Part shown: piece by piece, positions 1 through 64,000 of the stretch
Numbering within the stretch: the stretch's first letter is position 1
Layout of the letters: each line of letters opens with the position of its first letter
IMG/VR virus record: IMGVR_UViG_3300033062_002302
Reading direction: 5' to 3' (one strand)
DNA from: a virus
Taxonomy: Duplodnaviria; Caudoviricetes
Length of the DNA: 64,000 nt
Position numbers and translations under genes: made by a program
The notes under the pieces: generated by a model
Databases searched by the model: none
What the model was told of the DNA's origin: nothing
The model's input: the letters and a program-made list of their open reading frames with translations, nothing else

Positions 1-1221
1 ACATCCGAATATTATAATAAACTAATCAAAGGAACTCTCCCATTTGCTGGAGATAAACCATATGTTAATCTTTTTTCTCTTAATGTTCCAGTTTTTAATT
101 TAGATAAATATGCCAAAGAAGATTTAATTAAAGATACAAAAATAATAAAAGAACTTATTATCTCTAGAAAAGAGAAGCTTACAGATCGTAAGAGAACGCC
201 AGAAGACTCAGCCGATTTTGAAATTCAAAAAGCTTTTGAGGAAGCACGCGGGCAAGAAGCTATTTCTAAATTCTGGAATTTAACCAGAATAACCGCCTGG
301 GATCCCAAGAAATGGAATACTCTTCTTCGAACTCTTGGATATACGAATTTTTATGATCCCGGAGAATCTATCATTCATCCATCGGAACCAACTCAGATTG
401 TTATTCTTGATCCAAGAATCATCTCTCATACCAATACTTATTTTAATCCATGGGTCACATCTAACGCTCTTAATAAGACAGATCCAAGTGATAAGAAGAT
501 TTTAGAGCAGAAAATTAATAAACGCCAGGAACTTCTTTCTGATAAAATTGCTAAAGTTAACAATCCTAAAACCTTGTCTAAAATTGTAGAATTTATATTT
601 GATAACTCTTCTTTAGATCTACTTGATCATGTAATGGATAATCCAAATATGAATAATGATGTGGTGACATTAATTATTCAAAAAATTGTTACTAATCCTC
701 TTAAGAACAATCCCTTTTTAACCAATAAAGTTATTAAAAGGCTTATTTATCAAAATAAAATAAGCAATGATATTGCAAAAGCATTGATGATGATAGATCA
801 TCAAGGGATATTTTTGCCGCAGTTCGTATACTCTCAAAGTCCTAATATATTAATGAATCTTATTGAACATCCAGAAGTAGACATTAATACTCTTGCCAAA
901 ATAATTTGTGATTTTAATCATGGATCAAATATTGATCAAGCCGCATATGAAAAAATAAATTCATTTCATAAATTTCAAATAGAATTAATAATAGAGACGT
1001 GCCATAATGAAAAATTATTAAAAATGTTTTTATCTCACCCAGACCCAAAAATTAGAGAGTTTGCTAAAGCTAATTATCGATTCAATGGATTCAAAGACTC
1101 AGAATTAAAAGATCCAAAGCCCCCTTCTTCTTCTAATGTAAATTTAGAAAATACGGCTAGCTCTAAATATAATTTAATTTCAAATTCCATTTTTCTTTTT
1201 CACCTATTAACCTCCAAATGA
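1..1221 (+). CDS. 5'-truncated paralogue 1 of tandem family (conserved N-terminal domain, possibly ADP-ribosyltransferase-like, plus variable helical repeat region)
   Basis: Frame 1 is open from base 1 (TSEYYNKLIKGTLPFAGDKPY...FWNLTR...GYTNFYDPGESIIHPSEPTQIVILDPRII) and continues into the listed 574..1221 ORF. The motifs match those of 1218..2570 and 2598..3767. Confidence 0.85.
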   Translation, partial: TSEYYNKLIKGTLPFAGDKPYVNLFSLNVPVFNLDKYAKEDLIKDTKIIKELIISRKEKLTDRKRTPEDSADFEIQKAFEEARGQEAISKFWNLTRITAWDPKKWNTLLRTLGYTNFYDPGESIIHPSEPTQIVILDPRIISHTNTYFNPWVTSNALNKTDPSDKKILEQKINKRQELLSDKIAKVNNPKTLSKIVEFIFDNSSLDLLDHVMDNPNMNNDVVTLIIQKIVTNPLKNNPFLTNKVIKRLIYQNKISNDIAKALMMIDHQGIFLPQFVYSQSPNILMNLIEHPEVDINTLAKIICDFNHGSNIDQAAYEKINSFHKFQIELIIETCHNEKLLKMFLSHPDPKIREFAKANYRFNGFKDSELKDPKPPSSSNVNLENTASSKYNLISNSIFLFHLLTSK

Positions 1222-2570
1222 AAAAACAAGCAAGAATTAATATTAAAGCTCTTGAAGAATTAAAGAAATATATTGGTTCAGATGGTGAACCCACACATTT
1301 CTTTACGATGACAGAGATTAATAAGGTTGGGATTAATCCTCAAAGTAGATATAATACTCCGTTAGGAATCTACGCTTATCCTTTGACTTCAGAATATTAT
1401 AATCATTTAATTAAAGCTAGTTTGCCTTTTGCTGGAAATAAACCATATATAAATTTATTTACGATTAAAGATAATCTTTTTAATGTAAACGATTATGATA
1501 GAAATACATTATCTGATGATATTGAGAAATTACGAAATGTAGTAAGTCTTGATATGGATACTGCCGAGAAAGCTTTTAAAGAGGCAAAATTACATGCTAA
1601 TAATTCGGTTGCTAAATTTTGGAATTTAACTCGCATCATTTCTAAAGACTCTATGGGCTGGAATGCTCTTCTTAGAAAATTAGGATATACAAATTTTTAT
1701 GATCCTGGTTCAAGCCTTATTCATCCGTCTGAACCAACTCAAATTTTAATTCTTGATCCTAGAATCATTTCTATAGTAGAGTCTTTCTTAAATCCATACG
1801 CAATTGGAAATGAAAATTATAAAACTGAAAAATATGATGAATCAATAATAAAACAAAAAACAAGACAAAAATTAAATCTTTTAGATCATTTACATAATTA
1901 TAATGAAAATGTTAAAGGCTTAGATGAGAAAATTAAATATTTAGTTAATTTCGATAATGTAAATATTTTATCCAATGCATTAAAATTTAATTATAAAAAT
2001 ATAAAGCCAGAAACAGCGTCATATATAATAAATTATTTATTAAACAATAAAGCCACTCATTCTGGCGAAGATATAATTAGACTATTTCATCATCATAATA
2101 AATTGACCCAAGATGATAAAAATTTAATTGCCAATAGCAATCAGCCTAAATATTTAGATCTTATTAAATATGATGATTCTGTTGGATTATTGGTAGCGAA
2201 TAATCCAAATTCAGATATTGGGTCATTATATTTTTTAATAATAAAATCTAATGATAGTAAAACCGCGCAAGCGGCATATAATAATTTTGCCCATAAATTA
2301 TCTGCCTATGAATTAATTAATCTTGCTCAAACTATTGAAATAAAACCACTTTTATATTTCTTGTCAAATGATAAAGATGAAAAAATTAGACACGCCGCCA
2401 GGGAAAATCCTACATATAAACTATTATTTGGAGGAAATGTTGCGCCGCTAAAATCTAGTGAATTTTCTGATTATGTCGAAGCATCATTACAATCTAATTT
2501 AAAAAAGATAGCAAATAAAGTTAATTTATTTCAAAGTCTTGTAACTAAGCTTAGTTTTAATATCGAATGA
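1218..2570 (+). CDS. Tandem family paralogue 2 (putative ART-like domain plus LRV/HEAT-like repeats)
   Basis: THFFTMTEINKVGINPQS..TPLGIYAYP and LGYTNFYDPG..IHPSEPTQILILDPRII; C-terminal VANNPNS and LSNDKDEKIRHAARENP helical-repeat signatures. Confidence 0.8.
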   Translation: MKKQARINIKALEELKKYIGSDGEPTHFFTMTEINKVGINPQSRYNTPLGIYAYPLTSEYYNHLIKASLPFAGNKPYINLFTIKDNLFNVNDYDRNTLSDDIEKLRNVVSLDMDTAEKAFKEAKLHANNSVAKFWNLTRIISKDSMGWNALLRKLGYTNFYDPGSSLIHPSEPTQILILDPRIISIVESFLNPYAIGNENYKTEKYDESIIKQKTRQKLNLLDHLHNYNENVKGLDEKIKYLVNFDNVNILSNALKFNYKNIKPETASYIINYLLNNKATHSGEDIIRLFHHHNKLTQDDKNLIANSNQPKYLDLIKYDDSVGLLVANNPNSDIGSLYFLIIKSNDSKTAQAAYNNFAHKLSAYELINLAQTIEIKPLLYFLSNDKDEKIRHAARENPTYKLLFGGNVAPLKSSEFSDYVEASLQSNLKKIANKVNLFQSLVTKLSFNIE

Positions 2571-2597
2571 GCTTATTAATAGAGTGATATTTTAGTT

Positions 2598-3767
2598 ATG
2601 AAGTATAAAGCTGCCAGAATTAACAAAGAATCTTTTGAAGAGCTAAAACAATATGTCTCTGGCTTTGCAAACCCAACCCATTTCTTCACCATGACCGAGA
2701 TCAATAAGGTCGGAATTAATCCTCAGTCAAAATATAGCACACCAATAGGCGTCTATGCTTATCCACTTACATCTAGCTACTACAATAAGCTTATAAATGA
2801 CTCGCTCCCATTTGCAGGTGAAAAACCTTATATAAATGTCTTTACTCTTACTCAACCTGTATTTAATCTCTCATATTATAAAGAATATGATCTAGAAAAA
2901 GATGTTGAAGCCCTTTCTCCTGATAAATCTATCTTACAAGAAGCTTTTTCAAGAGCGCGATTTTCGTCTCCAGCAGGTAGGTTCTGGAATTTAACCAGGC
3001 TCCTCGCCAATAAAGATGCCAAAGCCTGGAATACCATTCTTAGAAAACTTAATTACACCAACTTCTATGATCCAGGCGAAGAGATTATCCACCCATCAGA
3101 ACCTACCCAAATTGTTATTCTAGACCCAAGAATTATTTCTATCGTAAAAACTATCTATAATCCTCATGCCTTTATTAAAGAAGATGAAGTCGGTCATGTT
3201 AGTCCTAAAGACCAAGCCCTTCTAACACAAAGAAGATCTCAAGAAAAAAGCCTTAAAGATAAATTACGAGATTGTGAAGACCCTAGAATTATATTTAATA
3301 TTGCAAAACAGTTTGTCAATAACCCAGAAGTTATTTATAATTTAGCTGGCAATCCAAATATTGATAAAAATACATCAACTTTTATTCTTGAAAATATAGA
3401 TAAATATCCGAATTTTGGAATGGATATAGTTTTTTATATCTCTGATGCTCATCCAGATGTTCTAGATAAATTTATTAAAGAATATAAGCTGCCAACTCCA
3501 ATAAAATCTTATTTGTCCATTCAGAAATGGATTACTGATTCTCAATTTAATGCATTAATTAATGATCCTTCTAGAAACGATAAAGAAATAATAGCGGAAA
3601 CTCTTCTTTATAAAAAACTTACAGAACCTAAACGTACAATATTTAAAGAATTTCTCAAGAAAAATCCTGATATTGTCAACAAAATTCATGCTGAAAATGA
3701 AATGAGCAAAGCTTCTTCTTTACTTCAAAAAATAAATACTTTTGTTAAATTGACATCAAAAAAGTAA
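2598..3767 (+). CDS. Tandem family paralogue 3
   Basis: Same ~190-aa N-terminal domain; divergent C-terminal half with LAGNPNID repeat signature. Confidence 0.8.
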   Translation: MKYKAARINKESFEELKQYVSGFANPTHFFTMTEINKVGINPQSKYSTPIGVYAYPLTSSYYNKLINDSLPFAGEKPYINVFTLTQPVFNLSYYKEYDLEKDVEALSPDKSILQEAFSRARFSSPAGRFWNLTRLLANKDAKAWNTILRKLNYTNFYDPGEEIIHPSEPTQIVILDPRIISIVKTIYNPHAFIKEDEVGHVSPKDQALLTQRRSQEKSLKDKLRDCEDPRIIFNIAKQFVNNPEVIYNLAGNPNIDKNTSTFILENIDKYPNFGMDIVFYISDAHPDVLDKFIKEYKLPTPIKSYLSIQKWITDSQFNALINDPSRNDKEIIAETLLYKKLTEPKRTIFKEFLKKNPDIVNKIHAENEMSKASSLLQKINTFVKLTSKK

Positions 3768-3793
3768 GATTATAAATTTTTAAAACTAAACAA

Positions 3794-4987
3794 TTAAATA
3801 TCTTGTGATTTGTTTTGAATTGGTGGAACAACATCTTCCACTTTAAAATCATAGGCTTTGATTCGCTTTATCCATTCATAAAATTCATTCAAGGATATTT
3901 TACCTTTTGCCCAATTACAGTATTTACAGCATGGAACAACATTATCTCTAGTATGACCCTTAGAACTATCAATTCGATCTATCCCATTATATAAATACTC
4001 GCTCTCTTGTCGAGCTAACTCTGATGATTTTTTACTTTTATTAACTTGCCTATTAGAAGGCTCTTTATCACAGTAAAAACAATTCATTTGAGATAAATAA
4101 TGAAATTCTTCCATACTTAAATCTGTATCTTTTTTATAGCCATTAAATATGCTATTAACTGAGCTTTTATAAAACGATGATTTGTAATTGGTTTCACATA
4201 ATGGTAATGTTGTTTGAATAAAATCTTTACAATTTAATTTAATTGTCCAATTTTTAAATTCAGATAATGATCTATCAGATTTTGCTTTATTACATTGATT
4301 ACAGCATGGAACGACATTGTCTAATGTGTGAGATTTGTTGCTGTCAATCCTATCTAATCCATTAAAATAAAAACCGCCTTCTTCTTTAGCCTTAATAGAT
4401 CCTTTTGCTGATTTAGCATTGAAAAAATTATATAATTTACTAGGCTTAATTCCACAGTATAAACAATTCATTTGAGTAATTTTATAAAAATCATCAAATT
4501 GAATTTTCATTTCTTTATCCCTTTGACAATATCCTTGCCAAATACGTCGAGCAGAAGCAATCACAGGGATAGATTTTCTTCTTCCTTCTATTAATTTATG
4601 CGCTTTTTTAGTTAAACTTTCTCTATTAAGACATCCACATGATTTAGTATTTCCCGAAGTCAATGCACAAGATTTAATCATAATAGTATTGCCACAATCA
4701 CATAAACAAGTCCATTTGCTTTTTTTATATGAAATTGTTGTAAGCCTATCAAATTTTGTTCCGGGAGCAATTGAAGTTTCTCCATCTGTAATAATACAGC
4801 CACAAGAAGCTACGCCTCCAAAATTAAGATTTGCCGTAATAGCATTTTTAATATTGCCACAGTCACATAAACATTCCCAATATCCGAAATATCTATTATT
4901 TAGAAATATGCTTGGAAGTTTTTTGATTACCAAAAGCCTGCCAAATCTCTGCCCTATCAAATTTGTGTTCTTTTCTGAATTTTTCAT
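3794..4987 (-). CDS. HNH-type homing endonuclease-like protein with duplicated domains
   Basis: Two G.RFGRL...C.CDCG...SCGC modules and two CxYC...G(L/I)DRIDS.K.HT.DNVVPCC..CN.AK modules. Confidence 0.8.
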   Translation of the reverse strand: MKNSEKNTNLIGQRFGRLLVIKKLPSIFLNNRYFGYWECLCDCGNIKNAITANLNFGGVASCGCIITDGETSIAPGTKFDRLTTISYKKSKWTCLCDCGNTIMIKSCALTSGNTKSCGCLNRESLTKKAHKLIEGRRKSIPVIASARRIWQGYCQRDKEMKIQFDDFYKITQMNCLYCGIKPSKLYNFFNAKSAKGSIKAKEEGGFYFNGLDRIDSNKSHTLDNVVPCCNQCNKAKSDRSLSEFKNWTIKLNCKDFIQTTLPLCETNYKSSFYKSSVNSIFNGYKKDTDLSMEEFHYLSQMNCFYCDKEPSNRQVNKSKKSSELARQESEYLYNGIDRIDSSKGHTRDNVVPCCKYCNWAKGKISLNEFYEWIKRIKAYDFKVEDVVPPIQNKSQDI

Positions 4988-5065
4988 GATCTATTCTTTC
5001 ATATATCATAATTTGCATAACAAAATTTATTTTTAAATAGGCAATAATTTATTATAAATGTACGT

Positions 5066-5106
5066 AATGCGGTAATTACTACCGTATTCTCGCTGATAAT
5101 ATCGGC
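5066..5106 (+). promoter_or_regulatory. Two stem-loops in the 5' leader of the major capsid gene
   Basis: AATGCGGTA-attac-TACCGTATT (5066-5088) and GCTGAT-aat-ATCGGC (5092-5106), upstream of an AAGGA Shine-Dalgarno. Confidence 0.5.
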
Positions 5107-5126
5107 AATTTTTCAAAGGAAATTAT

Positions 5127-6137
5127 ATGAATATGTTTAATAACAAAGGCGAAGTAAACGCAAGTTCTATGCGCGATTGTTTAATGCAGATCGCGAAATA
5201 TGCTTCAACACTCGAATCGAATGAGCCTGCTAATGGTTCTCTTACGGGACAAATGTCTCTCTCCGATGAGAAACGCGACGATTTAGTTGCACGCGCGATT
5301 TCTACGAGCGAAGGTAAATTGGCTCTTGCTCAGGCAATGGCTTCTCCTATTCGCCGAAACCTTGATTACCACGGAATTGCTCGTCGGGCTCTCGTTGTAG
5401 ATCCACTTGCTCAGGGAGCTTATCCTTCATATGAGCGCGATATTGACGTCTCTGCCGTCGTTATCTCCTCAAATGGTACGGGTCCAGAATCACGCGTCTT
5501 CGGTGACCGTGTTGTCGTCCCAACCTTCGAACTCTTTTCTAACCCAACCGTTCGTATCTCCGAAGTTCGTAGACGCCGGTTCAACGTTATTGACCGTGCG
5601 GTTCAGAAAGCTCGCCAGGAAATCATGGCGCAGGAAGACGCGAACGTCTTTGCTGCTCTCGATGCGGCTGCTTCAAATGAAAACACCGTTCAGGACATTG
5701 CAGACTCTGGTCTATTAAAGCGTGACCTTATCGAGCTTAAGGCTCAGGTTGATCGCTGGGACCTCGTCACGACCAAGTATTTCATGAACATTAACGAGTT
5801 CACGGATATCTTGAAGTGGGGTTCAGGTGGTGGTCAAGGAACCGGTGGCGGTGAAGTTGATCCAGTAACGATGCGTGAAATTTTGCAGACTGGTTTGTAT
5901 GCTCATATTTGGGGTGCAGACATTATGGTAAGCAAGATAGTTCCGCCAGGAACCTGCTATGCGCTCGCAGATGCGGAGTTTGTGGGGGTCCTTCCAATAC
6001 GCCAGGACATTGAAGTTCTTCCCGCAGACGAGCCAAAACAGTTAAAAATGGGCTGGGTTGTTTCCGAGGAAATTGGTATTGCGATTGTTAACCCACGCGG
6101 AGTCGCGAAGGGTAACAAGTCAGTCGTAGTCGAATAA
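5127..6137 (+). CDS. Major capsid protein (HK97 fold, putative)
   Basis: 336 aa, strong codon bias, strong SD, structured leader and own terminator. Motifs LAQAMASPIRRNLDY.GIARRAL.V and RRFNVIDRAVQKARQEIMAQED.NVF are typical of large-phage capsid proteins. Confidence 0.8.
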   Translation: MNMFNNKGEVNASSMRDCLMQIAKYASTLESNEPANGSLTGQMSLSDEKRDDLVARAISTSEGKLALAQAMASPIRRNLDYHGIARRALVVDPLAQGAYPSYERDIDVSAVVISSNGTGPESRVFGDRVVVPTFELFSNPTVRISEVRRRRFNVIDRAVQKARQEIMAQEDANVFAALDAAASNENTVQDIADSGLLKRDLIELKAQVDRWDLVTTKYFMNINEFTDILKWGSGGGQGTGGGEVDPVTMREILQTGLYAHIWGADIMVSKIVPPGTCYALADAEFVGVLPIRQDIEVLPADEPKQLKMGWVVSEEIGIAIVNPRGVAKGNKSVVVE

Positions 6138-6180
6138 TTGTAAATCAATAAACTAGCTCTTAATTAGAGTTAAGATTAAG

Positions 6181-6220
6181 AAGAGTTCTAGAGAAATCTA
6201 GGGCTCTTTTTTTATTTTTT
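6181..6220 (+). terminator. Rho-independent terminator after the capsid gene
   Basis: AAGAGTTCTAGA-gaaa-TCTAGGGCTCTT followed by a long T tract; a smaller hairpin lies at 6154-6172. Confidence 0.85.
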
Positions 6221-6233
6221 AAAATATTTTTGC

Positions 6234-6261
6234 TTGCGAAAAATCTGAGTGTGCTTATGCT
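6234..6261 (+). promoter_or_regulatory. Possible sigma70-type promoter for the HNH trio
   Basis: TTGCGA-N16-TATGCT just after the terminator and before the GAGG SD of 6301. Confidence 0.35.
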
Positions 6262-6300
6262 TGGAGGTATAGCAATTAAGCTAAATTAGCCGAGGAAGAT

Positions 6301-6906
6301 ATGAAAAAAATAAATATGATAGGTCAAACCTATAATAGGTTAACTGTTATAGAAGAAGTCTATAAAACGACTGGAAGAAATAGGCGATTTAAATGTTTAT
6401 GTGTATGCGGTACCTACACCGAAGTATCTTTAGATAAAATTCGTTCTGGAAGTACAAAATCATGCGGATGTTGGATGACAGAAGTGAATAAGAAAAAAGC
6501 CTATAAGTTATATGGAGGTGCAGTAAAATATACTCCTTATGAAGCAACAGCTAGGCGCGTCGCACAATCAAGATCTTATAAAGATATTCCATTTGAACAT
6601 TTTATGGAATTAAGTCAAAAAGATTGTTATTATTGCGGAGAACCTCCTTTTAATAAACAAAATTGTGCTGGGAAAAATTCTTCTCAGAACATGAGAGATA
6701 ACGCAGATTTTATTTATAATGGATTAGATAGAATTGACAATAATTTGGGGCATGTAGTAGGCAATTTAGTTCCATGTTGCAAGTTTTGCAATTGGTCAAA
6801 GAGAGACAGAGCTCAAAAAGAATTTTATGAATGGGCATTGAGCGTTAATTCTCATATTGATTCATCAGAAGAATTATTAAAAATAATAGAGCGGGGAGAA
6901 AAATAA
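6301..6906 (+). CDS. HNH endonuclease-like protein
   Basis: GQTYNRLTV...C.CVCG...KSCGC; CYYCG...GLDRIDNNLGH..GNLVPCCKFCNWSK. Confidence 0.8.
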   Translation: MKKINMIGQTYNRLTVIEEVYKTTGRNRRFKCLCVCGTYTEVSLDKIRSGSTKSCGCWMTEVNKKKAYKLYGGAVKYTPYEATARRVAQSRSYKDIPFEHFMELSQKDCYYCGEPPFNKQNCAGKNSSQNMRDNADFIYNGLDRIDNNLGHVVGNLVPCCKFCNWSKRDRAQKEFYEWALSVNSHIDSSEELLKIIERGEK

Positions 6907-6907
6907 A

Positions 6908-7531
6908 ATGGGGCAAAAACAAAAGCCAATGGATTTAATGGGACAGATATTTACTCGTTTAACGGTAATTGGACCCGCAGAGCATCAAGGTAAAAAGAAA
7001 GCGCCAGCGTGGACTTGTAGATGTGAGTGTGGTAATATACATATTGTCAAAGCTGAATATTTAAGAAGTGGTAGTGTTAAATCATGTGGGTGTTTAAATA
7101 GAGAGAAAACAGGCGAAAGAGCTAAATTATTATTTACTTCTACATCTAAAGATGCTTTAATTAAAGCATCTGCTAAATCAGTTTATAGAAATAATTATTC
7201 TGAAATGAATTTTGATGATTTTTATCGAATATCTCAACAAAATTGTTATTATTGTAATGCTAAGCCATTTAGTAAATTTAATATTAATAAAGGTCCGAGA
7301 AATTCTGAATTTGCACAAGAAAATGGATGGTTTTATTATAATGGATTAGATAGACTAGATAATTCTATATCCAATCATACCGTTGAAAATTGCGTTCCTT
7401 GTTGTAAGTTTTGTAATATTGCTAAAAGGGACCGTACAGCAAAAGAATTTTTGTTATGGATTAGAAAATTAGCAAAGAAAATCAATGAGACGCAAGAAAT
7501 GCAAAAAGTTATAAATGAGGATTTATTATGA
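6908..7531 (+). CDS. HNH endonuclease-like protein
   Basis: Same architecture: CRCECG, KSCGC, CYYC, GLDRLDN...NCVPCCKFCNIAK. Confidence 0.8.
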   Translation: MGQKQKPMDLMGQIFTRLTVIGPAEHQGKKKAPAWTCRCECGNIHIVKAEYLRSGSVKSCGCLNREKTGERAKLLFTSTSKDALIKASAKSVYRNNYSEMNFDDFYRISQQNCYYCNAKPFSKFNINKGPRNSEFAQENGWFYYNGLDRLDNSISNHTVENCVPCCKFCNIAKRDRTAKEFLLWIRKLAKKINETQEMQKVINEDLL

Positions 7532-8037
7532 ATAACAGAGCGGATTTAATTAATAAAAAAATTGGAAAATTAACTGTCATATCTTTTAATGAAGAAAAAG
7601 AAACTAGAAGAGGATATTGGAATTGCGTATGTGAATGTCAAAATATGATTATCGTTAGAACTGACAAGCTTCAAGATGGAAGCACTCTTTCTTGCGGCTG
7701 TCTTAATAGTGAAAATGGTAAGATTAAAGCATTAAAAATGAAAGCTGCTTGGCAAAAGTATTCTCCATCTGAGGCAACAGCTCGAATTATATGGAAACAA
7801 ACATATAACGAAATGGATTTTAATGATTTCATTGAAGCATCAAAATTAAATTGCTTTAAATGCAATGCTCCTCCGTCTGTATCTCAAAATAGAGCTACTA
7901 AGAAATCATCTGAAGATATGAAGAAAAATGGCTTTTTTACCTACAACCATATTGTTAAAATAAACAATGAATTGCCTTATTCTAAAGATAATGTAATTAC
8001 GGCTTGTCCTGGGTGCAAGAAATGCATGAAGTCTTAA
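7528..8037 (+). CDS. Degenerate or truncated HNH endonuclease-like paralogue
   Basis: N-terminal CVCEC/SCGC module intact; GLDRID replaced by HIVKIN; ends at CPGCKKCMKS. Confidence 0.7.
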   Translation: MNNRADLINKKIGKLTVISFNEEKETRRGYWNCVCECQNMIIVRTDKLQDGSTLSCGCLNSENGKIKALKMKAAWQKYSPSEATARIIWKQTYNEMDFNDFIEASKLNCFKCNAPPSVSQNRATKKSSEDMKKNGFFTYNHIVKINNELPYSKDNVITACPGCKKCMKS

Positions 8038-8256
8038 TTTTAAAACAAAGAATATTACTGAGGCTCTAAGAGCCAGTCGGGACTTTAATTAAGGCTAGAG
8101 AATTAATTTATTATTATTTTCATCTTGTTAGAAATCTTGAAGAGAAGACTGTGTTATCATTAGTTTTAGCTTTTATTTGAATTATCAACCGTTTGGATGA
8201 TTATTTGAATAGGAATAAAGTCGCATTCTACTGTCAACCAGATAAGGAAAATATAC

Positions 8257-8982
8257 GTGGAATTTGAAACATTTTTTGATCTATATGAATCTCTTTCTAA
8301 AAGCCTAGAAGTTGATTCGGATGTTCGCAAGAATAATTCAGAGGCTCGTAAAAAAAGCTATGAAATTAATTCGTTAATAAAAAACGCTTCCTTTGACAAG
8401 GAAGCTTTTGATACTAGAAGAATTGATCAAGAAACTACTGTAAATCCGCGTCGAGGGCTTCAGAATTATCATCGTTCAGCCCCATTTGTATCTCAGGATA
8501 TGAAGCGCAAGATAACTGCTTTTACTAAACTTTTCAATGTTTTAAAGAATATTAAAGATGTTTATGGGCGCGAGGAAGAGTTTCAGGATAGTTATGTTAG
8601 AGTTCTTCATTCGTCTGTAAAAAAAGCTTTGAGATTAAAACAAGGCGACAATGATTTTAGTGATTCTCAGGCAAGTGTTGGAAGTCTAGAATATTTAGAT
8701 CAATTGATATATGTTAGGTATAGATTAACGGCAGAGTCTTTATTGACGATGGCGGAAGAAGAGATTTCGGAAGTTTTATTGGCAAAAGATGAGCTATTAA
8801 TGAATTTAGATATGTCAGACTCGTTAAAAGAAGCTTCTTCGGAATATGATCAAAATAAAAAATATACAAATGATAGGGAGCCAGCTTTACGGACTCGAAG
8901 CGATTCAACTTATGAAGTTGTTAAGCCATCTCAGTCGGCATCTGAAAACGCCAAAACTGTTACTATAAATATTAACGTATAA
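8257..8982 (+). CDS. Hypothetical protein (head region)
   Basis: 241-aa ORF, GTG start with AAGGA SD. Confidence 0.75.
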   Translation: MEFETFFDLYESLSKSLEVDSDVRKNNSEARKKSYEINSLIKNASFDKEAFDTRRIDQETTVNPRRGLQNYHRSAPFVSQDMKRKITAFTKLFNVLKNIKDVYGREEEFQDSYVRVLHSSVKKALRLKQGDNDFSDSQASVGSLEYLDQLIYVRYRLTAESLLTMAEEEISEVLLAKDELLMNLDMSDSLKEASSEYDQNKKYTNDREPALRTRSDSTYEVVKPSQSASENAKTVTININV

Positions 8983-8991
8983 GGACTTTGT

Positions 8992-9600
8992 TTGGACGAA
9001 TTTGCCCCATATTTTAAAAAGAATGGTTGTTTTGTCGTTAGGAACACTACTCCTTATCGCAATAAAACAATTAGAATTTTTAATTATCCTATTTTGTATA
9101 ACGAGACCAGAGATCTATTAAGTATCCCTGGTGTCGCTGAGCAGGATATTCGTGCTTCTCTTTTAAAAGGAGAAATTAAACATAAGATATTATCTGGCGA
9201 TATTGTAATTGAATGTTCGGATATAGATTTACTTCAATTTAATAGCACTCATAAGTCGTTCCTTCAAGCGGCTGGAGTTGTAAAAGGACTCCAAGTTGGC
9301 GCTGGCAATTTAGACGTTCTTCATAAAGAAGATATTCAATTGCTTGGCGTTATAGACAATTCAAATACTGTGTTTGCGATTCCGTTTGGAACATTTATTC
9401 AAAATGATATTTATAAAATAATTGTTTATCGCAACGGTGTAAAGCAGTTGTATTTAGACGATTATTTTATTGCTGAGTCGGGTGGACCTGGAACTGGGTT
9501 TAACACTTGTATATTTTCTGTTGCGCCGAATACGGTTAATGGGATTGTTGACGTTATCACAGCGGACTATTATTTAGATAATACTGAGGCGGAAGTTTGA
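8992..9600 (+). CDS. Putative fibre-attachment/decoration protein
   Basis: C-terminal NTVF...VYRNGVKQ...DY...F..AP....ITADY beta module seen in phage fibre proteins; overlaps the start of the collagen gene. Confidence 0.55.
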
Positions 9601-12600
9601 GTCGCGTTAACGCTGATCAGCTAAAAGGAACTCCGACTGGATCTGGCGGTGGGGGATCTGGTATTGGTGCGACTGGACCACAGGGACCTCAGGGTTCGCC
9701 TGGAGTTACTGGAAGTATTGGTCCTCAGGGCGTTCAAGGACCTACCGGGTCTATTGGTCCACAAGGCATTCAAGGACCGACAGGAGCTATTGGACCTCAA
9801 GGTCCTACTGGCTCAATTGGTCTTCAAGGACCTACCGGAAGCGTTGGACCGCAGGGCATTCCTGGAGCAACAGGACCAACCGGTCCACAAGGAAATCCAG
9901 GACCAACAGGAAGTATTGGTCCACAGGGTGTTGCGGGTCCGACCGGAAGCATTGGAACTCAAGGCGAGCAAGGTCCAACTGGTAGCATTGGTCCACAAGG
10001 ACCAACAGGGGCTATTGGACCTCAGGGTTTAGCTGGAGCGACTGGACCTCAAGGTAATCAAGGAATTCAGGGAGCAACTGGAACTCAGGGACCTCAAGGA
10101 TCTGCTGGTGTTACTGGACCAACAGGTCCACAAGGACAGCAGGGAATACAAGGCGCTACAGGAGTTCAAGGTCCTCAAGGTTCAGCCGGAGCGACAGGAT
10201 CGATTGGACCGCAGGGCGATGCAGGACCGACAGGATCTATTGGACCTCAAGGCGTTCAAGGACCTACGGGAAGCATTGGACCTGCTGGAACTCAAGGCGC
10301 AACAGGTTCAATTGGACCGCAGGGAAATATTGGTGCGACAGGAGTTCAAGGTCCTCAGGGAACTCAAGGAGCAACGGGACCAGCTGGAGCACAAGGAATT
10401 CAGGGTCCAACCGGATCAATTGGACCACAAGGACTTCAGGGTTCGGCTGGAGCTACAGGAAGTATAGGACCACAGGGTCCAACTGGAACAATTGGAGCGA
10501 CTGGACCTCAAGGTCAACAAGGTGTTCAAGGACCTACGGGATCAATTGGTCCTCAGGGTATTCAAGGAGTAACTGGAAGTCAGGGACCTCAAGGATCTGC
10601 TGGTGTAACGGGACCTCAGGGAAATCCTGGTGCAGCAGGACCTACGGGAAGTATTGGTCCACAGGGTCCAACCGGAAGTGTTGGTCCTCAAGGATTACAA
10701 GGATCTGCTGGTGTCACTGGTCCTCAAGGTGCGCCTGGACCAACTGGGTCAATTGGACCTCAGGGTAATATTGGAGCAACCGGACCAACAGGTCCTGCCG
10801 GAGCACAAGGTCCTCAAGGAGCTACCGGATCACAGGGCATTCAAGGTTCAGCAGGCGTAACAGGACCACAAGGAAATCCTGGACCAACAGGTAGTATTGG
10901 ACCTCAGGGTCCAACTGGAAGTATTGGTCCCCAAGGCATTCAGGGTTCTGCTGGTGTAACAGGACCTCAAGGAAATGACGGAGCAACAGGTCCACAGGGA
11001 GCTACTGGTTCAATCGGACCTCAAGGTCCAACCGGCAGTGTTGGTCCAGCAAGCTTTGGAAGAATTGTTTATTTCGACCATCAAACTACAGATGTAATTA
11101 ACTATAGAAAACTTCTGGTAACCCCAGATTCAGCCGATCCAGGACAAGATGAGTCGGTAACAATCACATCAGCAAGTGGCGAAACTCTCATCAGAGCTTT
11201 CGTTAGCGAGCCTGATAGTCTTGGTCAAATTGGCGCAAACTTAATTCCAGCAGGAAGATGGAGTTTTCACTTATGGAGGTATGTCAGCGCAACAGGTGGA
11301 GTCAGCCAAATCATTCTGAAAGTTTTCACTAGAACAGCTGGAGGCGTTGAAACCGAACATTTCTCAGTAACTACTTCTGATATTCAGGATACGGCAATTG
11401 CATTTGAGACAATCGAATATGTTGCAAATGAAATTACTGGATTGAGCGTAACCGACCGCCTGGTATATAAGGTATATGCCGTAACAACGTCTGGAACAAG
11501 CAAAACCATTCATTTCGCATATGATGGTAGCGTTACAGCATCTCTCGTATTGACGCCATTGTGGGCAATTATGGGTGTGACTGGTTCACAGGGTCCAACA
11601 GGAAGTATTGGTCCTCAAGGAATACAAGGTTCTGCTGGAGTTACAGGAGCTATTGGACCACAAGGTTCAGCTGGCGTCACAGGTCCACAGGGACCTCAAG
11701 GTATTCAAGGTGTAACTGGTTCAATTGGACCTCAAGGGATTCAGGGTGCGACTGGACCACAAGGAGTTCAGGGTTCTCAGGGAGCGACAGGAAGCGTTGG
11801 TGCTCAGGGTATTCAAGGCTCTGCTGGAGCTACAGGTCCACAGGGACCTCAGGGTATTCAAGGCGCAACCGGAGTTCAAGGACCTCAAGGGTCTCAAGGA
11901 TCAACAGGAAGTATTGGTCCGCAAGGACCTACGGGATCAATTGGTCCTCAAGGAATACAAGGAGCAACGGGAGTTCAGGGTCCGCAAGGATCGCAAGGAG
12001 CTACAGGATCTATAGGACCCCAAGGCGTTCAAGGATCTGCCGGAGCAACTGGAGTACAAGGTCCAACAGGCTCTATTGGACCACAGGGATTACAAGGATC
12101 TGCTGGTGTAACTGGAGCACAAGGTATTCAGGGCGTTCAAGGTTCTCAGGGAGCCACAGGATCAATTGGACCACAAGGTCCAACTGGAAGTATTGGTCCT
12201 CAAGGAGTTGCTGGAGCAACAGGTCCACAGGGCGTTCAAGGGTCTCAGGGAGCTACAGGATCTATTGGTCCTCAAGGCATCCAAGGGTCTCAAGGTGCAA
12301 CCGGTAGCATTGGACCTCAAGGTGTTCAAGGAGCCACGGGATCAACGGGTCCACAAGGTGCTCAGGGTATTCAAGGCTCGACTGGACCTACGGGTCCACA
12401 GGGACAACAGGGTATTCAAGGACCGACAGGCAGCATTGGACCACAAGGTATTCAAGGGGCAACCGGACCCACGGGTCCGCAAGGAAATCAGGGCTCGACA
12501 GGATCTATTGGACCCCAGGGTATTCAAGGATCGCAAGGGGCTACAGGTTCAATTGGACCGCAAGGTCCTACTGGGTCTATTGGTCCTCAAGGCATTCAAG

Positions 12601-15600
12601 GATCGCAAGGTGCTACAGGCTCAATAGGTCCTCAAGGAGTTCAGGGATCTCAGGGAGCCACAGGATCAATTGGACCTCAGGGACCTACCGGATCAATTGG
12701 TCCTCAGGGTATTCAAGGTGTTACGGGTCCCCAAGGACAACAAGGATCTCAAGGCAATACTGGTTCAATCGGACCACAAGGCTTGCAAGGCTCTGCTGGT
12801 GTCACAGGTCCAACTGGACCTCAAGGCGCCCAAGGTTCTACAGGCTCTATTGGACCGCAGGGTCCAACCGGATCAATTGGACCTCAAGGAATTCAAGGTT
12901 CACAAGGAAATACAGGATCTGTAGGACCACAAGGTCCAACTGGCAGTATTGGTCCTCAAGGAATTCAAGGATCTGCGGGGGCAACTGGTCCAATTGGACC
13001 TCAGGGGTCAGCGGGTGTTACAGGTCCACAAGGACAGCAGGGAGTTCAAGGACCTACAGGATCTATTGGTCCACAAGGGGTTCAAGGATCGCAGGGTGCA
13101 ACTGGCAGCATTGGACCTCAAGGTCTACAGGGTTCTGCTGGTGCCACCGGATCGATTGGTCCTCAGGGCATTCAAGGTCCAACTGGAAGTATTGGACCAC
13201 AAGGTTCTACAGGGACTATTGGTTCTACTGGACCTACTGGTCCTCGTGGAGCAACTGGTGTTCAAGGCTTACAAGGAAGTCAAGGTTCTACAGGTTCCAT
13301 TGGTCCACAAGGGCTTCAAGGATCTGCTGGTGTTACGGGATCACAAGGTATTCAGGGAATCCAAGGTTCTCAGGGAGCTACAGGATCTATTGGTCCTCAA
13401 GGCATTCAGGGCGTAACAGGTTCACAGGGCATTCAAGGATCTCCGGGTGCGACAGGATCAATAGGTCCTCAAGGACCAACAGGAAGTATTGGACCGCAGG
13501 GCATTCAAGGCTCACAAGGAGCAACTGGAAGTGTCGGTCCCCAAGGCATTCAGGGTTCGGCTGGTGTTACAGGTCCGACTGGACCCCAAGGTATTCAAGG
13601 TTTGCAAGGAAGCCAAGGATCCACAGGATCTATTGGACCCCAAGGAATCCAAGGATCACAAGGAACTACAGGCTCTATTGGACCGCAGGGTCCAACTGGA
13701 TCGATAGGTCCTATTGGACCAACAGGCTCTATCGGTCCTCAAGGGATTCAGGGAGCAACAGGAGTTCAAGGACCTCAAGGTTCACAAGGTGCCACTGGAT
13801 CTATTGGTCCTCAAGGCATACAAGGATCTCAGGGTAATACAGGTTCAATTGGTCCACAAGGTTCTACAGGACCACAAGGAATTCAAGGCGTAACGGGTCC
13901 ACAAGGTATTCAGGGCTCCGCTGGTGTTACGGGTGCAACAGGACCACGCGGAGCAACTGGCGCTCAGGGTATTCAAGGATCACAAGGAGCTACAGGATCT
14001 ATAGGACCCCAAGGCGTTCAAGGTTCACAGGGATCGACTGGAAGTATTGGTCCTCAGGGTATTCAGGGATCAGCAGGTGTAACAGGTCCACAAGGTATAC
14101 AGGGAATTCAAGGACCCACTGGTTCAATCGGACCTCAAGGTCCAACCGGTAGCATTGGACCCCAAGGCGTTCAAGGGTCTCAGGGAGCTACAGGATCTAT
14201 TGGTCCTCAAGGCATTCAAGGAAGTCAAGGCGCAACTGGAAGTGTTGGACCTCAAGGTATACAGGGCTCCGCTGGAGCAACTGGACCACAAGGTCCTCAA
14301 GGAATTCAAGGTGTAACAGGGGTAACAGGTCCGCAGGGACCAACGGGAACGATTGGGGCTACTGGATCTCAGGGTATTCAAGGATCACAAGGGGCTACAG
14401 GAAGTATAGGACCACAGGGTATTCAAGGTGCAACTGGCATTCAAGGACCACAAGGATCTCAAGGATCAACAGGAAGTATTGGACCTCAGGGAGTTCAGGG
14501 TTCACAAGGCGCGACAGGATCCATTGGACCTCAAGGCGCTCAAGGTTCACAAGGAGCTACGGGATCAATAGGTCCGCAAGGTATTCAAGGAGCGACAGGA
14601 TCTATTGGTCCACAAGGATCACAGGGTTCACAGGGCGCTACAGGATCAATTGGACCTCAAGGAATTCAAGGATCACAAGGTAGCACTGGTAGTATTGGAC
14701 CACAAGGTCCGCAAGGAGCTACTGGAATTCAAGGCATTCAAGGCTCTCAAGGAGCTACGGGATCCATTGGACCTCAGGGTATTCAGGGACCAACAGGTCC
14801 TCAAGGACAACAAGGATCTCAGGGAGCTACTGGCTCTATCGGTCCTCAAGGTTTACAAGGTTCTGCTGGTGTAACTGGAATTCAGGGTCCAACAGGATCT
14901 ATTGGACCACAAGGTATTCAGGGCATTACAGGAGTGACTGGTCCTCAGGGTCCACAAGGATCTGCTGGCGTTACTGGTGCGACTGGTCCGCGTGGCGCAA
15001 CAGGAGTTCAGGGCATTCAAGGATCTCAAGGCTCAACAGGCTCTATTGGTCCGCAGGGTATTCAAGGCTCTGCCGGTGTAACAGGTCCACAAGGAATTCA
15101 GGGTTCTCAAGGTTCAACTGGCAGCATTGGTCCACAAGGCATTCAAGGACCAACTGGTAGTATAGGTCCACAGGGCATTCAGGGTTCTGCTGGCGTTACT
15201 GGAGCTACAGGTCCACAAGGGCAGCAAGGAATTCAAGGACCTACAGGATCTATTGGTCCACAAGGGATCCAAGGATCTCAGGGTAATACTGGATCAATTG
15301 GTCCTCAGGGACCAACTGGTAGCGTTGGCTCACAAGGTCCACAGGGAAGTCAAGGTTCTACTGGATCAATCGGTCCTCAAGGAATTCAGGGATCTCAGGG
15401 AGCCACAGGATCAATTGGACCTCAGGGACCAACAGGAAGTATTGGTCCGCAAGGAATTCAGGGCTCTCAAGGTGCTACTGGTAGCATTGGTCCACAAGGA
15501 CCTCAGGGATCACAAGGTTCAACTGGAAGTATTGGTCCTCAGGGTATTCAAGGACCTACAGGATCAATCGGACCTCAGGGCATTCAAGGGGTACAAGGAT

Positions 15601-17315
15601 CTCAGGGAGCTACAGGATCTATTGGTCCTCAAGGTATACAGGGAAGCCAAGGTTCTACAGGATCCATTGGACCACAAGGCATTCAAGGACCAACGGGAAG
15701 CGTTGGACCCCAAGGAATTCAAGGCGCGACAGGACCACAGGGACCAACCGGAAGCATTGGACCTCAGGGTGTTCAAGGATCACAAGGGTCAACAGGATCA
15801 ATAGGTCCTCAAGGCATACAAGGAGCAACAGGAGTTCAAGGACCTCAAGGCTCACAAGGAAGTACGGGCTCAATTGGACCGCAGGGAAATATTGGTCCTA
15901 CAGGATCTATTGGACCTCAAGGTCCAACCGGAAGTGTTGGTCCACAGGGAGCGCAAGGGTCGCAAGGCGCCACTGGTTCAATCGGACCTCAAGGTATTCA
16001 AGGTTCTCAAGGTGCAACAGGCTCAATCGGACCACAAGGTCCGACTGGAAGTATTGGTCCTCAGGGCATTCAGGGTGCGACTGGTCCAACAGGACCGCAA
16101 GGCAATCAAGGATCTACTGGTAGTATTGGACCGACTGGAACAATTGGACCTCAAGGAAATGATGGGGTAACAGGTCCAACTGGACCTCAAGGAGAACAAG
16201 GAATTCAAGGTCCCACCGGATCAATTGGTCCACAAGGTGTAACTGGTCCAGCTGGAAATTTCAGCGGAGATATGCCGGTTGCTTTTCGTGTTGCAACTGG
16301 GCACATTCAACCAACAGCTTTAACATATACAGCTATTCCTAGCACTTATATTAGCATTACTCTTAATGCAAACGCTAATATTCTTTGGGATTATGCCATG
16401 CAACTTATTGCATCTGGTGTGACTGTTGGCGCTGGCGGTCCCGCTAACGTTGAAACTCGCTGGGTTGTTGATGGGGTAGCTCGACGCGAAAATCAAGTTT
16501 TAGTTCATACTGGACCAGTAGAAGTTAGTTCTATTCTTGCTGATTTTTATTCTGCCGGTAATCATACTGGATATATTGAATGGCGTAAAACTGCTGCTTC
16601 AAGAATAGTATCTTTAGATAAAGGTTCATTTAGAGCGGTTGGCTTACAGGGTGCCGCAGGCGTTCAAGGACCAACCGGACCTTCTGGGGGACCTCCGGGA
16701 CCGACTGGTCCTCAAGGTGGAAATGGACCGCAGGGACCAACCGGACCAACCGGTCCAATTGGACCGCAAGGTTCTCCTGGAGTTCCAACAGGTGTTTGGT
16801 TCGCTCAAGATCATGTTTTAACGGCAACTGGACCAAACGTTCGTTCATTATCTGGTTATAGCCAAGCTGGTTTTACTGGAGCTAACCTTGACGTCAAAGT
16901 AACAAGAGCCATTAACTTTTCTCAACCTAATGGTAGAATTATTGATGTTGTTACTTCATTAAGAACTGTTGGTACGGCATATACAAACCTCCACGTATTT
17001 TCATTAGATGAAAGCGTTTCTGGAGCGACTATGACTTTCCAAAATGTTATAGCAAAAGTAAATGCTATTTCAGCTTCCGGAGCATATTTTGGAAGATGGA
17101 CATTAGAGCAAGATTATTATAGGGTTCGCTCTATTACGGATTCATTTCCAACAGGATCTTATCCAACTGTTTTAGGTCCAGGAGCGCCTGATGCTAATAC
17201 TGAAATGTGGACTGTCACTATGGCTGCCTCTGGACCAACTGGTTTCTTACAAGTTCGTGGAAGTTCAGGAGTAACTTGGTTTGCTAATATTCAAAGACAA
17301 AGGGTGTTAGTATAA
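9597..17315 (+). CDS. Giant collagen-like fibre protein (2572 aa)
   Basis: Gly-X-Y blocks of 154 and 520 triplets plus a short third block, separated by globular beta-rich domains. Confidence 0.95.
9666..11051 (+). repeat. Collagen Gly-X-Y block 1 (154 triplets)
   Basis: 1386 nt = 154 x 9; [12 protein letters not shown] triplets. Confidence 0.9.
11574..16253 (+). repeat. Collagen Gly-X-Y block 2 (520 triplets)
   Basis: 4680 nt = 520 x 9; [21 protein letters not shown] triplets with varied synonymous codons. Confidence 0.9.
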
Positions 17316-18103
17316 TGTTTGGAATATCAATGATATTGCAAGAACCTATTGTTAATCCATCTAATTATGGTGGAATGAAACTGTGGATTGATTCGATCGA
17401 TGGTGTTACTGGATTTCCAAATAATGCTATTGATATTATTATTGCCCAACCTCCTACAACAAATAACGTATCAAATACCTCTAATACTGGAACTAGACCT
17501 GTTTGGGCATTTAAAGATTTATTTTACGCCTTTGGAGATTTAGCTTTTAAAAAAGGAGTTAAACCAAGTATCCACCTTGAAGGTGGAGGAGACTGGTTAT
17601 CTCTTGATGGTTTGGCAACGGCTACAGCCTTTACCTGTCCTTCAGGAATAACTATATTTCATACTACAAAACATGGAAATCCAGAATCGGTCCCATCTAA
17701 TTCTGATAATAGCGCTTTGAATGTACTTACAACTATAAGCACTTCTAATACGCTAAATACAAATGTAGGGTTTAATGCTGGTCAACCGGCTTATTTAACA
17801 AATGAAGGCGGAACAATGGTTCAATATTTAGCAACTAGAACCGATTTGACAGATAATATGCCTCATAATGTTTGTTGGACTCATGTTGGAACGACGCTAA
17901 CTTGTTATATTGATGGAGTCTTGGATAGCACTCAAACAACCGCAACAAGCTATAATACTAATTCTGGATTTAATGGAATTGGCGGAAGAAATGCGGTCGA
18001 TGGTTTTCGTGGTGGCATTGCAGAAGTTATGGTTTGGGACAATGTCTTGACCGAAACTCAAATCATCAGCTTAGATGTGCGTGGCAAAGCCCTTTGGTTT
18101 TAA
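17315..18103 (+). CDS. LamG/concanavalin A-like domain protein (putative fibre-tip adhesin)
   Basis: LWIDS near the N-terminus and HNVCWT...CYIDG...IGG...FRGGIAEVMVWDNVLT..QI pattern; translationally coupled (TAATG) to the collagen gene. Confidence 0.75.
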   Translation: MFGISMILQEPIVNPSNYGGMKLWIDSIDGVTGFPNNAIDIIIAQPPTTNNVSNTSNTGTRPVWAFKDLFYAFGDLAFKKGVKPSIHLEGGGDWLSLDGLATATAFTCPSGITIFHTTKHGNPESVPSNSDNSALNVLTTISTSNTLNTNVGFNAGQPAYLTNEGGTMVQYLATRTDLTDNMPHNVCWTHVGTTLTCYIDGVLDSTQTTATSYNTNSGFNGIGGRNAVDGFRGGIAEVMVWDNVLTETQIISLDVRGKALWF

Positions 18104-18158
18104 GTCAATTTATTTTTATAAATTAATATTTCGCCTCTAGAGTTATATCTAATTCTAG

Positions 18159-21100
18159 ATGAATTATAAAAAAGCCCCTATCAGCATGTGCCTCATTGTC
18201 AAAAACAATGAAAATTGCCTAGAGCAATGCCTACTATCTTTTAAAGATTATGTCGATCAAATAGTAATCATAGATACAGGCTCAACTGATAATACCCCTC
18301 AAATAGCTTTGAAATACGCTAATATGTATGAGGTTTATACTGACTGTAATGATCCAGAGACTGGATTAATAGCTGATTTTTCTATGGCTCGAAATCGGGC
18401 GTTTGAATTAGCAACAAATGAAATTGTCGGATGGATTGATTCCGATGATATTCTGGTAGGAGCAGAAAATCTACCTAAAGTAGTATCAGAATTAATGTCT
18501 TCTGGCAAATCAACTATTATCATGTTTCCTTATGAATATTCTTATAATGAAGCTGGTAAATGTACTTGCCTTCATTATAGAGAAAGATTATTTTCAAATA
18601 AAAATGATATTAAATTTATCAATCCTGTTCATGAAGTCGCCGTTCCTTATGATGGAATAAACCCTAATTTCATTATTAATGAAGATGTTGTTTTCAAACA
18701 TCAAAGACAGTTTTTAGGGACCGTAATAGAAACCGGCAGAAATCTAAGAATTCTTAAAGATTACTTTGATAAAGTTGGTGAATCTGACGCTCGTCAAATG
18801 TATTATCTTGGTCTTGAATATTCTAATAATGGCTTTATTAAAGAAGCTTTAGAATATCTTTCTCGATATGTTGAAATATCTGGTTGGGATGACGAAAGAG
18901 CGATGGCTTGCCTTAAATTGGTTGAGCTTTATCAAAATCTCGGACAATATGAAGCCGGTTTAAAATGGGCATTTAAAACAATTGAGCTCAAAGAATCTTG
19001 GGGCGAAGGCTATTTCAGCCTAGCTAAAATGTTTTATTTCCTAGCTCAGGCTGGCGGTCCATATGAAATGAGAAACTGGGAAAGATGCGTTCATTTTTCT
19101 AAACTCGGACTTCAGCTGCCTCCAACTAAAACATTATTATTTGTTAATCCATTAGAAAGAGACTATGAAATACATAGGTATTTAAATTTTGCTTTATCTA
19201 AATTAGGAGATTTTCCAGGTGCCCTCGAAAGCGTCAACATCGCTTTAGCAACTAAACCTAATGATCAAGTTCTTTTATCAAATAAAAAGCTTTATTTGTC
19301 ATGGATGTTAAAACAAAATATTATTCAAAATCTAAATCAATTAAAAGAAATTGATGGAATCAATGATGATCATTTTACAACATTTAATTCATTAATTAAT
19401 GGTCAAACGCCTCAATTATTAAAACAAAATGAAGCGGTTAATTATGATAGGTCTCCGTTTCCTGTTGCTAATACATCATCTAATAATGATTATTGGTCAA
19501 TTCCTATTGGGATAAATTTTGATAGTTATCCAATTAATTTAAACCAAGCGCAATTACAATCGGTTGTTTTGTTAATTTGGAAACAATATATGCTTCATGA
19601 TGAAGTATTATCAGCCATTTCATTTTTAGAGAAAGCTCCGTATAGCGTCAGACATTCTTTTGAAACTGAAAAAGCTTTAAAATTAACCAAAGCCTGCCTA
19701 GATTGGATGAAAAACGATGCTGATTTCCAAAGCACAAATTCTCCGGCTAATACTGAAGTAGAAGCTGGAAATCCATTGCCTAATAAATTAGTTATGTCTG
19801 AAGGACATCGTTTTGACTTTGTCGCTGAAAGATTAAAGCCAGAATCAATTATAGTTGACTTTGGATGTATGGACGGCTGTTTTACTAATAGATTTGGAAT
19901 GCTAGGTCACAAACCAACCGGACTTGATGTTTGTGAAAGCTCTATTAAATTGGCTCGAAAGAAAGCGATTGAATTTAATACTGGAGCAAAGTATGTTCAA
20001 TCTTATTTTCATGAGGCAGTAGATAAAGTACCCAATAATTATTTTGAATATGCGACGAGTACGGATACTTATGAGCATTTAGTTGATCCTGTCACTGAAA
20101 TGCTTATTCCGGCAAAGAAAATGTTAAAAGAAGATGGTAAGTTTCTTTTAGCGACTCCGTATGGTTCTTGGATGCGCGGTCAATATGTTGATTGGGCTCA
20201 TCCTTGGCTCTTTGAGAAAGAAGGAAAGAGTTGGCTGTCTCCTTTTGCACGCGGACATATTGTTGCTCCGACCGTTTGGACCGTCGCGGAAGATTTTAGA
20301 AAAGCCGGATATTGGGTTAAGGATTGCTATCCTGATTTGTGCGATAATTCTATGGATGAGAGATCGAGAGAAATTAAGGATCAAGGAAATATATTTGCGG
20401 AAGCACATCTTAAGTTTCCGGAAGGATATAATAAGGGGTTAGATGTTATTTTTATGATTGGAGATGGGGTTGAGAATTATACTCCCAAAACTGTTAAGAA
20501 AACAGGAATCGGCGGCAGTGAGTTAATGGCGATTGAAATGTCTAAAAGATTGGCTGGTCTCGGACATAGAGTTAGGCTATACAATAGTTGTGGAGAGTCT
20601 GGAGAAGGCATTTATGATGGAGTTGAGTATAGATCAACTAATAAATTCCAAGATTTAAAATGTGACGTATTGGTAGTGTCAAGAAGGGCTGACTATTTAG
20701 CCGAAAAATTTAATATTGAGGCAAAGATTAAACTTCTATGGACGCATGATGTGACTCCAATATGTTATACCAATGAATTATTATTAAAGGCTGATCGTAT
20801 TTTATGTTTAAGCAATTGGCACAAACAATTTGTTATGGAGCAATGCAATGTTAATAGCGAACATATAATTGTAACAAGAAACGGAGTAGATCTATCTAGG
20901 TTCGAAAATAAAAATATTCAACGAGACAGATATAAATGCATCTGTACAAGCAGTCCTGACAGGTACCTTTATTCACTTTTGCAAATGTGGCCGAAAATTA
21001 AAGAATGCGTGCCTAAAGCCAATTTAATACTAGGATATGGGTGGTATAATTGGGAGCAAATGGCTAAATCTAATAAAGGTCATATGGATTTAATAAATTT

Positions 21101-21407
21101 GTTAAAAAATACCATTAAAGAAATGGAGCCTTTAGGAGTTACATTTAAAGGACGTATGAATCAAGAAGAATTATCAAATGAGCTGTTAAGTTCTAGTTTG
21201 TGGCTTTTCCCGTCACATTTCACGGAAACATATTGTGTTTCGGCAGCAGAAATGACTGCTGCGGGAGTTAAGATGATTACATCTGATCTCGCTGCGTTAA
21301 AAGAAACAGTAGGCGCGAGGGGTACTCTTATACCTGGAGATTGGCTAAGCGAACATTTTCAAAAAAAATTTATTGAAATGACAATTAAACTCTTATCAGA
21401 AGATTAA
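18159..21407 (+). CDS. Multidomain glycosyltransferase: GT2 + TPR + SAM methyltransferase + GT4 (lacking its last helices)
   Basis: ISMCLIVKN..IDTGSTD..DFS.ARN..WIDSDD (GT2); TPR-like helices; VDFGCMDG..GLD (MTase); GGSE..WTHD..SSPDR..FPSHFTETYC..AAE (GT-B/GT4). Confidence 0.9.
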   Translation: MNYKKAPISMCLIVKNNENCLEQCLLSFKDYVDQIVIIDTGSTDNTPQIALKYANMYEVYTDCNDPETGLIADFSMARNRAFELATNEIVGWIDSDDILVGAENLPKVVSELMSSGKSTIIMFPYEYSYNEAGKCTCLHYRERLFSNKNDIKFINPVHEVAVPYDGINPNFIINEDVVFKHQRQFLGTVIETGRNLRILKDYFDKVGESDARQMYYLGLEYSNNGFIKEALEYLSRYVEISGWDDERAMACLKLVELYQNLGQYEAGLKWAFKTIELKESWGEGYFSLAKMFYFLAQAGGPYEMRNWERCVHFSKLGLQLPPTKTLLFVNPLERDYEIHRYLNFALSKLGDFPGALESVNIALATKPNDQVLLSNKKLYLSWMLKQNIIQNLNQLKEIDGINDDHFTTFNSLINGQTPQLLKQNEAVNYDRSPFPVANTSSNNDYWSIPIGINFDSYPINLNQAQLQSVVLLIWKQYMLHDEVLSAISFLEKAPYSVRHSFETEKALKLTKACLDWMKNDADFQSTNSPANTEVEAGNPLPNKLVMSEGHRFDFVAERLKPESIIVDFGCMDGCFTNRFGMLGHKPTGLDVCESSIKLARKKAIEFNTGAKYVQSYFHEAVDKVPNNYFEYATSTDTYEHLVDPVTEMLIPAKKMLKEDGKFLLATPYGSWMRGQYVDWAHPWLFEKEGKSWLSPFARGHIVAPTVWTVAEDFRKAGYWVKDCYPDLCDNSMDERSREIKDQGNIFAEAHLKFPEGYNKGLDVIFMIGDGVENYTPKTVKKTGIGGSELMAIEMSKRLAGLGHRVRLYNSCGESGEGIYDGVEYRSTNKFQDLKCDVLVVSRRADYLAEKFNIEAKIKLLWTHDVTPICYTNELLLKADRILCLSNWHKQFVMEQCNVNSEHIIVTRNGVDLSRFENKNIQRDRYKCICTSSPDRYLYSLLQMWPKIKECVPKANLILGYGWYNWEQMAKSNKGHMDLINLLKNTIKEMEPLGVTFKGRMNQEELSNELLSSSLWLFPSHFTETYCVSAAEMTAAGVKMITSDLAALKETVGARGTLIPGDWLSEHFQKKFIEMTIKLLSED

Positions 21408-22751
21408 ATGTATCACGCAATTTATGAAAAAATAACAAATAAAATTTTAGATGAACGCATTATTGATAGACCGATAATGAGAGCGAGAAATTATTCCGGC
21501 ATTAAAAATAAAATATTATGGAAATGTAAAAAGTATGAATATAATTGGATTTGCATTCCTGATGGCACTATTAATAATAAAATAAATTGTCCAAAATATG
21601 CCGGAAATTTAAAAATAAATAATGAAATTATAGATCAGAGATTGGAAAATAGAGCAATAAAAAGAATTGGAAACTATATAAATAGTAAATCTAAATTACA
21701 ATTTCAATGTTTATTAGAGAATTGTAATCATATTTGGTTTGCAAATGTTTTAAGTGTAACTAATACTGGAAACGGATGTCCAAAATGCGGTAGAAAAACA
21801 ACTATTGAAAAAAATAAAAGAACTCAAGAAGAAGTGGACGCCATTCTTTTTCCAAGATTAATTAAAATAATTAGTCAGTATATAAATAACTCAACATATT
21901 CAGATTTTAAATGTTTAAAAGAAAACTGCGGATATCAATGGAATGCAATTTGTAGGAACGTATTAAATGGTAATAGAGGTTGTCCCAAATGTGCAAAACG
22001 CTTGCCTATATCAATAGATGTAGTTGATAGCAAATTATTAGCGAAAAACATTAAAAGATTAACTGAATTTGAAAATACACAAAAACACATGCAAGTTCAG
22101 TGCCTGCTAGATAATTATATTTGGAGCGCAACTTATAATAAAATAATACACTCCAATTCAGGATGTCCCAAATGTTATGGAAATGTAAAGCATAATAATG
22201 ATAGCATTGATATAAAATTACAAAATGAAAATCCTTCAGTTTTAAGAAAAGGTAATTTTTTAGGCAAATATATAAAAATATTATGGGGCTGTGTTGATTG
22301 TAATTATCAATGGGAAGCGCAACCACAAGGCATTTTTGCTGGGACTGGGTGTCCGCAATGTAATGTCACAGGCAAAAATGAAAAATTAATATATGAATTA
22401 TTTAAAAATCATAATATCGATTTTAAATATCAAAAATATATAAGGGATTTTTCTAAATTAGAAAATAAAAATTATAGGGTTGATTTTTATCTTGCATCCA
22501 TAAATTTAATTATAGAATATAATGGACATCAACACTATGAACCTGTATGTTTTGGAGGAATGGATTTTTCCAAAGCTGAACAAAAATTTGTTAAACAACA
22601 GGCTAGGGATTTATACGTAAAAAATTTCTGTGTAGAAAACAGTATAAATCTAATGGAGATAGATGGTCGCATTTACAGAAATAAAAAACTAATAAAGTTT
22701 ATTAATGACGAAATCTTGCCTTTATTAAATATAAATAAGAAAGTTGACTAA
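21408..22751 (+). mobile_element. Free-standing homing endonuclease (Zn-ribbon repeats plus Vsr/DUF559-like PD-(D/E)XK domain) inserted in the glycosyltransferase gene
   Basis: Five C...W.A...GCP.C repeats (first one degenerate) and YRVDFYL...IIEYNGHQHY...RD..KN.C...I; more AT-rich than its neighbours. Confidence 0.8.
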
Positions 22752-22924
22752 TGACTAAAAAAGAATATACCCGTGAAGAACTTCAACAATACGCTAAAGA
22801 AAATTTCTGTCTTGACAAACTTGCAAAAGAATGGGAACAGATGTTTTTTGACTTAATAAAAGAAAAAGAAGAGAATCCAATAGTTCCCTATCAACCAACA
22901 AGCCCATATAGAGATGAAGAATAA
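22751..22924 (+). CDS. 57-aa separated C-terminal piece of the split glycosyltransferase (not in ORF track)
   Basis: MTKKEYTREELQQYAKENFCLDKLAKEWEQMFFDLIKEKEENPIVPYQPTSPYRDEE resembles the terminal helices of a GT4 fold; start overlaps the endonuclease stop (TAATG). Confidence 0.75.
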   Translation: MTKKEYTREELQQYAKENFCLDKLAKEWEQMFFDLIKEKEENPIVPYQPTSPYRDEE

Positions 22925-22933
22925 TATAAAATT

Positions 22934-24067
22934 ATGAAAAAGAAAATAGCAGTTATTTTAGGAAATTTTAGTATTGGGGCAAGACCGCTTGACTTCCACT
23001 TCAATAATATTTATGAATCATCTCGGGCTTTAACAGGTACAGACCTGAGCTTTGTAGAGATATCTAAAGCTCTTCATAAAAGAGGTCATGATGTTCATAT
23101 GTTTACGCTCCACGCTCAACCATATCACAAACCTACTCATTGGGAAGGCATCCCTATCTATAATTTTGACGAAAGATTTTCCGTAGTAGATGATTCTTTC
23201 GACGTTATTCTTTCTATTAATGAACCTGATGCGATCAGGGGAATGAATCAAAAGCCTTTAAAAATTTGCTGGCAGTTTTTAAATGACTTTACGTACTGTC
23301 ATCCTGGATTTGATGACTTTGTAGATAAGTGGATTGGCGTTTCAGACGTTCAAGTCAATCATCTTGTTAGTCAACCAAATGCTCCGGCAGCAGAAAAATG
23401 GTCAATTGTTCCTCTTGGTTGCAATCCAGATAACTATCGAGATGAAAGAGTTGAAGGAAGATGCGTTTGGACTTCAAGCTGGGATAGAGGATTACATTGG
23501 CTTTTATCTTGCTGGCCAACCATAAAAAAGGCAGTTCCAAGCGCAAATTTAAGAATCTTCTATCATTTTGAAAGATCTTCAGTTTTAGACATTGAGCCTA
23601 ATGATCCGAACATGCATGTTCATACTAGGGAAATGGGACAAAGATTACGATATTGTTTATATGCTATTGAAAGACTTAAGCCTTTAGGGGTTGAATGTGT
23701 AGGTTCTGTTAGCGCTAATTCTATGATTAAAGAAATGAATGAAGCTTCGGTATTGGCATTTCCAGCGGATCCAGTAGCTTTTACTGAGGGATATTCTTTA
23801 TCAATATTAAATGCTTTAGCATCTTATACCGTGCCGTGCATAACGGATGCAGATTGTTTATTTTCAATATATAAAGATAGTGGAGCTGTTATTGTTCCAA
23901 GAAACATGAATAAGCATTTGGACAAGTACGCGCAAGAAGTTATCAAATATTTAAATAATAAAAATGAGTCCGACCGAGTTATAGCAAAGTGTACAGCTTT
24001 TGCAAAGACAAAAGACTGGAAGCTGATTGCCGAGCAAATGGAGCAAGAATTTAAAAGCAAAGGTTAA
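22934..24067 (+). CDS. Glycosyltransferase family 4 (GT-B)
   Basis: GTD..LHKRGHDV, WTSSWDRGL, AFPA...TEGYSLSILNALAS; paralogous to the GT4 domain of 18159..21407. Confidence 0.85.
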   Translation: MKKKIAVILGNFSIGARPLDFHFNNIYESSRALTGTDLSFVEISKALHKRGHDVHMFTLHAQPYHKPTHWEGIPIYNFDERFSVVDDSFDVILSINEPDAIRGMNQKPLKICWQFLNDFTYCHPGFDDFVDKWIGVSDVQVNHLVSQPNAPAAEKWSIVPLGCNPDNYRDERVEGRCVWTSSWDRGLHWLLSCWPTIKKAVPSANLRIFYHFERSSVLDIEPNDPNMHVHTREMGQRLRYCLYAIERLKPLGVECVGSVSANSMIKEMNEASVLAFPADPVAFTEGYSLSILNALASYTVPCITDADCLFSIYKDSGAVIVPRNMNKHLDKYAQEVIKYLNNKNESDRVIAKCTAFAKTKDWKLIAEQMEQEFKSKG

Positions 24068-24070
24068 AAT

Positions 24071-24487
24071 ATGAAGAACGAAGATTATGTTAAAGAAGTT
24101 TTAGCCGGGCAATTTCCAGAAGACCATAAAGTTCCTTTAGACCCTCCATTTACTGATAATCGAGGTTCTATTCAAAATCTTTGGCTTGGCAATTCTGGAA
24201 GCGTAACTCTTATTAAGAGCGTTAAAGGAGCTGTTCGAGCCAAGCATGTCCATAAAAATGGAGATTGGCACGCTATTTATGTTTTATCTGGGAAAGTCCT
24301 TTATAAACAAGATGTTAATGAGCCTGAGTTAAAAGAAACAGAGTTTTTGCCCGGTCAAATGTTTTTCACTCCACCTGAAGTTTATCATGAAGTTCATATG
24401 TTAGAAGATACTGTGTTTTTAACTATTAATGGTATCTTAAAAAACAATGATAATTATGAAAATTCAATTGAAAGACCTATTAAATGA
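24071..24487 (+). CDS. Cupin-fold NDP-sugar isomerase/epimerase (FdtA/QdtA/RmlC-like)
   Basis: FTDNRGSI, GAVRAKHVH, YVLSG, PPEVYHE cupin motifs inside a sugar cluster. Confidence 0.7.
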   Translation: MKNEDYVKEVLAGQFPEDHKVPLDPPFTDNRGSIQNLWLGNSGSVTLIKSVKGAVRAKHVHKNGDWHAIYVLSGKVLYKQDVNEPELKETEFLPGQMFFTPPEVYHEVHMLEDTVFLTINGILKNNDNYENSIERPIK

Positions 24488-25731
24488 ATGATCAGTGGGC
24501 AACCATTACTAAAACTTGCTCCTTATGTCAAGGAGATTTAAAAGAAGTCATTTCATTTGGAGAAACGCCTCTCGCCAATGAATTCTTAAAACAAGAAGAT
24601 TTGAATCAAGATACATTTCCATTAAATTTGATGGAATGCCAGTCTTGCAATAATGTTCAATTGGATTGTTCTGTTGATCCTGAAAGACTATATAGAAATT
24701 ATGTCTACGTCACTGGGACAAGTAAAGTCAATCAAGAGCATTACAAGTCTTATGCTAATGATGTTGAATCTCGTTATTTAGAGGAAGGCGACTTTATTTT
24801 AGATATCGGGTCTAACGATGGTAGTTTTTTAAGTTATTTCTCTGATAATATTTTTAGATTGGGCGTTGATCCGGCATCATCTATTGCAAGTGATGCCAGC
24901 AATAACGGAATACGCACTATTCCAACGTTTTTTAATGAAGATACTGCTGAACATGAAATTTTATATGAACTACAAAAGTTTGGCTTTTCTAAAGCCAAGG
25001 TTATTACTTGCAATCATTGTTTTGCTCATACTAAAGACATTGAAACAATTTTAAATGGGGTTGTAAGTCTCTTGGATAAAGATGGAGTCTTTGTTTTCGA
25101 GAACTCTTATTTGTTAGATGTTGTAAATAAAGGGTTATTTGATCTTGTTTATTCAGAACATTATTATCATCATCATTTAATTCCACTAGTTAAGCTTCTA
25201 GATAGATTTAATTTAAGAATTTTTGATTTGAAAAGGCTTCCAGAGCAACATGGCGGGTCTATTCGCGTTTTTGTTTGCCACAAATCTGCAAAATATCCGA
25301 TGGAAGATATAGTAGAAGAAACCTTAAAAGAAGAAATGGATCTTTCTTTTAAATTACATAATACATTTAAAGACAACATATCTAAATTAAAATATAATTT
25401 AAATAAAACGGTGTTTGAAATAAAAAATGAACATAAAACAATTGGAATTTATGGTTTTCCAGCTAAAGCAACAACTATTCTTTACGGATTGGGACTTTCT
25501 AAAAGTCTTAATTTATTTGATTTCGTTGTAGACTCTAATCCTATTAAACAAGGTCTTTTTATTCCTGGAGGAGGTCATCAGGTCAAGCATCCAGATGAGG
25601 TTGTTAAACGTCAACCAGATTATCTTTTGATTCTTGCCTGGAATTTTTCGGAATCAATTGTCAAAAATTGTCAAAAAGCAGGATTTAAAGGGAAATTTAT
25701 CATTCCTCTGCCCGAGTTTAAAATTATATGA
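24484..25731 (+). CDS. NDP-hexose C-methyltransferase (Zn-binding, SAM-dependent)
   Basis: CSLC...PLANEF...CQSC..VQL, LDIGSNDG, GVDP, EH, HGGSIR, YG.PAKA, ILAWNF (TylCIII/TcaB9-like). Confidence 0.9.
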   Translation: MNDQWATITKTCSLCQGDLKEVISFGETPLANEFLKQEDLNQDTFPLNLMECQSCNNVQLDCSVDPERLYRNYVYVTGTSKVNQEHYKSYANDVESRYLEEGDFILDIGSNDGSFLSYFSDNIFRLGVDPASSIASDASNNGIRTIPTFFNEDTAEHEILYELQKFGFSKAKVITCNHCFAHTKDIETILNGVVSLLDKDGVFVFENSYLLDVVNKGLFDLVYSEHYYHHHLIPLVKLLDRFNLRIFDLKRLPEQHGGSIRVFVCHKSAKYPMEDIVEETLKEEMDLSFKLHNTFKDNISKLKYNLNKTVFEIKNEHKTIGIYGFPAKATTILYGLGLSKSLNLFDFVVDSNPIKQGLFIPGGGHQVKHPDEVVKRQPDYLLILAWNFSESIVKNCQKAGFKGKFIIPLPEFKII

Positions 25732-26681
25732 AAAAAATATTGGTAACAGGAACTTTAGGATTTATTGGAGCTAATTTTGTTCGCTATGTTAATAGTCATT
25801 ATGATAATTATTCTTTAATAGGATTAGATAAAGCGGTTTATGATTATTGTTTATTAAATACTTGCAGTAATTCCAATTATAAATTTTATTTAGCTGATAT
25901 TGCGAATGAACATATCATTGATCGAGTTTTTGCTATTGAAAAGCCAGATTTTGTTATTAACTTTGCGGCAGAATCATTTGTTTGCTCAAGCATAGAGAAT
26001 CCAAATCCATTTATTTATTCAAATGTTATGGGCACTCAGACATTAATCAACGCTTCTGTTAAATGGGGCATTGAAAAGTTTGTTCAAATCAACACTGATG
26101 AAGTCTATGGTCATCATACTTCTAAAGAGGGTATTCCTTGGACAGAATTGACTCCTCCGAGCCCAAGAAACCCATATGCCGCCTCTAAGTTTGCAGCGGA
26201 GTCTATCCTTCATGCTGCCTATCAGACGCATAAACTCAATTATAACATTAGTCGTTGTTGCAATGTCTTTGGACCAAGGCAGCCAACCAATCGTAACTTA
26301 ATTCCAAAGTCTATTAAAAATATCTTTAATCATGAGTCTATGCCTATTTATGGGGACGGCTCTAATTTACGAGAGTACATCTACGTTGATGACAAGATAA
26401 AAGCTATTATGACTATTTTAGAAAAAGGTCAAAATAATGAAATTTATAATATTGGAACGGGAGAAGAGTTTTCCAATAAAGAAATCGTTTATAAAATAGG
26501 CGAAATTCTTAATATTGCTCCAAAGATTGATTTTGTTGATAAGCGTAAGGGAGATGATTGGCGTTATGCTGTTGACTGCTCTAAATTAATGAAATTAGGG
26601 TGGAAACCTCAATATAATTTTAATAATAAACTAGAAGAAACCATTAAATGGTACATCGATAATAAAGACGTTTGGTTTTAA
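25728..26681 (+). CDS. rfbB: dTDP-glucose 4,6-dehydratase
   Basis: GTLGFIG, NFAAES.V, TDEVYG, PYAASK, GDG.N.RE. Confidence 0.85.
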   Translation: MKKILVTGTLGFIGANFVRYVNSHYDNYSLIGLDKAVYDYCLLNTCSNSNYKFYLADIANEHIIDRVFAIEKPDFVINFAAESFVCSSIENPNPFIYSNVMGTQTLINASVKWGIEKFVQINTDEVYGHHTSKEGIPWTELTPPSPRNPYAASKFAAESILHAAYQTHKLNYNISRCCNVFGPRQPTNRNLIPKSIKNIFNHESMPIYGDGSNLREYIYVDDKIKAIMTILEKGQNNEIYNIGTGEEFSNKEIVYKIGEILNIAPKIDFVDKRKGDDWRYAVDCSKLMKLGWKPQYNFNNKLEETIKWYIDNKDVWF

Positions 26682-27503
26682 ATGAAATTGTTATTAATTG
26701 GGAACGGCGCCTGGGGGCAAAATTACGTAAAAGAAATAAAAGCTAATTTTAAAGACGTTAATTTAACTATTGCGACCCGTGAAAACTGGAAGGATTTAAT
26801 AGATCAAGAGCCTGATGGCGTTATTATTGCGACGCCACCAGATTCACATCTAGAAATAGCATTGTATGTTCTTGAAAAAAACATTCCGGTTCTTTTGGAA
26901 AAGCCAGCCGTTCTTTCATCTTTTGAAATAGAAAAATTAAGACCGTATCAAGAAAATTTAGTTGTAAATTATATTCATTTACACAATGACAAATATAAAA
27001 ACATCAAATCATTAATTTACAATGAAAATATTACCCATATAACAACTAATGGTCAAGGACCTTGTAATAGAGTAAATTACTCTGGATTATGGGATTATGG
27101 TCCCCATGATTTATCTATGATTTTAGATTTATCAAATAAAATTCCTTATCAAGTAGAATGTCGTAAATTAAAAGACCATAGCAGTTATGATTTATTTATA
27201 ATAAATCTAACATTTGATACTTTTAAATCAACAAGCATGGTTGGTTTTAATGTTTCAAAATCTAGAAATATTGACATAGAGACAGATAACATGTCCGTTT
27301 ATTATTCTGATGTTGGAGTTGATCATAAAATGACGCCTCTCAATAACGCTATTTATTATTTTATGTCTTTTATTGATCATTATTATTGTGATTATGAAAA
27401 ATTAAATTTATTATACGGTTTTGAATTATCTGTTAATGTGACTAAAATATTAGAAGCGTGTGAAGAGTCATTAGCCAAACAATCTATTATTAATATCAGA
27501 TAA
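26682..27503 (+). CDS. Gfo/Idh/MocA-family oxidoreductase (putative sugar ketoreductase)
   Basis: IGNGAWG, IATPPDSH, LLEKP, WDYGPHD. Confidence 0.8.
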   Translation: MKLLLIGNGAWGQNYVKEIKANFKDVNLTIATRENWKDLIDQEPDGVIIATPPDSHLEIALYVLEKNIPVLLEKPAVLSSFEIEKLRPYQENLVVNYIHLHNDKYKNIKSLIYNENITHITTNGQGPCNRVNYSGLWDYGPHDLSMILDLSNKIPYQVECRKLKDHSSYDLFIINLTFDTFKSTSMVGFNVSKSRNIDIETDNMSVYYSDVGVDHKMTPLNNAIYYFMSFIDHYYCDYEKLNLLYGFELSVNVTKILEACEESLAKQSIINIR

Positions 27504-27509
27504 TTTTAA

Positions 27510-28370
27510 ATGAGAGCGTTGGTTTTAAGCGGTGGAGGTTCAAAATCAGCATGGCAAGCGGGAGCGCTGAAATACCTTCTTGGAGAGCTTGAAATCTCAT
27601 ACTCCATCTTGTGCGGAGTTTCGGCAGGAGCTTTAAATTGCGCCTTCTTATCTATGTTTAAAGACGGCGAAGAAGTTGAGTGTGCTGAAAAGCTTTGCGA
27701 TCTTTGGCTAAATATTGAGACTTCTTCTATTTATAAGAGATGGTTTCCATTTGGATTTCTTCATGCTCTTTGGCAAAAGAGCTTTTATGACAATTCTCCG
27801 ATGCATTCTTTAATTCGAGATGGCGTTTCTCTTCCTAAAATTAGAGAGTCTGGGAAGATCGTAACAGTTGGCGCCGTTTCTTTGACTAGCGGCAAATATA
27901 CGACGTTTGATCATACCTCGGATTACTTTGTTGATGCGGTTATAGCTAGCGCCTCTTTTCCAGGGATGTTTAAGCCTATTGAATTCTTAGGTCAGCTTTG
28001 GAATGATGGGGGAACCAAGCAATTTTCTCCAATTCAGAATGCAATTGATATGGGCGCGACTGAAATTGATATTATTATGACCTCTCCTGAAACTAGAATA
28101 AATCATTTTATGAACAACCCTTCAGTTGCCGATATTTTAAATCGTTCTTTCGATCTTTCGACTGACAAGATAATGTCTAATGATATCGAGAAGTTGGTTA
28201 TGTACAATAAGTTAGCAAAAGCGGGCTTAACTGATAAAAAGATGATAAAATATCGAATAATTAGACCAAAGCATAATTTAATTGAAGATTTATTGGATTT
28301 TTCACCTAATAAAATTAAAGAAATGATGGAAAAAGGTTATAATGAGGCGGTCTTAAATTACGAGATCTAA
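27510..28370 (+). CDS. Patatin-like phospholipase
   Basis: LSGGGSK, GVSAG nucleophile elbow, ASASFPG.F.P, DGG. Confidence 0.9.
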   Translation: MRALVLSGGGSKSAWQAGALKYLLGELEISYSILCGVSAGALNCAFLSMFKDGEEVECAEKLCDLWLNIETSSIYKRWFPFGFLHALWQKSFYDNSPMHSLIRDGVSLPKIRESGKIVTVGAVSLTSGKYTTFDHTSDYFVDAVIASASFPGMFKPIEFLGQLWNDGGTKQFSPIQNAIDMGATEIDIIMTSPETRINHFMNNPSVADILNRSFDLSTDKIMSNDIEKLVMYNKLAKAGLTDKKMIKYRIIRPKHNLIEDLLDFSPNKIKEMMEKGYNEAVLNYEI

Positions 28371-28390
28371 TAATTATTTGCTATGTCTTT

Positions 28391-28753
28391 ATGACTATCC
28401 CCATTAATGTAACGACTAAAGTTTTACCGAATACGAAGGGTCGTGATTTTAATTTTTATCAGAAAAAAGCAGTAACTAATACTACTTTTGGGACTTCTGC
28501 TGACGGTTATGCCGCAGACATGGTCATTACATTTTCTACTCAGTCTGTTATGTTTTTAAATGAGGGAACGACCAGCACCCAGGTTGTCGAATACTCTTTT
28601 AATGGAAATACGGTTCATGGAGAGCTTGACCCAAGTCTTCCTAGCAGGACATTCATGTTTGAAAATCGTGTTATTGGAGCTATCTGGTTTAGATTAAAAG
28701 CTGGAAGCTCAGGACCTGTTAATGTTAGGGTTGATGCCTGGAGTATTCGTTAA
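28391..28753 (+). CDS. Small beta-rich putative virion protein
   Basis: 120 aa, VEYSFNG..HGEL, ends VRVDAW; carries DGY. Confidence 0.6.
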   Translation: MTIPINVTTKVLPNTKGRDFNFYQKKAVTNTTFGTSADGYAADMVITFSTQSVMFLNEGTTSTQVVEYSFNGNTVHGELDPSLPSRTFMFENRVIGAIWFRLKAGSSGPVNVRVDAWSIR

Positions 28754-28796
28754 TAATCTAAGTCAGATACAATTATTCTGATATAGAATATGATAT

Positions 28797-29105
28797 ATGA
28801 AGTCGTTGATTTTAGATAAATGTGAAATAGAGGGCTGCGAAGTTACAGAGTGCCTACATAAGCATCACATTATTGAAAGAACTGAAATTAACACAAACAA
28901 TCATCCTTTAAATTTATGTATTCTTTGTCCAAATCATCATTCTTTTGTTCATGCCGGATTGTTAAAAATAATTGGCGTATTTCCTTCTACTAAGCCACCA
29001 AATGGAAGAACTGTGGTTTATGAATTGAATGGTAAAAGAAATATTGATATAGACGTACCATATATAGTATTTAAAAATAAATCATATAAAATATCTGGAG
29101 AATAA
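28797..29105 (+). CDS. Small HNH endonuclease
   Basis: CEIEGC...HKHHI...N...NLCILCPNHH..VH. Confidence 0.75.
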   Translation: MKSLILDKCEIEGCEVTECLHKHHIIERTEINTNNHPLNLCILCPNHHSFVHAGLLKIIGVFPSTKPPNGRTVVYELNGKRNIDIDVPYIVFKNKSYKISGE

Positions 29106-29402
29106 ATGGGACTTATTGATATTCATAACAAAATTGTTGACCCGGTTCCTGAAAAAAAGATTATGCCGGAACAAACCTATCGATTTAGATTGATGGAAGA
29201 GGCTAAATATAAAGGCTGCGCCAAAGAGCTTCAAATTATCTTTGATAAATATGATCGGTTGTTAAGAAATTGCACCAATCAAACGGAAGCCCAGCATATT
29301 GGAATGCTTGGAGTTCTAGAGGTTAGTAATCTTTTAGATAATGGTTATGTTGGTAAAGGTGGTTCATTAACTGTTAATGGGCAGATTATTAAGGCTGAAT
29401 AA
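29106..29402 (+). CDS. Hypothetical protein
   Basis: 98-aa ORF with GGAG SD, coupled to neighbours. Confidence 0.65.
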   Translation: MGLIDIHNKIVDPVPEKKIMPEQTYRFRLMEEAKYKGCAKELQIIFDKYDRLLRNCTNQTEAQHIGMLGVLEVSNLLDNGYVGKGGSLTVNGQIIKAE

Positions 29403-29620
29403 TGGAAGTTGTTTATTGCGGAGAAGTTTGTTGGTTTGCTAAAGCTTATGGATTTATCTCTTGGAGTATAGATGGTGTACCCCAAAAAGATTTATTCATT
29501 CACTTCTCTGATATTGAATCAGATGGCTTTAAAACTCTTGTTAAAGGACAAAAAGTTTCATTTAAACTAGGTTTAAATAAACACGGAGATCCTAAAGCTG
29601 TTAATTTAATAGTTATTTAA
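29402..29620 (+). CDS. Cold-shock domain protein
   Basis: GEVCWF..YGFI, DLFIHFSDI..DGFKTL..GQKVSF, P.AVN. Confidence 0.9.
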   Translation: MEVVYCGEVCWFAKAYGFISWSIDGVPQKDLFIHFSDIESDGFKTLVKGQKVSFKLGLNKHGDPKAVNLIVI

Positions 29621-30077
29621 CAAATGCTTTAATGGCTGCGCCAATTAAAGTAACACCAAAAGCGCTTAATATAATTATGAGACGGAAAAGCGATTTATCA
29701 ATGCTTTCCGTCTTTTTTTCTTCTTTTTTAATAATAGAATTAGTATCGATACCAGTCTCTTTAACCATAGTTAATGTCACGGCTAATGATTTGTTATACT
29801 CTTCTAATAATTCATTGTATTGCTTGAGCAATCGGTTAGATTCCGTAATGACTCGATTACAATCTTCTTGAAATTTAATCAGATTAGAAATTTTTTGTTC
29901 AATTTCGTTAGCAGATTCTTTGAATTCTTCGAGATTTTCAATGATTTCTTCATTTTGTTTTTCAACTTCAATGTTTATTTCAATTGATTTCTTATTAACA
30001 TCGAGAATGTATTTTAATTCAGAAGAAGTAAGCGCCTCTTCATCATTAAATCTTAGAGGTTTTTTATCTCCGACCAT
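29613..30077 (-). CDS. Coiled-coil protein with C-terminal transmembrane anchor
   Basis: E/K/N-rich heptad region; ends LFRLIIILSAFGVTLIGAAIKAFVK. Confidence 0.7.
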   Translation of the reverse strand: MVGDKKPLRFNDEEALTSSELKYILDVNKKSIEINIEVEKQNEEIIENLEEFKESANEIEQKISNLIKFQEDCNRVITESNRLLKQYNELLEEYNKSLAVTLTMVKETGIDTNSIIKKEEKKTESIDKSLFRLIIILSAFGVTLIGAAIKAFVK

Positions 30078-30091
30078 GTTACACTCTCTAT

Positions 30092-30244
30092 TTAAGTTTG
30101 TATTTTCTTATTCTTTTTAGCTCTTGACTTTTTCTTGGTAATTTTATCTAAAACAGAATCTACTTTATCGTTTAATTCACGATAGTCTTTTATTATATTA
30201 TCTTCTTTGCCATCATCAAGGGCTAGTTCTGTTTTGGCTCCCAT
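30092..30244 (-). CDS. 50-aa hypothetical protein with basic tail (not in ORF track)
   Basis: MGAKTELALDDGKEDNIIKDYRELNDKVDSVLDKITKKKSRAKKNKKIQT; start overlaps the upstream stop (TAATG) and fills the gap in the operon. Confidence 0.6.
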   Translation of the reverse strand: MGAKTELALDDGKEDNIIKDYRELNDKVDSVLDKITKKKSRAKKNKKIQT

Positions 30245-30615
30245 TATTTTTCTCCAATAGAGTCATCATCTGAGCCTTCAGATGCAAAATACTGCTCATC
30301 TGTAAACTCTAGCTCTTCAAATCTCTCTTCTTTAATTTCAAAAATAGACTTTGATCGAGAGGAAACGACTGCATTCATATCTATAGCCATAGGGTCCTTT
30401 TTAAAGGTTGGCGGGACTACTCTTTTAAAGATCTTATCTCTTTTTTTATAAATAGAGCCTGAAGTTAAAGATTTTTGAAGCTGATCCATCGTTAGATGAT
30501 AATGCTTTTTATCTAATAAATTTACAGAACTCCCTGCTTTTATGCTAAGATTAAGATCAGATAAGGTTACATTCCTATTTGAAATATTTACTATCCAAAA
30601 CTCTTGATCTTTCAT
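30244..30615 (-). CDS. Hypothetical protein resembling the N-terminal domain of 8992..9600
   Basis: FWIVNIS...I.....NLL...KSLTSGSI.KK versus FVVRNTT...I.....DLL...[10 protein letters not shown]. Confidence 0.65.
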   Translation of the reverse strand: MKDQEFWIVNISNRNVTLSDLNLSIKAGSSVNLLDKKHYHLTMDQLQKSLTSGSIYKKRDKIFKRVVPPTFKKDPMAIDMNAVVSSRSKSIFEIKEERFEELEFTDEQYFASEGSDDDSIGEK

Positions 30616-30688
30616 TGTATTCTCTGTAATTTGATATCTAAATATTACTAATCTAGCATTTAATTACAATTACTCTCTAGGATAAATA

Positions 30689-31024
30689 ATGAATATTTTA
30701 TACCATAGTCCAGGACAATTAGTCACTGTTCTGCTCGAAACTCTAAATCCTGATGGGTATCGAGCTGATGGTTACGCCGTTCCATCGGTCAATCGCATTA
30801 TTTTTCCATCTCTTGCTAACGCTTCTAGCTATCCTCAGAACATGGTTAAAATAGGCGAAGGGTTATATCGTCATTCTTTTACTTTACCGACCGGCGCATC
30901 AGCGGTCGGAAGCTATGTTGTTGATATTAAATATCAATTGCCTGACGATCCTACAATTAAGAGTTCTTTCGTTCAGGTCGTAGTCACGGCACCAGCAGGC
31001 AATTATTCAATTAGCTCTGGATAA
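30689..31024 (+). CDS. Small Ig-like virion protein
   Basis: G.G.Y...FT.P....G.Y beta-sandwich pattern, similar to the N-terminus of the next gene; two DGY. Confidence 0.6.
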   Translation: MNILYHSPGQLVTVLLETLNPDGYRADGYAVPSVNRIIFPSLANASSYPQNMVKIGEGLYRHSFTLPTGASAVGSYVVDIKYQLPDDPTIKSSFVQVVVTAPAGNYSISSG

Positions 31025-31044
31025 GCAATTTTAAGGAGATCAAA

Positions 31045-31938
31045 ATGTTGCGAGCCCGTGGTGAAACCTTAGACGTTACTGATCAAGTTAGTCTTATCGT
31101 TCAATTTAAAGATAATTATGGCAATCCGGCTGATACGGATGCTTTGCCGACTATTTCTATTGTTCAGCCCAGCGGAAACGTCTTATTTACGCCTACGACT
31201 GCTGGAGTCTCTAAGATTGGAACTGGTAAGTATAATTATATTTTTACCATTCCATTAACCGGACCATATGGAGTCTATCAGGATAATTGGTTTGGAACAA
31301 TTAATGGAGTTTATGTTCAAGCTAGTTTTAGCTTTGTTGTTGTTAAAACAGATACTCCGGCAATCAATTTAGATGGTTATTATCATCTAGGAGATATTTA
31401 TCCACTAAATTATTCTCAAACAGCCATACAAAATATAAATAAGCTTTTAAGAGTTTTAAAAGCTAGATTAAATAGCTCTGGGAAGACTAAAAGAGATATT
31501 AATGGCGAAGCGGCTTATATAGACTGTGACATCTTTTCAATTGATACGTTAGTAACAATGCTTGGATCATCTATTTCAGATTTCAATCAAATTCCGTACT
31601 TTACGAGCTATACTTTTGATGATACTGATTTCATTCAGCATTTTCTTGAAGTCTTAGTTGAAGGAGCGGTAATTTATGCCTTGGCTTCTCAGGCATTGAT
31701 TGAACGAGGAAGAGAATTTCAATTTACGGATAATAGCATTAATTTTAATCCTCCAAGCATGGCGGAAATATTGAATAGTCAAGCGAGCAGTTTATTAACG
31801 CTTCATCTTGAAAAGTTGAAATTGATTAAGAATTCTATGAGAAGCGCTCCTTTAGGATTGGGTCGTTACGGCATGACTGATGGTATCAGTCCAGCCATCA
31901 ATAGATTAAGACACAGGCGCGCAGGGAAAATTATATAA
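31045..31938 (+). CDS. Putative head-tail adaptor (neck) with N-terminal Ig-like domain
   Basis: Helical C-terminal domain with 'DFN..P..T.Y' and 'F.DNSINF' in neck-gene position. Confidence 0.55.
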   Translation: MLRARGETLDVTDQVSLIVQFKDNYGNPADTDALPTISIVQPSGNVLFTPTTAGVSKIGTGKYNYIFTIPLTGPYGVYQDNWFGTINGVYVQASFSFVVVKTDTPAINLDGYYHLGDIYPLNYSQTAIQNINKLLRVLKARLNSSGKTKRDINGEAAYIDCDIFSIDTLVTMLGSSISDFNQIPYFTSYTFDDTDFIQHFLEVLVEGAVIYALASQALIERGREFQFTDNSINFNPPSMAEILNSQASSLLTLHLEKLKLIKNSMRSAPLGLGRYGMTDGISPAINRLRHRRAGKII

Positions 31939-32027
31939 TGATATCATGTATTTACCAAAAGACAGCTGTCTTGAGATTAATTATATCATGCTATTATTAT
32001 CACATAATGTAATAATAAGGACATGCA

Positions 32028-32648
32028 ATGATTGATAAAAAAAATTTAAATTTAGCAGTAAATTACTATTATAAATTGGCTCAAGGCTTTGCTAATCCTG
32101 AATACGCGGAGAATCTTACTAATAGCAGAATTAATTCTATTAAATCTGTTAATCCAAATGATTTAACTTCTTCTCAAGTTAAAGACTATGTAAATAGTTA
32201 TTTAGATCAAGCCTCTAAAGATTTTCAAGGCAAATTAATTACTCAAGATCAATATAAGCAAATTGTGGATGCTGGTGCAGCTAAAATAAAGGATGCGGAA
32301 ACTCCTGAGCGCCTTCCAGCACCAGCATTGCCCACGCCCAAGCCCAAGGCACAGAACAAACAAAATAGCCCGAAACAATGGGGCGGTCCTCTATTCATGC
32401 AAATTATTTCAAAAATTCAAGAGTTTTTAATTGACAAATTAGGACCCGATTCTATCGGAGCAACTAAAGTTGATGGTAAATGGGGTCCGAAATCTCAAGC
32501 AGCGTTAAAGCAATGGCTTTCCAGCAATGGTAAGTCAGGTTCCGGTTTATTGGATGAGCCAACTCTTATTATACTTAGCGATTTAATACCTGAAGTTAAA
32601 CAATATTATATTCAAACATTTGGCAAACACCCAACACTTGGGTTTTAA
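32028..32648 (+). CDS. Peptidoglycan-binding domain protein
   Basis: IQEFL...VDGKWGPKSQAALKQW...G.LD..TL (PG_binding_1 pattern) after a Pro-rich linker. Confidence 0.7.
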   Translation: MIDKKNLNLAVNYYYKLAQGFANPEYAENLTNSRINSIKSVNPNDLTSSQVKDYVNSYLDQASKDFQGKLITQDQYKQIVDAGAAKIKDAETPERLPAPALPTPKPKAQNKQNSPKQWGGPLFMQIISKIQEFLIDKLGPDSIGATKVDGKWGPKSQAALKQWLSSNGKSGSGLLDEPTLIILSDLIPEVKQYYIQTFGKHPTLGF

Positions 32649-33211
32649 CCAATAGCTAATTTATTAAATATTTTAACTTTATTTGTTAATTTAGAATGCT
32701 TTTTAACGTCTATTCCTTTTAAAGGAAAGGTGATGAAAGCTTTATCATCTCCATCAGCGCCACTCCATAGGACAATTTCTGTCACTGTAAACTCTAATGG
32801 GGCAAATCGGAGATCATCAATCTCTTCTTCGGCATAAGCTAAAGTAATATGGGGCTTATAATTTTTATAATTATTATTGTAGGCGACGTCAGCGTCATCA
32901 AAAGCAGCTTTAAGCTTTTTATTAACATCCCCAAGCTCCGCTGATTCTATTTTAGCGATAATTGGAACCGGATTATCTTCAAATCTAGGAAAACATGTTA
33001 TTTTAGATGTTTTAATTTTAAAAGGCTTAACATCTTCAAGAGCTTCATAAGCAGCTTCCATTGCCTTACAAATATCTTTAATTTTCCAATCATCTTCAAA
33101 ACAAACAATAGTTACATGTTGTTCATTTTCGGGAACCTTATCTCCCGGAATTTCCAAATGTCTAAATAATCTTGAAATGTCTTCCGCGATTTTTATGCCA
33201 ATAAATGCCAT
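32645..33211 (-). CDS. 2H phosphoesterase (2'-5' RNA ligase / Acb1-like)
   Basis: Two HxT motifs: QHVTIV and YKPHITLAY. Confidence 0.85.
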   Translation of the reverse strand: MAFIGIKIAEDISRLFRHLEIPGDKVPENEQHVTIVCFEDDWKIKDICKAMEAAYEALEDVKPFKIKTSKITCFPRFEDNPVPIIAKIESAELGDVNKKLKAAFDDADVAYNNNYKNYKPHITLAYAEEEIDDLRFAPLEFTVTEIVLWSGADGDDKAFITFPLKGIDVKKHSKLTNKVKIFNKLAIG

Positions 33212-33245
33212 TGTGATCCTATGCTATTATTTTGCTATATTCTAT

Positions 33246-33758
33246 ATGCCAGCCAAAATCTCCTTGAAAACATTAAAAAAAGTCCGCCCGGAGATTTTGC
33301 TGAGGCTCATTGAAAATGCTAAGACTCGTCTCAAAAAAGATGAAACGATGCAAAGAATTTGTAAAGAATATGGGCAGTCAATTGATATTATTGATTTAAT
33401 TCCGACTCGCTTTAAAGAGCTTGATGTTTCTGCTAAAACTGATCATGGAATTGTTTATTTGAACTATGCTTTGCTTGAAGACGGAGATTTTTCTAAAGAT
33501 TATTCTTATCTTATTCATGAATACTCTCATTTCTTTCAGCAGTGTTTTAATGCTAAGCCTACCAGAAGCGCGAACGATGGAGATTATTTAGAAAATCCAT
33601 ATGAACAAGAAGGATTTCAAAATCAGGTCGAATACATTGCCAATCATTATGGAGATGATGAGGCAGAAGGTTATGTTGATGATCTTCTAGATCATCATGA
33701 AATAACAAAGAAAACCGAAAAAGAAGACCTAAAAGATGTTCTCTTAGATAAAGTATAA
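33246..33758 (+). CDS. Zincin-like metallopeptidase
   Basis: LIHEYSHFFQ (HExxH) and YLENPYEQEGF. Start moved to ATG 33246 because the listed 33177 start overlaps the divergent gene. Confidence 0.7.
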   Translation: MPAKISLKTLKKVRPEILLRLIENAKTRLKKDETMQRICKEYGQSIDIIDLIPTRFKELDVSAKTDHGIVYLNYALLEDGDFSKDYSYLIHEYSHFFQQCFNAKPTRSANDGDYLENPYEQEGFQNQVEYIANHYGDDEAEGYVDDLLDHHEITKKTEKEDLKDVLLDKV

Positions 33759-33785
33759 TAGCTTCTAATAAGCTTGAATTAAGAT

Positions 33786-35351
33786 ATGGTTTATTACTTT
33801 AATCCGGTTAATCAAGGGATTATTTCTGCGGAAAGCAATGGAGATGGATATTCCGTTGTTTTAAAGTGGAATATCGCTTATCCGACCGTCAGGACTAATA
33901 AGCTCGCTTACCACATTTACATGTCTACCGAAGAAGATACGGTCTTTTCGGAAGGTGTCAAATTTATTTCTTTTGGAACGAGCACAACCACCGAAATTTT
34001 TGATCTTGAACCTGGGCAAATGTATCACTATGCCGTCAGAGCAATTGAATATAATGAATCAACTTTTGATCTCTCTCTTCCAACTCTAGATAATGGTTTA
34101 AAAATTTACCCTCAGAGTCTCCTCCGAGCCGATATTTCTGCTAATGCAACACTTATTACATTATTAGACTCTAGCGAATTTCCTATTAAAGGAATTGTTA
34201 AAATAGGAGTTGAGTTAATAAATTATTCGAGTAATGATTTATTAAATAATAATTTAAATCTTCTTAGTTCTGTTATTCAAAGAGGTTTTAGTAATACTAA
34301 TCCTAGAATGCATCAGACGGATGGTTATGATGGTTATAATACTTGGAGCCCTTACGTTACTTATACATTAGGTAGAGATGAAGAGGCAAATACTCGGATA
34401 TTCTCTATTCAAAATAGATTTGATGGTCAGTATACTTATACTGAAGATGATGGCTATTATCAAATTACTAAAGATATTTTAACGACCGATTTATCTGGAG
34501 CAGACGCTTCAAACATTAATTTTCCTAGTTATGATTTTGCTGGTTGGCATCGAACAGACCCGGCTGATTTATTTTCTGGAGCTTGTGTTGGTAGTTATTT
34601 TGGCGGTCAATCTGGATGTGCAGATGGCTTTACGGTTCGAGGATTATCTGTTCAGGATCAAAATAATCAACGTGAAGAAATGCTATTAGATATAACCGGA
34701 GAGGCAGTTTGTCTTCTTCGGAAACGTTGGACTGGAATTACTTGTTCATGCTATTTGCCATCTAATGAAAATGCAGACGCTCGATGTCCACGATGTCTTG
34801 GCGGCAAATTCATTATTAGTTGGGATCAATATTTTAATCCAAGACGTTCTGATGGGCGTATTATGGTTCGCTTTTCACCAGCAGACGATGAAGTCAAAAA
34901 ACAAGATTTTGGTTTAGAATCAGACTTTTCAACAGATTGTTGGACTCTAACAGTTCCAACTGTTAAGGACTGGGACATTATTGTTCGTTTTGATCAAGAT
35001 GGAAATGAAGAATTTAGATATGAAGTCATGTCTGTCAATCGGAATAAAACTTTATTTGGGTTGCAAGGCGCTCAGAAATTTAAAGTTCAAAGAATTAGAA
35101 GAACGGATACGATTTATCAGGTTCCTGTCTTCCGAGATACCTCGACTCTTCCGGCTAAAATGAACACTTCTATTAGTTCTGCTTCTGGAGTTGGACCCCA
35201 CATGCACGAATTTATTACAACAAATCAAGCAGTTGGCAATTTTGGTCAAATCACAAGCGTTTCTCAAGGTCATTCTCATCAAATCAGATATGTTAATGGT
35301 CAATTAACTGTTTTAGAGGTTCTCGGTCACACTCATACGTTAGTTTTGTAA
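33786..35351 (+). CDS. Putative head-closure/neck protein with FN3-like N-terminus, Cys cluster and HxH tail
   Basis: L.W...YHIY...DLEPGQMYHYAVRA (FN3); GE.V.L..KR.TG..CSC...CPRCLG; DIIV...RYEV..V; HMH/HSH/HTH at the end. Confidence 0.55.
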   Translation: MVYYFNPVNQGIISAESNGDGYSVVLKWNIAYPTVRTNKLAYHIYMSTEEDTVFSEGVKFISFGTSTTTEIFDLEPGQMYHYAVRAIEYNESTFDLSLPTLDNGLKIYPQSLLRADISANATLITLLDSSEFPIKGIVKIGVELINYSSNDLLNNNLNLLSSVIQRGFSNTNPRMHQTDGYDGYNTWSPYVTYTLGRDEEANTRIFSIQNRFDGQYTYTEDDGYYQITKDILTTDLSGADASNINFPSYDFAGWHRTDPADLFSGACVGSYFGGQSGCADGFTVRGLSVQDQNNQREEMLLDITGEAVCLLRKRWTGITCSCYLPSNENADARCPRCLGGKFIISWDQYFNPRRSDGRIMVRFSPADDEVKKQDFGLESDFSTDCWTLTVPTVKDWDIIVRFDQDGNEEFRYEVMSVNRNKTLFGLQGAQKFKVQRIRRTDTIYQVPVFRDTSTLPAKMNTSISSASGVGPHMHEFITTNQAVGNFGQITSVSQGHSHQIRYVNGQLTVLEVLGHTHTLVL

Positions 35352-35384
35352 TGGATAAAAACGTATTCTTAATGAAGAAATAAA

Positions 35385-37007
35385 ATGGGAAATTATAATA
35401 AAGGAATAGGATCATTAGGCGTTTCTCGCTATGATTTTCAAAAACATATTGAAGGAACTGATTTTAAACATCAAGCTTCTGGGATTGATCTATCAGATCC
35501 CTTATCTGAACTCGGAAATGCAACTAACCTTCAAGACGCCTTTGATAATCTCAATGATTACATAGAGATACTCAATAATGCTGGTCAAGGAATGGTCACG
35601 GTTGGTGACGGGTATGATACTTGGCATAATGCTGATGGTAATATTAATTATGATAATACTATTCCTTCTTTAAATCTTATATTAAAACCAATTTTTGATG
35701 CTATCATCAATAATACTGCTTTGCCTGCTGCTTACTCCAGAATCAAGCGAGGCGGCGTTATGGTCATCAAGGCAGGAACGTATACGGTTACAGATACAAT
35801 AGACGTTCCTGCGGGCATTACGATTCTGGGCGAGGGTTGGGGAACTAAGATTGTCAATGCGACTTCTCTTGACCTAACGATTTCTCCTCCGAATATTGAT
35901 ATGGGCGGAACGCCAAAGCCAATTTTTAGAGTCAAAGTTGATTCTAATCGTTCGACAAATGATACGGCTATTGATGCCAGCCTTTTTATGTTTAGTCGTC
36001 AAACCAAGATTGCAAATTTAGTTATTGCCGATAACTTTGTTGAAAACACTATTTTAGGCGATATTTACTATAAATTGCCTCAAAATAAAACGGGCGATAC
36101 GCCTTTGATTTCTCAGGAGGCTGGATCCAATCTAGTTCTTGAGAATGTCATGATGATTGGACGAGTTACATTTTCAAGCGGAAAAATTGTTAGTGCGGCG
36201 ACTCGCTTTGGAGTTCAACTCGATACTTCAACGGCTATTACAACTGGAACTTTTCTTCAATTAAATAAATGTTTTATGGACGGATTTTCTCAGCCAATTT
36301 CTTATTCTAATATTGGTGGTTCTGAAGACTTTTTAGAAGTTGTTAATTCTAGAATTAGAAGTCACGGCTATTTGGATGGATATCAAACAGAAAAAGAAAA
36401 AAATTGTATTGTTTTTTCTAATGGTTGTAATACTAGATTAGTTTCAAATCATTTCTTTGGAAATCATTCTTATTCAAGCACGATTTTATATATAAATGAT
36501 TTTATTTCAGGCTCAGTTTTTGGACAAAATAAAGCTAAAGTTTTAGTAGCCAGCAACGATATTGTTATTAATAAGGGAACTTCAACGATTGCAGACTTTT
36601 TTGCAGTTTATGTTAATCCAACTAATTTAACGTCTTCTTATACTAAGGCAACAATTCAAACATTTGGAAATCATTATCAACCACAATATGGTTTTGAGAT
36701 TGATTCATCTTTCAGAGTAAGAACGAATACAGTTTCTGGCAATTATACATTAGATGGTTATGGCGGCGATTATATTGTTTTAGTTGACACTTCAAGCGTT
36801 GCTGCGAATATTGATTTGCCGATTCATGTTAAAGGTCGGCAAGTTATTATCAAAGATATTTCTCAGAATTCATCTGTTAATAATATTACAGTTACTAGAT
36901 ATTCTAATACTGGAGAAATTGAAGGTTATGCTGGGGATAGAGTCTTGGCAACAAATGGCGCGTCTTGGACTTTGGTTAGTTCTGGAACCAATTGGTATTT
37001 AATTTAA
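35385..37007 (+). CDS. Fibre/spike protein with pectate-lyase-like beta-helix
   Basis: GGVMVIKAGTY.V...I.V..GITILGEG..T.I; C-terminal DYIVLVDTS..I.LP...GRQVIIKD module. Confidence 0.7.
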   Translation: MGNYNKGIGSLGVSRYDFQKHIEGTDFKHQASGIDLSDPLSELGNATNLQDAFDNLNDYIEILNNAGQGMVTVGDGYDTWHNADGNINYDNTIPSLNLILKPIFDAIINNTALPAAYSRIKRGGVMVIKAGTYTVTDTIDVPAGITILGEGWGTKIVNATSLDLTISPPNIDMGGTPKPIFRVKVDSNRSTNDTAIDASLFMFSRQTKIANLVIADNFVENTILGDIYYKLPQNKTGDTPLISQEAGSNLVLENVMMIGRVTFSSGKIVSAATRFGVQLDTSTAITTGTFLQLNKCFMDGFSQPISYSNIGGSEDFLEVVNSRIRSHGYLDGYQTEKEKNCIVFSNGCNTRLVSNHFFGNHSYSSTILYINDFISGSVFGQNKAKVLVASNDIVINKGTSTIADFFAVYVNPTNLTSSYTKATIQTFGNHYQPQYGFEIDSSFRVRTNTVSGNYTLDGYGGDYIVLVDTSSVAANIDLPIHVKGRQVIIKDISQNSSVNNITVTRYSNTGEIEGYAGDRVLATNGASWTLVSSGTNWYLI

Positions 37008-37014
37008 GGAAACG

Positions 37015-39051
37015 ATGACTTATTCTGGAAATTTAAATATAACTAAGCCAAACACTGTTAAAATACCAGCTGTTACACAATCTATTGTAACGCCTGAATG
37101 TCCAGAACCAAGCTTTGGCACGACCTTTGCGATGCAATATTATTACGATGATAATAATATGTATTTTGTTAATAAAAAAACAATTAAATCATCTATAGAT
37201 AGTATTATAAATGGAAGTTTGGTTGGTAATGCTCAAGTTGCCGGAACGTCTTACTTTTTAAGTAATATTTATCCTACTCCAATAAATGGATATTTTTATT
37301 GTTTTTCAATGCTGGACGAGACTTCTGCTGGCGTTGGAGGTAATATTTTACGCGCTTCAGTTGATTCTCCTTTGGCTTGGTATGATACTGGTGTTGTTTC
37401 GGATAGTAATGCTGTTAATCCAACAATTTATGAAGACGGATATAATATTTATTTGTTTGGAGGTTTAGTTTCAGGGGTAGAAACTGATGCGATCGATGTT
37501 GCGCCAATTGCAGACCCAACAAATTTTACCACATCTGTAAATACTTTACCAGCCGCCACAGCTTATTCTGCTATCACTGTCGCCGGATCTAGAATTTATT
37601 TGTATGGCGGATCCTCTAGCTCTTTATCGGATGCTAAAGATGAAATTTGGAGCGCTCCCCTTAGTGATCCAACAGATTGGACTATAGAGTCAAATACTTT
37701 ACCAGCACCTATATATAATGCAGCTATTTATAATGATGGTACAACTATTTATTTATTTGGTGGCATTGATCCGATGGGGCTTGGAATACTAGATACTATT
37801 TATTCTGCTCCAGTATCAGATCCTACTAATTTTACTCTTTTAGGCGGAACTTTACCAACTTTTATTGATAATCCTCGGGTTATTGCAAGTGGTGATTATC
37901 TTTATCTTTTTTCAAGCGCTTCTTCTACTCCGTATAAGGCAGAATTATCTGATTTACAAACTTGGACAACAACGGAAGTTACTCTTTCAACAGTTACAAA
38001 ATCATCTCATTTAATTCAAGATATTGCAAATAATAAATTATACAATATTGGTGGATATGACGCTTCTGGGTTGCCTCAAGCAGCTATTCAGAGTGCTGAT
38101 TTAAATAACCCAGTTGAATGGATTGATGAAGTCTCTTCTTTTACAACTGATATTGCCGGTGGCGAAGTCATTAAAACAAAAGATTATTATTTTATAGTTG
38201 GTGGCGAAGGTGTAACAGGTGGGGTTTATCAAACTTTAATTTCCGATCCTTTATCATTTTCAATATTACCTGGTACTGGACCAACTAGAAGTAATGGTAG
38301 GGCTTGCTTTATTGACGACCAGCTATTTTATTTTGGCGGGCAACAAGATGACGGATATGCCTTAGCAGATGTTAGCCGAGCAACTATTGATGGACCCAAT
38401 TTATATTGGAGAAATGAAGAGGCTGGAGATTTCAGCATAAATTTACCGATAGCCTTGACTCAATTCTCATTAATTGTCGCCGGTCCATATGTTTATATTT
38501 TAGGAGGTCATAGTGGATATTCTACTATGAATTCCAACATTTATAGATGTTTAAAAAATAAATTAGTTGCTGGACCGACTCAGGATTTTACTTGGGAAAA
38601 CGTAGGAACATTATCAACTCCAACCGTTGACGCCTCTGTCGTTGTTATTAACAATTTTGTTTATATTGTTGCAGGCGGAAATGATGGTTTCGGAGGACCT
38701 CAAGTCGCCTCAACTAAACAAATTACTTATGCTTCTCTTTCTGATTTAGCAAATGGTAAAGCTAATTTTACAACTGAAATTATTGTTGATACTATTGCAT
38801 TTGCTCAATCTAAAGCAATTTGTTTAAATGATGTAATATATTTTATAGGTGGTCGCGTGGCAGCGACTGGGTCTACTACAACCAATAAAATTTTTAAAAC
38901 AGACTGCGAAAGTATACATACTCTGATATCACAGAAAGTCCCGGAATTATTAGAAAGCTTACCAACAATAGACAATAATTCTGGTGCTTTGGGTACTTAT
39001 TCGTCCTTTCAAAGGACCGGAATGTTGCCATGGCTTGTAAGTAATAAATAA
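37015..39051 (+). CDS. Kelch-repeat beta-propeller protein (putative virion)
   Basis: About 11 repeats of (I/V)Y(L/I)xGG...W/F, e.g. IYLFGG, IYLYGG, LYNIGG, FYFGG, VYILGG, IYFIGG. Confidence 0.8.
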   Translation: MTYSGNLNITKPNTVKIPAVTQSIVTPECPEPSFGTTFAMQYYYDDNNMYFVNKKTIKSSIDSIINGSLVGNAQVAGTSYFLSNIYPTPINGYFYCFSMLDETSAGVGGNILRASVDSPLAWYDTGVVSDSNAVNPTIYEDGYNIYLFGGLVSGVETDAIDVAPIADPTNFTTSVNTLPAATAYSAITVAGSRIYLYGGSSSSLSDAKDEIWSAPLSDPTDWTIESNTLPAPIYNAAIYNDGTTIYLFGGIDPMGLGILDTIYSAPVSDPTNFTLLGGTLPTFIDNPRVIASGDYLYLFSSASSTPYKAELSDLQTWTTTEVTLSTVTKSSHLIQDIANNKLYNIGGYDASGLPQAAIQSADLNNPVEWIDEVSSFTTDIAGGEVIKTKDYYFIVGGEGVTGGVYQTLISDPLSFSILPGTGPTRSNGRACFIDDQLFYFGGQQDDGYALADVSRATIDGPNLYWRNEEAGDFSINLPIALTQFSLIVAGPYVYILGGHSGYSTMNSNIYRCLKNKLVAGPTQDFTWENVGTLSTPTVDASVVVINNFVYIVAGGNDGFGGPQVASTKQITYASLSDLANGKANFTTEIIVDTIAFAQSKAICLNDVIYFIGGRVAATGSTTTNKIFKTDCESIHTLISQKVPELLESLPTIDNNSGALGTYSSFQRTGMLPWLVSNK

Positions 39052-39061
39052 GGAAATTAAA

Positions 39062-39499
39062 ATGGACCAGTTATTGATGACGTTGTTAAGTTGGCAATTT
39101 TTATTATTTTGCCTTGGTTTAGCGGCAGTAACTGAGGTTATCCGTCGTTTTGTTGAATACTTTGAAAAAGATGTCAAAGATTTGAAATTATGGCATGATT
39201 TAATTCTTCCAATTTCTCCTGTTTTCCTTGGCGCGTTGTTTGCAGGCTTTATTTCAATGTATCCATATCCAGAAGGAATTACATCGGCTGGAGCTAGGGT
39301 TATTTTTGGCTTAGTCTCAGGATTACTCTCAGGGTTTATTTACCGCGCTTTAAAAGCTTTTATTAAAGCATTTATTCGTGATAAGGGAGTAAATCTTCCC
39401 GAAGCAGGTCCATCTGATTATACAATTGATTCGGTTAGAGAAACGATTCGACGTGATCCAATTGTTCCAGACGTTGAAAATAAGACCGACTCTGAATAA
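39062..39499 (+). CDS. Holin-like membrane protein
   Basis: Three hydrophobic segments and a charged C-terminus. Confidence 0.55.
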   Translation: MDQLLMTLLSWQFLLFCLGLAAVTEVIRRFVEYFEKDVKDLKLWHDLILPISPVFLGALFAGFISMYPYPEGITSAGARVIFGLVSGLLSGFIYRALKAFIKAFIRDKGVNLPEAGPSDYTIDSVRETIRRDPIVPDVENKTDSE

Positions 39500-39551
39500 C
39501 CTTAATAAGTGTGAATAATATCACATTTTGGTACAGAATCGGAGCTAACTT

Positions 39552-42500
39552 ATGACCAGTAACTTCCCCAATACGCCGGATGACGATGTCTCCCTTCCGC
39601 GCGTAGAAAACAATATTACAGAAATCGGCAGCGAAGCAATTAATGCTTTACGCGATGCTGTTTTTAATATTGAAGAAGAAATTGGAACTATTTTAGACGG
39701 TTATTCTGCTCGCGGGTCCAAAAACTCTATTGGCGCTCGCTTGGGTGTATCTATTGAATATGATGGAACTATAAAGCCATCTGCTTTAACAAGCTTGGGT
39801 CTTGTTACCCTTCCAATTACCAATAGTCAAATTTCTGCTTCAGCCGCCATTGCCGAATCAAAATTAAATCTTGATTACAGCACTTATTCGCTGTATAATT
39901 TAATTTCAAATGTTAATACTTCCGTTAATACAGCTTTAAATTTTATTACTAATACTGGATCTAAAGTTGAGCCTCATTTAAGTGGAGCTGGATTTAAACA
40001 CACGTTATCTCACATTAACGTTGGTGCCACGTCAAGTTTCTTTAAAAATAAGAAAGCCCTTTTTAGAAATAACACGAACCTTTATACTCTTCTTGATGAT
40101 ATTAACTCGGATTATGTTGGACATCAAAAAGCAGATGGGACAGTTTTAGCAAGTGATGTAACAAGCTTGTCAACTGGAACGGTTCCTCCGGATAATTATG
40201 CACACGTTGCTGCTGGTATTAATATTAACACCAATAATTTTTCATTTATTCCTCAAACTGCCAATGATTTACAGCAATTTGCTCAATTTATTGACAATTC
40301 AAATATATTTATTCTTGGAACTAGAATTCAAACATTATACAATAATGGTATTCCAAGAGCGTCTAGGTCTTCGGCTTTAAATACAAGTGTTTCTGGTCAA
40401 AATATTATTCTGGAATCATTAGGAACGACCTATCTCCTAGATTCAGGAAGCTCGGTTCCAGTTGATAATATTGATACTGGCGACGATGTCATTTCATTAA
40501 CCCCAACCTCAGGAACAGCAAATCATACCTTTGACGCCAAGTTTGCTTTAGTTAAAGCTGGCGATATCGCAACGGTTAATTACGGAAATGTTTCTGTTTC
40601 TTTTATTATTAAAGAAAAGAAATATGTTGTTTCTGGTTTAAATAAGACTTACATAATTAGAATTAATGGCAAAAACTTATTGCCAACGACTTCTGCTCAA
40701 GTTAGCATTGATCGTCCATTATTCAATACAGACAAACAAGGTGTTTTGGCTCTTGGTATCGCTCCATTGCCAGCGGCTTTGCCAGGCGTTTATCCATCTT
40801 TAACTGTTGGCAATCCTCGTGGAGCTGAGGTTGTAAGCGTTGCTTTTAACCCCGATCTTTTGGATGGAACTCATTACAATCTTTATCTTCAACTCTTCTC
40901 TACCGGCAATCCATCAGAGTCTACTTTAAGTTTAGCTGCGGTTGATGTCACTGGTAATCTTGGAACGACTCCAGGAAGTTATACCCTTGATTCTGTTGTT
41001 GAATCGATGAATGCTGCTTTCAGAAAGCCAGGATTCAATTATCGTTTCATGGCTTTTTCTTATAAAGGCGAATTAGGATTAATGTTGTCTGATTCGGTCG
41101 GAGGAGCCAGCTTCTCTATTATTTCAGGAGCCGTCGCTTCTTCTGGAGCTTATGATCAAACTTTAACCAACACTTTATATCCAAATAACGTTATTGGATT
41201 ATTTGATGGAAAAGACGGGTTAGGCTTTGGACCATCTAATGCTGCGGTTGCGAGCCCCGCTTATGCTAGTAGCTATTCAACGTCAGATGCCTCTCAGGTT
41301 CCAACTAAAATTTTCGTTCCATTAACCAAGAAAACGTATTATGTTAATGGAGTTGAACGAGAGCGCCTTAACTTAGAGCCAAATCAATCAATTGATGGTT
41401 ATGGAGATGGATACTGGGAAGCAACAATTACGGCTAAAGTGATTGTTCCTGGAACAAGAGTCAAAGTTACCTATCAGGTTAATGCTGATTTAACAACTTC
41501 TAGTCTTAAGCCAGGCAAAACGATTCTAATTCAAAAAGAATCTTCTGGAACCCAATCAGATTTTGGTCGATATGTTATCGAAGATATGCAATTTAACAGT
41601 TGCATTTGTGATGGTTACACCGAATATGTTACTTTAACCGTTTATGATGCCGTTCATGGAACAGGAATTACACCATACTTAAGCTCTAACGTTGGAACTA
41701 AGGTTAGAATTTATTATTCTGGTGATTCCGTTAGCTTTAATAATCAAAATGTTAATGATGTAAGCGCGTTTACAGATTACAAGCGCTCTTTTGAAATTTT
41801 GATTAATCAGAATGGTTTGACCTTCTCGCATGAACGCGCTCGAATGAATGTAACCGGAGCAACTCAGATTGTCAATGGAGTTTCTCTTTATAGCTCATCA
41901 GAACTAGCTTTTGCCAATATCTATAGGGTTTCTCCAAAACTTCGTGGCTATTCTTTTGCTTCAGTTAAAAAAATTAACTTAACAATTACAAGTTATAACG
42001 TTAACTCTGGAACTTTTTCAGGCTATCTATGCCGTTGGGACGGTTCCGTTGAAACGAGTCTTGGTCCTGTAACAGTAGGTAAAAAAGGACAGGTTGTTAG
42101 ATTCTATGATGAAACAAACATTGATTTCATTGATATTATCTTTAATCAAAATGATGCTGTTCCAGCTATTAACGCAACAAGAAGAATAGACATTCAATTA
42201 TTTGGAACATTATCTCTTGATGACGAAGTTATGCTTCTAGGAACGTGTCAGGTTGCTGATAGCGTAAAGAAAATTACATATTTGCGCGATGAACGTCAAT
42301 TTGGTAACGTTAGTGAAAAACAATTAACTAACTCTGCTCTTGATTATATTGCTGCACCAACTCAGCTTCTTTCTGAAAATGGAATCATACGCGGATTTGA
42401 CGTTGTTAGTATCCCATCGGGAGCTAATCCATATCCTAACGTTGTCGCCGTTAAAGGCGGAACAGCTGTTATTAATGGTAAAATCATTCAAGTTAACCAC

Positions 42501-44012
42501 CAAAACATAGCGTTGCCAGTTGTACAAGAAACGTTATATCCAGCCTTTACAACGAACGTCAATACAATTAATTGGTTTGTATGTGTTAATGATAAAGCAG
42601 AATTAGAATTAGTTGCGAATACTGATTATGATTCAAGCGTTACGACTTATTCTGGATTAGGTCTTGATCATACACGAATGTTTTATGTTCAAAATCCAAA
42701 TCTAACAACGCCGGTCCCTTATTGTATTAAAGGAAACTATTTAGACTCTTTAATTAATACTAATAAAGATTTGGTTCCGATTGCTTTAATAACCGCCACC
42801 ATTTCCTCTCCTTCTGGCACTTATGTTATTACTTCTTGTACATCATTAGATGTTCGTAGATTTATTGGAAATGGCTATGCTGGAATGGATAATGTCTTTA
42901 CTCTTGGACAAAATGCCAACTTTAGAAGCATGGAGTCATTAACAACTTGGCTAAATCAGCTTATTAATTTGAATTCAAAAACTACTACCAGTAGTCTTGG
43001 TAAAACTGTTTTAGTCAAAGGTATTAATACAATATCTTCTTCCTACTATTTAGATTATAAATCTAAGGTTACATTTAAGGGAGACAATGGTTCTTTTAAT
43101 GTGACTACAGGAACTGGATTTAATCTTGGAAGCAATGTTACTTTTGAAGATTTAAATATAAATTATAATTATGATGCAACTGCCGATGGAGCTTTTGACA
43201 ATGCTAAATTAATTAATTTCAGCAAGTCTTGTTTTAAAATGACTGGATCATCAACTCCATTAAAAAATATTAATTTTAATAATTGCATATTTGCATCGCC
43301 ATATGATAAGAGATTTTCTTTTATTAGTTGTGTTTTATCTGGACAATCAGACCAAGTAGAAAATTTAGTTATTAAAAATAATAGATTTGAAACAACGGCA
43401 ACAAGCCCTGGTTCATTAGCTGATAATGATGCTGTAATTGCAATTGTTACGACTAATACGACAGCTCCAACCAGTTTAACTGGCGCTCGATTGACTAATT
43501 GCACTATTGAAAATAATATTTGCAATAAAAATCAAATGATTGCTATTACGGCTCCATATGGAGCAACTATTGTAGACGCAATTGTTCCTGTTAATTTAAA
43601 GATTGTTGGAAATACATGTGGAGCTATTAACTTTTGCTTTAAACAAGATATTCCTTTAAGCACCGTTAATCCAGATGTTTTATCTGATAAAGAGGCTAGT
43701 GCGTTGATATCAAACAATAATTGCAGATACATTTATACTGGCAATAGCTCGGGATACATTAATGAATCGGCAACATCTAATAGAATGATTTCTAAATTAG
43801 CGTTTTATACTCCAAACATTACTATTTCAGAAAATACTGTTAGTTGGATTCATACTGGTCAGAGAATTCCTCTTAATTATGTTAGAGAAAACGCAAGTTT
43901 TATTGTTAGAAACAATAAATTAACGGCTTATCCAACAGCTTTGCTTGATATTTATTGGACAGGCATTTCCGGATTGAATTACGCAATGATTACAGATAAG
44001 GCGGTCGGATAA
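39552..44012 (+). CDS. Large structural protein (collar/fibre, C-terminal beta-helix-like region)
   Basis: N-terminal FP...DD...INALRDAVFNIEEEIG neck/fibre-type helix; N/T/S-rich beta repeats; four DGY. Confidence 0.6.
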   Translation: MTSNFPNTPDDDVSLPRVENNITEIGSEAINALRDAVFNIEEEIGTILDGYSARGSKNSIGARLGVSIEYDGTIKPSALTSLGLVTLPITNSQISASAAIAESKLNLDYSTYSLYNLISNVNTSVNTALNFITNTGSKVEPHLSGAGFKHTLSHINVGATSSFFKNKKALFRNNTNLYTLLDDINSDYVGHQKADGTVLASDVTSLSTGTVPPDNYAHVAAGININTNNFSFIPQTANDLQQFAQFIDNSNIFILGTRIQTLYNNGIPRASRSSALNTSVSGQNIILESLGTTYLLDSGSSVPVDNIDTGDDVISLTPTSGTANHTFDAKFALVKAGDIATVNYGNVSVSFIIKEKKYVVSGLNKTYIIRINGKNLLPTTSAQVSIDRPLFNTDKQGVLALGIAPLPAALPGVYPSLTVGNPRGAEVVSVAFNPDLLDGTHYNLYLQLFSTGNPSESTLSLAAVDVTGNLGTTPGSYTLDSVVESMNAAFRKPGFNYRFMAFSYKGELGLMLSDSVGGASFSIISGAVASSGAYDQTLTNTLYPNNVIGLFDGKDGLGFGPSNAAVASPAYASSYSTSDASQVPTKIFVPLTKKTYYVNGVERERLNLEPNQSIDGYGDGYWEATITAKVIVPGTRVKVTYQVNADLTTSSLKPGKTILIQKESSGTQSDFGRYVIEDMQFNSCICDGYTEYVTLTVYDAVHGTGITPYLSSNVGTKVRIYYSGDSVSFNNQNVNDVSAFTDYKRSFEILINQNGLTFSHERARMNVTGATQIVNGVSLYSSSELAFANIYRVSPKLRGYSFASVKKINLTITSYNVNSGTFSGYLCRWDGSVETSLGPVTVGKKGQVVRFYDETNIDFIDIIFNQNDAVPAINATRRIDIQLFGTLSLDDEVMLLGTCQVADSVKKITYLRDERQFGNVSEKQLTNSALDYIAAPTQLLSENGIIRGFDVVSIPSGANPYPNVVAVKGGTAVINGKIIQVNHQNIALPVVQETLYPAFTTNVNTINWFVCVNDKAELELVANTDYDSSVTTYSGLGLDHTRMFYVQNPNLTTPVPYCIKGNYLDSLINTNKDLVPIALITATISSPSGTYVITSCTSLDVRRFIGNGYAGMDNVFTLGQNANFRSMESLTTWLNQLINLNSKTTTSSLGKTVLVKGINTISSSYYLDYKSKVTFKGDNGSFNVTTGTGFNLGSNVTFEDLNINYNYDATADGAFDNAKLINFSKSCFKMTGSSTPLKNINFNNCIFASPYDKRFSFISCVLSGQSDQVENLVIKNNRFETTATSPGSLADNDAVIAIVTTNTTAPTSLTGARLTNCTIENNICNKNQMIAITAPYGATIVDAIVPVNLKIVGNTCGAINFCFKQDIPLSTVNPDVLSDKEASALISNNNCRYIYTGNSSGYINESATSNRMISKLAFYTPNITISENTVSWIHTGQRIPLNYVRENASFIVRNNKLTAYPTALLDIYWTGISGLNYAMITDKAVG

Positions 44013-45046
44013 TGGCTTTGACGACAACAATGTCTAATACTTTAATTGATGGAAACGTCTTTACTGATGGCTATTCTTCTGCTAATGGCACAACAGTAGT
44101 TCATTCACAGTATAGTTATCTTCTTCTTAATAGTACAGACGCTAAAATTACCAATAATACTTTTTCTGGTCAAGCATCAAACGTTCTTAATGATATGGTT
44201 GAGCTACAAAATTGTAGCACGATGATATCTAATAATAAGTTTTTGAGATTTAATAGCACCGTCAAATCATTTATCAATAATACATCTTCTACGGCAGATC
44301 AAATAATTAAAGATAATTTATTTGATAATTTAACATGCGATAGTTCGACAGATTATGAAATTGTTAAAGGGTTAAATACAACTTCCATTTATAATAGCAA
44401 TAAAAATCAATCGTCTTATGCTTTATTTATGATGGAAGATCAAGGAATTTCAGGGGTTTCTAGTGAACCGTGGTATTGGACTACAACTAATAATTTTTCA
44501 ACTCAAATTACTCAATATTTTGGAACTTCTGAAATAAATAGCGTTTATGTTTTAAATGGTGTCATTCTCACAGCAGGCAATAACGCTGGTTTAAATAGAA
44601 ATTTAAATTTATATGTTAATTTATCTAAATCTTTGCCAAAAAATGTTAAAATATTAGAAAGTCTAATTGGATTTAGATTTAATCAAATTGGTGCAAACCT
44701 TAAAATAGATGAAGCCTCTACTATTTCAACTAATCTTTATAAGACATTAGCTTCTAGGCTAATTAATAATCCATTTTCGACTCCGGCTAATACTTTAGCT
44801 AGAATTCATAGTGGAGTAATTAATAACCTTGAAAGCCCATCTACATCTTCTGTTGTTATTTCTGGACCAGATTATGAAACAACAACGACTAAATATATAG
44901 CCGCCGATTATTCTGCTTTAAATTATATAACTGGCGAAACTCAAGACATTATTATTAATTTTAATTATGATTTTAAGACTGAGGCGTCTTCGGCTGCGTC
45001 AGTTTATTTGCTATCTCCACTCTTAATTAAATATCAGTGGGTCTAA
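44012..45046 (+). CDS. Beta-helix-like structural protein
   Basis: I.(G/N)N.F repeats continuing the pattern at the end of the previous ORF; coupled via TAATG. Confidence 0.55.
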   Translation: MALTTTMSNTLIDGNVFTDGYSSANGTTVVHSQYSYLLLNSTDAKITNNTFSGQASNVLNDMVELQNCSTMISNNKFLRFNSTVKSFINNTSSTADQIIKDNLFDNLTCDSSTDYEIVKGLNTTSIYNSNKNQSSYALFMMEDQGISGVSSEPWYWTTTNNFSTQITQYFGTSEINSVYVLNGVILTAGNNAGLNRNLNLYVNLSKSLPKNVKILESLIGFRFNQIGANLKIDEASTISTNLYKTLASRLINNPFSTPANTLARIHSGVINNLESPSTSSVVISGPDYETTTTKYIAADYSALNYITGETQDIIINFNYDFKTEASSAASVYLLSPLLIKYQWV

Positions 45047-45844
45047 ATGGCAATTAATAATTTCTTCATTTCGGATCTTCCAAAGATCTATAATGTAGTT
45101 CAAAATTCAATGATTGTTTATCCTAAGGAATTGGCAATTGCCGTTCTACGGGACCATTTTTCTGATGATAGCTATTATCATTTCTCTAAAGACGCCTGGG
45201 GTTTCCCTAATACCCCAGATCATACCGATCTTCCAAGCGAAGCCGGAATCAATGATAACGTTACAACGCGTCTTTTTATTGGAGAAAATTACCGTGATAA
45301 TGTAACCTATTTTCCAGCCATTTTGATTAAAAATTCTGGAATGAAGTCAGTTCCAATTGGATTGAGCCGCGAAGAAGGCACGGTCAAATGGGGAATTAGA
45401 ACTTTTGATGATGGATATGGAAACCTATCTTTCTTTAAAAATCCTGAGAGTCTTATCTTTGCCGGAGCTTGGGAAGGGACTCTTTCGATTGATATTATTG
45501 CTCGAAGCACTCGAACAAGAGATGAATTAATTCAGGAAGTAGCCCTCTGTTTTACAGACCTTAAATTTAAATTAATGCATAAAGCAGGCGTTCTGTGCAA
45601 ACCTTTAGACGTTTCTTCTCCTACCGAATCTGATGATAGGAACGGAAAGCTTTTTAAACAAACAATTACAATTCCAATTAGAACAGAGTGGAAAAGAGAG
45701 ATTCCAGTTTCAAATATTGTTCAAACTATTAATTTTATTATAGAATTTGGATATTTAGAAGTTCCAGAACCAATTATTGCGCAAAACTTAACGATTAGAA
45801 CTAATATAGAATTATTAGATATTTTGGCAAATTTGGAAGTCTAA
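45047..45844 (+). CDS. Putative tail terminator/completion protein
   Basis: FPAILIK, SIDI.ARS...RDEL; immediately upstream of the sheath gene. Confidence 0.6.
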   Translation: MAINNFFISDLPKIYNVVQNSMIVYPKELAIAVLRDHFSDDSYYHFSKDAWGFPNTPDHTDLPSEAGINDNVTTRLFIGENYRDNVTYFPAILIKNSGMKSVPIGLSREEGTVKWGIRTFDDGYGNLSFFKNPESLIFAGAWEGTLSIDIIARSTRTRDELIQEVALCFTDLKFKLMHKAGVLCKPLDVSSPTESDDRNGKLFKQTITIPIRTEWKREIPVSNIVQTINFIIEFGYLEVPEPIIAQNLTIRTNIELLDILANLEV

Positions 45845-45932
45845 CTAGGAAATACTAATATAACAGTAAATAAGTAATATTTTAGTATTTCAACAGGCAG
45901 AGAAGCAAGCAGCTTTTTACTAAGGATCAAAA

Positions 45933-48683
45933 ATGAGTGGAAATATACCCGGATCAGGTGGAAGTGTTTTACCCGGAACATTTACCGATGTTGTAACCCA
46001 ATCTCGCGGTGCTTCAATTCCCGGTGGTGTCCGGATTGCTGCCATCATAGGCGAAGGTTCTAGAAGCGAAGTTATTGTCTCTTCCGCTCTTGGCGGCGGT
46101 TCAGATGGCTTTAATTCAACTTATACTTCTACCTCTGGAGCAGACGGTCGTCACTTTGTTTTATCTACCGCTCCCGTTATCTCAAATAGAACCTCCCTTT
46201 TCCGAAATGGCTTGCCATTGGTTGGATTAGAGGAAGTTCCTAGCAGCTCAGCTTTTAGCTCTGCTTATGATTATCGTATTGATATAGATACTGGTCGAAT
46301 TGAAATGCAAAAAGCATTTCTTCAGGATCTTGGCGGCGCATTCTTCACTGCCTCTACCTTAAACGTTGGCGATGGTTATATTGCTAATTTAACTCTTTCT
46401 GATGTAAATGCTCCTTCTGAAACCTGGACTATTAAGTGTGTTTCAGTTCAAAGAACGCCACTAAATGCTCCAATTGCTGGAACGGCGAAGTTCGTTGCGT
46501 TTGGTTCAATTTCAGGTCAAAAACTTGATGCGAATGGTAATCCTGTCTTTTGGATTGCAAATGGAACCTCCGCGACTAATGGCGTTTTAACTTTTAATCT
46601 TTGGGAAAGTAATTCTGGAGCGACTCCGCTTCGTGAAGGCGATTTCTTTACGGTTAAAGTCAAGAGCGGTGTTTTATCTAAGAATGATACCTTGACGGCA
46701 TCATATATTCCAACCTTAAGTGTTAATGACCCAGAGTTTTTACAGACTCCAGATGATGTTTTGAATAAACATGGCTTGGCTAGCACGGACAATACTCTTG
46801 CTCTTGGTTGCCAGCTTGCTTTTGCAAACTCAGCTCCTGGAATCATGTGTGTTCAAGCAGCTCCTGCCATGGCTCGTAGGACCTCATTCCTTCTGTCAGA
46901 TGGCGTTAGAGCTTTATCTCAAGATGAGTCAGATTTTATCTTTGCTCTTCCGGTCGGCGTTCAACCATATCTTGACTCACAGATTCACTTCTTTGTCAAG
47001 AACAACACGACCAATGTAGAGACTCAGGTTCTTCCAAACAAATTTGATTATTATCAATTAGATGAATCTGGTCAACCTACGACTAATGATTTTATCTTTG
47101 ATGATACTAATGCTCCTTCCGGATACTCTTTCAGCTATACGGTAGTATCTCTTCCAGCCGCTATTGCGACTGGTCTTGATGGCTATTTGGCTCGGAATAC
47201 GACTGGTGCAGGACATGATGGTATTTTCAGTGGCAATAACTTGTTCGATTCAACTTATGTTGGAAAGACCTTAAAAGTTATCGATGCTAATAACGTTGGT
47301 AACAATGGTTCTTTCGTTGTCACTGCTGTAACCAATGGCGACCTTTACTTTACCCAAGCGACTTTTGCTGATTTTACTTCAGAAAGCTCTGTTTCTTTCG
47401 AATTAATCAATCCTGCAACTGGAGCGGCTTTAGATGACGGCGTTGATGGCGTTCTAACCAATAACATTGGAACTGGAACGGCTTCATTTGCCTCAGCTTC
47501 AGTTGACTTTACTTCCTTTACTCCAGTTGGGAAACGTCTCCAGATTAATGGAACGGATGATAATGACGGATTGTATGATATCACGGTAGTTGATGGTAGC
47601 GATGTCTTAACGATTGCTAAAGTCTTTGTTGAAGAGACTGATTTACGATATGAAGTCATTGATACTGATTCAGAAAGCTTCTATGTTGTCATTAACCATA
47701 ACGTTGTTCCTAATGGATATTCATTAAGAGTCAATTTGGTTGATGATCGTGACGCCAGCTTCTATGATACTGGTTGGATCAATGCTCTTGAATCTCTTGA
47801 GACTCAAGAAATTGATATCTTGGTCGCTCTTCCGAAACAAACGATTTCAGCTATCTTCCAGAATGCTCTCAATCATTGTAAGACGATGTCAAACATTGTC
47901 AACAAGAAAGAGCGCGTTTTATTCTGCGGAGCTATCTCAGGCTTGAAGCCAGCAAACTTGACCGGCGCACAACCTGCGGCAGTTGAAGACATTGGATTGC
48001 TTGAGGGACTTCAAGGCGATGAGCCTTCAGAAGTCTTAGCGGGTTCTATCGAGGATTTAACGAACTATTCAGTTCCAGATTCTTTCGGAACGACCTTTAG
48101 AAGCACCTATTTCTATCCTGACCAGATTGTTGTTCAGGCTGGAACAGATAACGTTCTTTTAGATGGTTTCTATATAGCAGCGGCAGCGGCTGGGTATCTC
48201 TCAGCTTCAACCAATGTTGCGATTCCATTGACCAACAAGACTCTTTCTGGATTCACGATTCTCCGGAGTCGTCAGTATAGCAACTTGGTCTTGACTCAGC
48301 TTGTTGAGGCTGGTGTTACGGTCCTTCAGCCGATTGCGGGTGGTGGACGAGTTATCTGGGGTCTAACGACCACTCAGAGCGGATTCGTAGAAGAACGTGA
48401 AATCAGCATTGTTTTCATTCGAGATCGTGTAGCTAAATCTCTTCGTGGAGCATTCAATGGATTCATTGGTCTTCCAGAAGATTCTACTACGATTGCAACG
48501 CTATCAGCACGAGCAATTGGAGCGATGAACGCTTTCGTTTCTCAAGGATTGATTACGGCGTTTAAAGATGTAAATGTTGAACGAGATTCAGTTGACCCTG
48601 GGCAATGGAATATCGCGGTGAAAGCACAGCCAACATATGGAATTAACTTCATTTATATTAAAGTAAGCCTCGGCTTGTTATAA
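45933..48683 (+). CDS. Contractile tail sheath protein
   Basis: N-terminal PGTF; AIIGEG; HCK.MS....KER; C-terminal WG.TT...EISI..IRD...P.Y.INFIYI. Confidence 0.9.
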   Translation: MSGNIPGSGGSVLPGTFTDVVTQSRGASIPGGVRIAAIIGEGSRSEVIVSSALGGGSDGFNSTYTSTSGADGRHFVLSTAPVISNRTSLFRNGLPLVGLEEVPSSSAFSSAYDYRIDIDTGRIEMQKAFLQDLGGAFFTASTLNVGDGYIANLTLSDVNAPSETWTIKCVSVQRTPLNAPIAGTAKFVAFGSISGQKLDANGNPVFWIANGTSATNGVLTFNLWESNSGATPLREGDFFTVKVKSGVLSKNDTLTASYIPTLSVNDPEFLQTPDDVLNKHGLASTDNTLALGCQLAFANSAPGIMCVQAAPAMARRTSFLLSDGVRALSQDESDFIFALPVGVQPYLDSQIHFFVKNNTTNVETQVLPNKFDYYQLDESGQPTTNDFIFDDTNAPSGYSFSYTVVSLPAAIATGLDGYLARNTTGAGHDGIFSGNNLFDSTYVGKTLKVIDANNVGNNGSFVVTAVTNGDLYFTQATFADFTSESSVSFELINPATGAALDDGVDGVLTNNIGTGTASFASASVDFTSFTPVGKRLQINGTDDNDGLYDITVVDGSDVLTIAKVFVEETDLRYEVIDTDSESFYVVINHNVVPNGYSLRVNLVDDRDASFYDTGWINALESLETQEIDILVALPKQTISAIFQNALNHCKTMSNIVNKKERVLFCGAISGLKPANLTGAQPAAVEDIGLLEGLQGDEPSEVLAGSIEDLTNYSVPDSFGTTFRSTYFYPDQIVVQAGTDNVLLDGFYIAAAAAGYLSASTNVAIPLTNKTLSGFTILRSRQYSNLVLTQLVEAGVTVLQPIAGGGRVIWGLTTTQSGFVEEREISIVFIRDRVAKSLRGAFNGFIGLPEDSTTIATLSARAIGAMNAFVSQGLITAFKDVNVERDSVDPGQWNIAVKAQPTYGINFIYIKVSLGLL

Positions 48684-48691
48684 TATGAAAT

Positions 48692-49396
48692 ATGTTATTA
48701 ACAAAAATTTGCGCTAAATGCAAGCTTGAACTCGACACTTCTCTTTTTCATAAGAGAAATAAATCTAGTAATGGATTCAAACCGCGTTGTAAAAAATGCA
48801 CTAAAGAAGATAATTTAAAAAATTCTGATAAAATAAAATTACAAAGATTAAATTTTAGAAAGAAAAATAGAAAAAGATTAGTTCAAGATACTAAAAAATA
48901 TGTTGAAAATAATAAAGAAGTCAGAAAAGAATATGAGCGAAATTATTATCTTTTAAATAAAAATAAAATTTTGGCTAAAAATAATATATATACAAAAATT
49001 AAAAGAAAAACAGATCCGTTTTTTAGATTGAGAGGGCAAATTACTAATGCAATTAGTAGGGCTTTAAAACTACAAAATGGATCTAAAAATAACGAATCCT
49101 GTATAAAATATTTACCATATACTATTTTTATGTTAAAAGAACATATAGAATCATTGTTTGAGCCTTGGATGAATTGGCAAAATCAAGGAATGTATCCTAA
49201 TAAAACTTGGGTTGATGAAGACCAATCTACCTGGGTCTGGAGTTTAGATCATATTATACCTCAATCTACTTTACCATATTCAAATATGAATGATGAGAAT
49301 TTTATTAAGTGTTGGTCTCTTGATAATTTAAGACCATATTCCGCTAAACAAAATTGGCTTGATGGAATTAATAAAGTAAGGCATAAGACAATATAA
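48692..49396 (+). CDS. HNH homing endonuclease
   Basis: K.C.KC...F.K......CK.C; LKEHIESLFEPWMNW.N.G...W.LDHIIP...CWSL.NLRP....N. Confidence 0.8.
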   Translation: MLLTKICAKCKLELDTSLFHKRNKSSNGFKPRCKKCTKEDNLKNSDKIKLQRLNFRKKNRKRLVQDTKKYVENNKEVRKEYERNYYLLNKNKILAKNNIYTKIKRKTDPFFRLRGQITNAISRALKLQNGSKNNESCIKYLPYTIFMLKEHIESLFEPWMNWQNQGMYPNKTWVDEDQSTWVWSLDHIIPQSTLPYSNMNDENFIKCWSLDNLRPYSAKQNWLDGINKVRHKTI

Positions 49397-49432
49397 TTAG
49401 TGAAAGTTAATTAGTTTCAGGAGATTTAAAAA

Positions 49433-50053
49433 ATGGCTTCTTACCCGTCCACAGGCAGTACACTAAATGGCTCACAAGGTAATGGCAATAAAACCAGTAC
49501 CGGTGTTTCAACTAGCATTATAATTAAAGTTGGTCCCAATACTGTTGGAGCCATTCAGGAACTTTCTGTCTCTGAAAGTCGAAATATCAAAATGATTCAG
49601 GAAATTGGAACAGATGGAAATATAGATTCAGTTCCAAATTCAGCGACTGAAATCACCGGAAGCTGTAAACGAATTCGATTTGATCGGATGCGAATTGCAG
49701 AATCATTGGGTCGAGGCTTTTTGCATGCCAAATCGCAACGTGTTGGTTTCAATATTGAAATTATTGATACTTGGAATGGCGATGGTTCGGCATCTCTGAT
49801 TACGACTCTAACCAATGTCTGGATATCTAAAATAGATTTTTCTTTCAGCTCACAAGACTGGGTTATTGCGGATACTATGCAATGGAAAGCTGAAGATATT
49901 TCAACTCACTTCCCGAATGGCTCTCCTGGTGCAACGGGTGGTGAACGTAACCTTCAATTGGCAATCGACCCAATTGAACAGCTAACGGATATTGGTGGTC
50001 GTCGCGGAAGTTTGGACGCTGGCGGGCTCCTAAAAAGCTTCCTCCCATATTAA
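49433..50053 (+). CDS. Tail tube protein
   Basis: I.V....VGAIQ.L...E.R......EIG.D; located after the sheath. Confidence 0.75.
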   Translation: MASYPSTGSTLNGSQGNGNKTSTGVSTSIIIKVGPNTVGAIQELSVSESRNIKMIQEIGTDGNIDSVPNSATEITGSCKRIRFDRMRIAESLGRGFLHAKSQRVGFNIEIIDTWNGDGSASLITTLTNVWISKIDFSFSSQDWVIADTMQWKAEDISTHFPNGSPGATGGERNLQLAIDPIEQLTDIGGRRGSLDAGGLLKSFLPY

Positions 50054-50071
50054 TGCGTTATATCAGTAAGT

Positions 50072-51103
50072 ATGGTAGACGCAAATTTAATAGAAAAAAT
50101 ATTAATATATAGAAAAGATGGCTATTCAGGGCTTAAAATAGCCGTTGAATTATGTTTACATAAAAGTCTCGTATATAGAATATTGAAAGATCCAATTTTT
50201 GATGGAATTAAAAAGAAAAATAATAAACAAAAAAGATTAAGTCTTTTTATAAAAGCTGAAATTAAAAGGCTGTATGATTTAAATTATACAACACAACAAA
50301 TTGTTGACGAACTTAATTTAACTCATTGGACAATTACTAGATATTATAGAAAATATAATTTTAACAAAAAAGGAGCCAAAAATTATTCATCTAATTTGTC
50401 TCCCGATCAAGAAATTCAAATTAAAAAATTAATAGCTGAAGGATATGGTAGAGTTAAAATTGCTAAAATCATTAATTCAACAGAGGCTATAATTAGATCT
50501 TATTGTAGGTTTAATAAAATTAAAACCATAGATAATAAATGTTTGAGCAAATCAACTCCTGAAATGATATCTAAAATATTAGAATTACATGAAGCGTGTT
50601 TAAATTCATCTGAAATAAGTCGAAAAACCTACAATCAATTTAAATTATCTAAACATATAATTAGAAAAGTTTTATTAAAAAATGGATTGCCATCAGTAAA
50701 ACCATTAACTAAAGAGCAAATTAGGGATAGAGAACTTTTAAAAAGAATACGAAAGAATTTTTCTAAAGGCGTTCATAGAGAATTAAGAAATAATATTGAT
50801 AATAAGACTTGGAATAATTCATTTACTAAACATGTATCTTATACGATATCTGAATTAAAAGAACATATAGAAAAACAATTTGAACCATGGATGAATTGGG
50901 ATAATTGGGGAAATTATCGTTTAGATTCTTGGAAAGATGATGATGTAACAACTTGGCGATGGCATATAGATCATATAGTGCCAGTAAATAGTTTTATATA
51001 TACGTCCATGGAAGATAAAGCATTTGTTGAATGCTGGAAATTAAGTAATTTAAGACCTTTATCAGGTAAAGAGAATATTATAAAAGGACATAAGATTATT
51101 TAA
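50072..51103 (+). CDS. HNH homing endonuclease with N-terminal HTH-like repeats
   Basis: Four G.S...IA..L-like repeats; LKEHIEKQFEPWMNWDNWG...WHIDHIVP...CWKL.NLRPL...N..K. Confidence 0.8.
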   Translation: MVDANLIEKILIYRKDGYSGLKIAVELCLHKSLVYRILKDPIFDGIKKKNNKQKRLSLFIKAEIKRLYDLNYTTQQIVDELNLTHWTITRYYRKYNFNKKGAKNYSSNLSPDQEIQIKKLIAEGYGRVKIAKIINSTEAIIRSYCRFNKIKTIDNKCLSKSTPEMISKILELHEACLNSSEISRKTYNQFKLSKHIIRKVLLKNGLPSVKPLTKEQIRDRELLKRIRKNFSKGVHRELRNNIDNKTWNNSFTKHVSYTISELKEHIEKQFEPWMNWDNWGNYRLDSWKDDDVTTWRWHIDHIVPVNSFIYTSMEDKAFVECWKLSNLRPLSGKENIIKGHKII

Positions 51104-51151
51104 AGGCATTTCTACCATATTAACATATACTTAGCTTATCTTAGCTTATTT

Positions 51152-51205
51152 AAAATAAATAATGTCTCTTCCTGATATATTAATTAGGAAGAGATGTTTA
51201 TTTTT
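51152..51205 (+). terminator. Long stem-loop (terminator or regulatory) upstream of the tail chaperone
   Basis: TCTCTTCCT (51165-73) pairs with AGGAAGAGA (51186-94), extendable by AAAATAAA/TTTATTTT; followed by a T run and a GGAG SD. Confidence 0.55.
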
Positions 51206-51216
51206 GGAGATTAAAT

Positions 51217-51969
51217 ATGCCAAGTATTAAAAGTGATATAATGAATAAAAATTTACCTAGCTCTCAAATGAGAGAATTTGAAGTATCTAATCCAGATGAT
51301 GTAGAAGAGAGTCAAATTGATTATGATTCATTGTCGCCTGAAATTCAGGCTATAGTCAATCAATTTGAACAAAGGGGGATGAAGATTGATGACAACGTTA
51401 TCCGGTCTTTAATCGCCAAGCATGCGGCGCAAATGCCACCTCCAATGCCCAAGACAATGCAGATTGATGACCCTCTTGATTCTTATCCATCTGTTAAAGA
51501 TATGGAAAAGCAAATTCAAGAGGCTAAGCGTTTGAAATTACAGCCGAATAAGAGCAGATTGAGTCCGGCAGCTAAGAAACGAATCGAGATGTTGTCTGGT
51601 TTGAAAAAAAATACCAGAACTTGCGTTATTGGAGATTATGAATATCAGCTTCAGACGTTAAGAGGTGGTGAATTGAAAGATGCTATTATGGCGGCATCGG
51701 CGTTTGATGGGACGATAGAGCTTCCATTTGAGACGCGGAAGCAGCTTTTGGCTCGTTCTTTGACTCATGTAGCCGGGACGGATATTGATACTTTCTTAGG
51801 AAGCTCTTCATTAGAGGCTAAATTAGAGTTTTTGGGCGAAGAATTAGATGAAAGAATTACTTCAAGGCTTTATAATGAGTATTTGTTATTGGTTGATGAG
51901 GTAACAAAGAAATATTCAGTGAAAACGGCGGAAGACGCTCAGGAAGTGACAGAAGACCTAAAAAAATAA
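51217..51969 (+). CDS. Tail assembly chaperone (gpG-like)
   Basis: Between tube and tape measure; ends at a slippery A-run (DLKK*). Confidence 0.75.
   Translation: MPSIKSDIMNKNLPSSQMREFEVSNPDDVEESQIDYDSLSPEIQAIVNQFEQRGMKIDDNVIRSLIAKHAAQMPPPMPKTMQIDDPLDSYPSVKDMEKQIQEAKRLKLQPNKSRLSPAAKKRIEMLSGLKKNTRTCVIGDYEYQLQTLRGGELKDAIMAASAFDGTIELPFETRKQLLARSLTHVAGTDIDTFLGSSSLEAKLEFLGEELDERITSRLYNEYLLLVDEVTKKYSVKTAEDAQEVTEDLKK
51960..51966 (+). other. Programmed -1 frameshift site A AAA AAA
   Basis: CTA AAA AAA TAA; the -1 frame reads IINEPEHRFLWFLVKTLGK into the 52002..52319 ORF. Confidence 0.8.
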
Positions 51970-52319
51970 TAAATGAACCAGAGCATCGATTTCTCTGGTT
52001 CTTGGTCAAGACATTGGGGAAGATGCCTGATGATCCTGCACTAGAAAACATGAATCCGGTTTTAAAGCTATGGATGTTTGAAAACTGGCTTGAAGATCAA
52101 AATGATGATATTGAATTAGTCAAAAATCACGCATATCTAATAGGATCCTTTATTAATCCAGAAGCGGTTCGACAACTCACGGGTCAGGATGGAAATACTC
52201 ATTCTTTGAGCGATGAGGAATTTGATAAATCACTTGAATTAGTTAAGCAAGATAGAGACAAAAATTCAGGGAGAAGAAGACGGCGAAGAAAAGTTAAAGA
52301 AGTTCAAGAGAAGGTTTAA
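51966..52319 (+). CDS. Frameshift extension of the tail chaperone (gpT-like)
   Basis: Open in the -1 frame from 51966; the TTG at 52002 has no clear SD. Confidence 0.75.
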   Translation: MINEPEHRFLWFLVKTLGKMPDDPALENMNPVLKLWMFENWLEDQNDDIELVKNHAYLIGSFINPEAVRQLTGQDGNTHSLSDEEFDKSLELVKQDRDKNSGRRRRRRKVKEVQEKV

Positions 52320-52322
52320 TTT

Positions 52323-54464
52323 ATGGCAGACGAAACAATATTACCATCAGTGTCAGATACTGAAGCTATAACGCAATCTGTTACGCAGACAGGTGCAGCC
52401 GTTGATAAATTAACTGCTTCTAATTTAGCCGCCGTTGATGCCAATAATAGACATTCTAGTTCTGTAATTGATAATATAGCTCAGCAAGGCAAAGCTATTT
52501 TTTCTTCTAAATTATTAAAAGATAATTTTGATTTGTTGGCTCAAGCAGCATTAGGGGCATCAAGCGCTTTTAACAATTTTAGTAGTTCAATGGATCAAAC
52601 TCAAGGGTTTGAAACTCAAGCTGCTAGAGTTGTTGATTTGATTAATAATAATAAATTGTTGGGAACCTCTTTAAGAGAAGTTGCTGGCAGTTTAGGAATG
52701 AAAGACGTTCTATCTGCAACGACGGCAGGATTAACTGCATTTATTATGGAGACGGCTAAAGGAGCCGATCAATCTCTTAGATTACAAAAAGGCTATACTA
52801 GTCTTATGGGAGAAACTGGTAATTTAGGCTCTTTTTATGATAAAGCGGGCGATCATTTAAAACATATGAATGATATGATGTTAACTCAAAATGAGTTAAT
52901 TAATAGAATCTCTGGTTCAACTGGTGCGACCAAAGAGCAGGTTTCTGGATTTTATCAATTGCTTGGAACGAGTCTTCCGACTTCATTAACTCAAGGAAGC
53001 TCAGCAGTTGATAGTCAAGCTAAATCATTTAATACTTTGAAAGACGCGATGGATCTGGCTGCTGGAACAGGGCGTACTGTTAATGATGTTATCGGCTCAA
53101 TGAAAAAAGGTTTTGAGGCTTATGGTGTTGAAGGTGAAAAGGCTTTAATTTTTACTTCTAGAATGTCTCAATTAAACAATGATTTCCATATACCATTAGA
53201 ATATACTCGAAAGTTTTTATATGCTAATGCTGAATCATTTAAAATGCTTTCGAGTCAAGTTGATAATTCTAATGATTCTTTTAGTCGTTGGTTTGGCTCT
53301 TTGCAGGGAACTGGTCTTAGTGCTAAAAATTCTGTTGAGGTCATTGAGGGAATGACAAAAGGGCTTGCGGGCTTAACGGTAGCTCAGAAAGCATTTTTAT
53401 CAGCTCAAACTGGTGGTCCAGGTGGATTACGTGGAGCTTTGCAAATCGAAGGCTTGATTCGTGACGGCAAAATTGATGAAGTTTTACAGAAGACAGAGCA
53501 AGTTTTAAAGAAGCAATTTGGCGGTAAGATCTACAGCCAGGCAGAAGGTCAAGAAAGCGAATTTGCGGCAGCGCAGTTTATTCGTCAACGTCAGATGATT
53601 ACGAGCGGTGCATTTGGAATTAAGGCTGACGAAGGTCAAGCGACCAGAATTCTTGAAGCTTTTAAAACAGGAAAGCCTGCTGCCGCAGAATTACGCGGTA
53701 AAGATAATGATGGAGGCTTAAGCGATTTCAGGAATAAGGGAGAAGAACAGCAAAAGTCTTCATCAACTTATTTTTCTACGTTAATCAATCAAGCTGATCG
53801 TCAACTAGCGTTAAGTTCTAAGTCTAGCATTGATACAATTCAACAATTAGTTGGAATTAATGAAAATACAAAAAATCCTAATATTAAAAATTTAGTTGGA
53901 GATTATAGAAAAGAATCAAATGAAAAAATGTTAATGACGGGAGCTGTTGCTCAAGCTCCTGGGACGCCTAAAGGTTTTGCTCAAGAATTAGCAATTGATA
54001 ACATGAAAGATGGCATTAATTCTCTTAAAGCTATTCCTGGAATGAAAGAGATAGCCGAATCTCTTGAAAAGAGATTTAAGTCAGACAATCCAAGCGTTCG
54101 TCAAGGCGCTTTTAATGAATATCAAAAAATTAAAAATACTAGAAACTTTGAGAATGCTAAAAATCAAACAGATTTTGATCAAGAGCAAATGAGGCGTGAG
54201 CGAGAAGCAAATAAAGCTAGAGATTTATCTTCTTATACTTCAAAAGGAGGCGCGACCAATCGCGTTGTTGCTCAGTCTCTTAATAATTCGAAACCAAAAG
54301 AAGAGCAATCAGCAAATCAAGATTCTTTTAATGAAAAAGGAAAAGTAAATACATCAAAAGTAGAAGTGACCTTTAAAGGTCTTTGTGTTAATTGCGCTCA
54401 ACCTGTTCAGCCAGATTCTGACATTGGCGCTATCACTAGTGGAACCGCAGGGCAATCTCAATAA
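52323..54464 (+). CDS. Tape measure protein
   Basis: 713 aa, A/G/S/Q-rich helical sequence following the G/GT chaperone pair. Confidence 0.75.
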   Translation: MADETILPSVSDTEAITQSVTQTGAAVDKLTASNLAAVDANNRHSSSVIDNIAQQGKAIFSSKLLKDNFDLLAQAALGASSAFNNFSSSMDQTQGFETQAARVVDLINNNKLLGTSLREVAGSLGMKDVLSATTAGLTAFIMETAKGADQSLRLQKGYTSLMGETGNLGSFYDKAGDHLKHMNDMMLTQNELINRISGSTGATKEQVSGFYQLLGTSLPTSLTQGSSAVDSQAKSFNTLKDAMDLAAGTGRTVNDVIGSMKKGFEAYGVEGEKALIFTSRMSQLNNDFHIPLEYTRKFLYANAESFKMLSSQVDNSNDSFSRWFGSLQGTGLSAKNSVEVIEGMTKGLAGLTVAQKAFLSAQTGGPGGLRGALQIEGLIRDGKIDEVLQKTEQVLKKQFGGKIYSQAEGQESEFAAAQFIRQRQMITSGAFGIKADEGQATRILEAFKTGKPAAAELRGKDNDGGLSDFRNKGEEQQKSSSTYFSTLINQADRQLALSSKSSIDTIQQLVGINENTKNPNIKNLVGDYRKESNEKMLMTGAVAQAPGTPKGFAQELAIDNMKDGINSLKAIPGMKEIAESLEKRFKSDNPSVRQGAFNEYQKIKNTRNFENAKNQTDFDQEQMRREREANKARDLSSYTSKGGATNRVVAQSLNNSKPKEEQSANQDSFNEKGKVNTSKVEVTFKGLCVNCAQPVQPDSDIGAITSGTAGQSQ

Positions 54465-54473
54465 AGGATCATT

Positions 54474-55331
54474 ATGGCTAGTTTTCTCGATAATTTAGAT
54501 TCTGTTGTTGTTGATGCCGCAGGTAATACTATTGATTTTTTAAAAGATAGCACTACTCCAAATAATAATTTTAATCAAGACGGATTTATGGTACCAACAA
54601 GTCCAACGTCAGATGGGAATGGCTTACCTTCCAGTAAAGTTCCAAGTAATAGAATTGCAACACCAAAAAGAAGTTTAATTCATTGGTTCATTCCAGAATT
54701 TGGGGTTGTTAAAATGTATGTCAATCCTTCTGAAGTTATCTATAATAAAAAGAAGCAAATAAATAAAGAAAGAACCAAAGGTGGCTATAGTTTGCAGTAT
54801 TGGGGAGAGGAGCTAGAAACAATATCGATTAGAGGAAATACTGGTAGTTCTGGAATTGAGGGAATGAATGTTCTTGAAGAGATTTATAGAGCAGAACAAT
54901 TTTCATTTGATTCTATTGGATTAACTCTTGCTTCTGATAATGCAGCTCAAGGTCTTGCTTCTAATTTTGTTAGTAAAATTACTGATAAAGTTGCTAATAA
55001 AGTTGGAGTTAATGTATTAGGGGGAATTTTAGGACCAGAGCTTGGAAATACGGCTCTGGCGGCTCGCAATATTCCTTCTCTCGCTCAATTTGCTTTTAGC
55101 GTCGAGATGTTTTATCAAGGCTGGGTTTATAGAGGTTTTTTTGAATCTCTGCAAATAACAGAGTCTATTTCTAATTTGGGTCTTTTTGAGTATTCAATAA
55201 ATTTTACGGCAACTCAGAGAAGAGGATATAGAACTAACTATATGCCGTGGCATAAATCAGCAATAGATGGACCTTCCAATAATATTGATCCTAGTCCAAT
55301 TCCAAAAAGTTTTTTAAAACTAGATCGTTAA
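54474..55331 (+). CDS. Baseplate tube-initiator-like protein
   Basis: MYVNP......KK.I...RTKGG...QYWGEEL..I...G.TG; Y.G.F...F.Y...F. Confidence 0.6.
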   Translation: MASFLDNLDSVVVDAAGNTIDFLKDSTTPNNNFNQDGFMVPTSPTSDGNGLPSSKVPSNRIATPKRSLIHWFIPEFGVVKMYVNPSEVIYNKKKQINKERTKGGYSLQYWGEELETISIRGNTGSSGIEGMNVLEEIYRAEQFSFDSIGLTLASDNAAQGLASNFVSKITDKVANKVGVNVLGGILGPELGNTALAARNIPSLAQFAFSVEMFYQGWVYRGFFESLQITESISNLGLFEYSINFTATQRRGYRTNYMPWHKSAIDGPSNNIDPSPIPKSFLKLDR

Positions 55332-55332
55332 T

Positions 55333-58300
55333 ATGGCAGCAAACGAATTTTTATCAAATTTAGCAGACGCAATCGAAGATCAATTTAGTCTTGGAGAAAA
55401 TTCCACTCGTTCTTTAAAGCTAGGTAATTTTGCCAAACAGATCGATCAAACTGCTCAGCGTAAATACGTTGAACAAGGCTATCTAAGATTAGACCCTTAT
55501 AATGCTTCTCCTAAACAATTTGAAATTCTAACTCAAGAGCCGGACTTAACTGTTTTAGTTAAGAAACGGGCTTTTGCTAGTTTGAGTGAAAATTTTCGTC
55601 TTGACCATATGGATAAAGATGAAAAGCTTTTCTATAAAGCGACCAAAATTTTATTTCAAAATAAATGCAAGCAAATTGCAGTCATGGAAAAGCTTTCTAA
55701 GATTGAAGGCGTTTCCAATAAAACTGGTCAGTTGGCAACTCAATTACTACCAATTATAATTAGCTTAGTGGATAGTTTAAGCCTTCGAACAACGGCAGAA
55801 GTTGCAGCTTCTGAAATTCTGAGTGGCAATTCTGGTTCCGGAATGGAACGCGACCTTGGAAAATTAAAGAATGTTATTGATAAGGTTCGTCGAGTCTATC
55901 AGTATAGTAATGATGCTAAATATACGGAATGGGTTTCTTCTGTTGGAACATTATCTTCGACTCTTTATGGTCAAGGAACTGGAGTTATTGAATTAAACAA
56001 TGTTACAGGAATTTCAACGAGTTTATCTGTTGGAAGTGGTGGAAGCATTGGAGGCGGAACTTTTAGCCTTAGCATTGTTGATCCTTATAATTTAATGACA
56101 ATTACTCAATATGACATTGAGAAAGCATTGTCTGACGCCACCAATTCAAATTATAATAAAAAATTATTTCAGTTTACTGAAGAGAACCTTCAATCTTCTA
56201 TTGAAACTGCTAAAAAGAAATTAAATGATAAAAGAAGACAGCGTGGTGTTAGCGCCATTGAATTTATTGTTAGCCCAGACACTTTATTAAGCAAAAGAGT
56301 TAGAGCTATTATTGAAGCTAACGCTGTTGACATTAACTTTACTTATCAACCAGCTGCTGGCTTAGCTGGTATCGCGCCAGGTCTTGGCGGGGTCACTATC
56401 TCTCAAGAGCATTTGAAAGGAGGTCCTGAGGTTGGTCTGGAAGGACTAGACACATCTGAGAGTGTATTTACTAATAACTTAGAAACTGATGTTACAATTA
56501 GAAGAATGGATTCAGAATCTGAATCGAGTCTTTTTTCAAATATCATTAGTAAAATTTTTAATTTATTAGAATTGAAAGTTAATTCAAGATCTATTACTAA
56601 ACAAAATAATAAATTAACTAATTATGCTAGAAAAAAATTAAATTTTCATTATAATGGTAAATTGATTATTCAATCAATGGATCAAGTTCATATTTATATT
56701 AATTCTAAAGCAAGAACGGATAGTAAATTACTTGGTGGTTTACAGTCAGCCTTTACAGGATATGGAGCTATTAAAGGAATTAATAATGGTATAGCGGATA
56801 TTAGAAATCAATTTAAGAGCCTTTTTAATCCATCTGATAGCGCTAATTTTCAGACAGAAAAAGCCGTCTTTGTTGGAAGTGATTTTCCAAATTGGCTTTG
56901 GACTATTTTAAGAAATCAATTTGTTAATGATACCTCTGGAACTCATGTTTTTGGTGGAGTTGTTGAAAATTCGACAAGTGATTGCAATGCAGGGCTCTAT
57001 AATGTTAATATTACTGGAAAAGATAATAGTTATTATCTTCAAATGGGTAAAGTTAATTTAAAGCCTTCCGTCTCTGTTTTTAACGGACCTTTACTTGATC
57101 CTTTGACTCCATTAAAAACAAAATTTGATACTATTTCAAGCAATTTTAAAAATAACAATCCGGATTTATTAGATGAAAATAAACAATTATTACAATCTTC
57201 ATTTGCTAGATTTAAAGCTGGTAAAGATTCTGGTAGAAAAGTAACAGAAGCGAATATTATACAAGATCATGAAATTCAAAGAAGCTCTGGAGTTATACGT
57301 AAGGTTATGTATTCTCCGGATGGATTTACTTATCGATGGAAAGAAGGAATCGGGACTTACGTTCAATTTAGCAATGCTTTCGATGTAGCAACAGATAATA
57401 ATGTAGGCAATCCAGCAGTAACTAAAGATCCATTTGCTGGTCAAGATGTTATGAACGTCATTTCTTTAGCAGTAACTGGAATTCCATATAATTATGCCAC
57501 TTTTTATAAGGCGGCTAGGGATTCTAATGGTTTTGGTCGAGACCCACAAACGAATGAAGATTCTGCTCGTTCTTTTTATAAATCATTAACGACTGATTTA
57601 AAAAAGAATAATCTTTTATGGGGCAATTTCATTCCATTTAAAAATTTAGTAATGGATGAAGAAGCTTTTAAGAAAGTTTTAAATAGCCAAGCTAATATTA
57701 CAGATAAGAGTGAAAAAATTGATCGTAAACTATTAGAAATTAGGACTCTAGTTGATGCTTTGGCTGTAAAAAAAGTTCGTGGCGAAAATGTTCAGGACCC
57801 CGCGAATACTCTTGCTTCAAATAAAATTGCAAAATTAAAAGAAGAAATTAATAACCTTCAATTTGGAATTGTCAGTGAATTATCTAGTACAAACGCCTTA
57901 AATATTATAGGTAATGAAGTGTCTTTTGATTATGATACATTCTTAAATACAGACGCTAGTAATAAAGCAAGTCTTTCTAATCCTAATTTAAGGAATGAAT
58001 TAAGAAGAAAAGTTAATTTTTTAACTCGTCGTTTAACTTGGCAAGTACGAGGAAATGATGATAAGAATTATTTAATTGTAGATGATTCATACGATAAAGA
58101 TTATGATATTATGGCTTTTGAAAAAGCTTTAAACGGTCCTGAGGGGATGCAGCTTTTTAATAGTGATTATACTGATGTTAAAGGTAAGATTGAAATTGTT
58201 GCCAAACTTTTAAATCTAGAAGTTTTCTGTGATACTCAAGGTCATATTAGAGTTCGTCCCCCACAATATAATAGAATTCCAAGTTCTATTTTTTATAGAC

Positions 58301-60201
58301 TCCTTCAGTTAAAGAAAACATCTGGGATTCAGTTATTTCCTCAATTTATTGAAGATTTATTTGAAGATCAAATTTCATCGCTGCTTCAAAGAATTGAAAT
58401 TATTGAACAACAGATTCGATTAGATGCAATTCTCCTAGGACAAGTTACAGATGATGCTGCAACGATTCTTATTCGTGGAACTGAATTTTATTCTTCTGCT
58501 CAAGGAGATACAGAGTTCTCTTTCATCTCTAATTCTAATGGAGATATTGTTGAAATGCAAGGGGTTTTGAATAAGGAGCCAGACAAAGCTCAAAATAGTG
58601 CTTTTGTAAATACTCTTGCGGCAACTAATAATTTAATACAAAAACAAAGTGCTATTAAATCGGCATTTAATGCTAATGATAGGTCTAAATATCTTTTAGA
58701 TAATCTTAATTCTTCTCTTTCTTTACCGGAGAGTGCTAATACAGTTGAAACCAATACACTTATTAATAAAATTAAAGAATCAATTTATATTAAAAGTGGT
58801 CAACAGGTCAAAATAGATAATTTTTATAGCGTTACTGGGGATGTAGCCCGTGGCGCTTATAACAAAGTTGATATTTTTAAAGTCAGTAAGGATTTAGGAG
58901 ATAAAGTTGCTGAGCGGCAGCGAGTAATCAAATTGGCAGCAAGCGCATTGAAAAATGCTAAAGAGGCAGTTAGCTTAGATGACAACAGTTTAACAGGGAC
59001 CAAATTGTTGGTTCCGGATATCGCTAAAAATTCTAATATTCCTGAAGTCTTTGCCAATATGCTTGAAGATGAGAGTTATGATGATTATGGTCCAGGCTCG
59101 GGGTCTCGATACATCATTAAAAATTATCAAATTAAGAATCTATCTATTACAGAAACTCCTCCTAGTTTCAATGCGGTTCAAGTTAAAGGACAACTAAATC
59201 CTTATGATTCAAATGAGGATGCGGGTGTTCCTAACGTCAGTTTCTTTGGAGATGGTCAAGGTGGAAATCCATTAGTGACTGCCGCTGCTGTTGATTATGA
59301 TTCTTGGCGAATGTATGGGTTTCGTCTTGCTCAACCAATTCCCGCTCCATTCTTAACAGATGCCCAATCTCAATCTGCTCCATTTGCAGCGACTTTATTA
59401 AGTCGGGCACGGCAAGATATTCTTCAGGGAAGATTGGTTATTGCTGGAAATGAATTCATGCAGCCCGGAGATGTTATTTATATAGAAGATAAAAATCTAT
59501 TATTCTATGTTGAAACGGTTACTCATTCATTTCAATATTCTTCAAGCTTTACAACAACTTTAACTCTTAAGTATGGACATTCTCCTGGAGAATATATTCC
59601 AACGACTCTTGATATTATGGGTAAGCTTCTTTATAATAATAGAGATTCATCTTCTCTTGTTAATATGAGACAAGATAATTCAGCTAATCAATTGCCAATT
59701 GGAACAATTGTAATTGATCGTCGAGGTTCGAGCTTTTCTTTAGACATTTCAAACTCTGTTATTAATGGTTCTTATGGCGAACATAATATTAAAGTTATTA
59801 ATGATATGTTGTATACGACTTTTTATTCAATCAATTCAAATACAGATACTGACACAAATGTTAAATCTAAAATAGAATTAAGAATATTTCATAATGGCGC
59901 TCCTGATAATAGCTTATCTCAAGCGGCAGCATATGTTAGATCTATAATGATTGGAAGCGTAATTCCAGAAGCGAAGAGCGCTTTAAATAAAAATAATTTA
60001 AAGCTCAAATATGATGATATCGAGATTGTTTTTATAGATACGACCAATCAATCTCAGCCTCGCTCTCCATCTCAAAAATCAGTAGATATGGTTAGAAATG
60101 TTTTGGCAACTGCTTCTAATCAATCAGGAACAGGCAAGTCTTTAAATACAGTTCTTTATAGTTATATTATTGATTGCTGGTTGGTTAATAAAAAATCATG
60201 A
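55333..60201 (+). CDS. Large baseplate hub protein (gp27/gpD-like with insertions)
   Basis: LEVFCD.QG.I..RPPQYN; YGFR; G...I.GN...QPG..IY......FYVE.V.HSF....FTT.L.L.YG. Confidence 0.65.
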   Translation: MAANEFLSNLADAIEDQFSLGENSTRSLKLGNFAKQIDQTAQRKYVEQGYLRLDPYNASPKQFEILTQEPDLTVLVKKRAFASLSENFRLDHMDKDEKLFYKATKILFQNKCKQIAVMEKLSKIEGVSNKTGQLATQLLPIIISLVDSLSLRTTAEVAASEILSGNSGSGMERDLGKLKNVIDKVRRVYQYSNDAKYTEWVSSVGTLSSTLYGQGTGVIELNNVTGISTSLSVGSGGSIGGGTFSLSIVDPYNLMTITQYDIEKALSDATNSNYNKKLFQFTEENLQSSIETAKKKLNDKRRQRGVSAIEFIVSPDTLLSKRVRAIIEANAVDINFTYQPAAGLAGIAPGLGGVTISQEHLKGGPEVGLEGLDTSESVFTNNLETDVTIRRMDSESESSLFSNIISKIFNLLELKVNSRSITKQNNKLTNYARKKLNFHYNGKLIIQSMDQVHIYINSKARTDSKLLGGLQSAFTGYGAIKGINNGIADIRNQFKSLFNPSDSANFQTEKAVFVGSDFPNWLWTILRNQFVNDTSGTHVFGGVVENSTSDCNAGLYNVNITGKDNSYYLQMGKVNLKPSVSVFNGPLLDPLTPLKTKFDTISSNFKNNNPDLLDENKQLLQSSFARFKAGKDSGRKVTEANIIQDHEIQRSSGVIRKVMYSPDGFTYRWKEGIGTYVQFSNAFDVATDNNVGNPAVTKDPFAGQDVMNVISLAVTGIPYNYATFYKAARDSNGFGRDPQTNEDSARSFYKSLTTDLKKNNLLWGNFIPFKNLVMDEEAFKKVLNSQANITDKSEKIDRKLLEIRTLVDALAVKKVRGENVQDPANTLASNKIAKLKEEINNLQFGIVSELSSTNALNIIGNEVSFDYDTFLNTDASNKASLSNPNLRNELRRKVNFLTRRLTWQVRGNDDKNYLIVDDSYDKDYDIMAFEKALNGPEGMQLFNSDYTDVKGKIEIVAKLLNLEVFCDTQGHIRVRPPQYNRIPSSIFYRLLQLKKTSGIQLFPQFIEDLFEDQISSLLQRIEIIEQQIRLDAILLGQVTDDAATILIRGTEFYSSAQGDTEFSFISNSNGDIVEMQGVLNKEPDKAQNSAFVNTLAATNNLIQKQSAIKSAFNANDRSKYLLDNLNSSLSLPESANTVETNTLINKIKESIYIKSGQQVKIDNFYSVTGDVARGAYNKVDIFKVSKDLGDKVAERQRVIKLAASALKNAKEAVSLDDNSLTGTKLLVPDIAKNSNIPEVFANMLEDESYDDYGPGSGSRYIIKNYQIKNLSITETPPSFNAVQVKGQLNPYDSNEDAGVPNVSFFGDGQGGNPLVTAAAVDYDSWRMYGFRLAQPIPAPFLTDAQSQSAPFAATLLSRARQDILQGRLVIAGNEFMQPGDVIYIEDKNLLFYVETVTHSFQYSSSFTTTLTLKYGHSPGEYIPTTLDIMGKLLYNNRDSSSLVNMRQDNSANQLPIGTIVIDRRGSSFSLDISNSVINGSYGEHNIKVINDMLYTTFYSINSNTDTDTNVKSKIELRIFHNGAPDNSLSQAAAYVRSIMIGSVIPEAKSALNKNNLKLKYDDIEIVFIDTTNQSQPRSPSQKSVDMVRNVLATASNQSGTGKSLNTVLYSYIIDCWLVNKKS

Positions 60202-62144
60202 TTCCCATTAAATATAATGTAAAAACGCCATTTGGACAATTAAGATTAGGAAAAATCTCTTCTTATGACTTGTCGCGTGGCATTGCTAAAGTAGAGCTTT
60301 CTAATAGTGATGAAATTGGCGGTAGTCCACTTATTGTCAACATTCCTATTCCAAACGGCTTCTTTTCTAATGATGGTATTTTTATTGGATCCTCTGTTAA
60401 AGTCAATACTCCTATTGTGGTTGGAAGGGGAGAGTCAACTAATTGGTATTTCGTTTCATTTGTTATTAGCGATCCTAATCGACTTCCTTCTTTAAAAGAA
60501 GGTGAGCTTTTACTGCAAACGTCTGATACAAATAAAATTCTATTAGATAAAAATAATAGCTTAATTAATATTGGATCCGATCTAAATTTATTAAGTGTTA
60601 ATTCAAAGAAAAAATCCATTAGTTCAACTTCAGATAATTTTTATCATTTTGGAGAAGATTCTAGAAACATTTCAGGAATTATCAAGCGAGATCAAAAGCC
60701 TGCGAAAGATTTTCCAGATTCATTAAAATTATCATCTGATAATTATGATAGCACGCTTTATGAAATTTCATTAGATCCAACCAGCACAACTTCATTGTCT
60801 TTCTCTGGAGGAAGAGCTAAGAACCCGCCTTTCATTGAAAAACGAGAGATCGTTTATGAATTTGCTTATTCTTATAATGTTAAAGATGATTTGACGGAGT
60901 CTCAATTTTATCAGAATGCTGGTGTAAAAAACGAAAAGCCACTATCTTCTAGAAAAGCAAGCAAAGCCGATACTTTAAGTTTAGGATTAAATGATCCTAA
61001 TTATTTAATGGAAACGGTTAAAGGAACGGTTGTTGATATCTTTGGAAAAATCTTAGATATAAACAGATTTCCAATACCCATTGGCTCAAAAGATTTAACT
61101 TTGAAAGTAGATGAAAGTGGCAACATTAAAGATAATGTCTTTAATAATATTAAAGAAAAAGAAAGAAAAAGCCTTGCTTATCATTTTGAAATTAATGCTC
61201 GTAAAGATTTGACTGGTAAAAATGGGCAAATAAAATTACCTGACATTACTTCTAAAGTAAATTATGCTAAGGAAAGAAGCAGATTCTTTTTAGATATTGA
61301 TAAAGAGGGACAATTTAAAGTTAATGTTCCGGCGTCTAGTGAAACTGGCAACATTTCATTGCTAACTCGATACGAAAATTTTTCAACCTTTAAATCAGAG
61401 AATGAAGTTAATTCAGACAAGGTTGATATTTTTCAAGATTCATTTGCTATCGGAGATATTACAATCAATGGCGAGACCGGAGTTAATACGCCAAAGGATA
61501 GAATAGATGGAGATCATATTAAGCACGGAACTGCTTATCATTCTATTTCTAATTCTTTTGAAACCTACGCTCCAGCAACCTCAAGTTTATATTTAGACTT
61601 TCAATATGAAGAAAGTATTAATTTATTAGGTCTTCCTAAAATTGCCAATATTGTTTCTCCCGTTATTACAACCGAAGGTCCTAATGCTAATGGCGGCGGA
61701 CGAAGTGGAAGCCTGAGCTTTGATGGTTCTCTAGAATTCAACGTTGGAGCTAATACTATAGATAGACAATCTATTTGGCTAGATACTGCTGGTAGTATTA
61801 TTGGAATGGTTGGTCGAGATAAAAACAATATAAGTGCAGCATGGTCTCTTGATGGAGATTTAATCGTTCAAATTGGTGGAAAAGGAATTTCGGAAGATTC
61901 TAGATTTAATAAATTAAACAATCAGCATAGAGCAGGAGTCCTTGATATTCGAGTTATTAACTCTGGCTCTAACGTATCAATAATTAGAATTGATGATACT
62001 GGAGTAATTGTTGCTACTCCGGGCTCATTATCTGTCAAGGCTAGAGATATAAATATAAGCGCAACAGGACAATTGATTTTAGAAGGAGATAGAGTTTCTA
62101 TCAATCAACGAGAAGTTCTAAAGTTTCCAGCCCCGTCAATTTAA
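60198..62144 (+). CDS. Baseplate central spike-like protein
   Basis: N-terminal OB-fold-like G.I...D...G.A.V and LKEGE; C-terminal beta-strand repeats. Confidence 0.55.
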   Translation: MIPIKYNVKTPFGQLRLGKISSYDLSRGIAKVELSNSDEIGGSPLIVNIPIPNGFFSNDGIFIGSSVKVNTPIVVGRGESTNWYFVSFVISDPNRLPSLKEGELLLQTSDTNKILLDKNNSLINIGSDLNLLSVNSKKKSISSTSDNFYHFGEDSRNISGIIKRDQKPAKDFPDSLKLSSDNYDSTLYEISLDPTSTTSLSFSGGRAKNPPFIEKREIVYEFAYSYNVKDDLTESQFYQNAGVKNEKPLSSRKASKADTLSLGLNDPNYLMETVKGTVVDIFGKILDINRFPIPIGSKDLTLKVDESGNIKDNVFNNIKEKERKSLAYHFEINARKDLTGKNGQIKLPDITSKVNYAKERSRFFLDIDKEGQFKVNVPASSETGNISLLTRYENFSTFKSENEVNSDKVDIFQDSFAIGDITINGETGVNTPKDRIDGDHIKHGTAYHSISNSFETYAPATSSLYLDFQYEESINLLGLPKIANIVSPVITTEGPNANGGGRSGSLSFDGSLEFNVGANTIDRQSIWLDTAGSIIGMVGRDKNNISAAWSLDGDLIVQIGGKGISEDSRFNKLNNQHRAGVLDIRVINSGSNVSIIRIDDTGVIVATPGSLSVKARDINISATGQLILEGDRVSINQREVLKFPAPSI

Positions 62145-62152
62145 AGGATAAT

Positions 62153-62503
62153 ATGAAAAAATTAAGCAAAATAACCTATGATCGATTACTTGCTCAAGCC
62201 GAAGAAGCTAAAGAGCTAGGATTTGATTATCTTGAAGAAGGAATAATTTCATCTATTGGAGATGAACCGACTGAAAATCAAGAGACTTATTCTTCTCTTC
62301 AATTAGATAAAGATATTTATAATGATCTTTGGAAAATTGCAGTCAACGTTATTGCTTATCATGGAGCTAAGGTAGTAGACGCTTCTAAAGTAGATGATGT
62401 TATTTCAAAATTAGCCGAAACAGTTCTTTCTGAACTAGAAGCTTCTTTAGGCAAAGAAAATGAGATAAGTCCTCAGGAACCAAAGCTTCCAGGTCAAAAA
62501 TAA
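62153..62503 (+). CDS. Acidic hypothetical protein
   Basis: 116-aa ORF with AAGGA SD. Confidence 0.7.
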   Translation: MKKLSKITYDRLLAQAEEAKELGFDYLEEGIISSIGDEPTENQETYSSLQLDKDIYNDLWKIAVNVIAYHGAKVVDASKVDDVISKLAETVLSELEASLGKENEISPQEPKLPGQK

Positions 62504-62528
62504 AGATATTGATATATAAACAATTAGA

Positions 62529-64000
62529 ATGCCTTGTAATCCCGATGACGTCACAGTAACAGAACCTAGTGGACCGGCAGCATCGCCAATCCCAGGCTTT
62601 GGTACGCCATTTGCGCCATCTCTTCCCAGCATTAGTCTTCCATATCCTACTGGATTTCCAGAGGATCTTTTGGAAATCATGGATTTATTGCAGTTTATTC
62701 TTCCTTCTGGGACGATTAAACCACCTCTAAATCCTAATTTCGGCAAAGATACTTTTGATGGCATCATGAAATTGTTAGATCAATTCTTTCCATTTCTAAT
62801 GATGTATAAATTTTTTCTTCCAATATTAGATTTAATTATTTGCATTATCGAAGTTTTATGTGCCATTCAAAATCCAGTTAAACTTATTAAGGCTCTGAAA
62901 AGGCTGTTCCGAACCTGCCTTCCAGCTTTCTTGGCTCTTTTTCCAATTTTCGCATTAATATTAATGTTAATATCATTGCTGCTATTAATATTAGCTTTGA
63001 TTGAATATATTATTGCTCAAATTCTAGCTCTTATTAACTTAATTTTATCTAACATTAAAATCATTGTTAAAGCAACAGCCAAGGCTGATGGACCAAGCAT
63101 TTTATCGGCTGTTGCCAAGCTTGGAAGTATTTTATGTTCATTTCAAAACTTCTTTGTTTTATTTGCTATCTTTAAATCTATAATTGATTTAATTAAAGAT
63201 ATCTTAAAGCTTTTCTTTAAAATTCCTCCATGTTCAGATAGTGATTCTTCAGATGAAGATAACTGTTGTACGACGGATGTTTGTCCAGCATTCATTAAGA
63301 ATAATGAAACTTTCTTTAGAACAACTGGAACCTTTCAATACTTTAATCAAGTGGCAGTTGACTCTGGCATTGCGTTACCTCTTGTCTTTGGTCCACTTGT
63401 TTCTGTAAAGCGCCCAGAGTCTTGGCAGTTTTTTGATTCTAGTGCTTCAATTTTGGAAGCTTTTATTAACATTACGCAGCCATATGATCTCCCTTCAGGC
63501 GTTAATAAAGTTTTCTTCCCAACGGATGGAACTTATAACGCAGCAACTCCATTTAGTCAAGCTCCATATACAGTTGATATTAGGTTATTCTATGAGCCTG
63601 CTAAGTTTAATAGGATAGATGAAAAGGGAGCAAGGTTCGTTAGAATTAAAGATTGTATTGTGACTCAAGCTCCATCAACCAATTTAATGACCTATGATGC
63701 TGGCTCTGTTTTACAACCAAAGGGAGTTCTAGATATTATTGGCGGCAATGTTTATGAAGATGATGGATTAATTCAAGTCTTTGTTGATGGAAAACTTGCA
63801 ACGCTTCAAAGCCTCATTCATCTTCCATCTGTCACTTCAGCTAATCCAGTTATGTCGCCTTCAGATGGCTATACATTAAATGATGTTGAATATGACTTTA
63901 AAATTAATCACGAAGTTCTACTTCAAAAAGCTTTAATTACATTAGGGTGTGTTCCTACCGTCGCCTTAGATCGTGCATTCGTCAATACTGTTTTCGGTGG
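62529..64000 (+). CDS. 3'-truncated baseplate-region protein with a long hydrophobic helical segment (not in ORF track)
   Basis: ATG 62529 is open to the window end: MPCNPDD...LDLIICIIEVLCAI...FALILMLISLLLLILALIEYIIAQILALINLIL...CCTTDVCP... Confidence 0.85.
   Translation, partial: MPCNPDDVTVTEPSGPAASPIPGFGTPFAPSLPSISLPYPTGFPEDLLEIMDLLQFILPSGTIKPPLNPNFGKDTFDGIMKLLDQFFPFLMMYKFFLPILDLIICIIEVLCAIQNPVKLIKALKRLFRTCLPAFLALFPIFALILMLISLLLLILALIEYIIAQILALINLILSNIKIIVKATAKADGPSILSAVAKLGSILCSFQNFFVLFAIFKSIIDLIKDILKLFFKIPPCSDSDSSDEDNCCTTDVCPAFIKNNETFFRTTGTFQYFNQVAVDSGIALPLVFGPLVSVKRPESWQFFDSSASILEAFINITQPYDLPSGVNKVFFPTDGTYNAATPFSQAPYTVDIRLFYEPAKFNRIDEKGARFVRIKDCIVTQAPSTNLMTYDAGSVLQPKGVLDIIGGNVYEDDGLIQVFVDGKLATLQSLIHLPSVTSANPVMSPSDGYTLNDVEYDFKINHEVLLQKALITLGCVPTVALDRAFVNTVFG

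Follow-up and report, generated by a model that had tools for sequence, protein, structure and literature searches.

A gene cassette at positions 9597–27503 (approximately 18 kb) of the window, the whole 64,000-nucleotide stretch analysed, probably encodes a long, uncharged collagen-like fibre together with soluble cytoplasmic machinery that would O-glycosylate it, the fibre being predicted to sit on the virion. Judged from sequence, self-glycosylation of the fibre is the likeliest reading of the cassette. Such a coat, if true, could serve adhesion, shielding or helix stability, and the methyl-branched deoxysugar proposed for it would be a rare sugar. ORF positions and family searches bore out the genes named in the preliminary description, their places and their common orientation on the + strand. 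The source is an uncultured huge phage, a distant relative of Bacillus phage G. The cassette appears to be a swappable, mobile, horizontally exchanged and self-contained block that occupies a hypervariable slot within the structural genes. The features flanking it are as follows.

5127–6137, + strand: major head protein, left backbone context (phrog_2522, E 3.5e-76)
8257–8982, + strand: conserved backbone ORF of 241 aa, composition charged and suggestive of helices (56 of the 80 loci compared have a homologue behind the head gene)
8992–9600, + strand: backbone ORF, 202 aa, always ahead of the variable slot (homologue in 50 of 80 loci)
27510–28370, + strand: patatin-like phospholipase, right backbone boundary, outside the cassette (PF01734, 3.5e-27)
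45933–48683: tail sheath, right-hand context

The capsid gene described on the left is the major head protein, which has 52.5% identity to gp27 of Bacillus phage G. Structural and sheath proteins were found on the right; the late structural block holds the cassette, with the head gene on one side of it and the sheath gene on the other. The head protein had 283 relatives in IMG/VR, of which 80 (78–86% identity) were kept for the locus comparison. The slot belongs to a large group of 430–480 kb phages. Family searches (Pfam, PHROG, NCBIfam) gave no match for ORF 8257–8982. The ORF at 8992–9600 had been called attachment-like, a label that was not upheld: it had no match in Pfam, PHROG or NCBIfam and is a conserved backbone ORF with homologues of up to 72% identity. 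For this ORF the ESM Atlas gave only weak leads, with scores of 0.81–0.83, to DUF4183 and to the N-terminal domain of the T7 tail fibre. The patatin-like phospholipase gene is also present in the cassette-less relatives L029 and L059, and other relatives carry unrelated large ORFans in the slot as alternative alleles. Collagen presence is patchy across the tree of head proteins, requiring 9 changes of which at least 4 are forced; this argues that the block moves as a unit.

The first two genes of the cassette encode the collagen-like protein and a LamG protein.

9597–17315, + strand: giant collagen-like protein, 2572 aa (691 Gly-X-Y triplets)
9666–11051, + strand: collagen run 1, 154 uninterrupted GXY triplets, aa 24–485 (repeat count)
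11052–11573, + strand: non-collagen domain 1, 174 aa (31–35% identical counterparts in two related collagens)
11574–16262, + strand: collagen run 2, 521 uninterrupted GXY triplets, aa 660–2222 (repeat count)
16263–16640, + strand: non-collagen domain 2, 126 aa (gap between collagen runs)
16641–16787, + strand: short collagen runs, 6 + 10 triplets (repeat count)
16788–17312, + strand: C-terminal all-beta domain, 175 aa, candidate tip/trimerisation domain (AF2 model)
17315–18103, + strand: LamG/concanavalin-A-like protein, 262 aa (Laminin_G_3 PF13385, E 4e-14)

The size and Thr-richness claimed for the collagen were confirmed. Thr occupies 27% of its Y positions, charged residues are almost absent, and the protein is rich in Thr, Ser and Gln. 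Across all five collagens, Thr is found in 27–57% of Y positions and charged residues make up 0–4% of helix positions. The gene begins with TTG, overlapping the stop of ORF 8992–9600 (TTGA). This start is supported by a GAGG ribosome-binding site and by alignment of the N-terminus, a conserved peptide ahead of the helices, with ATG-started relatives. On the scale of 91 triplets to 77 nm (PMC12357932), run 2 would be about 440 nm long if triple-helical, and the whole fibre roughly 0.6 micrometre. Recent expansion or an assembly artefact as the origin of run 2 was rejected, because its DNA repeats are degenerate (65–86% matches). Non-collagen domain 1 had no match in a Pfam search, and a search of the whole phage record found no prolyl hydroxylase.

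The C-terminal domain is rare, with only 26 relatives among 1.84 billion representatives, and nearly all of these (P0122–P0144) have it at their own C-terminus. Its AF2 model (pLDDT 75) is all beta. The fold search gave no clear match (TM ≤0.45), with weak matches to tailspike C-terminal domains and TNF-like lectins, and the Pfam search gave no BclA-C match. The LamG gene overlaps the collagen stop with its own start (TAATG). Relatives have short collagen-like or glycine-rich proteins at this position instead of LamG.

The remaining genes of the cassette are listed below.

18159–21407, + strand: fusion enzyme, GT2 (GT-A), TPR-like, class I methyltransferase and GT4 (GT-B) (family searches)
21408–22751, + strand: free-standing homing endonuclease inserted in the GT4 domain of the fusion (phrog_559, E 2e-62; DUF4379 zinc fingers)
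22751–22924, + strand: 57-aa ORF, detached C-terminal helices of the fusion GT4 (alignment to intact fusions)
22934–24067, + strand: candidate second GT4/GT1-like glycosyltransferase, 377 aa (PF13692, 22.9 bits, cut-off 27)
24071–24487, + strand: cupin, candidate NDP-4-keto-sugar isomerase/epimerase (AF2 pLDDT 86 and Foldseek)
24484–25731, + strand: SAM-dependent NDP-hexose 3-C-methyltransferase family enzyme, MtmC/TcaB9 family (PF08421 and PF08484)
25728–26681, + strand: dTDP-glucose 4,6-dehydratase-like SDR, RmlB type (TIGR01181, 318 bits)
26682–27503, + strand: Gfo/Idh/MocA oxidoreductase, candidate pathway ketoreductase (PF01408, 1.6e-9)

The enzymes of the earlier gene list are all present; the list omitted the homing endonuclease before the second GT4 and the splitting of the fusion GT4. 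Most enzymes matched in the HMM check; the second GT4 stayed under the Pfam cut-off and the RmlB-type enzyme under the TIGR01181 equivalog cut-off of NCBIfam (365 bits).

The fusion enzyme comprises GT2 (aa 9–134), methyltransferase (aa 552–718) and GT4/GT1 (aa 872–1072) domains, and its TPR region gave a weak signal. Among solved structures, the GT2 domain is closest to GmaR (2e-16), a flagellin glycosyltransferase, and to SunS/ThuS-type enzymes. The NCBIfam model also names the SunS family, whose members glycosylate peptides. More than 350 fusion homologues were found, many on 430–470 kb contigs, with an invariant WxDxDD motif. The endonuclease, absent at this site in all four syntenic relatives, truncates the main ORF C-terminally, leaving the last ~50 residues of the GT4 domain in the 57-aa ORF. 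This ORF continues from residue 1082 of the upstream ORF and has 57–62% identity to the C-terminal ends of intact fusions. The split GT4 domain might be impaired in this phage. The second GT4 is 23% identical to the fusion GT4 domain and is kept in every cassette (48–53% identity in the four syntenic relatives). The phage carries two or more additional glycosyltransferase clusters elsewhere, and cross-talk between them and the cassette may occur.

The top Foldseek matches of the cupin are FdtA, QdtA, RmlC-type epimerases and the CapF cupin, and its invariant residues are H59-x-H61, H67 and H106. Its gene immediately precedes that of the C-methyltransferase in three of the four relatives; in the fourth, G003, two small genes separate the two. 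The C-methyltransferase matched MtmC (E 3.7e-67), TcaB9 (2e-52) and KijD1-type enzymes (2e-49) over its full length, and the zinc CxxC...CxxC and catalytic His/Tyr-x-Glu-His motifs are aligned and kept. The RmlB-type dehydratase matched PDB 6bi4 (1e-68) and keeps the TDE and YxxxK motifs. The Gfo/Idh/MocA enzyme matched only generic sugar dehydrogenases of its family in the profile search, and in the four syntenic cassettes its gene takes the final or penultimate position. The second GT4, cupin and Gfo enzyme are candidate identities drawn from weak homology plus position. The enzymes support a nucleotide-sugar pathway of the predicted C-methyl-branched 6-deoxyhexose type, as first described. 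Mycarose, named in the preliminary description as an example of a branched sugar, is less likely as the product than a 3-C-methyl-6-deoxyhexose, because mycarose-type 2-deoxygenation enzymes are absent among the cassette genes.

We propose that dTDP-glucose would come from the RmlA-like thymidylyltransferase encoded elsewhere in the same phage record, or from the host. The RmlB homologue would convert it to dTDP-4-keto-6-deoxyglucose, which the cupin may epimerise or isomerise. The MtmC/TcaB9-family enzyme would methylate a ring carbon, C3 by family precedent, and the Gfo/Idh/MocA enzyme would reduce the keto group to give dTDP-3-C-methyl-6-deoxyhexose. The GT2-TPR domain may start glycans on Thr/Ser of the GXT/GSX triplets, a step for which SgtA/GmaR-like enzymes use UDP-GlcNAc. 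Both GT4 modules would extend the glycan with the branched sugar, and the methyltransferase domain of the fusion could O-methylate a sugar.

The synteny survey proposed in the preliminary description showed the same order (collagen, GT fusion, GT4, cupin, C-methyltransferase, RmlB, Gfo) in all four collagen-bearing relatives with enough contig. The identities between these cassettes are only 35–59%, compared with 81–83% for the head proteins. Twenty relatives, five of them at least 97% complete, have no collagen in the slot; none of them has the fusion or a close C-methyltransferase. Only two weak GT2 matches were found in these 20, and they are approximately 4 kb away from two of the three collagen-like ORFs there that pass the Pfam cut-off. 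A collagen-like ORF lies upstream on the same strand in 28 of 34 IMG/VR fusion homologues. The transferases, which comparison with known enzymes supports as a soluble, protein-glycosylating kind, travel with collagen-like fibre genes across relatives, and the fibre itself is therefore their likeliest substrate. This part of the earlier glycan-coat proposal is supported; placing the coat on head fibres is conjecture.

This co-occurrence could also come from physical linkage alone, the genes sharing a mobile block without a substrate relationship. The targets of the enzymes would then be other proteins of the virion (capsid, sheath, baseplate or small partners), as in mycobacteriophages, with the collagen a mere neighbour. 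We consider this unlikely. Of the 34 fusion homologues, 6 have no upstream collagen, and enzymes of this family can therefore act on other targets, of which the product of the variable post-collagen gene could be one. However, the 20 relatives without the cassette enzymes share the same backbone structural genes, and the enzymes therefore cannot serve a clade-wide target; the weak GT2 matches in these relatives are again close to collagen genes, and no cassette protein contains a DGY tripeptide. It is more doubtful that the collagen-like protein, with or without glycans, is an infection-stage or released product such as a matrix, a decoy or a spore-coat mimic. It has no homology to known virion proteins, its slot is allelic with unrelated large ORFans, and its C-terminal domain lacks a clear fold match to a fibre tip. 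Against this, the gene lies inside the structural block, translationally coupled to a conserved gene after the head protein, the weak fold matches point to tailspike domains and TNF-like lectins, and phage collagen-like repeats usually form the shafts of fibres.

A glycan made for the host envelope (superinfection block or serotype change), for phage DNA or as a free nucleotide-sugar metabolite is very improbable. DNA and host O-antigens are known targets of phage glycosyltransferases (reviewed in PMC12619734), and deoxysugar enzymes alone do not indicate the acceptor. However, no cassette enzyme has a membrane-like segment, and family searches of the cassette genes returned no flippase, polymerase or polyprenyl-phosphate (lipid-carrier) transferase, which argues against polysaccharide export. 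The GT2 domain, whose nearest solved relatives are protein and peptide glycosyltransferases, the late structural location and the tight linkage to collagen genes also speak against this reading.

Among the closest known systems is Clostridioides difficile SgtA, encoded next to its substrate, the exosporium collagen-like protein BclA3; it places the initiating O-GlcNAc on Thr within the BclA3 collagen repeats and also tolerates Ser there (PMC7157674). As in the cassette, a soluble enzyme with a GT-A (GT2) domain ahead of its TPR repeats is encoded beside a Thr-rich collagen-like gene; we infer a relationship to SgtA from the GmaR/SunS matches and the shared architecture. Unlike SgtA, the GT2-TPR of the cassette is phage-encoded, fused to a methyltransferase and GT4, located downstream of the collagen gene and accompanied by its own deoxysugar pathway. 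The terminal sugars of B. cereus BclA are 3-C-methyl-6-deoxyhexoses. BclA collagen regions carry short O-glycans (e.g., anthrose, cereose), made by exosporium glycoprotein pathways for rhamnose/anthrose in B. anthracis and cereose/cillose in B. cereus (PMC12357932; Li et al. 2017, cited in PMC10050317). BclA resembles the cassette in its GXT-rich collagen region, its short O-glycans ending in unusual deoxysugars (predicted for the cassette) and a sugar pathway operon dedicated to the fibre. The B. cereus pathway is CDP-based, whereas that of the cassette looks dTDP-based. BclA has about 40–400 aa of collagen and a TNF/C1q-like BclA-C domain, whereas the cassette protein contains 691 triplets and ends in a rare domain of another kind.

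Mimivirus has glycosylated fibrils, collagen-like genes, and a virus-encoded nucleotide-sugar pathway and glycosyltransferases that coat the particle. It differs in being a eukaryotic virus with hydroxylysine glucosylation, rhamnose, viosamine and bacillosamine, and its enzymes are unrelated to those of the cassette. To our knowledge, mycobacteriophages have no phage-encoded C-branched sugar pathway. As proposed for the cassette, they encode glycosyltransferases that act in the host cytoplasm on structural proteins of the same phage (Freeman et al. 2023, cited in PMC12619734). Unlike in the cassette, capsid and tail-tube subunits are modified there, at their C-termini, and collagen is not involved. 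MtmC, TylC3, TcaB9 and KijD1 (PDB 4rv9, 3ndi, 5t64) are the same three-domain enzyme as the C-methyltransferase, with the same zinc site and catalytic residues. Their substrates are 2,6-dideoxy or 3-amino sugars destined for small-molecule glycosides of antibiotic pathways, whereas the cassette has no 2,3-dehydratase or aminotransferase genes and its acceptor is likely a protein.

The collagen gene and the sugar enzymes that follow it form a cassette at 9597–27503 on the plus strand. All genes that the preliminary description had named here were present and co-oriented; its list had omitted a homing endonuclease gene that interrupts the fusion enzyme within its GT4 domain. The genes of the cassette discussed below are as follows.

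9597–17315 (+), collagen gene, 2572 aa, 691 Gly-X-Y triplets with uninterrupted runs of 154 and 521
18159–21407 (+), fusion enzyme of 1082 aa, comprising GT2, a TPR-like region, methyltransferase and GT4
21408–22751, free-standing homing endonuclease (phrog_559, E = 2e-62)
22751–22924, 57-aa ORF, the detached C-terminal end (last ~50 residues) of the GT4 domain of the fusion
22934–24067 (+), second GT4, a GT4/GT1 protein
24071–24487 (+), cupin
24484–25731 (+), C-methyltransferase
25728–26681 (+), RmlB-type dehydratase
26682–27503 (+), Gfo/Idh/MocA protein

The window comes from a 239-kb virus record in IMG/VR (minus strand), the completeness of which is 56% (CheckV). The major head protein (5127–6137) matched phrog_2522 (E = 3.5e-76) and shared 52.5% identity with its counterpart in Bacillus phage G, gp27. 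Relatives of the head protein numbered 283 in IMG/VR, some of them on complete genomes of 430–480 kb, and a tail sheath gene lies at 45933–48683. These findings place the cassette among the late structural genes of a huge, uncultured phage. Two routes led to relatives: the head protein (80 of the 283 retained, 78–86% identity) and an alignment of the fusion enzyme. IMG/VR scans with single proteins (the C-methyltransferase and the LamG protein) gave no matches, and megablast of the enzyme block against GenBank phages gave 0 matches. Bacillus phage G showed no counterpart of the cassette beside its head gene; the two backbone ORFs 8257–8982 and 8992–9600 also had no counterpart there. Four HNH/endonuclease-VII-like homing endonuclease genes surround the major head gene (3794–4987 on the minus strand and 6301–8037 on the plus strand), three of them in tandem. 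Related copies were found at the same site in approximately 22 of the 80 relatives.

The conserved gene pair 8257–8982 and 8992–9600 is followed in related phages by one of at least three unrelated kinds of large protein. The ORF at 8992–9600, previously labelled an attachment-like protein, had no family match and proved to be a conserved backbone gene, with a homologue in 50 of the 80 related loci regardless of the gene that follows. A role for this ORF as adaptor for a common N-terminal peptide of the following protein was ruled out, since three unrelated N-terminal classes follow it. The backbone resumes with the patatin gene at 27510 and its small downstream neighbours, so 9597–27503 is the variable slot of this phage. 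At the related loci L013–L092, the slot holds the collagen type or one of two unrelated classes, each with its own conserved N-terminus. The non-collagen classes (N-termini MSxESPAAILFD...YRLQV and M...NALDQALDIAGSL) are 118–1082 aa long, and most had no family match. The slot type is dispersed over the head-protein tree. The patatin-like phospholipase (27510–28370; PF01734, E = 3.5e-27) lies directly 3′ of the cassette, is weakly similar to a CBASS lipase model, and is kept in the backbone of relatives within the structural gene block.

The X positions of the collagen triplets are mainly Pro (33%) and Ser (29%), the Y positions Gln (49%) and Thr (27%), and charged residues account for 0.6% of X and Y positions together. 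The G+C content of the gene is 51–53% against a background of 32%, owing to the Gly and Pro codons. Its DNA repeats are degenerate (65–86% matches), and collagens of 2258–2349 aa occupy the same site in three independent metagenome contigs, so the ORF is not an assembly artefact. The start codon, TTG, shares bases with the stop of the preceding gene (TTGA), lies behind a GAGG site, and aligns with ATG-started relatives that have the N-terminal peptide MSK(V/I)NAxQ(I/L)KG in common. At the published scale of 77 nm for 91 triplets (PMC12357932), the two long runs would span approximately 130 and 440 nm. Thr makes up 27–57% of Y positions in all five collagens, and charged residues 0–4%. The record, which is 56% complete, gave no prolyl hydroxylase. 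In Riftia, glycosylated Thr stabilises a cuticle collagen that is poor in hydroxyproline. The cassette also encodes a LamG protein (PF13385, E = 4e-14). In two relatives (L107:6015–12791, genome G004; L111:6885–13934, genome G002), the giant collagen is interrupted at intervals by 6–10 copies of a 77-aa non-collagen module, giving beads on a string and not one long helix.

The collagen protein is not a member of the BclA family. It resembles BclA in its central GXT-rich collagen-like region (27% GXT here, over 691 triplets). However, the BclA-C (TNF/C1q-like) C-terminal domain had no Pfam match in the phage collagen, and the N-terminus is another conserved peptide, common only to the phage collagens, whereas BclA has an exosporium-targeting leader. 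The C-terminal domain is rare and all-beta, with 26 relatives among 1.84 billion representatives. It had no Pfam match and no clear fold match (TM ≤ 0.45); the fold search gave weak jelly-roll and TNF-like lectin matches only, and a BclA-C/C1q fold is unsupported. PMC12357932 describes O-glycans with anthrose or cereose tips on the collagen regions of BclA.

The GT2 domain of the fusion enzyme matched PF00535 (E = 5e-16), and its closest solved relatives were Listeria GmaR (2e-16) and the SunS/ThuS peptide S-glycosyltransferases (SunS 5.5e-12). Its DxD-type motif, W92-x-D94-x-D96-D97, was invariant across 28 homologues. The best NCBIfam model was that of SunS, but the score (TIGR04195, 60 bits) was far under the cut-off of 350, so the fusion is judged to be no SunS orthologue, only a relative within the wider group. 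The TPR signal was weak in the fusion (TPR_1, E = 0.01; TPR end model, E = 5e-4), and Pfam TPR families are recorded for several close homologues. Compared by layout, the fusion has the GT-A plus TPR arrangement described for SgtA of C. difficile. The collagen repeats of BclA3 receive beta-O-GlcNAc from SgtA on Thr (Ser is also accepted), and the SgtA gene adjoins bclA3 (PMC7157674). Genes for enzymes of the SgtA/GmaR/SunS type adjoin that of their protein substrate; similarly, a same-strand collagen-like ORF lies upstream of the fusion homologue in 28 of 34 IMG/VR loci. These comparisons point to a predicted protein glycosyltransferase of this type, with Ser, Thr or Cys as acceptor.

More than 350 homologues of the fusion enzyme were found. 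Its GT4 domain is intact in four relatives and split here by the homing endonuclease. The 57-aa ORF, the ATG of which overlaps the endonuclease stop, is contiguous with residue 1082 when aligned to these four intact fusions.

In HMM searches, families were recovered for the GT2 domain, the C-methyltransferase, the RmlB-type dehydratase and the Gfo/Idh/MocA protein, the second GT4 gave a weak match, and the cupin matched generic cupin families only. The C-methyltransferase has a zinc-binding N-domain, a SAM domain and a C-terminal domain (PF08421, 5e-16; PF13489, 8e-10; PF08484, 1.3e-35). It aligned end to end with MtmC (4rv9, 3.7e-67), TcaB9 (3ndi) and a KijD1-type enzyme. The zinc site CxxC...CxxC is kept, a His is aligned, and Y223-S-E225-H226 aligns to the TcaB9 motif. 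This His and the Tyr-x-Glu-His motif correspond to catalytic residues that were reportedly mutated in studies of TcaB9. The enzyme is predicted to act on an NDP-4-keto sugar, with C3 as the site typical of its family, and the carbon methylated would depend on the prior step of the cupin. Among 50,697 phage records in GenBank, only 7 have a homologue of it, and these 7 are uncharacterised. The RmlB-type dehydratase is an extended SDR that keeps the GxxGxxG, Thr-Asp-Glu (TDE) and YxxxK motifs. Its best solved match was the dTDP-glucose 4,6-dehydratase 6bi4 (1e-68). It scored 318 bits with TIGR01181, under the equivalog cut-off of 365, and 83/57 bits with CDP-/GDP-sugar dehydratase models.

The cupin had no sequence match to the sugar-isomerase families FdtA and dTDP_sugar_isom of Pfam. 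A profile search returned the CapF cupin (1e-4), RmlC (0.02) and FdtA (0.6). An AlphaFold model from five orthologues (pLDDT 86) matched FdtA, QdtA, HCAN_0198 and WlaRB in Foldseek (E ~4e-7, TM 0.63–0.70), and also RmlC-type epimerases and the CapF cupin. H59-x-H61, H67 and H106 are invariant and compatible with an FdtA-like base pair or a CapF-like metal site. The model thus makes the cupin a candidate 3,4-ketoisomerase or epimerase. The Gfo/Idh/MocA protein matched generic sugar dehydrogenases only, and kinship with KijD10-type 3-ketoreductases was not detected in the search; it is a candidate pathway reductase because of its conserved position. Since family searches of the cassette genes returned no 2,3-dehydratase or aminotransferase, the likeliest predicted product is a dTDP-3-C-methyl-6-deoxyhexose. 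Mycarose is unlikely, as these searches returned no 2,3-dehydratase or 3-ketoreductase pair.

As a putative source of dTDP-glucose, the same record has, approximately 74 kb upstream, a gene resembling glucose-1-phosphate thymidylyltransferase next to an RmlD-like one. The thymidylyltransferase-like gene is also present in cassette-free relatives and is therefore a backbone gene. The sugar genes outside the window in this record (G000:C1:216–218 kb, 230–236 kb and 58–61 kb) are this RmlA-like and RmlD-like pair, a nucleotidyltransferase fusion with a beta-phosphoglucomutase-like HAD domain, four or five small GT2 genes in a row, and a second cluster with GT2/GT1 genes.

A synteny survey showed that the enzyme order is kept in related phages. 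In all four collagen-bearing relatives whose contigs are long enough, collagen is followed in turn by a small collagen/glycine-rich protein, the GT2-TPR-(MT)-GT4 fusion, variable extras, GT4, cupin, C-methyltransferase, RmlB and Gfo. The cassette proteins of these four are 35–59% identical and the head proteins 81–83%. The extras comprise class I and FkbM-type methyltransferases, GT1 enzymes, SDR epimerases and homing endonucleases, so the glycan probably differs between phages. Neither the fusion nor a close C-methyltransferase occurred (0/20 each) in 20 relatives whose slot has no collagen, five of them at least 97% complete. These 20 gave only two weak GT2 matches, each approximately 4 kb away from a different one of the three collagen-like ORFs over the Pfam cut-off in those genomes. 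In the reverse direction, starting from the fusion, a C-methyltransferase lay downstream in 22 of the 34 IMG/VR loci. The collagen state requires 9 changes on the head-protein tree, at least 4 of these forced by well-supported branches. This scatter indicates that the block is exchanged repeatedly and travels whole.

The two weak GT2 homologues (G011:C1:394826–399816 and G014:C1:50746–54913, in genomes of relatives) thus neighbour the only sizeable collagen-like ORFs of those genomes; this is another, independent pairing of GT2 with collagen at a different genomic site. An odd passenger of the sugar operon was also seen in relatives: a REC (receiver) domain protein between or beside the C-methyltransferase and RmlB genes (L115:16129–17046, L112:8293–9204, L110:1288–1701), fused in two cases to a dual-specificity phosphatase domain. 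It is absent from the window.

The best reading of the block, and one that we hold to be reasonably probable, is a self-contained cassette for a fibre and its glycosylation. The four pathway enzymes would make the branched deoxysugar. The GT2-TPR domain may initiate O-glycosylation of the collagen chains at Thr/Ser, the GT4 modules may lengthen the glycans with this sugar, and the methyltransferase domain of the fusion may methylate a sugar. Precedents are the glycans of BclA, the pair of BclA3 and SgtA, and the cuticle collagen of Riftia. The glycosylation chemistry and the virion location of the fibre are proposals. Other virion proteins could be the targets of the enzymes, but this explanation ranks lower, since relatives with the same backbone structural genes lack the cassette (phylogenetic profile). 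Non-protein acceptors of the glycan also rank lower, weakened by the solubility and the family of the transferases. No cassette protein has a membrane-like segment, and family searches of the cassette genes returned no flippase, polymerase or lipid-carrier transferase, which is in keeping with glycosylation of proteins directly in the cytoplasm and speaks against synthesis of a surface polysaccharide. A collagen with a non-virion role is likewise ranked below the glycosylated-fibre cassette.

We speculate further, with considerable doubt, that a clade of 430–480 kb phages swaps ready-made glyco-fibre cassettes. Each would provide a fibre of up to approximately 0.6 micrometre, longer than the phage's own tail, and a private, diversifying glycan code with C-methyl-branched sugars so far undescribed in phages. 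As stabiliser, glycosylated Thr would replace hydroxyproline and charge pairs in a triple helix that runs longer without a break than any yet seen outside animals, and the glycan would decide host capture or evasion of immunity or defence.

Phages with collagen-like fibres, bacteria with glycosylated collagens and the glycosylation of phage virions are all known already. What is new is the pairing of collagen and glycosylation as a repeatedly exchanged cassette in a huge-phage clade, together with a predicted complete C-methyl-branched deoxysugar pathway and the apparent extreme length of the uninterrupted helix. If the reading is true, phages carry the whole maturation chemistry for collagen fibres, beyond borrowing repeats; part of this chemistry is a pathway to branched deoxysugars, which elsewhere is known from producers of antibiotics, from Coxiella and from Bacillus spores. 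Virion glycosylation would then extend from mycobacteriophages to huge environmental phages, and nature would offer a test case for the stability of a triple helix of ~1,560 residues that lacks both hydroxyproline and charge. With so few enzymes, all soluble, co-expression in E. coli would test the claim directly. As a candidate determinant of host range, the variable cassette could be read from metagenomes.

A contig scan with the fusion beyond IMG/VR gave only three matches (L153–L155). Their MAGs bear the labels uncultured Gammaproteobacteria, Methylobacter and Anaerolineae, and the contigs themselves probably belong to phages. If their binning reflects co-abundance, they may hint at non-Firmicutes hosts.

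Follow-up and report, generated by a model that had tools for sequence, protein, structure and literature searches.

DGY on the outer tail proteins of a huge phage clade: a candidate virion-surface mark, possibly a sequon for glycosylation

Why should ten proteins of a phage neck, collar and tail sheath, otherwise dissimilar, share the tripeptide Asp-Gly-Tyr (DGY)? The question was raised by a reading of the sequence of a 64,000-nucleotide stretch of DNA from an uncultured huge phage (hereafter, the window), which counted 21 DGY in these proteins and proposed that the tripeptide is a recognition signal on exposed parts of the virion.

DGY in the window and across relatives

An ORF check places all 21 Asp codons where the original prediction had put them (Table 1); the ten proteins do total 5278 aa and are indeed dissimilar, with 0 pairwise BLASTP matches at E<=1e-3, and the further site outside this set, at Asp codon 63864, is real. 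The rough estimate of one or two DGY expected from composition is borne out by the per-protein value of 1.12. A first-order Markov model gives 4.06 (Poisson P = 2.5e-9), the maximum in 20,000 residue shuffles of the ten proteins is 8, and 18 independent clusters remain when tandem forms are merged. DGY is the top tripeptide in the set, with z of about 19 (runner-up, 5.4); DGF is found 5 times vs 1.2 expected, and NGY, EGY, SGY, DGW, DAY and DSY are at their expected counts. Selection acts on the peptide and not on a DNA repeat, as had been claimed: all 39 GAYGGNTAY matches in the DGY genes are in frame 0, with 0 in the other frames or on the other strand, and codons within the motif broadly track the usage of the genes themselves, with some excess of GGT for Gly.

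Beyond the ten proteins, the only DGY-containing ORFs of the window are the gene at 62529 and an HNH gene; the latter, which starts at 50072, does have the single match ascribed to it, with its Asp codon at 50117. The whole genome has 55 DGY vs 10.2 expected; two giant proteins just outside the window hold 18 (0.84 expected), and the remaining proteome shows a mild excess of 2-3x.

Table 1. Tagged genes of the window, the neighbouring sugar locus and the inner tail genes used for contrast
Feature	Coordinates	Strand	Asp codon of DGY	Annotation	DGY in orthologues (observed vs expected)
Collagen, LamG, GT and deoxysugar locus	9597..27503	+		Pfam and NCBIfam annotation; orthologues only in G001, the closest relative	
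120-aa protein, directly 3' of patatin gene	28391..28753	+	28502	No family in Pfam or PHROG searches	Likewise present in G001, G003
111-aa protein, tandem DGYRADGY	30689..31024	+	30752, 30767		1-3 in G003, G005, G012, G013
297-aa neck/connector-like protein	31045..31938	+	31372	Weak PHROG head-tail connector match	Ratio 21.6, 5 relatives
521-aa virion protein, includes DGYDGY	33786..35351	+	33843, 34320, 34329, 34449		66 vs 3.0, 39 relatives
540-aa protein	35385..37007	+	35607, 36375, 36753		7 vs 1.3
678-aa Kelch beta-propeller protein	37015..39051	+	37435, 38350	PF24681, E 6.7e-21	No orthologue among four relatives compared
1486-aa structural protein, includes DGYGDGY	39552..44012	+	39696, 41394, 41406, 41610		346 vs 26, 83 relatives
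344-aa protein	44012..45046	+	44066		4 vs 0.8
265-aa protein	45047..45844	+	45410	Clade-wide conserved single site F-(E/Q)-DGY-GN	108 vs 6.6, 120 relatives
916-aa tail sheath	45933..48683	+	46371 (residue 147), 47178 (residue 416)		280 vs 18.6
Contrast set: tube-like 206-aa gene, then 250-, 105-, 713-, 285-, 1622- and 648-aa inner tail genes (HNH gene 50072-51103, sitting among them, excluded)	49433..62144	+	0		
711-aa baseplate-region protein, 5' part (extends past window end)	62529..63998	+	63864		0-3

The same gene families are enriched in about 170 relatives with GC from 0.25 to 0.46 (860 DGY observed vs 58 expected). The tag is a clade-wide trait, and among neck, sheath and baseplate proteins that face outward, DGY occurs at about 15-20 times chance in this phage and its close relatives. 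The sole DGY-free close relative, L011, is a 21-kb fragment that ends short of the glycosyltransferase region; it has QDVHTGQ at the site that is conserved in the 265-aa protein.

Inner tail families behave in the opposite way. Over the relatives they contain 2 DGY vs 31 expected (28 under the Markov model), with 0 vs 17.3 in the family of the 1622-aa protein and 0 vs 3.2 in the tube-like family (105 relatives), so that DGY ranks fifth lowest among 4163 tripeptides. The early and replication genes, in the arm that lies upstream of the capsid gene, show neither excess nor avoidance (8 vs 11.4). The major capsid protein, the largest surface of the virion, has no DGY.

Flanks, turnover and placement of the motif

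Among 478 non-redundant sites, flanking sequence is near-random, at no more than 0.16 bit per position, except that Pro at +1 is avoided (0.1x), in resemblance to N-X-S/T sequons. DGY thus has the properties of the acceptor motif in a sequon system, i.e., a short motif at exposed sites with little flanking context.

The product of the sheath gene matches PF04984 and PF17482 at residues 721-912 (E 1.9e-4 and 2.1e-5, both below gathering scores) and the PHROG tail sheath family (E 1.3e-15), and Foldseek aligns it to the sheaths of phi812, T4 and P1 with E down to 4e-14; it has the core domains and the fold of a contractile tail sheath. In a set of 49 diverse homologues, DGY occupies 18 columns, every one between residues 61 and 568, within the outer inserted domains, and none is in the core; at least 43 events of gain and loss are required on the tree. 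The expectation that predicted structures would show DGY in exposed loops was largely borne out here, as all sheath sites lie in outer domains and mostly at loop-to-strand boundaries, but the near-universal site 416 is within a predicted strand, so that some DGY sites may be structural. In the predicted structure of the 521-aa protein, site 20 is in a hairpin loop of an fn3-like N-terminal domain, and sites 179, 182 and 222 are in a region with pLDDT <50; the conserved C-terminal half of this protein carries Cys4 and three HxH motifs.

Turnover is as pronounced in the 1486-aa family, where 58 diverse sequences have 79 distinct DGY columns, 73 of them occupied in <10% of sequences and some originated by insertion. 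Overall, loops of the outer domains that are prone to indels have gained and lost sites again and again, dozens of the gains being independent, and the alternative states are gaps and D/N/S/T/G; this turnover resembles that of glycan-shield sequons. Strict conservation is seen at the site of the 265-aa protein, at sheath residue 416 and in GDGYW of the 1486-aa protein. Phe makes up 1.6-4.4% of the alternatives to the Tyr of DGY, vs 15-38% at Tyr columns outside DGY in these proteins; judging by these substitutions, the Tyr hydroxyl seems to matter. Random flanks, turnover, outer placement, non-exchange of Tyr for Phe and inner avoidance together uphold the proposal that exposed parts of the virion carry a short recognition signal, as distinct from a repeated fold or DNA repeat.

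Sugar enzymes near the tagged genes

The original prediction named the neighbouring glycosyltransferases as possible writers of the tag, and held that equal enrichment in relatives lacking them would speak against glycosylation. For the locus at the start of Table 1 this is what we see. Two relatives, G003 and G005, are colinear from the capsid gene to the patatin gene and lack the locus, yet they are equally or more DGY-rich (81 vs 9.2 expected in G003); the tag can thus do without the locus. The failure of this link does not in itself refute glycosylation.

Another candidate lies outside the window, at the end of the tail module. It is a 373-aa protein with the GT-B domains PF13439 and PF00534 and an intact E-x7-E motif, whose E264 and E272 are invariant in eight orthologues; by these features it is a putative retaining glycosyltransferase of family GT4. 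No transmembrane segment is predicted, making it a candidate soluble enzyme. In this genome, the gene starts 25 bp past that of a 1252-aa protein, the last DGY-rich baseplate gene, and this position is conserved, with small ORFs in between in a few relatives. GT4 was found in every DGY-rich genome or locus in which the region could be examined: in all 39 distinct loci holding the 1252-aa DGY-rich gene and in 13 of the 13 long DGY-rich records (this genome, G002, G003 and G006-G015), some of which also underlie the 39 loci. The evidence that links DGY to a glycosyltransferase is this co-presence, and it is nearly uninformative, because hundreds of other genes co-occur too and no DGY-free close relative spans the region.

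Enzyme conservation at the end of the tail module extends to just two proteins, GT4 and an NDP-hexose 4,6-dehydratase. Two GT2 enzymes accompany them in most lineages; in G006, a complete and DGY-rich genome, no GT2 domain is detectable, hence the GT2 genes are dispensable. The cluster also includes a conserved membrane-anchored, beta-rich protein, and could serve some other purpose, e.g., modification of DNA or of the host envelope.

Readings of the motif and known systems

DGY looks like an undescribed mark that is read by something, most plausibly by a candidate sugar-adding enzyme of the phage. Our preferred reading, held at somewhat less than even confidence, is that DGY is a sequon for virion glycosylation by the tail-module GT4, probably on Tyr. 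That this GT4 is a tyrosine O-glycosyltransferase of a new kind, cytoplasmic and directed at proteins, with DGY as its acceptor, is a possibility that we put forward tentatively. DGY would then be a three-residue acceptor signal on solvent-exposed turns of the neck, the collar, the outer domains of the sheath, the peripheral baseplate and the fibres. We infer that GT4 may be the reader, Tyr the modified residue and a sugar the mark: late in infection, the soluble GT4, supplied by the adjacent dehydratase, would recognise the Asp-Gly turn and glycosylate the next residue, Tyr, on its hydroxyl, the two GT2 enzymes would extend the glycan in most lineages, and the tail would come to wear a glycan coat. 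Inner proteins (tube, tape-measure/hub region) would avoid DGY because a sugar there would block assembly. If so, these huge phages would, as an entire clade, use a three-residue code to coat the tail exterior with glycan and keep the code off the inner parts. The DGY-free capsid protein counts against glycosylation, and the rarity, to our knowledge, of cytoplasmic protein glycosyltransferases acting on Tyr counts against the role of GT4.

All the evidence at the level of the motif would equally well fit a docking motif, in which the exposed Asp-Gly-Tyr turn is bound non-covalently by a partner that the phage encodes (a decoration, fibre, whisker or assembly factor), and this partner coats or organises the outer tail. 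Enrichment, random flanks, outer placement and the need for Tyr over Phe suit it no less; inner proteins would otherwise be bound before assembly, so their avoidance fits, and the few strictly conserved sites are expected of stoichiometric contacts. Docking is plausible, but we give it less credence than glycosylation. Most sites are lineage-specific and shift position, which contacts within a symmetric assembly seldom do, and the search for a reader yielded no candidate: most DGY-rich relatives lack the collagen and LamG genes and the Kelch protein, and the small conserved genes of the block occur in DGY-free L011 too. The tripeptide might instead be a small ligand-binding patch in its own right, where Asp would bond to the ligand (a sugar, a metal or a polymer of the host surface) and Tyr would stack on it; the tail would then have many weak adhesive sites and need no reader encoded by the phage. 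Multivalent weak adhesion would suit the surface placement, the turnover, the requirement for Tyr and the maintained number of sites per protein, but three residues in a random flanking context make a poor binding site, there is no DGY on the capsid surface, and strong avoidance in inner tail proteins hidden within the virion is not predicted; this we consider improbable. About as improbable, or slightly more so, is another covalent modification of Tyr or Asp (phosphorylation, sulfation, nucleotidylation, oxidation, cross-linking or Asp-Gly isomerisation) by an enzyme other than GT4. At the level of the motif, the evidence indicates only a reader and the importance of the Tyr hydroxyl, and the tie to GT4 is one of co-presence; on the other side, no kinase, sulfotransferase or similar enzyme is among the annotated genes in or beside the structural module (part of the genome is annotated), where GT4 and the dehydratase are the sole enzymes conserved at the module end.

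The last alternative is that there is no reader at all, and DGY is only a favoured beta-turn, with Asp-Gly forming a type I' turn and the aromatic residue after it opening a strand, or else a turn conserved in a single repeated fold. Many sites do lie at loop-to-strand boundaries, and a mild excess exists in the rest of the proteome and in the outer tail proteins of T4, our control (4 observed vs 1.22 expected). Repeat-borne DGY is exemplified by phage G, which is distant but, judged by the capsid protein (52.5% identity), the nearest relative in culture: 9 of its 14 sites fall within two homologous motifs, and we found in it neither a match to the GT4 profile nor a free-standing tag. In contrast to phage G, the low information of the flanks and the lack of BLAST similarity among the ten proteins here speak against a repeated fold. 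Sibling turns NGY, DGF, DGT and DGW are not comparably enriched, Phe does not replace Tyr, beta-rich inner proteins avoid DGY even though DG-x and x-GY are common in them, and one and the same fold is found with and without DGY, both when orthologous columns are compared and among the tandem domains of a 2375-aa protein. These data largely refute the turn, which we consider very improbable.

With regard to virion glycosylation by GT4, the closest precedent comes from mycobacteriophages, whose phage-encoded glycosyltransferases modify the virion, with glycans at the C-termini of capsid and tail-tube subunits (Freeman et al. 2023, as related in PMC12619734). As there, the glycosyltransferase gene adjoins structural genes, and its product would act in the cytoplasm on virion proteins of the same phage. 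In contrast to the C-terminal tails modified in mycobacteriophages, DGY sites are internal, in loops of neck, sheath and baseplate proteins, with Tyr as the likely acceptor, and capsid and tube have none.

In its three residues, little flanking context, disfavoured flanking Pro and gain and loss on exposed surfaces, DGY is like N-X-S/T and the general O-glycosylation motif of Bacteroidota, D-(S/T)-(A/I/L/V/M/T...) (PMC8698959), which also begins with Asp. Those systems are extracytoplasmic and act on Ser, Thr or Asn of cell-envelope proteins, whereas DGY is found on particles assembled in the cytoplasm, with a putative soluble GT4 that would use nucleotide sugars directly. Tyr O-glycosylation is established for S-layer proteins of Paenibacillus alvei and Thermoanaerobacter, often through rhamnose-containing adaptors made from dTDP-sugars, and provides a precedent for a Tyr-linked glycan on a self-assembling surface protein; the review names no consensus motif (PMC2943079). 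S-layer proteins differ in being non-viral and having few sites each, and their glycan is assembled on a lipid carrier before an extracytoplasmic membrane oligosaccharyltransferase transfers it (PMC2943079), which counts against GT4.

The window itself encodes a 1082-aa fusion, whose N-terminal GT2 region has its best match in NCBIfam to the peptide-directed SunS-type glycosyltransferases (TIGR04195; E 1.6e-16), at 60 bits, far below the cut-off of 350; C-terminal to this region is a weak TPR match. Only this phage and its closest relative have the fusion, which thus cannot be the general reader of DGY. It resembles the multidomain GT-methyltransferase enzymes that are part of the sugar-nucleotide and glycosyltransferase machinery encoded by chlorovirus PBCV-1, in which acceptor sites are atypical as well. 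PBCV-1 differs from the DGY phages in being a eukaryotic virus, in its Asn linkage and in its target, the major capsid protein; glycosylation of this capsid by virus-encoded cytoplasmic enzymes is mentioned in PMC5852040.

Distribution of DGY in the genome and its relatives

The tripeptide DGY (Asp-Gly-Tyr) was originally predicted to occur 21 times in ten otherwise dissimilar proteins totalling 5278 aa, which run from the neck and collar to the sheath and are called here the DGY block. ORF translation reproduces all 21 sites at the predicted Asp codons, together with the additional site at 63864, and BLASTP detects no similarity among the ten proteins. Besides the ten, the gene containing 63864 and one HNH gene, no ORF of the window has DGY, as had been claimed; the single site in the HNH gene is present, but its Asp codon is at 50117, position 50072 being the start of the gene. 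The rough expectation of 1-2 occurrences agrees with per-protein composition (1.12); a first-order Markov model gives 4.06, and the maximum in 20,000 residue shuffles is 8. DGY is by far the top tripeptide in the ten proteins (z ~19; the runner-up has 5.4), while NGY, EGY, SGY, DGW, DAY and DSY are at expectation, and DGF occurs 5 times vs 1.2 expected. The pattern GAYGGNTAY is found in the DGY genes 39 times in frame 0 and never in other frames or on the opposite strand, which rules out a DNA-level motif; codon choice is close to the genes' own usage, apart from a somewhat raised share of GGT among the Gly codons. Thus, selection acts on the peptide and not on a DNA repeat, as proposed originally.

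The window belongs to a 239-kb single-contig phage record (GC 0.35), and complete relatives have 410-480 kb. In the whole genome, DGY is observed 55 times vs 10.2 expected; the early/replication arm, upstream of the capsid gene, is neutral (2 observed, 3.5 expected). We collected about 170 related loci (GC 0.25-0.46) with the sheath as query against IMG/VR and JGI metagenomes; they come from soil, sediment, freshwater and marine samples, and IMG/VR alone contains at least 278 relatives. All loci but one are enriched in DGY 5-20 fold from the block genes through the sheath, and are essentially DGY-free downstream. The enrichment is in the same families as in the window (860 observed vs 58 expected), reaching 22-fold in the 521-aa family, 13-fold in the 1486-aa family, 16-fold in the 265-aa family, 15-fold in the sheath and 24-fold in a 367-aa fibre-like family, and the pattern recurs in a second sub-clade, G011-G015, whose sheaths are shorter. 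In the inner tail families, from the tube-like gene through the 1622-aa gene, DGY is observed twice vs 31 expected (28 by the Markov model), the fifth lowest among 4163 tripeptides, and DG-x and x-GY are common there. DGH is over-represented in these inner families (96 observed, 9.7 expected), probably because of one conserved motif. As a control, the outer tail proteins of T4 have 4 DGY vs 1.22 expected. The clade could not be equated with the 'moraphage' lineage (200-307 kb; PMC12619734).

Judged by the capsid protein (52.5% identity), Bacillus phage G is the closest cultured relative; its sheath-to-baseplate genes have 1 DGY vs 1.34 expected, and its gp420-431 have 14 vs 2.2 expected. The repeated motif NGRHT-DGY-WYVRG is common to gp424-427, and LV-DGY-xVKxGGN to gp420, gp423 and gp431; since 9 of the 14 sites lie within these two repeated homologous motifs, we do not count this excess as a free-standing tag. 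Phage G shows DGY carried by an ordinary homologous repeat.

Features of the structural region and of related loci (window positions unless another record is named)
Feature	Position	Remarks
Major capsid protein	5127-6137	PHROG 2522, E 3.5e-76
Collagen/LamG/GT/deoxysugar locus	9597-27503	2572-aa collagen-like gene, LamG, GT2-(weak TPR)-methyltransferase-GT4 fusion, second GT4-like gene, deoxysugar enzymes
2572-aa collagen-like gene	9597-17315	
1082-aa fusion	18159-21407	
Patatin gene, then DGY block		Block ends at sheath
521-aa protein	33786-35351	DGY block
678-aa Kelch protein	37015-39051	DGY block, 2 DGY
Sheath, 916 aa	45933-48683	End of DGY block
Tube-like and other inner tail genes	After sheath	No DGY; 49433-62144
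gp6-like wedge protein	Beyond window	
Giant proteins, 2375 aa and 1252 aa	Beyond window	12 and 6 DGY; 0.84 expected together
HNH, endonuclease VII-like and CapR-domain genes	3794-4987(-), 7528-8037, 21408-22751, 48692-49396, 50072-51103	In structural module
Tail-module GT cluster	Beyond window	GT4 (373 aa), GT2, 321-aa protein, second GT2, 4,6-dehydratase, then TubZ, UvsW
321-aa protein	L058:11640-12605 (minus strand)	N-terminal membrane anchor, coiled-coil-like stretch, beta-rich C-terminal domain ending VGL or VGF
NDP-hexose 4,6-dehydratase, 699 aa	L058:8711-10810 (minus strand)	~21.5-23.6 kb past window end; intein PF14890, residues 141-496
Phage G DGY region	JN638751.1 316783-347675 (L381)	Giant proteins gp424-427; gp420, gp423, gp431

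Nature and turnover of the sites

The flanks of 478 non-redundant DGY sites carry at most 0.16 bit per position, and the sole clear rule among them is that Pro is avoided at +1. Aligned, 49 diverse sheaths have 18 DGY columns, which all fall within residues 61-568, outside both the conserved core and the N-terminal arm; mapped on the tree, they require at least 43 gains or losses. Most of these columns are placed by the AlphaFold model of the sheath (pLDDT 81) at a loop-to-strand boundary, and the near-universal DGY at residue 416 is inside a strand. Turnover is also seen in the 1486-aa family, where 58 sequences have 79 DGY columns, 73 of them occupied in fewer than 10% of sequences and some born by insertion. 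Sequences lacking DGY at a column have gaps or D/N/S/T/G instead. At the Tyr position of DGY, only 1.6-4.4% of the alternatives are Phe, the residue that is the commonest alternative (15-38%) at all the remaining Tyr columns of these alignments. In a tandem domain pair of the 2375-aa protein, DGY in one copy corresponds to AGQ and EVGF in the other, which shows that the fold can do without the motif.

Taken together, the enrichment and the nature of the sites exclude chance, a DNA repeat, a repeated fold or a generic turn as the source of the pattern, and indicate that DGY itself, with the Tyr hydroxyl playing a part, is selected for where the outer proteins are exposed and selected against in the inner virion proteins. 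It is quite likely that some trans-acting reader of DGY exists, mainly because the inner virion proteins avoid the tripeptide while the early/replication arm is neutral. Our tentative proposal, possible rather than probable, is that DGY is a glycosylation sequon, read by a GT4 glycosyltransferase encoded at the end of the tail module and modified probably on Tyr. Such a reader could instead be a protein partner to which DGY offers a docking motif, which we consider unlikely, or the enzyme of another covalent modification, which appears quite improbable. Nor is it probable that DGY is an intrinsic binding patch, and a purely structural role as a turn, with AGQ and EVGF replacing DGY in a sister domain, deserves very little credence. 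Even if the reader is a binding protein or another enzyme, a motif gained convergently dozens of times and purged inside the virion is a clear and testable signal of new biology.

Glycosyltransferase loci as candidate readers

The original prediction looked to the GT/collagen locus of the window as the possible reader of DGY. DGY does not require this locus: its orthologues are confined to the closest relative (G001), and two other relatives (G003 and G005), which are colinear between the capsid and patatin genes, are devoid of it and as rich in DGY or richer. The adjacent Thr/Ser-rich collagen is a more likely target of its enzymes. The N-terminal part of the 1082-aa fusion has its best NCBIfam match, below cut-off, to SunS-type peptide S-glycosyltransferases (E 1.6e-16), and the 2572-aa collagen-like gene forms a GC island (0.51-0.53, vs 0.33-0.35 in the genome).

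The second GT cluster begins 25 bp past the 1252-aa gene. The E-x7-E motif of its GT4 is invariant; the enzyme lacks hydrophobic segments, and its only match in a PDB sequence search is a generic GT1. GT4 is found in 39 of 39 distinct loci holding the 1252-aa gene and in 13 of 13 long records inspected; the two sets overlap, some of the records being the source of loci among the 39. The GT2 genes are absent from several lineages, and no GT2 domain is detectable anywhere in the complete genome G006. The 321-aa protein is conserved but belongs to no known family, its matches in an Atlas search being viral hypothetical proteins only. Dehydratase orthologues have about 320 aa and no intein in most other genomes examined, and about 695 aa in L345 and L350.

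Several apparent exceptions were resolved. A sub-clade where TubZ is not preceded by the GT cluster is DGY-rich and has GT4 elsewhere at the end of the tail module; L295, a locus seemingly lacking GT4, contains a full-length copy by tblastn; and P0053, the only sheath without DGY apart from that of contig L011, belongs to a DGY-rich genome. The sole DGY-free close relative is contig L011 (IMGVR_UViG_3300033069_001735, 21.5 kb), with no DGY in 5771 aa of syntenic tail genes and 44% identity in the sheath; no close kin of it were found in IMG/VR, JGI metagenomes or 5.8 billion proteins. Phage G has no match to the GT4 profile. Co-presence in DGY-rich loci and the result for phage G fit a link between GT4 and DGY, albeit weakly; L011 is a fragment of 21 kb and has no kin in the collections searched.

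Known systems and other features of the module

Virion glycosylation in mycobacteriophages, in the account of PMC12619734 that cites Freeman et al. 2023, concerns capsid and tube subunits, at their C-termini. Sequons of three residues have been described, among them an Asp-first motif in Bacteroidota (PMC8698959), and S-layers carry Tyr-linked glycans (PMC2943079). In none of these systems do a D-G-Y motif, targets in the outer tail and a soluble GT4 encoded by the phage come together, and a full-text literature search for DGY in the context of phage tails returned nothing relevant. If read as proposed, DGY would represent the first described general sequon of a phage particle, and a rare instance of cytoplasmic Tyr-directed protein glycosylation. 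A widespread clade of 400-480 kb phages from soil, sediment, freshwater and sea would then sugar-coat its contractile tail, which would bear on host recognition, resistance to proteases and grazing, and recognition by bacterial defences. From sequence alone, DGY also separates the virion proteins that face outward from the inner ones, a rule that can be applied to these unannotated genomes.

The 521-aa protein, whose predicted fold is poor (pLDDT 60.6), has a conserved C-terminal half with three H-x-H motifs (PPHTH, GHNHP and GHTH) and a CxC...CxxC cluster; the H-x-H motifs are reminiscent of those that bind metal in T4 fibre proteins. The Kelch beta-propeller protein has an orthologue in none of the four large relatives compared, and is a lineage-specific addition to the DGY block. 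The window differs from the matching stretch of the genome sequence at 2 of 64,000 bases. Copies or relatives of the HNH, endonuclease VII-like and CapR-domain genes occupy other positions in the related genomes, the pattern to be expected if they are mobile homing endonucleases.
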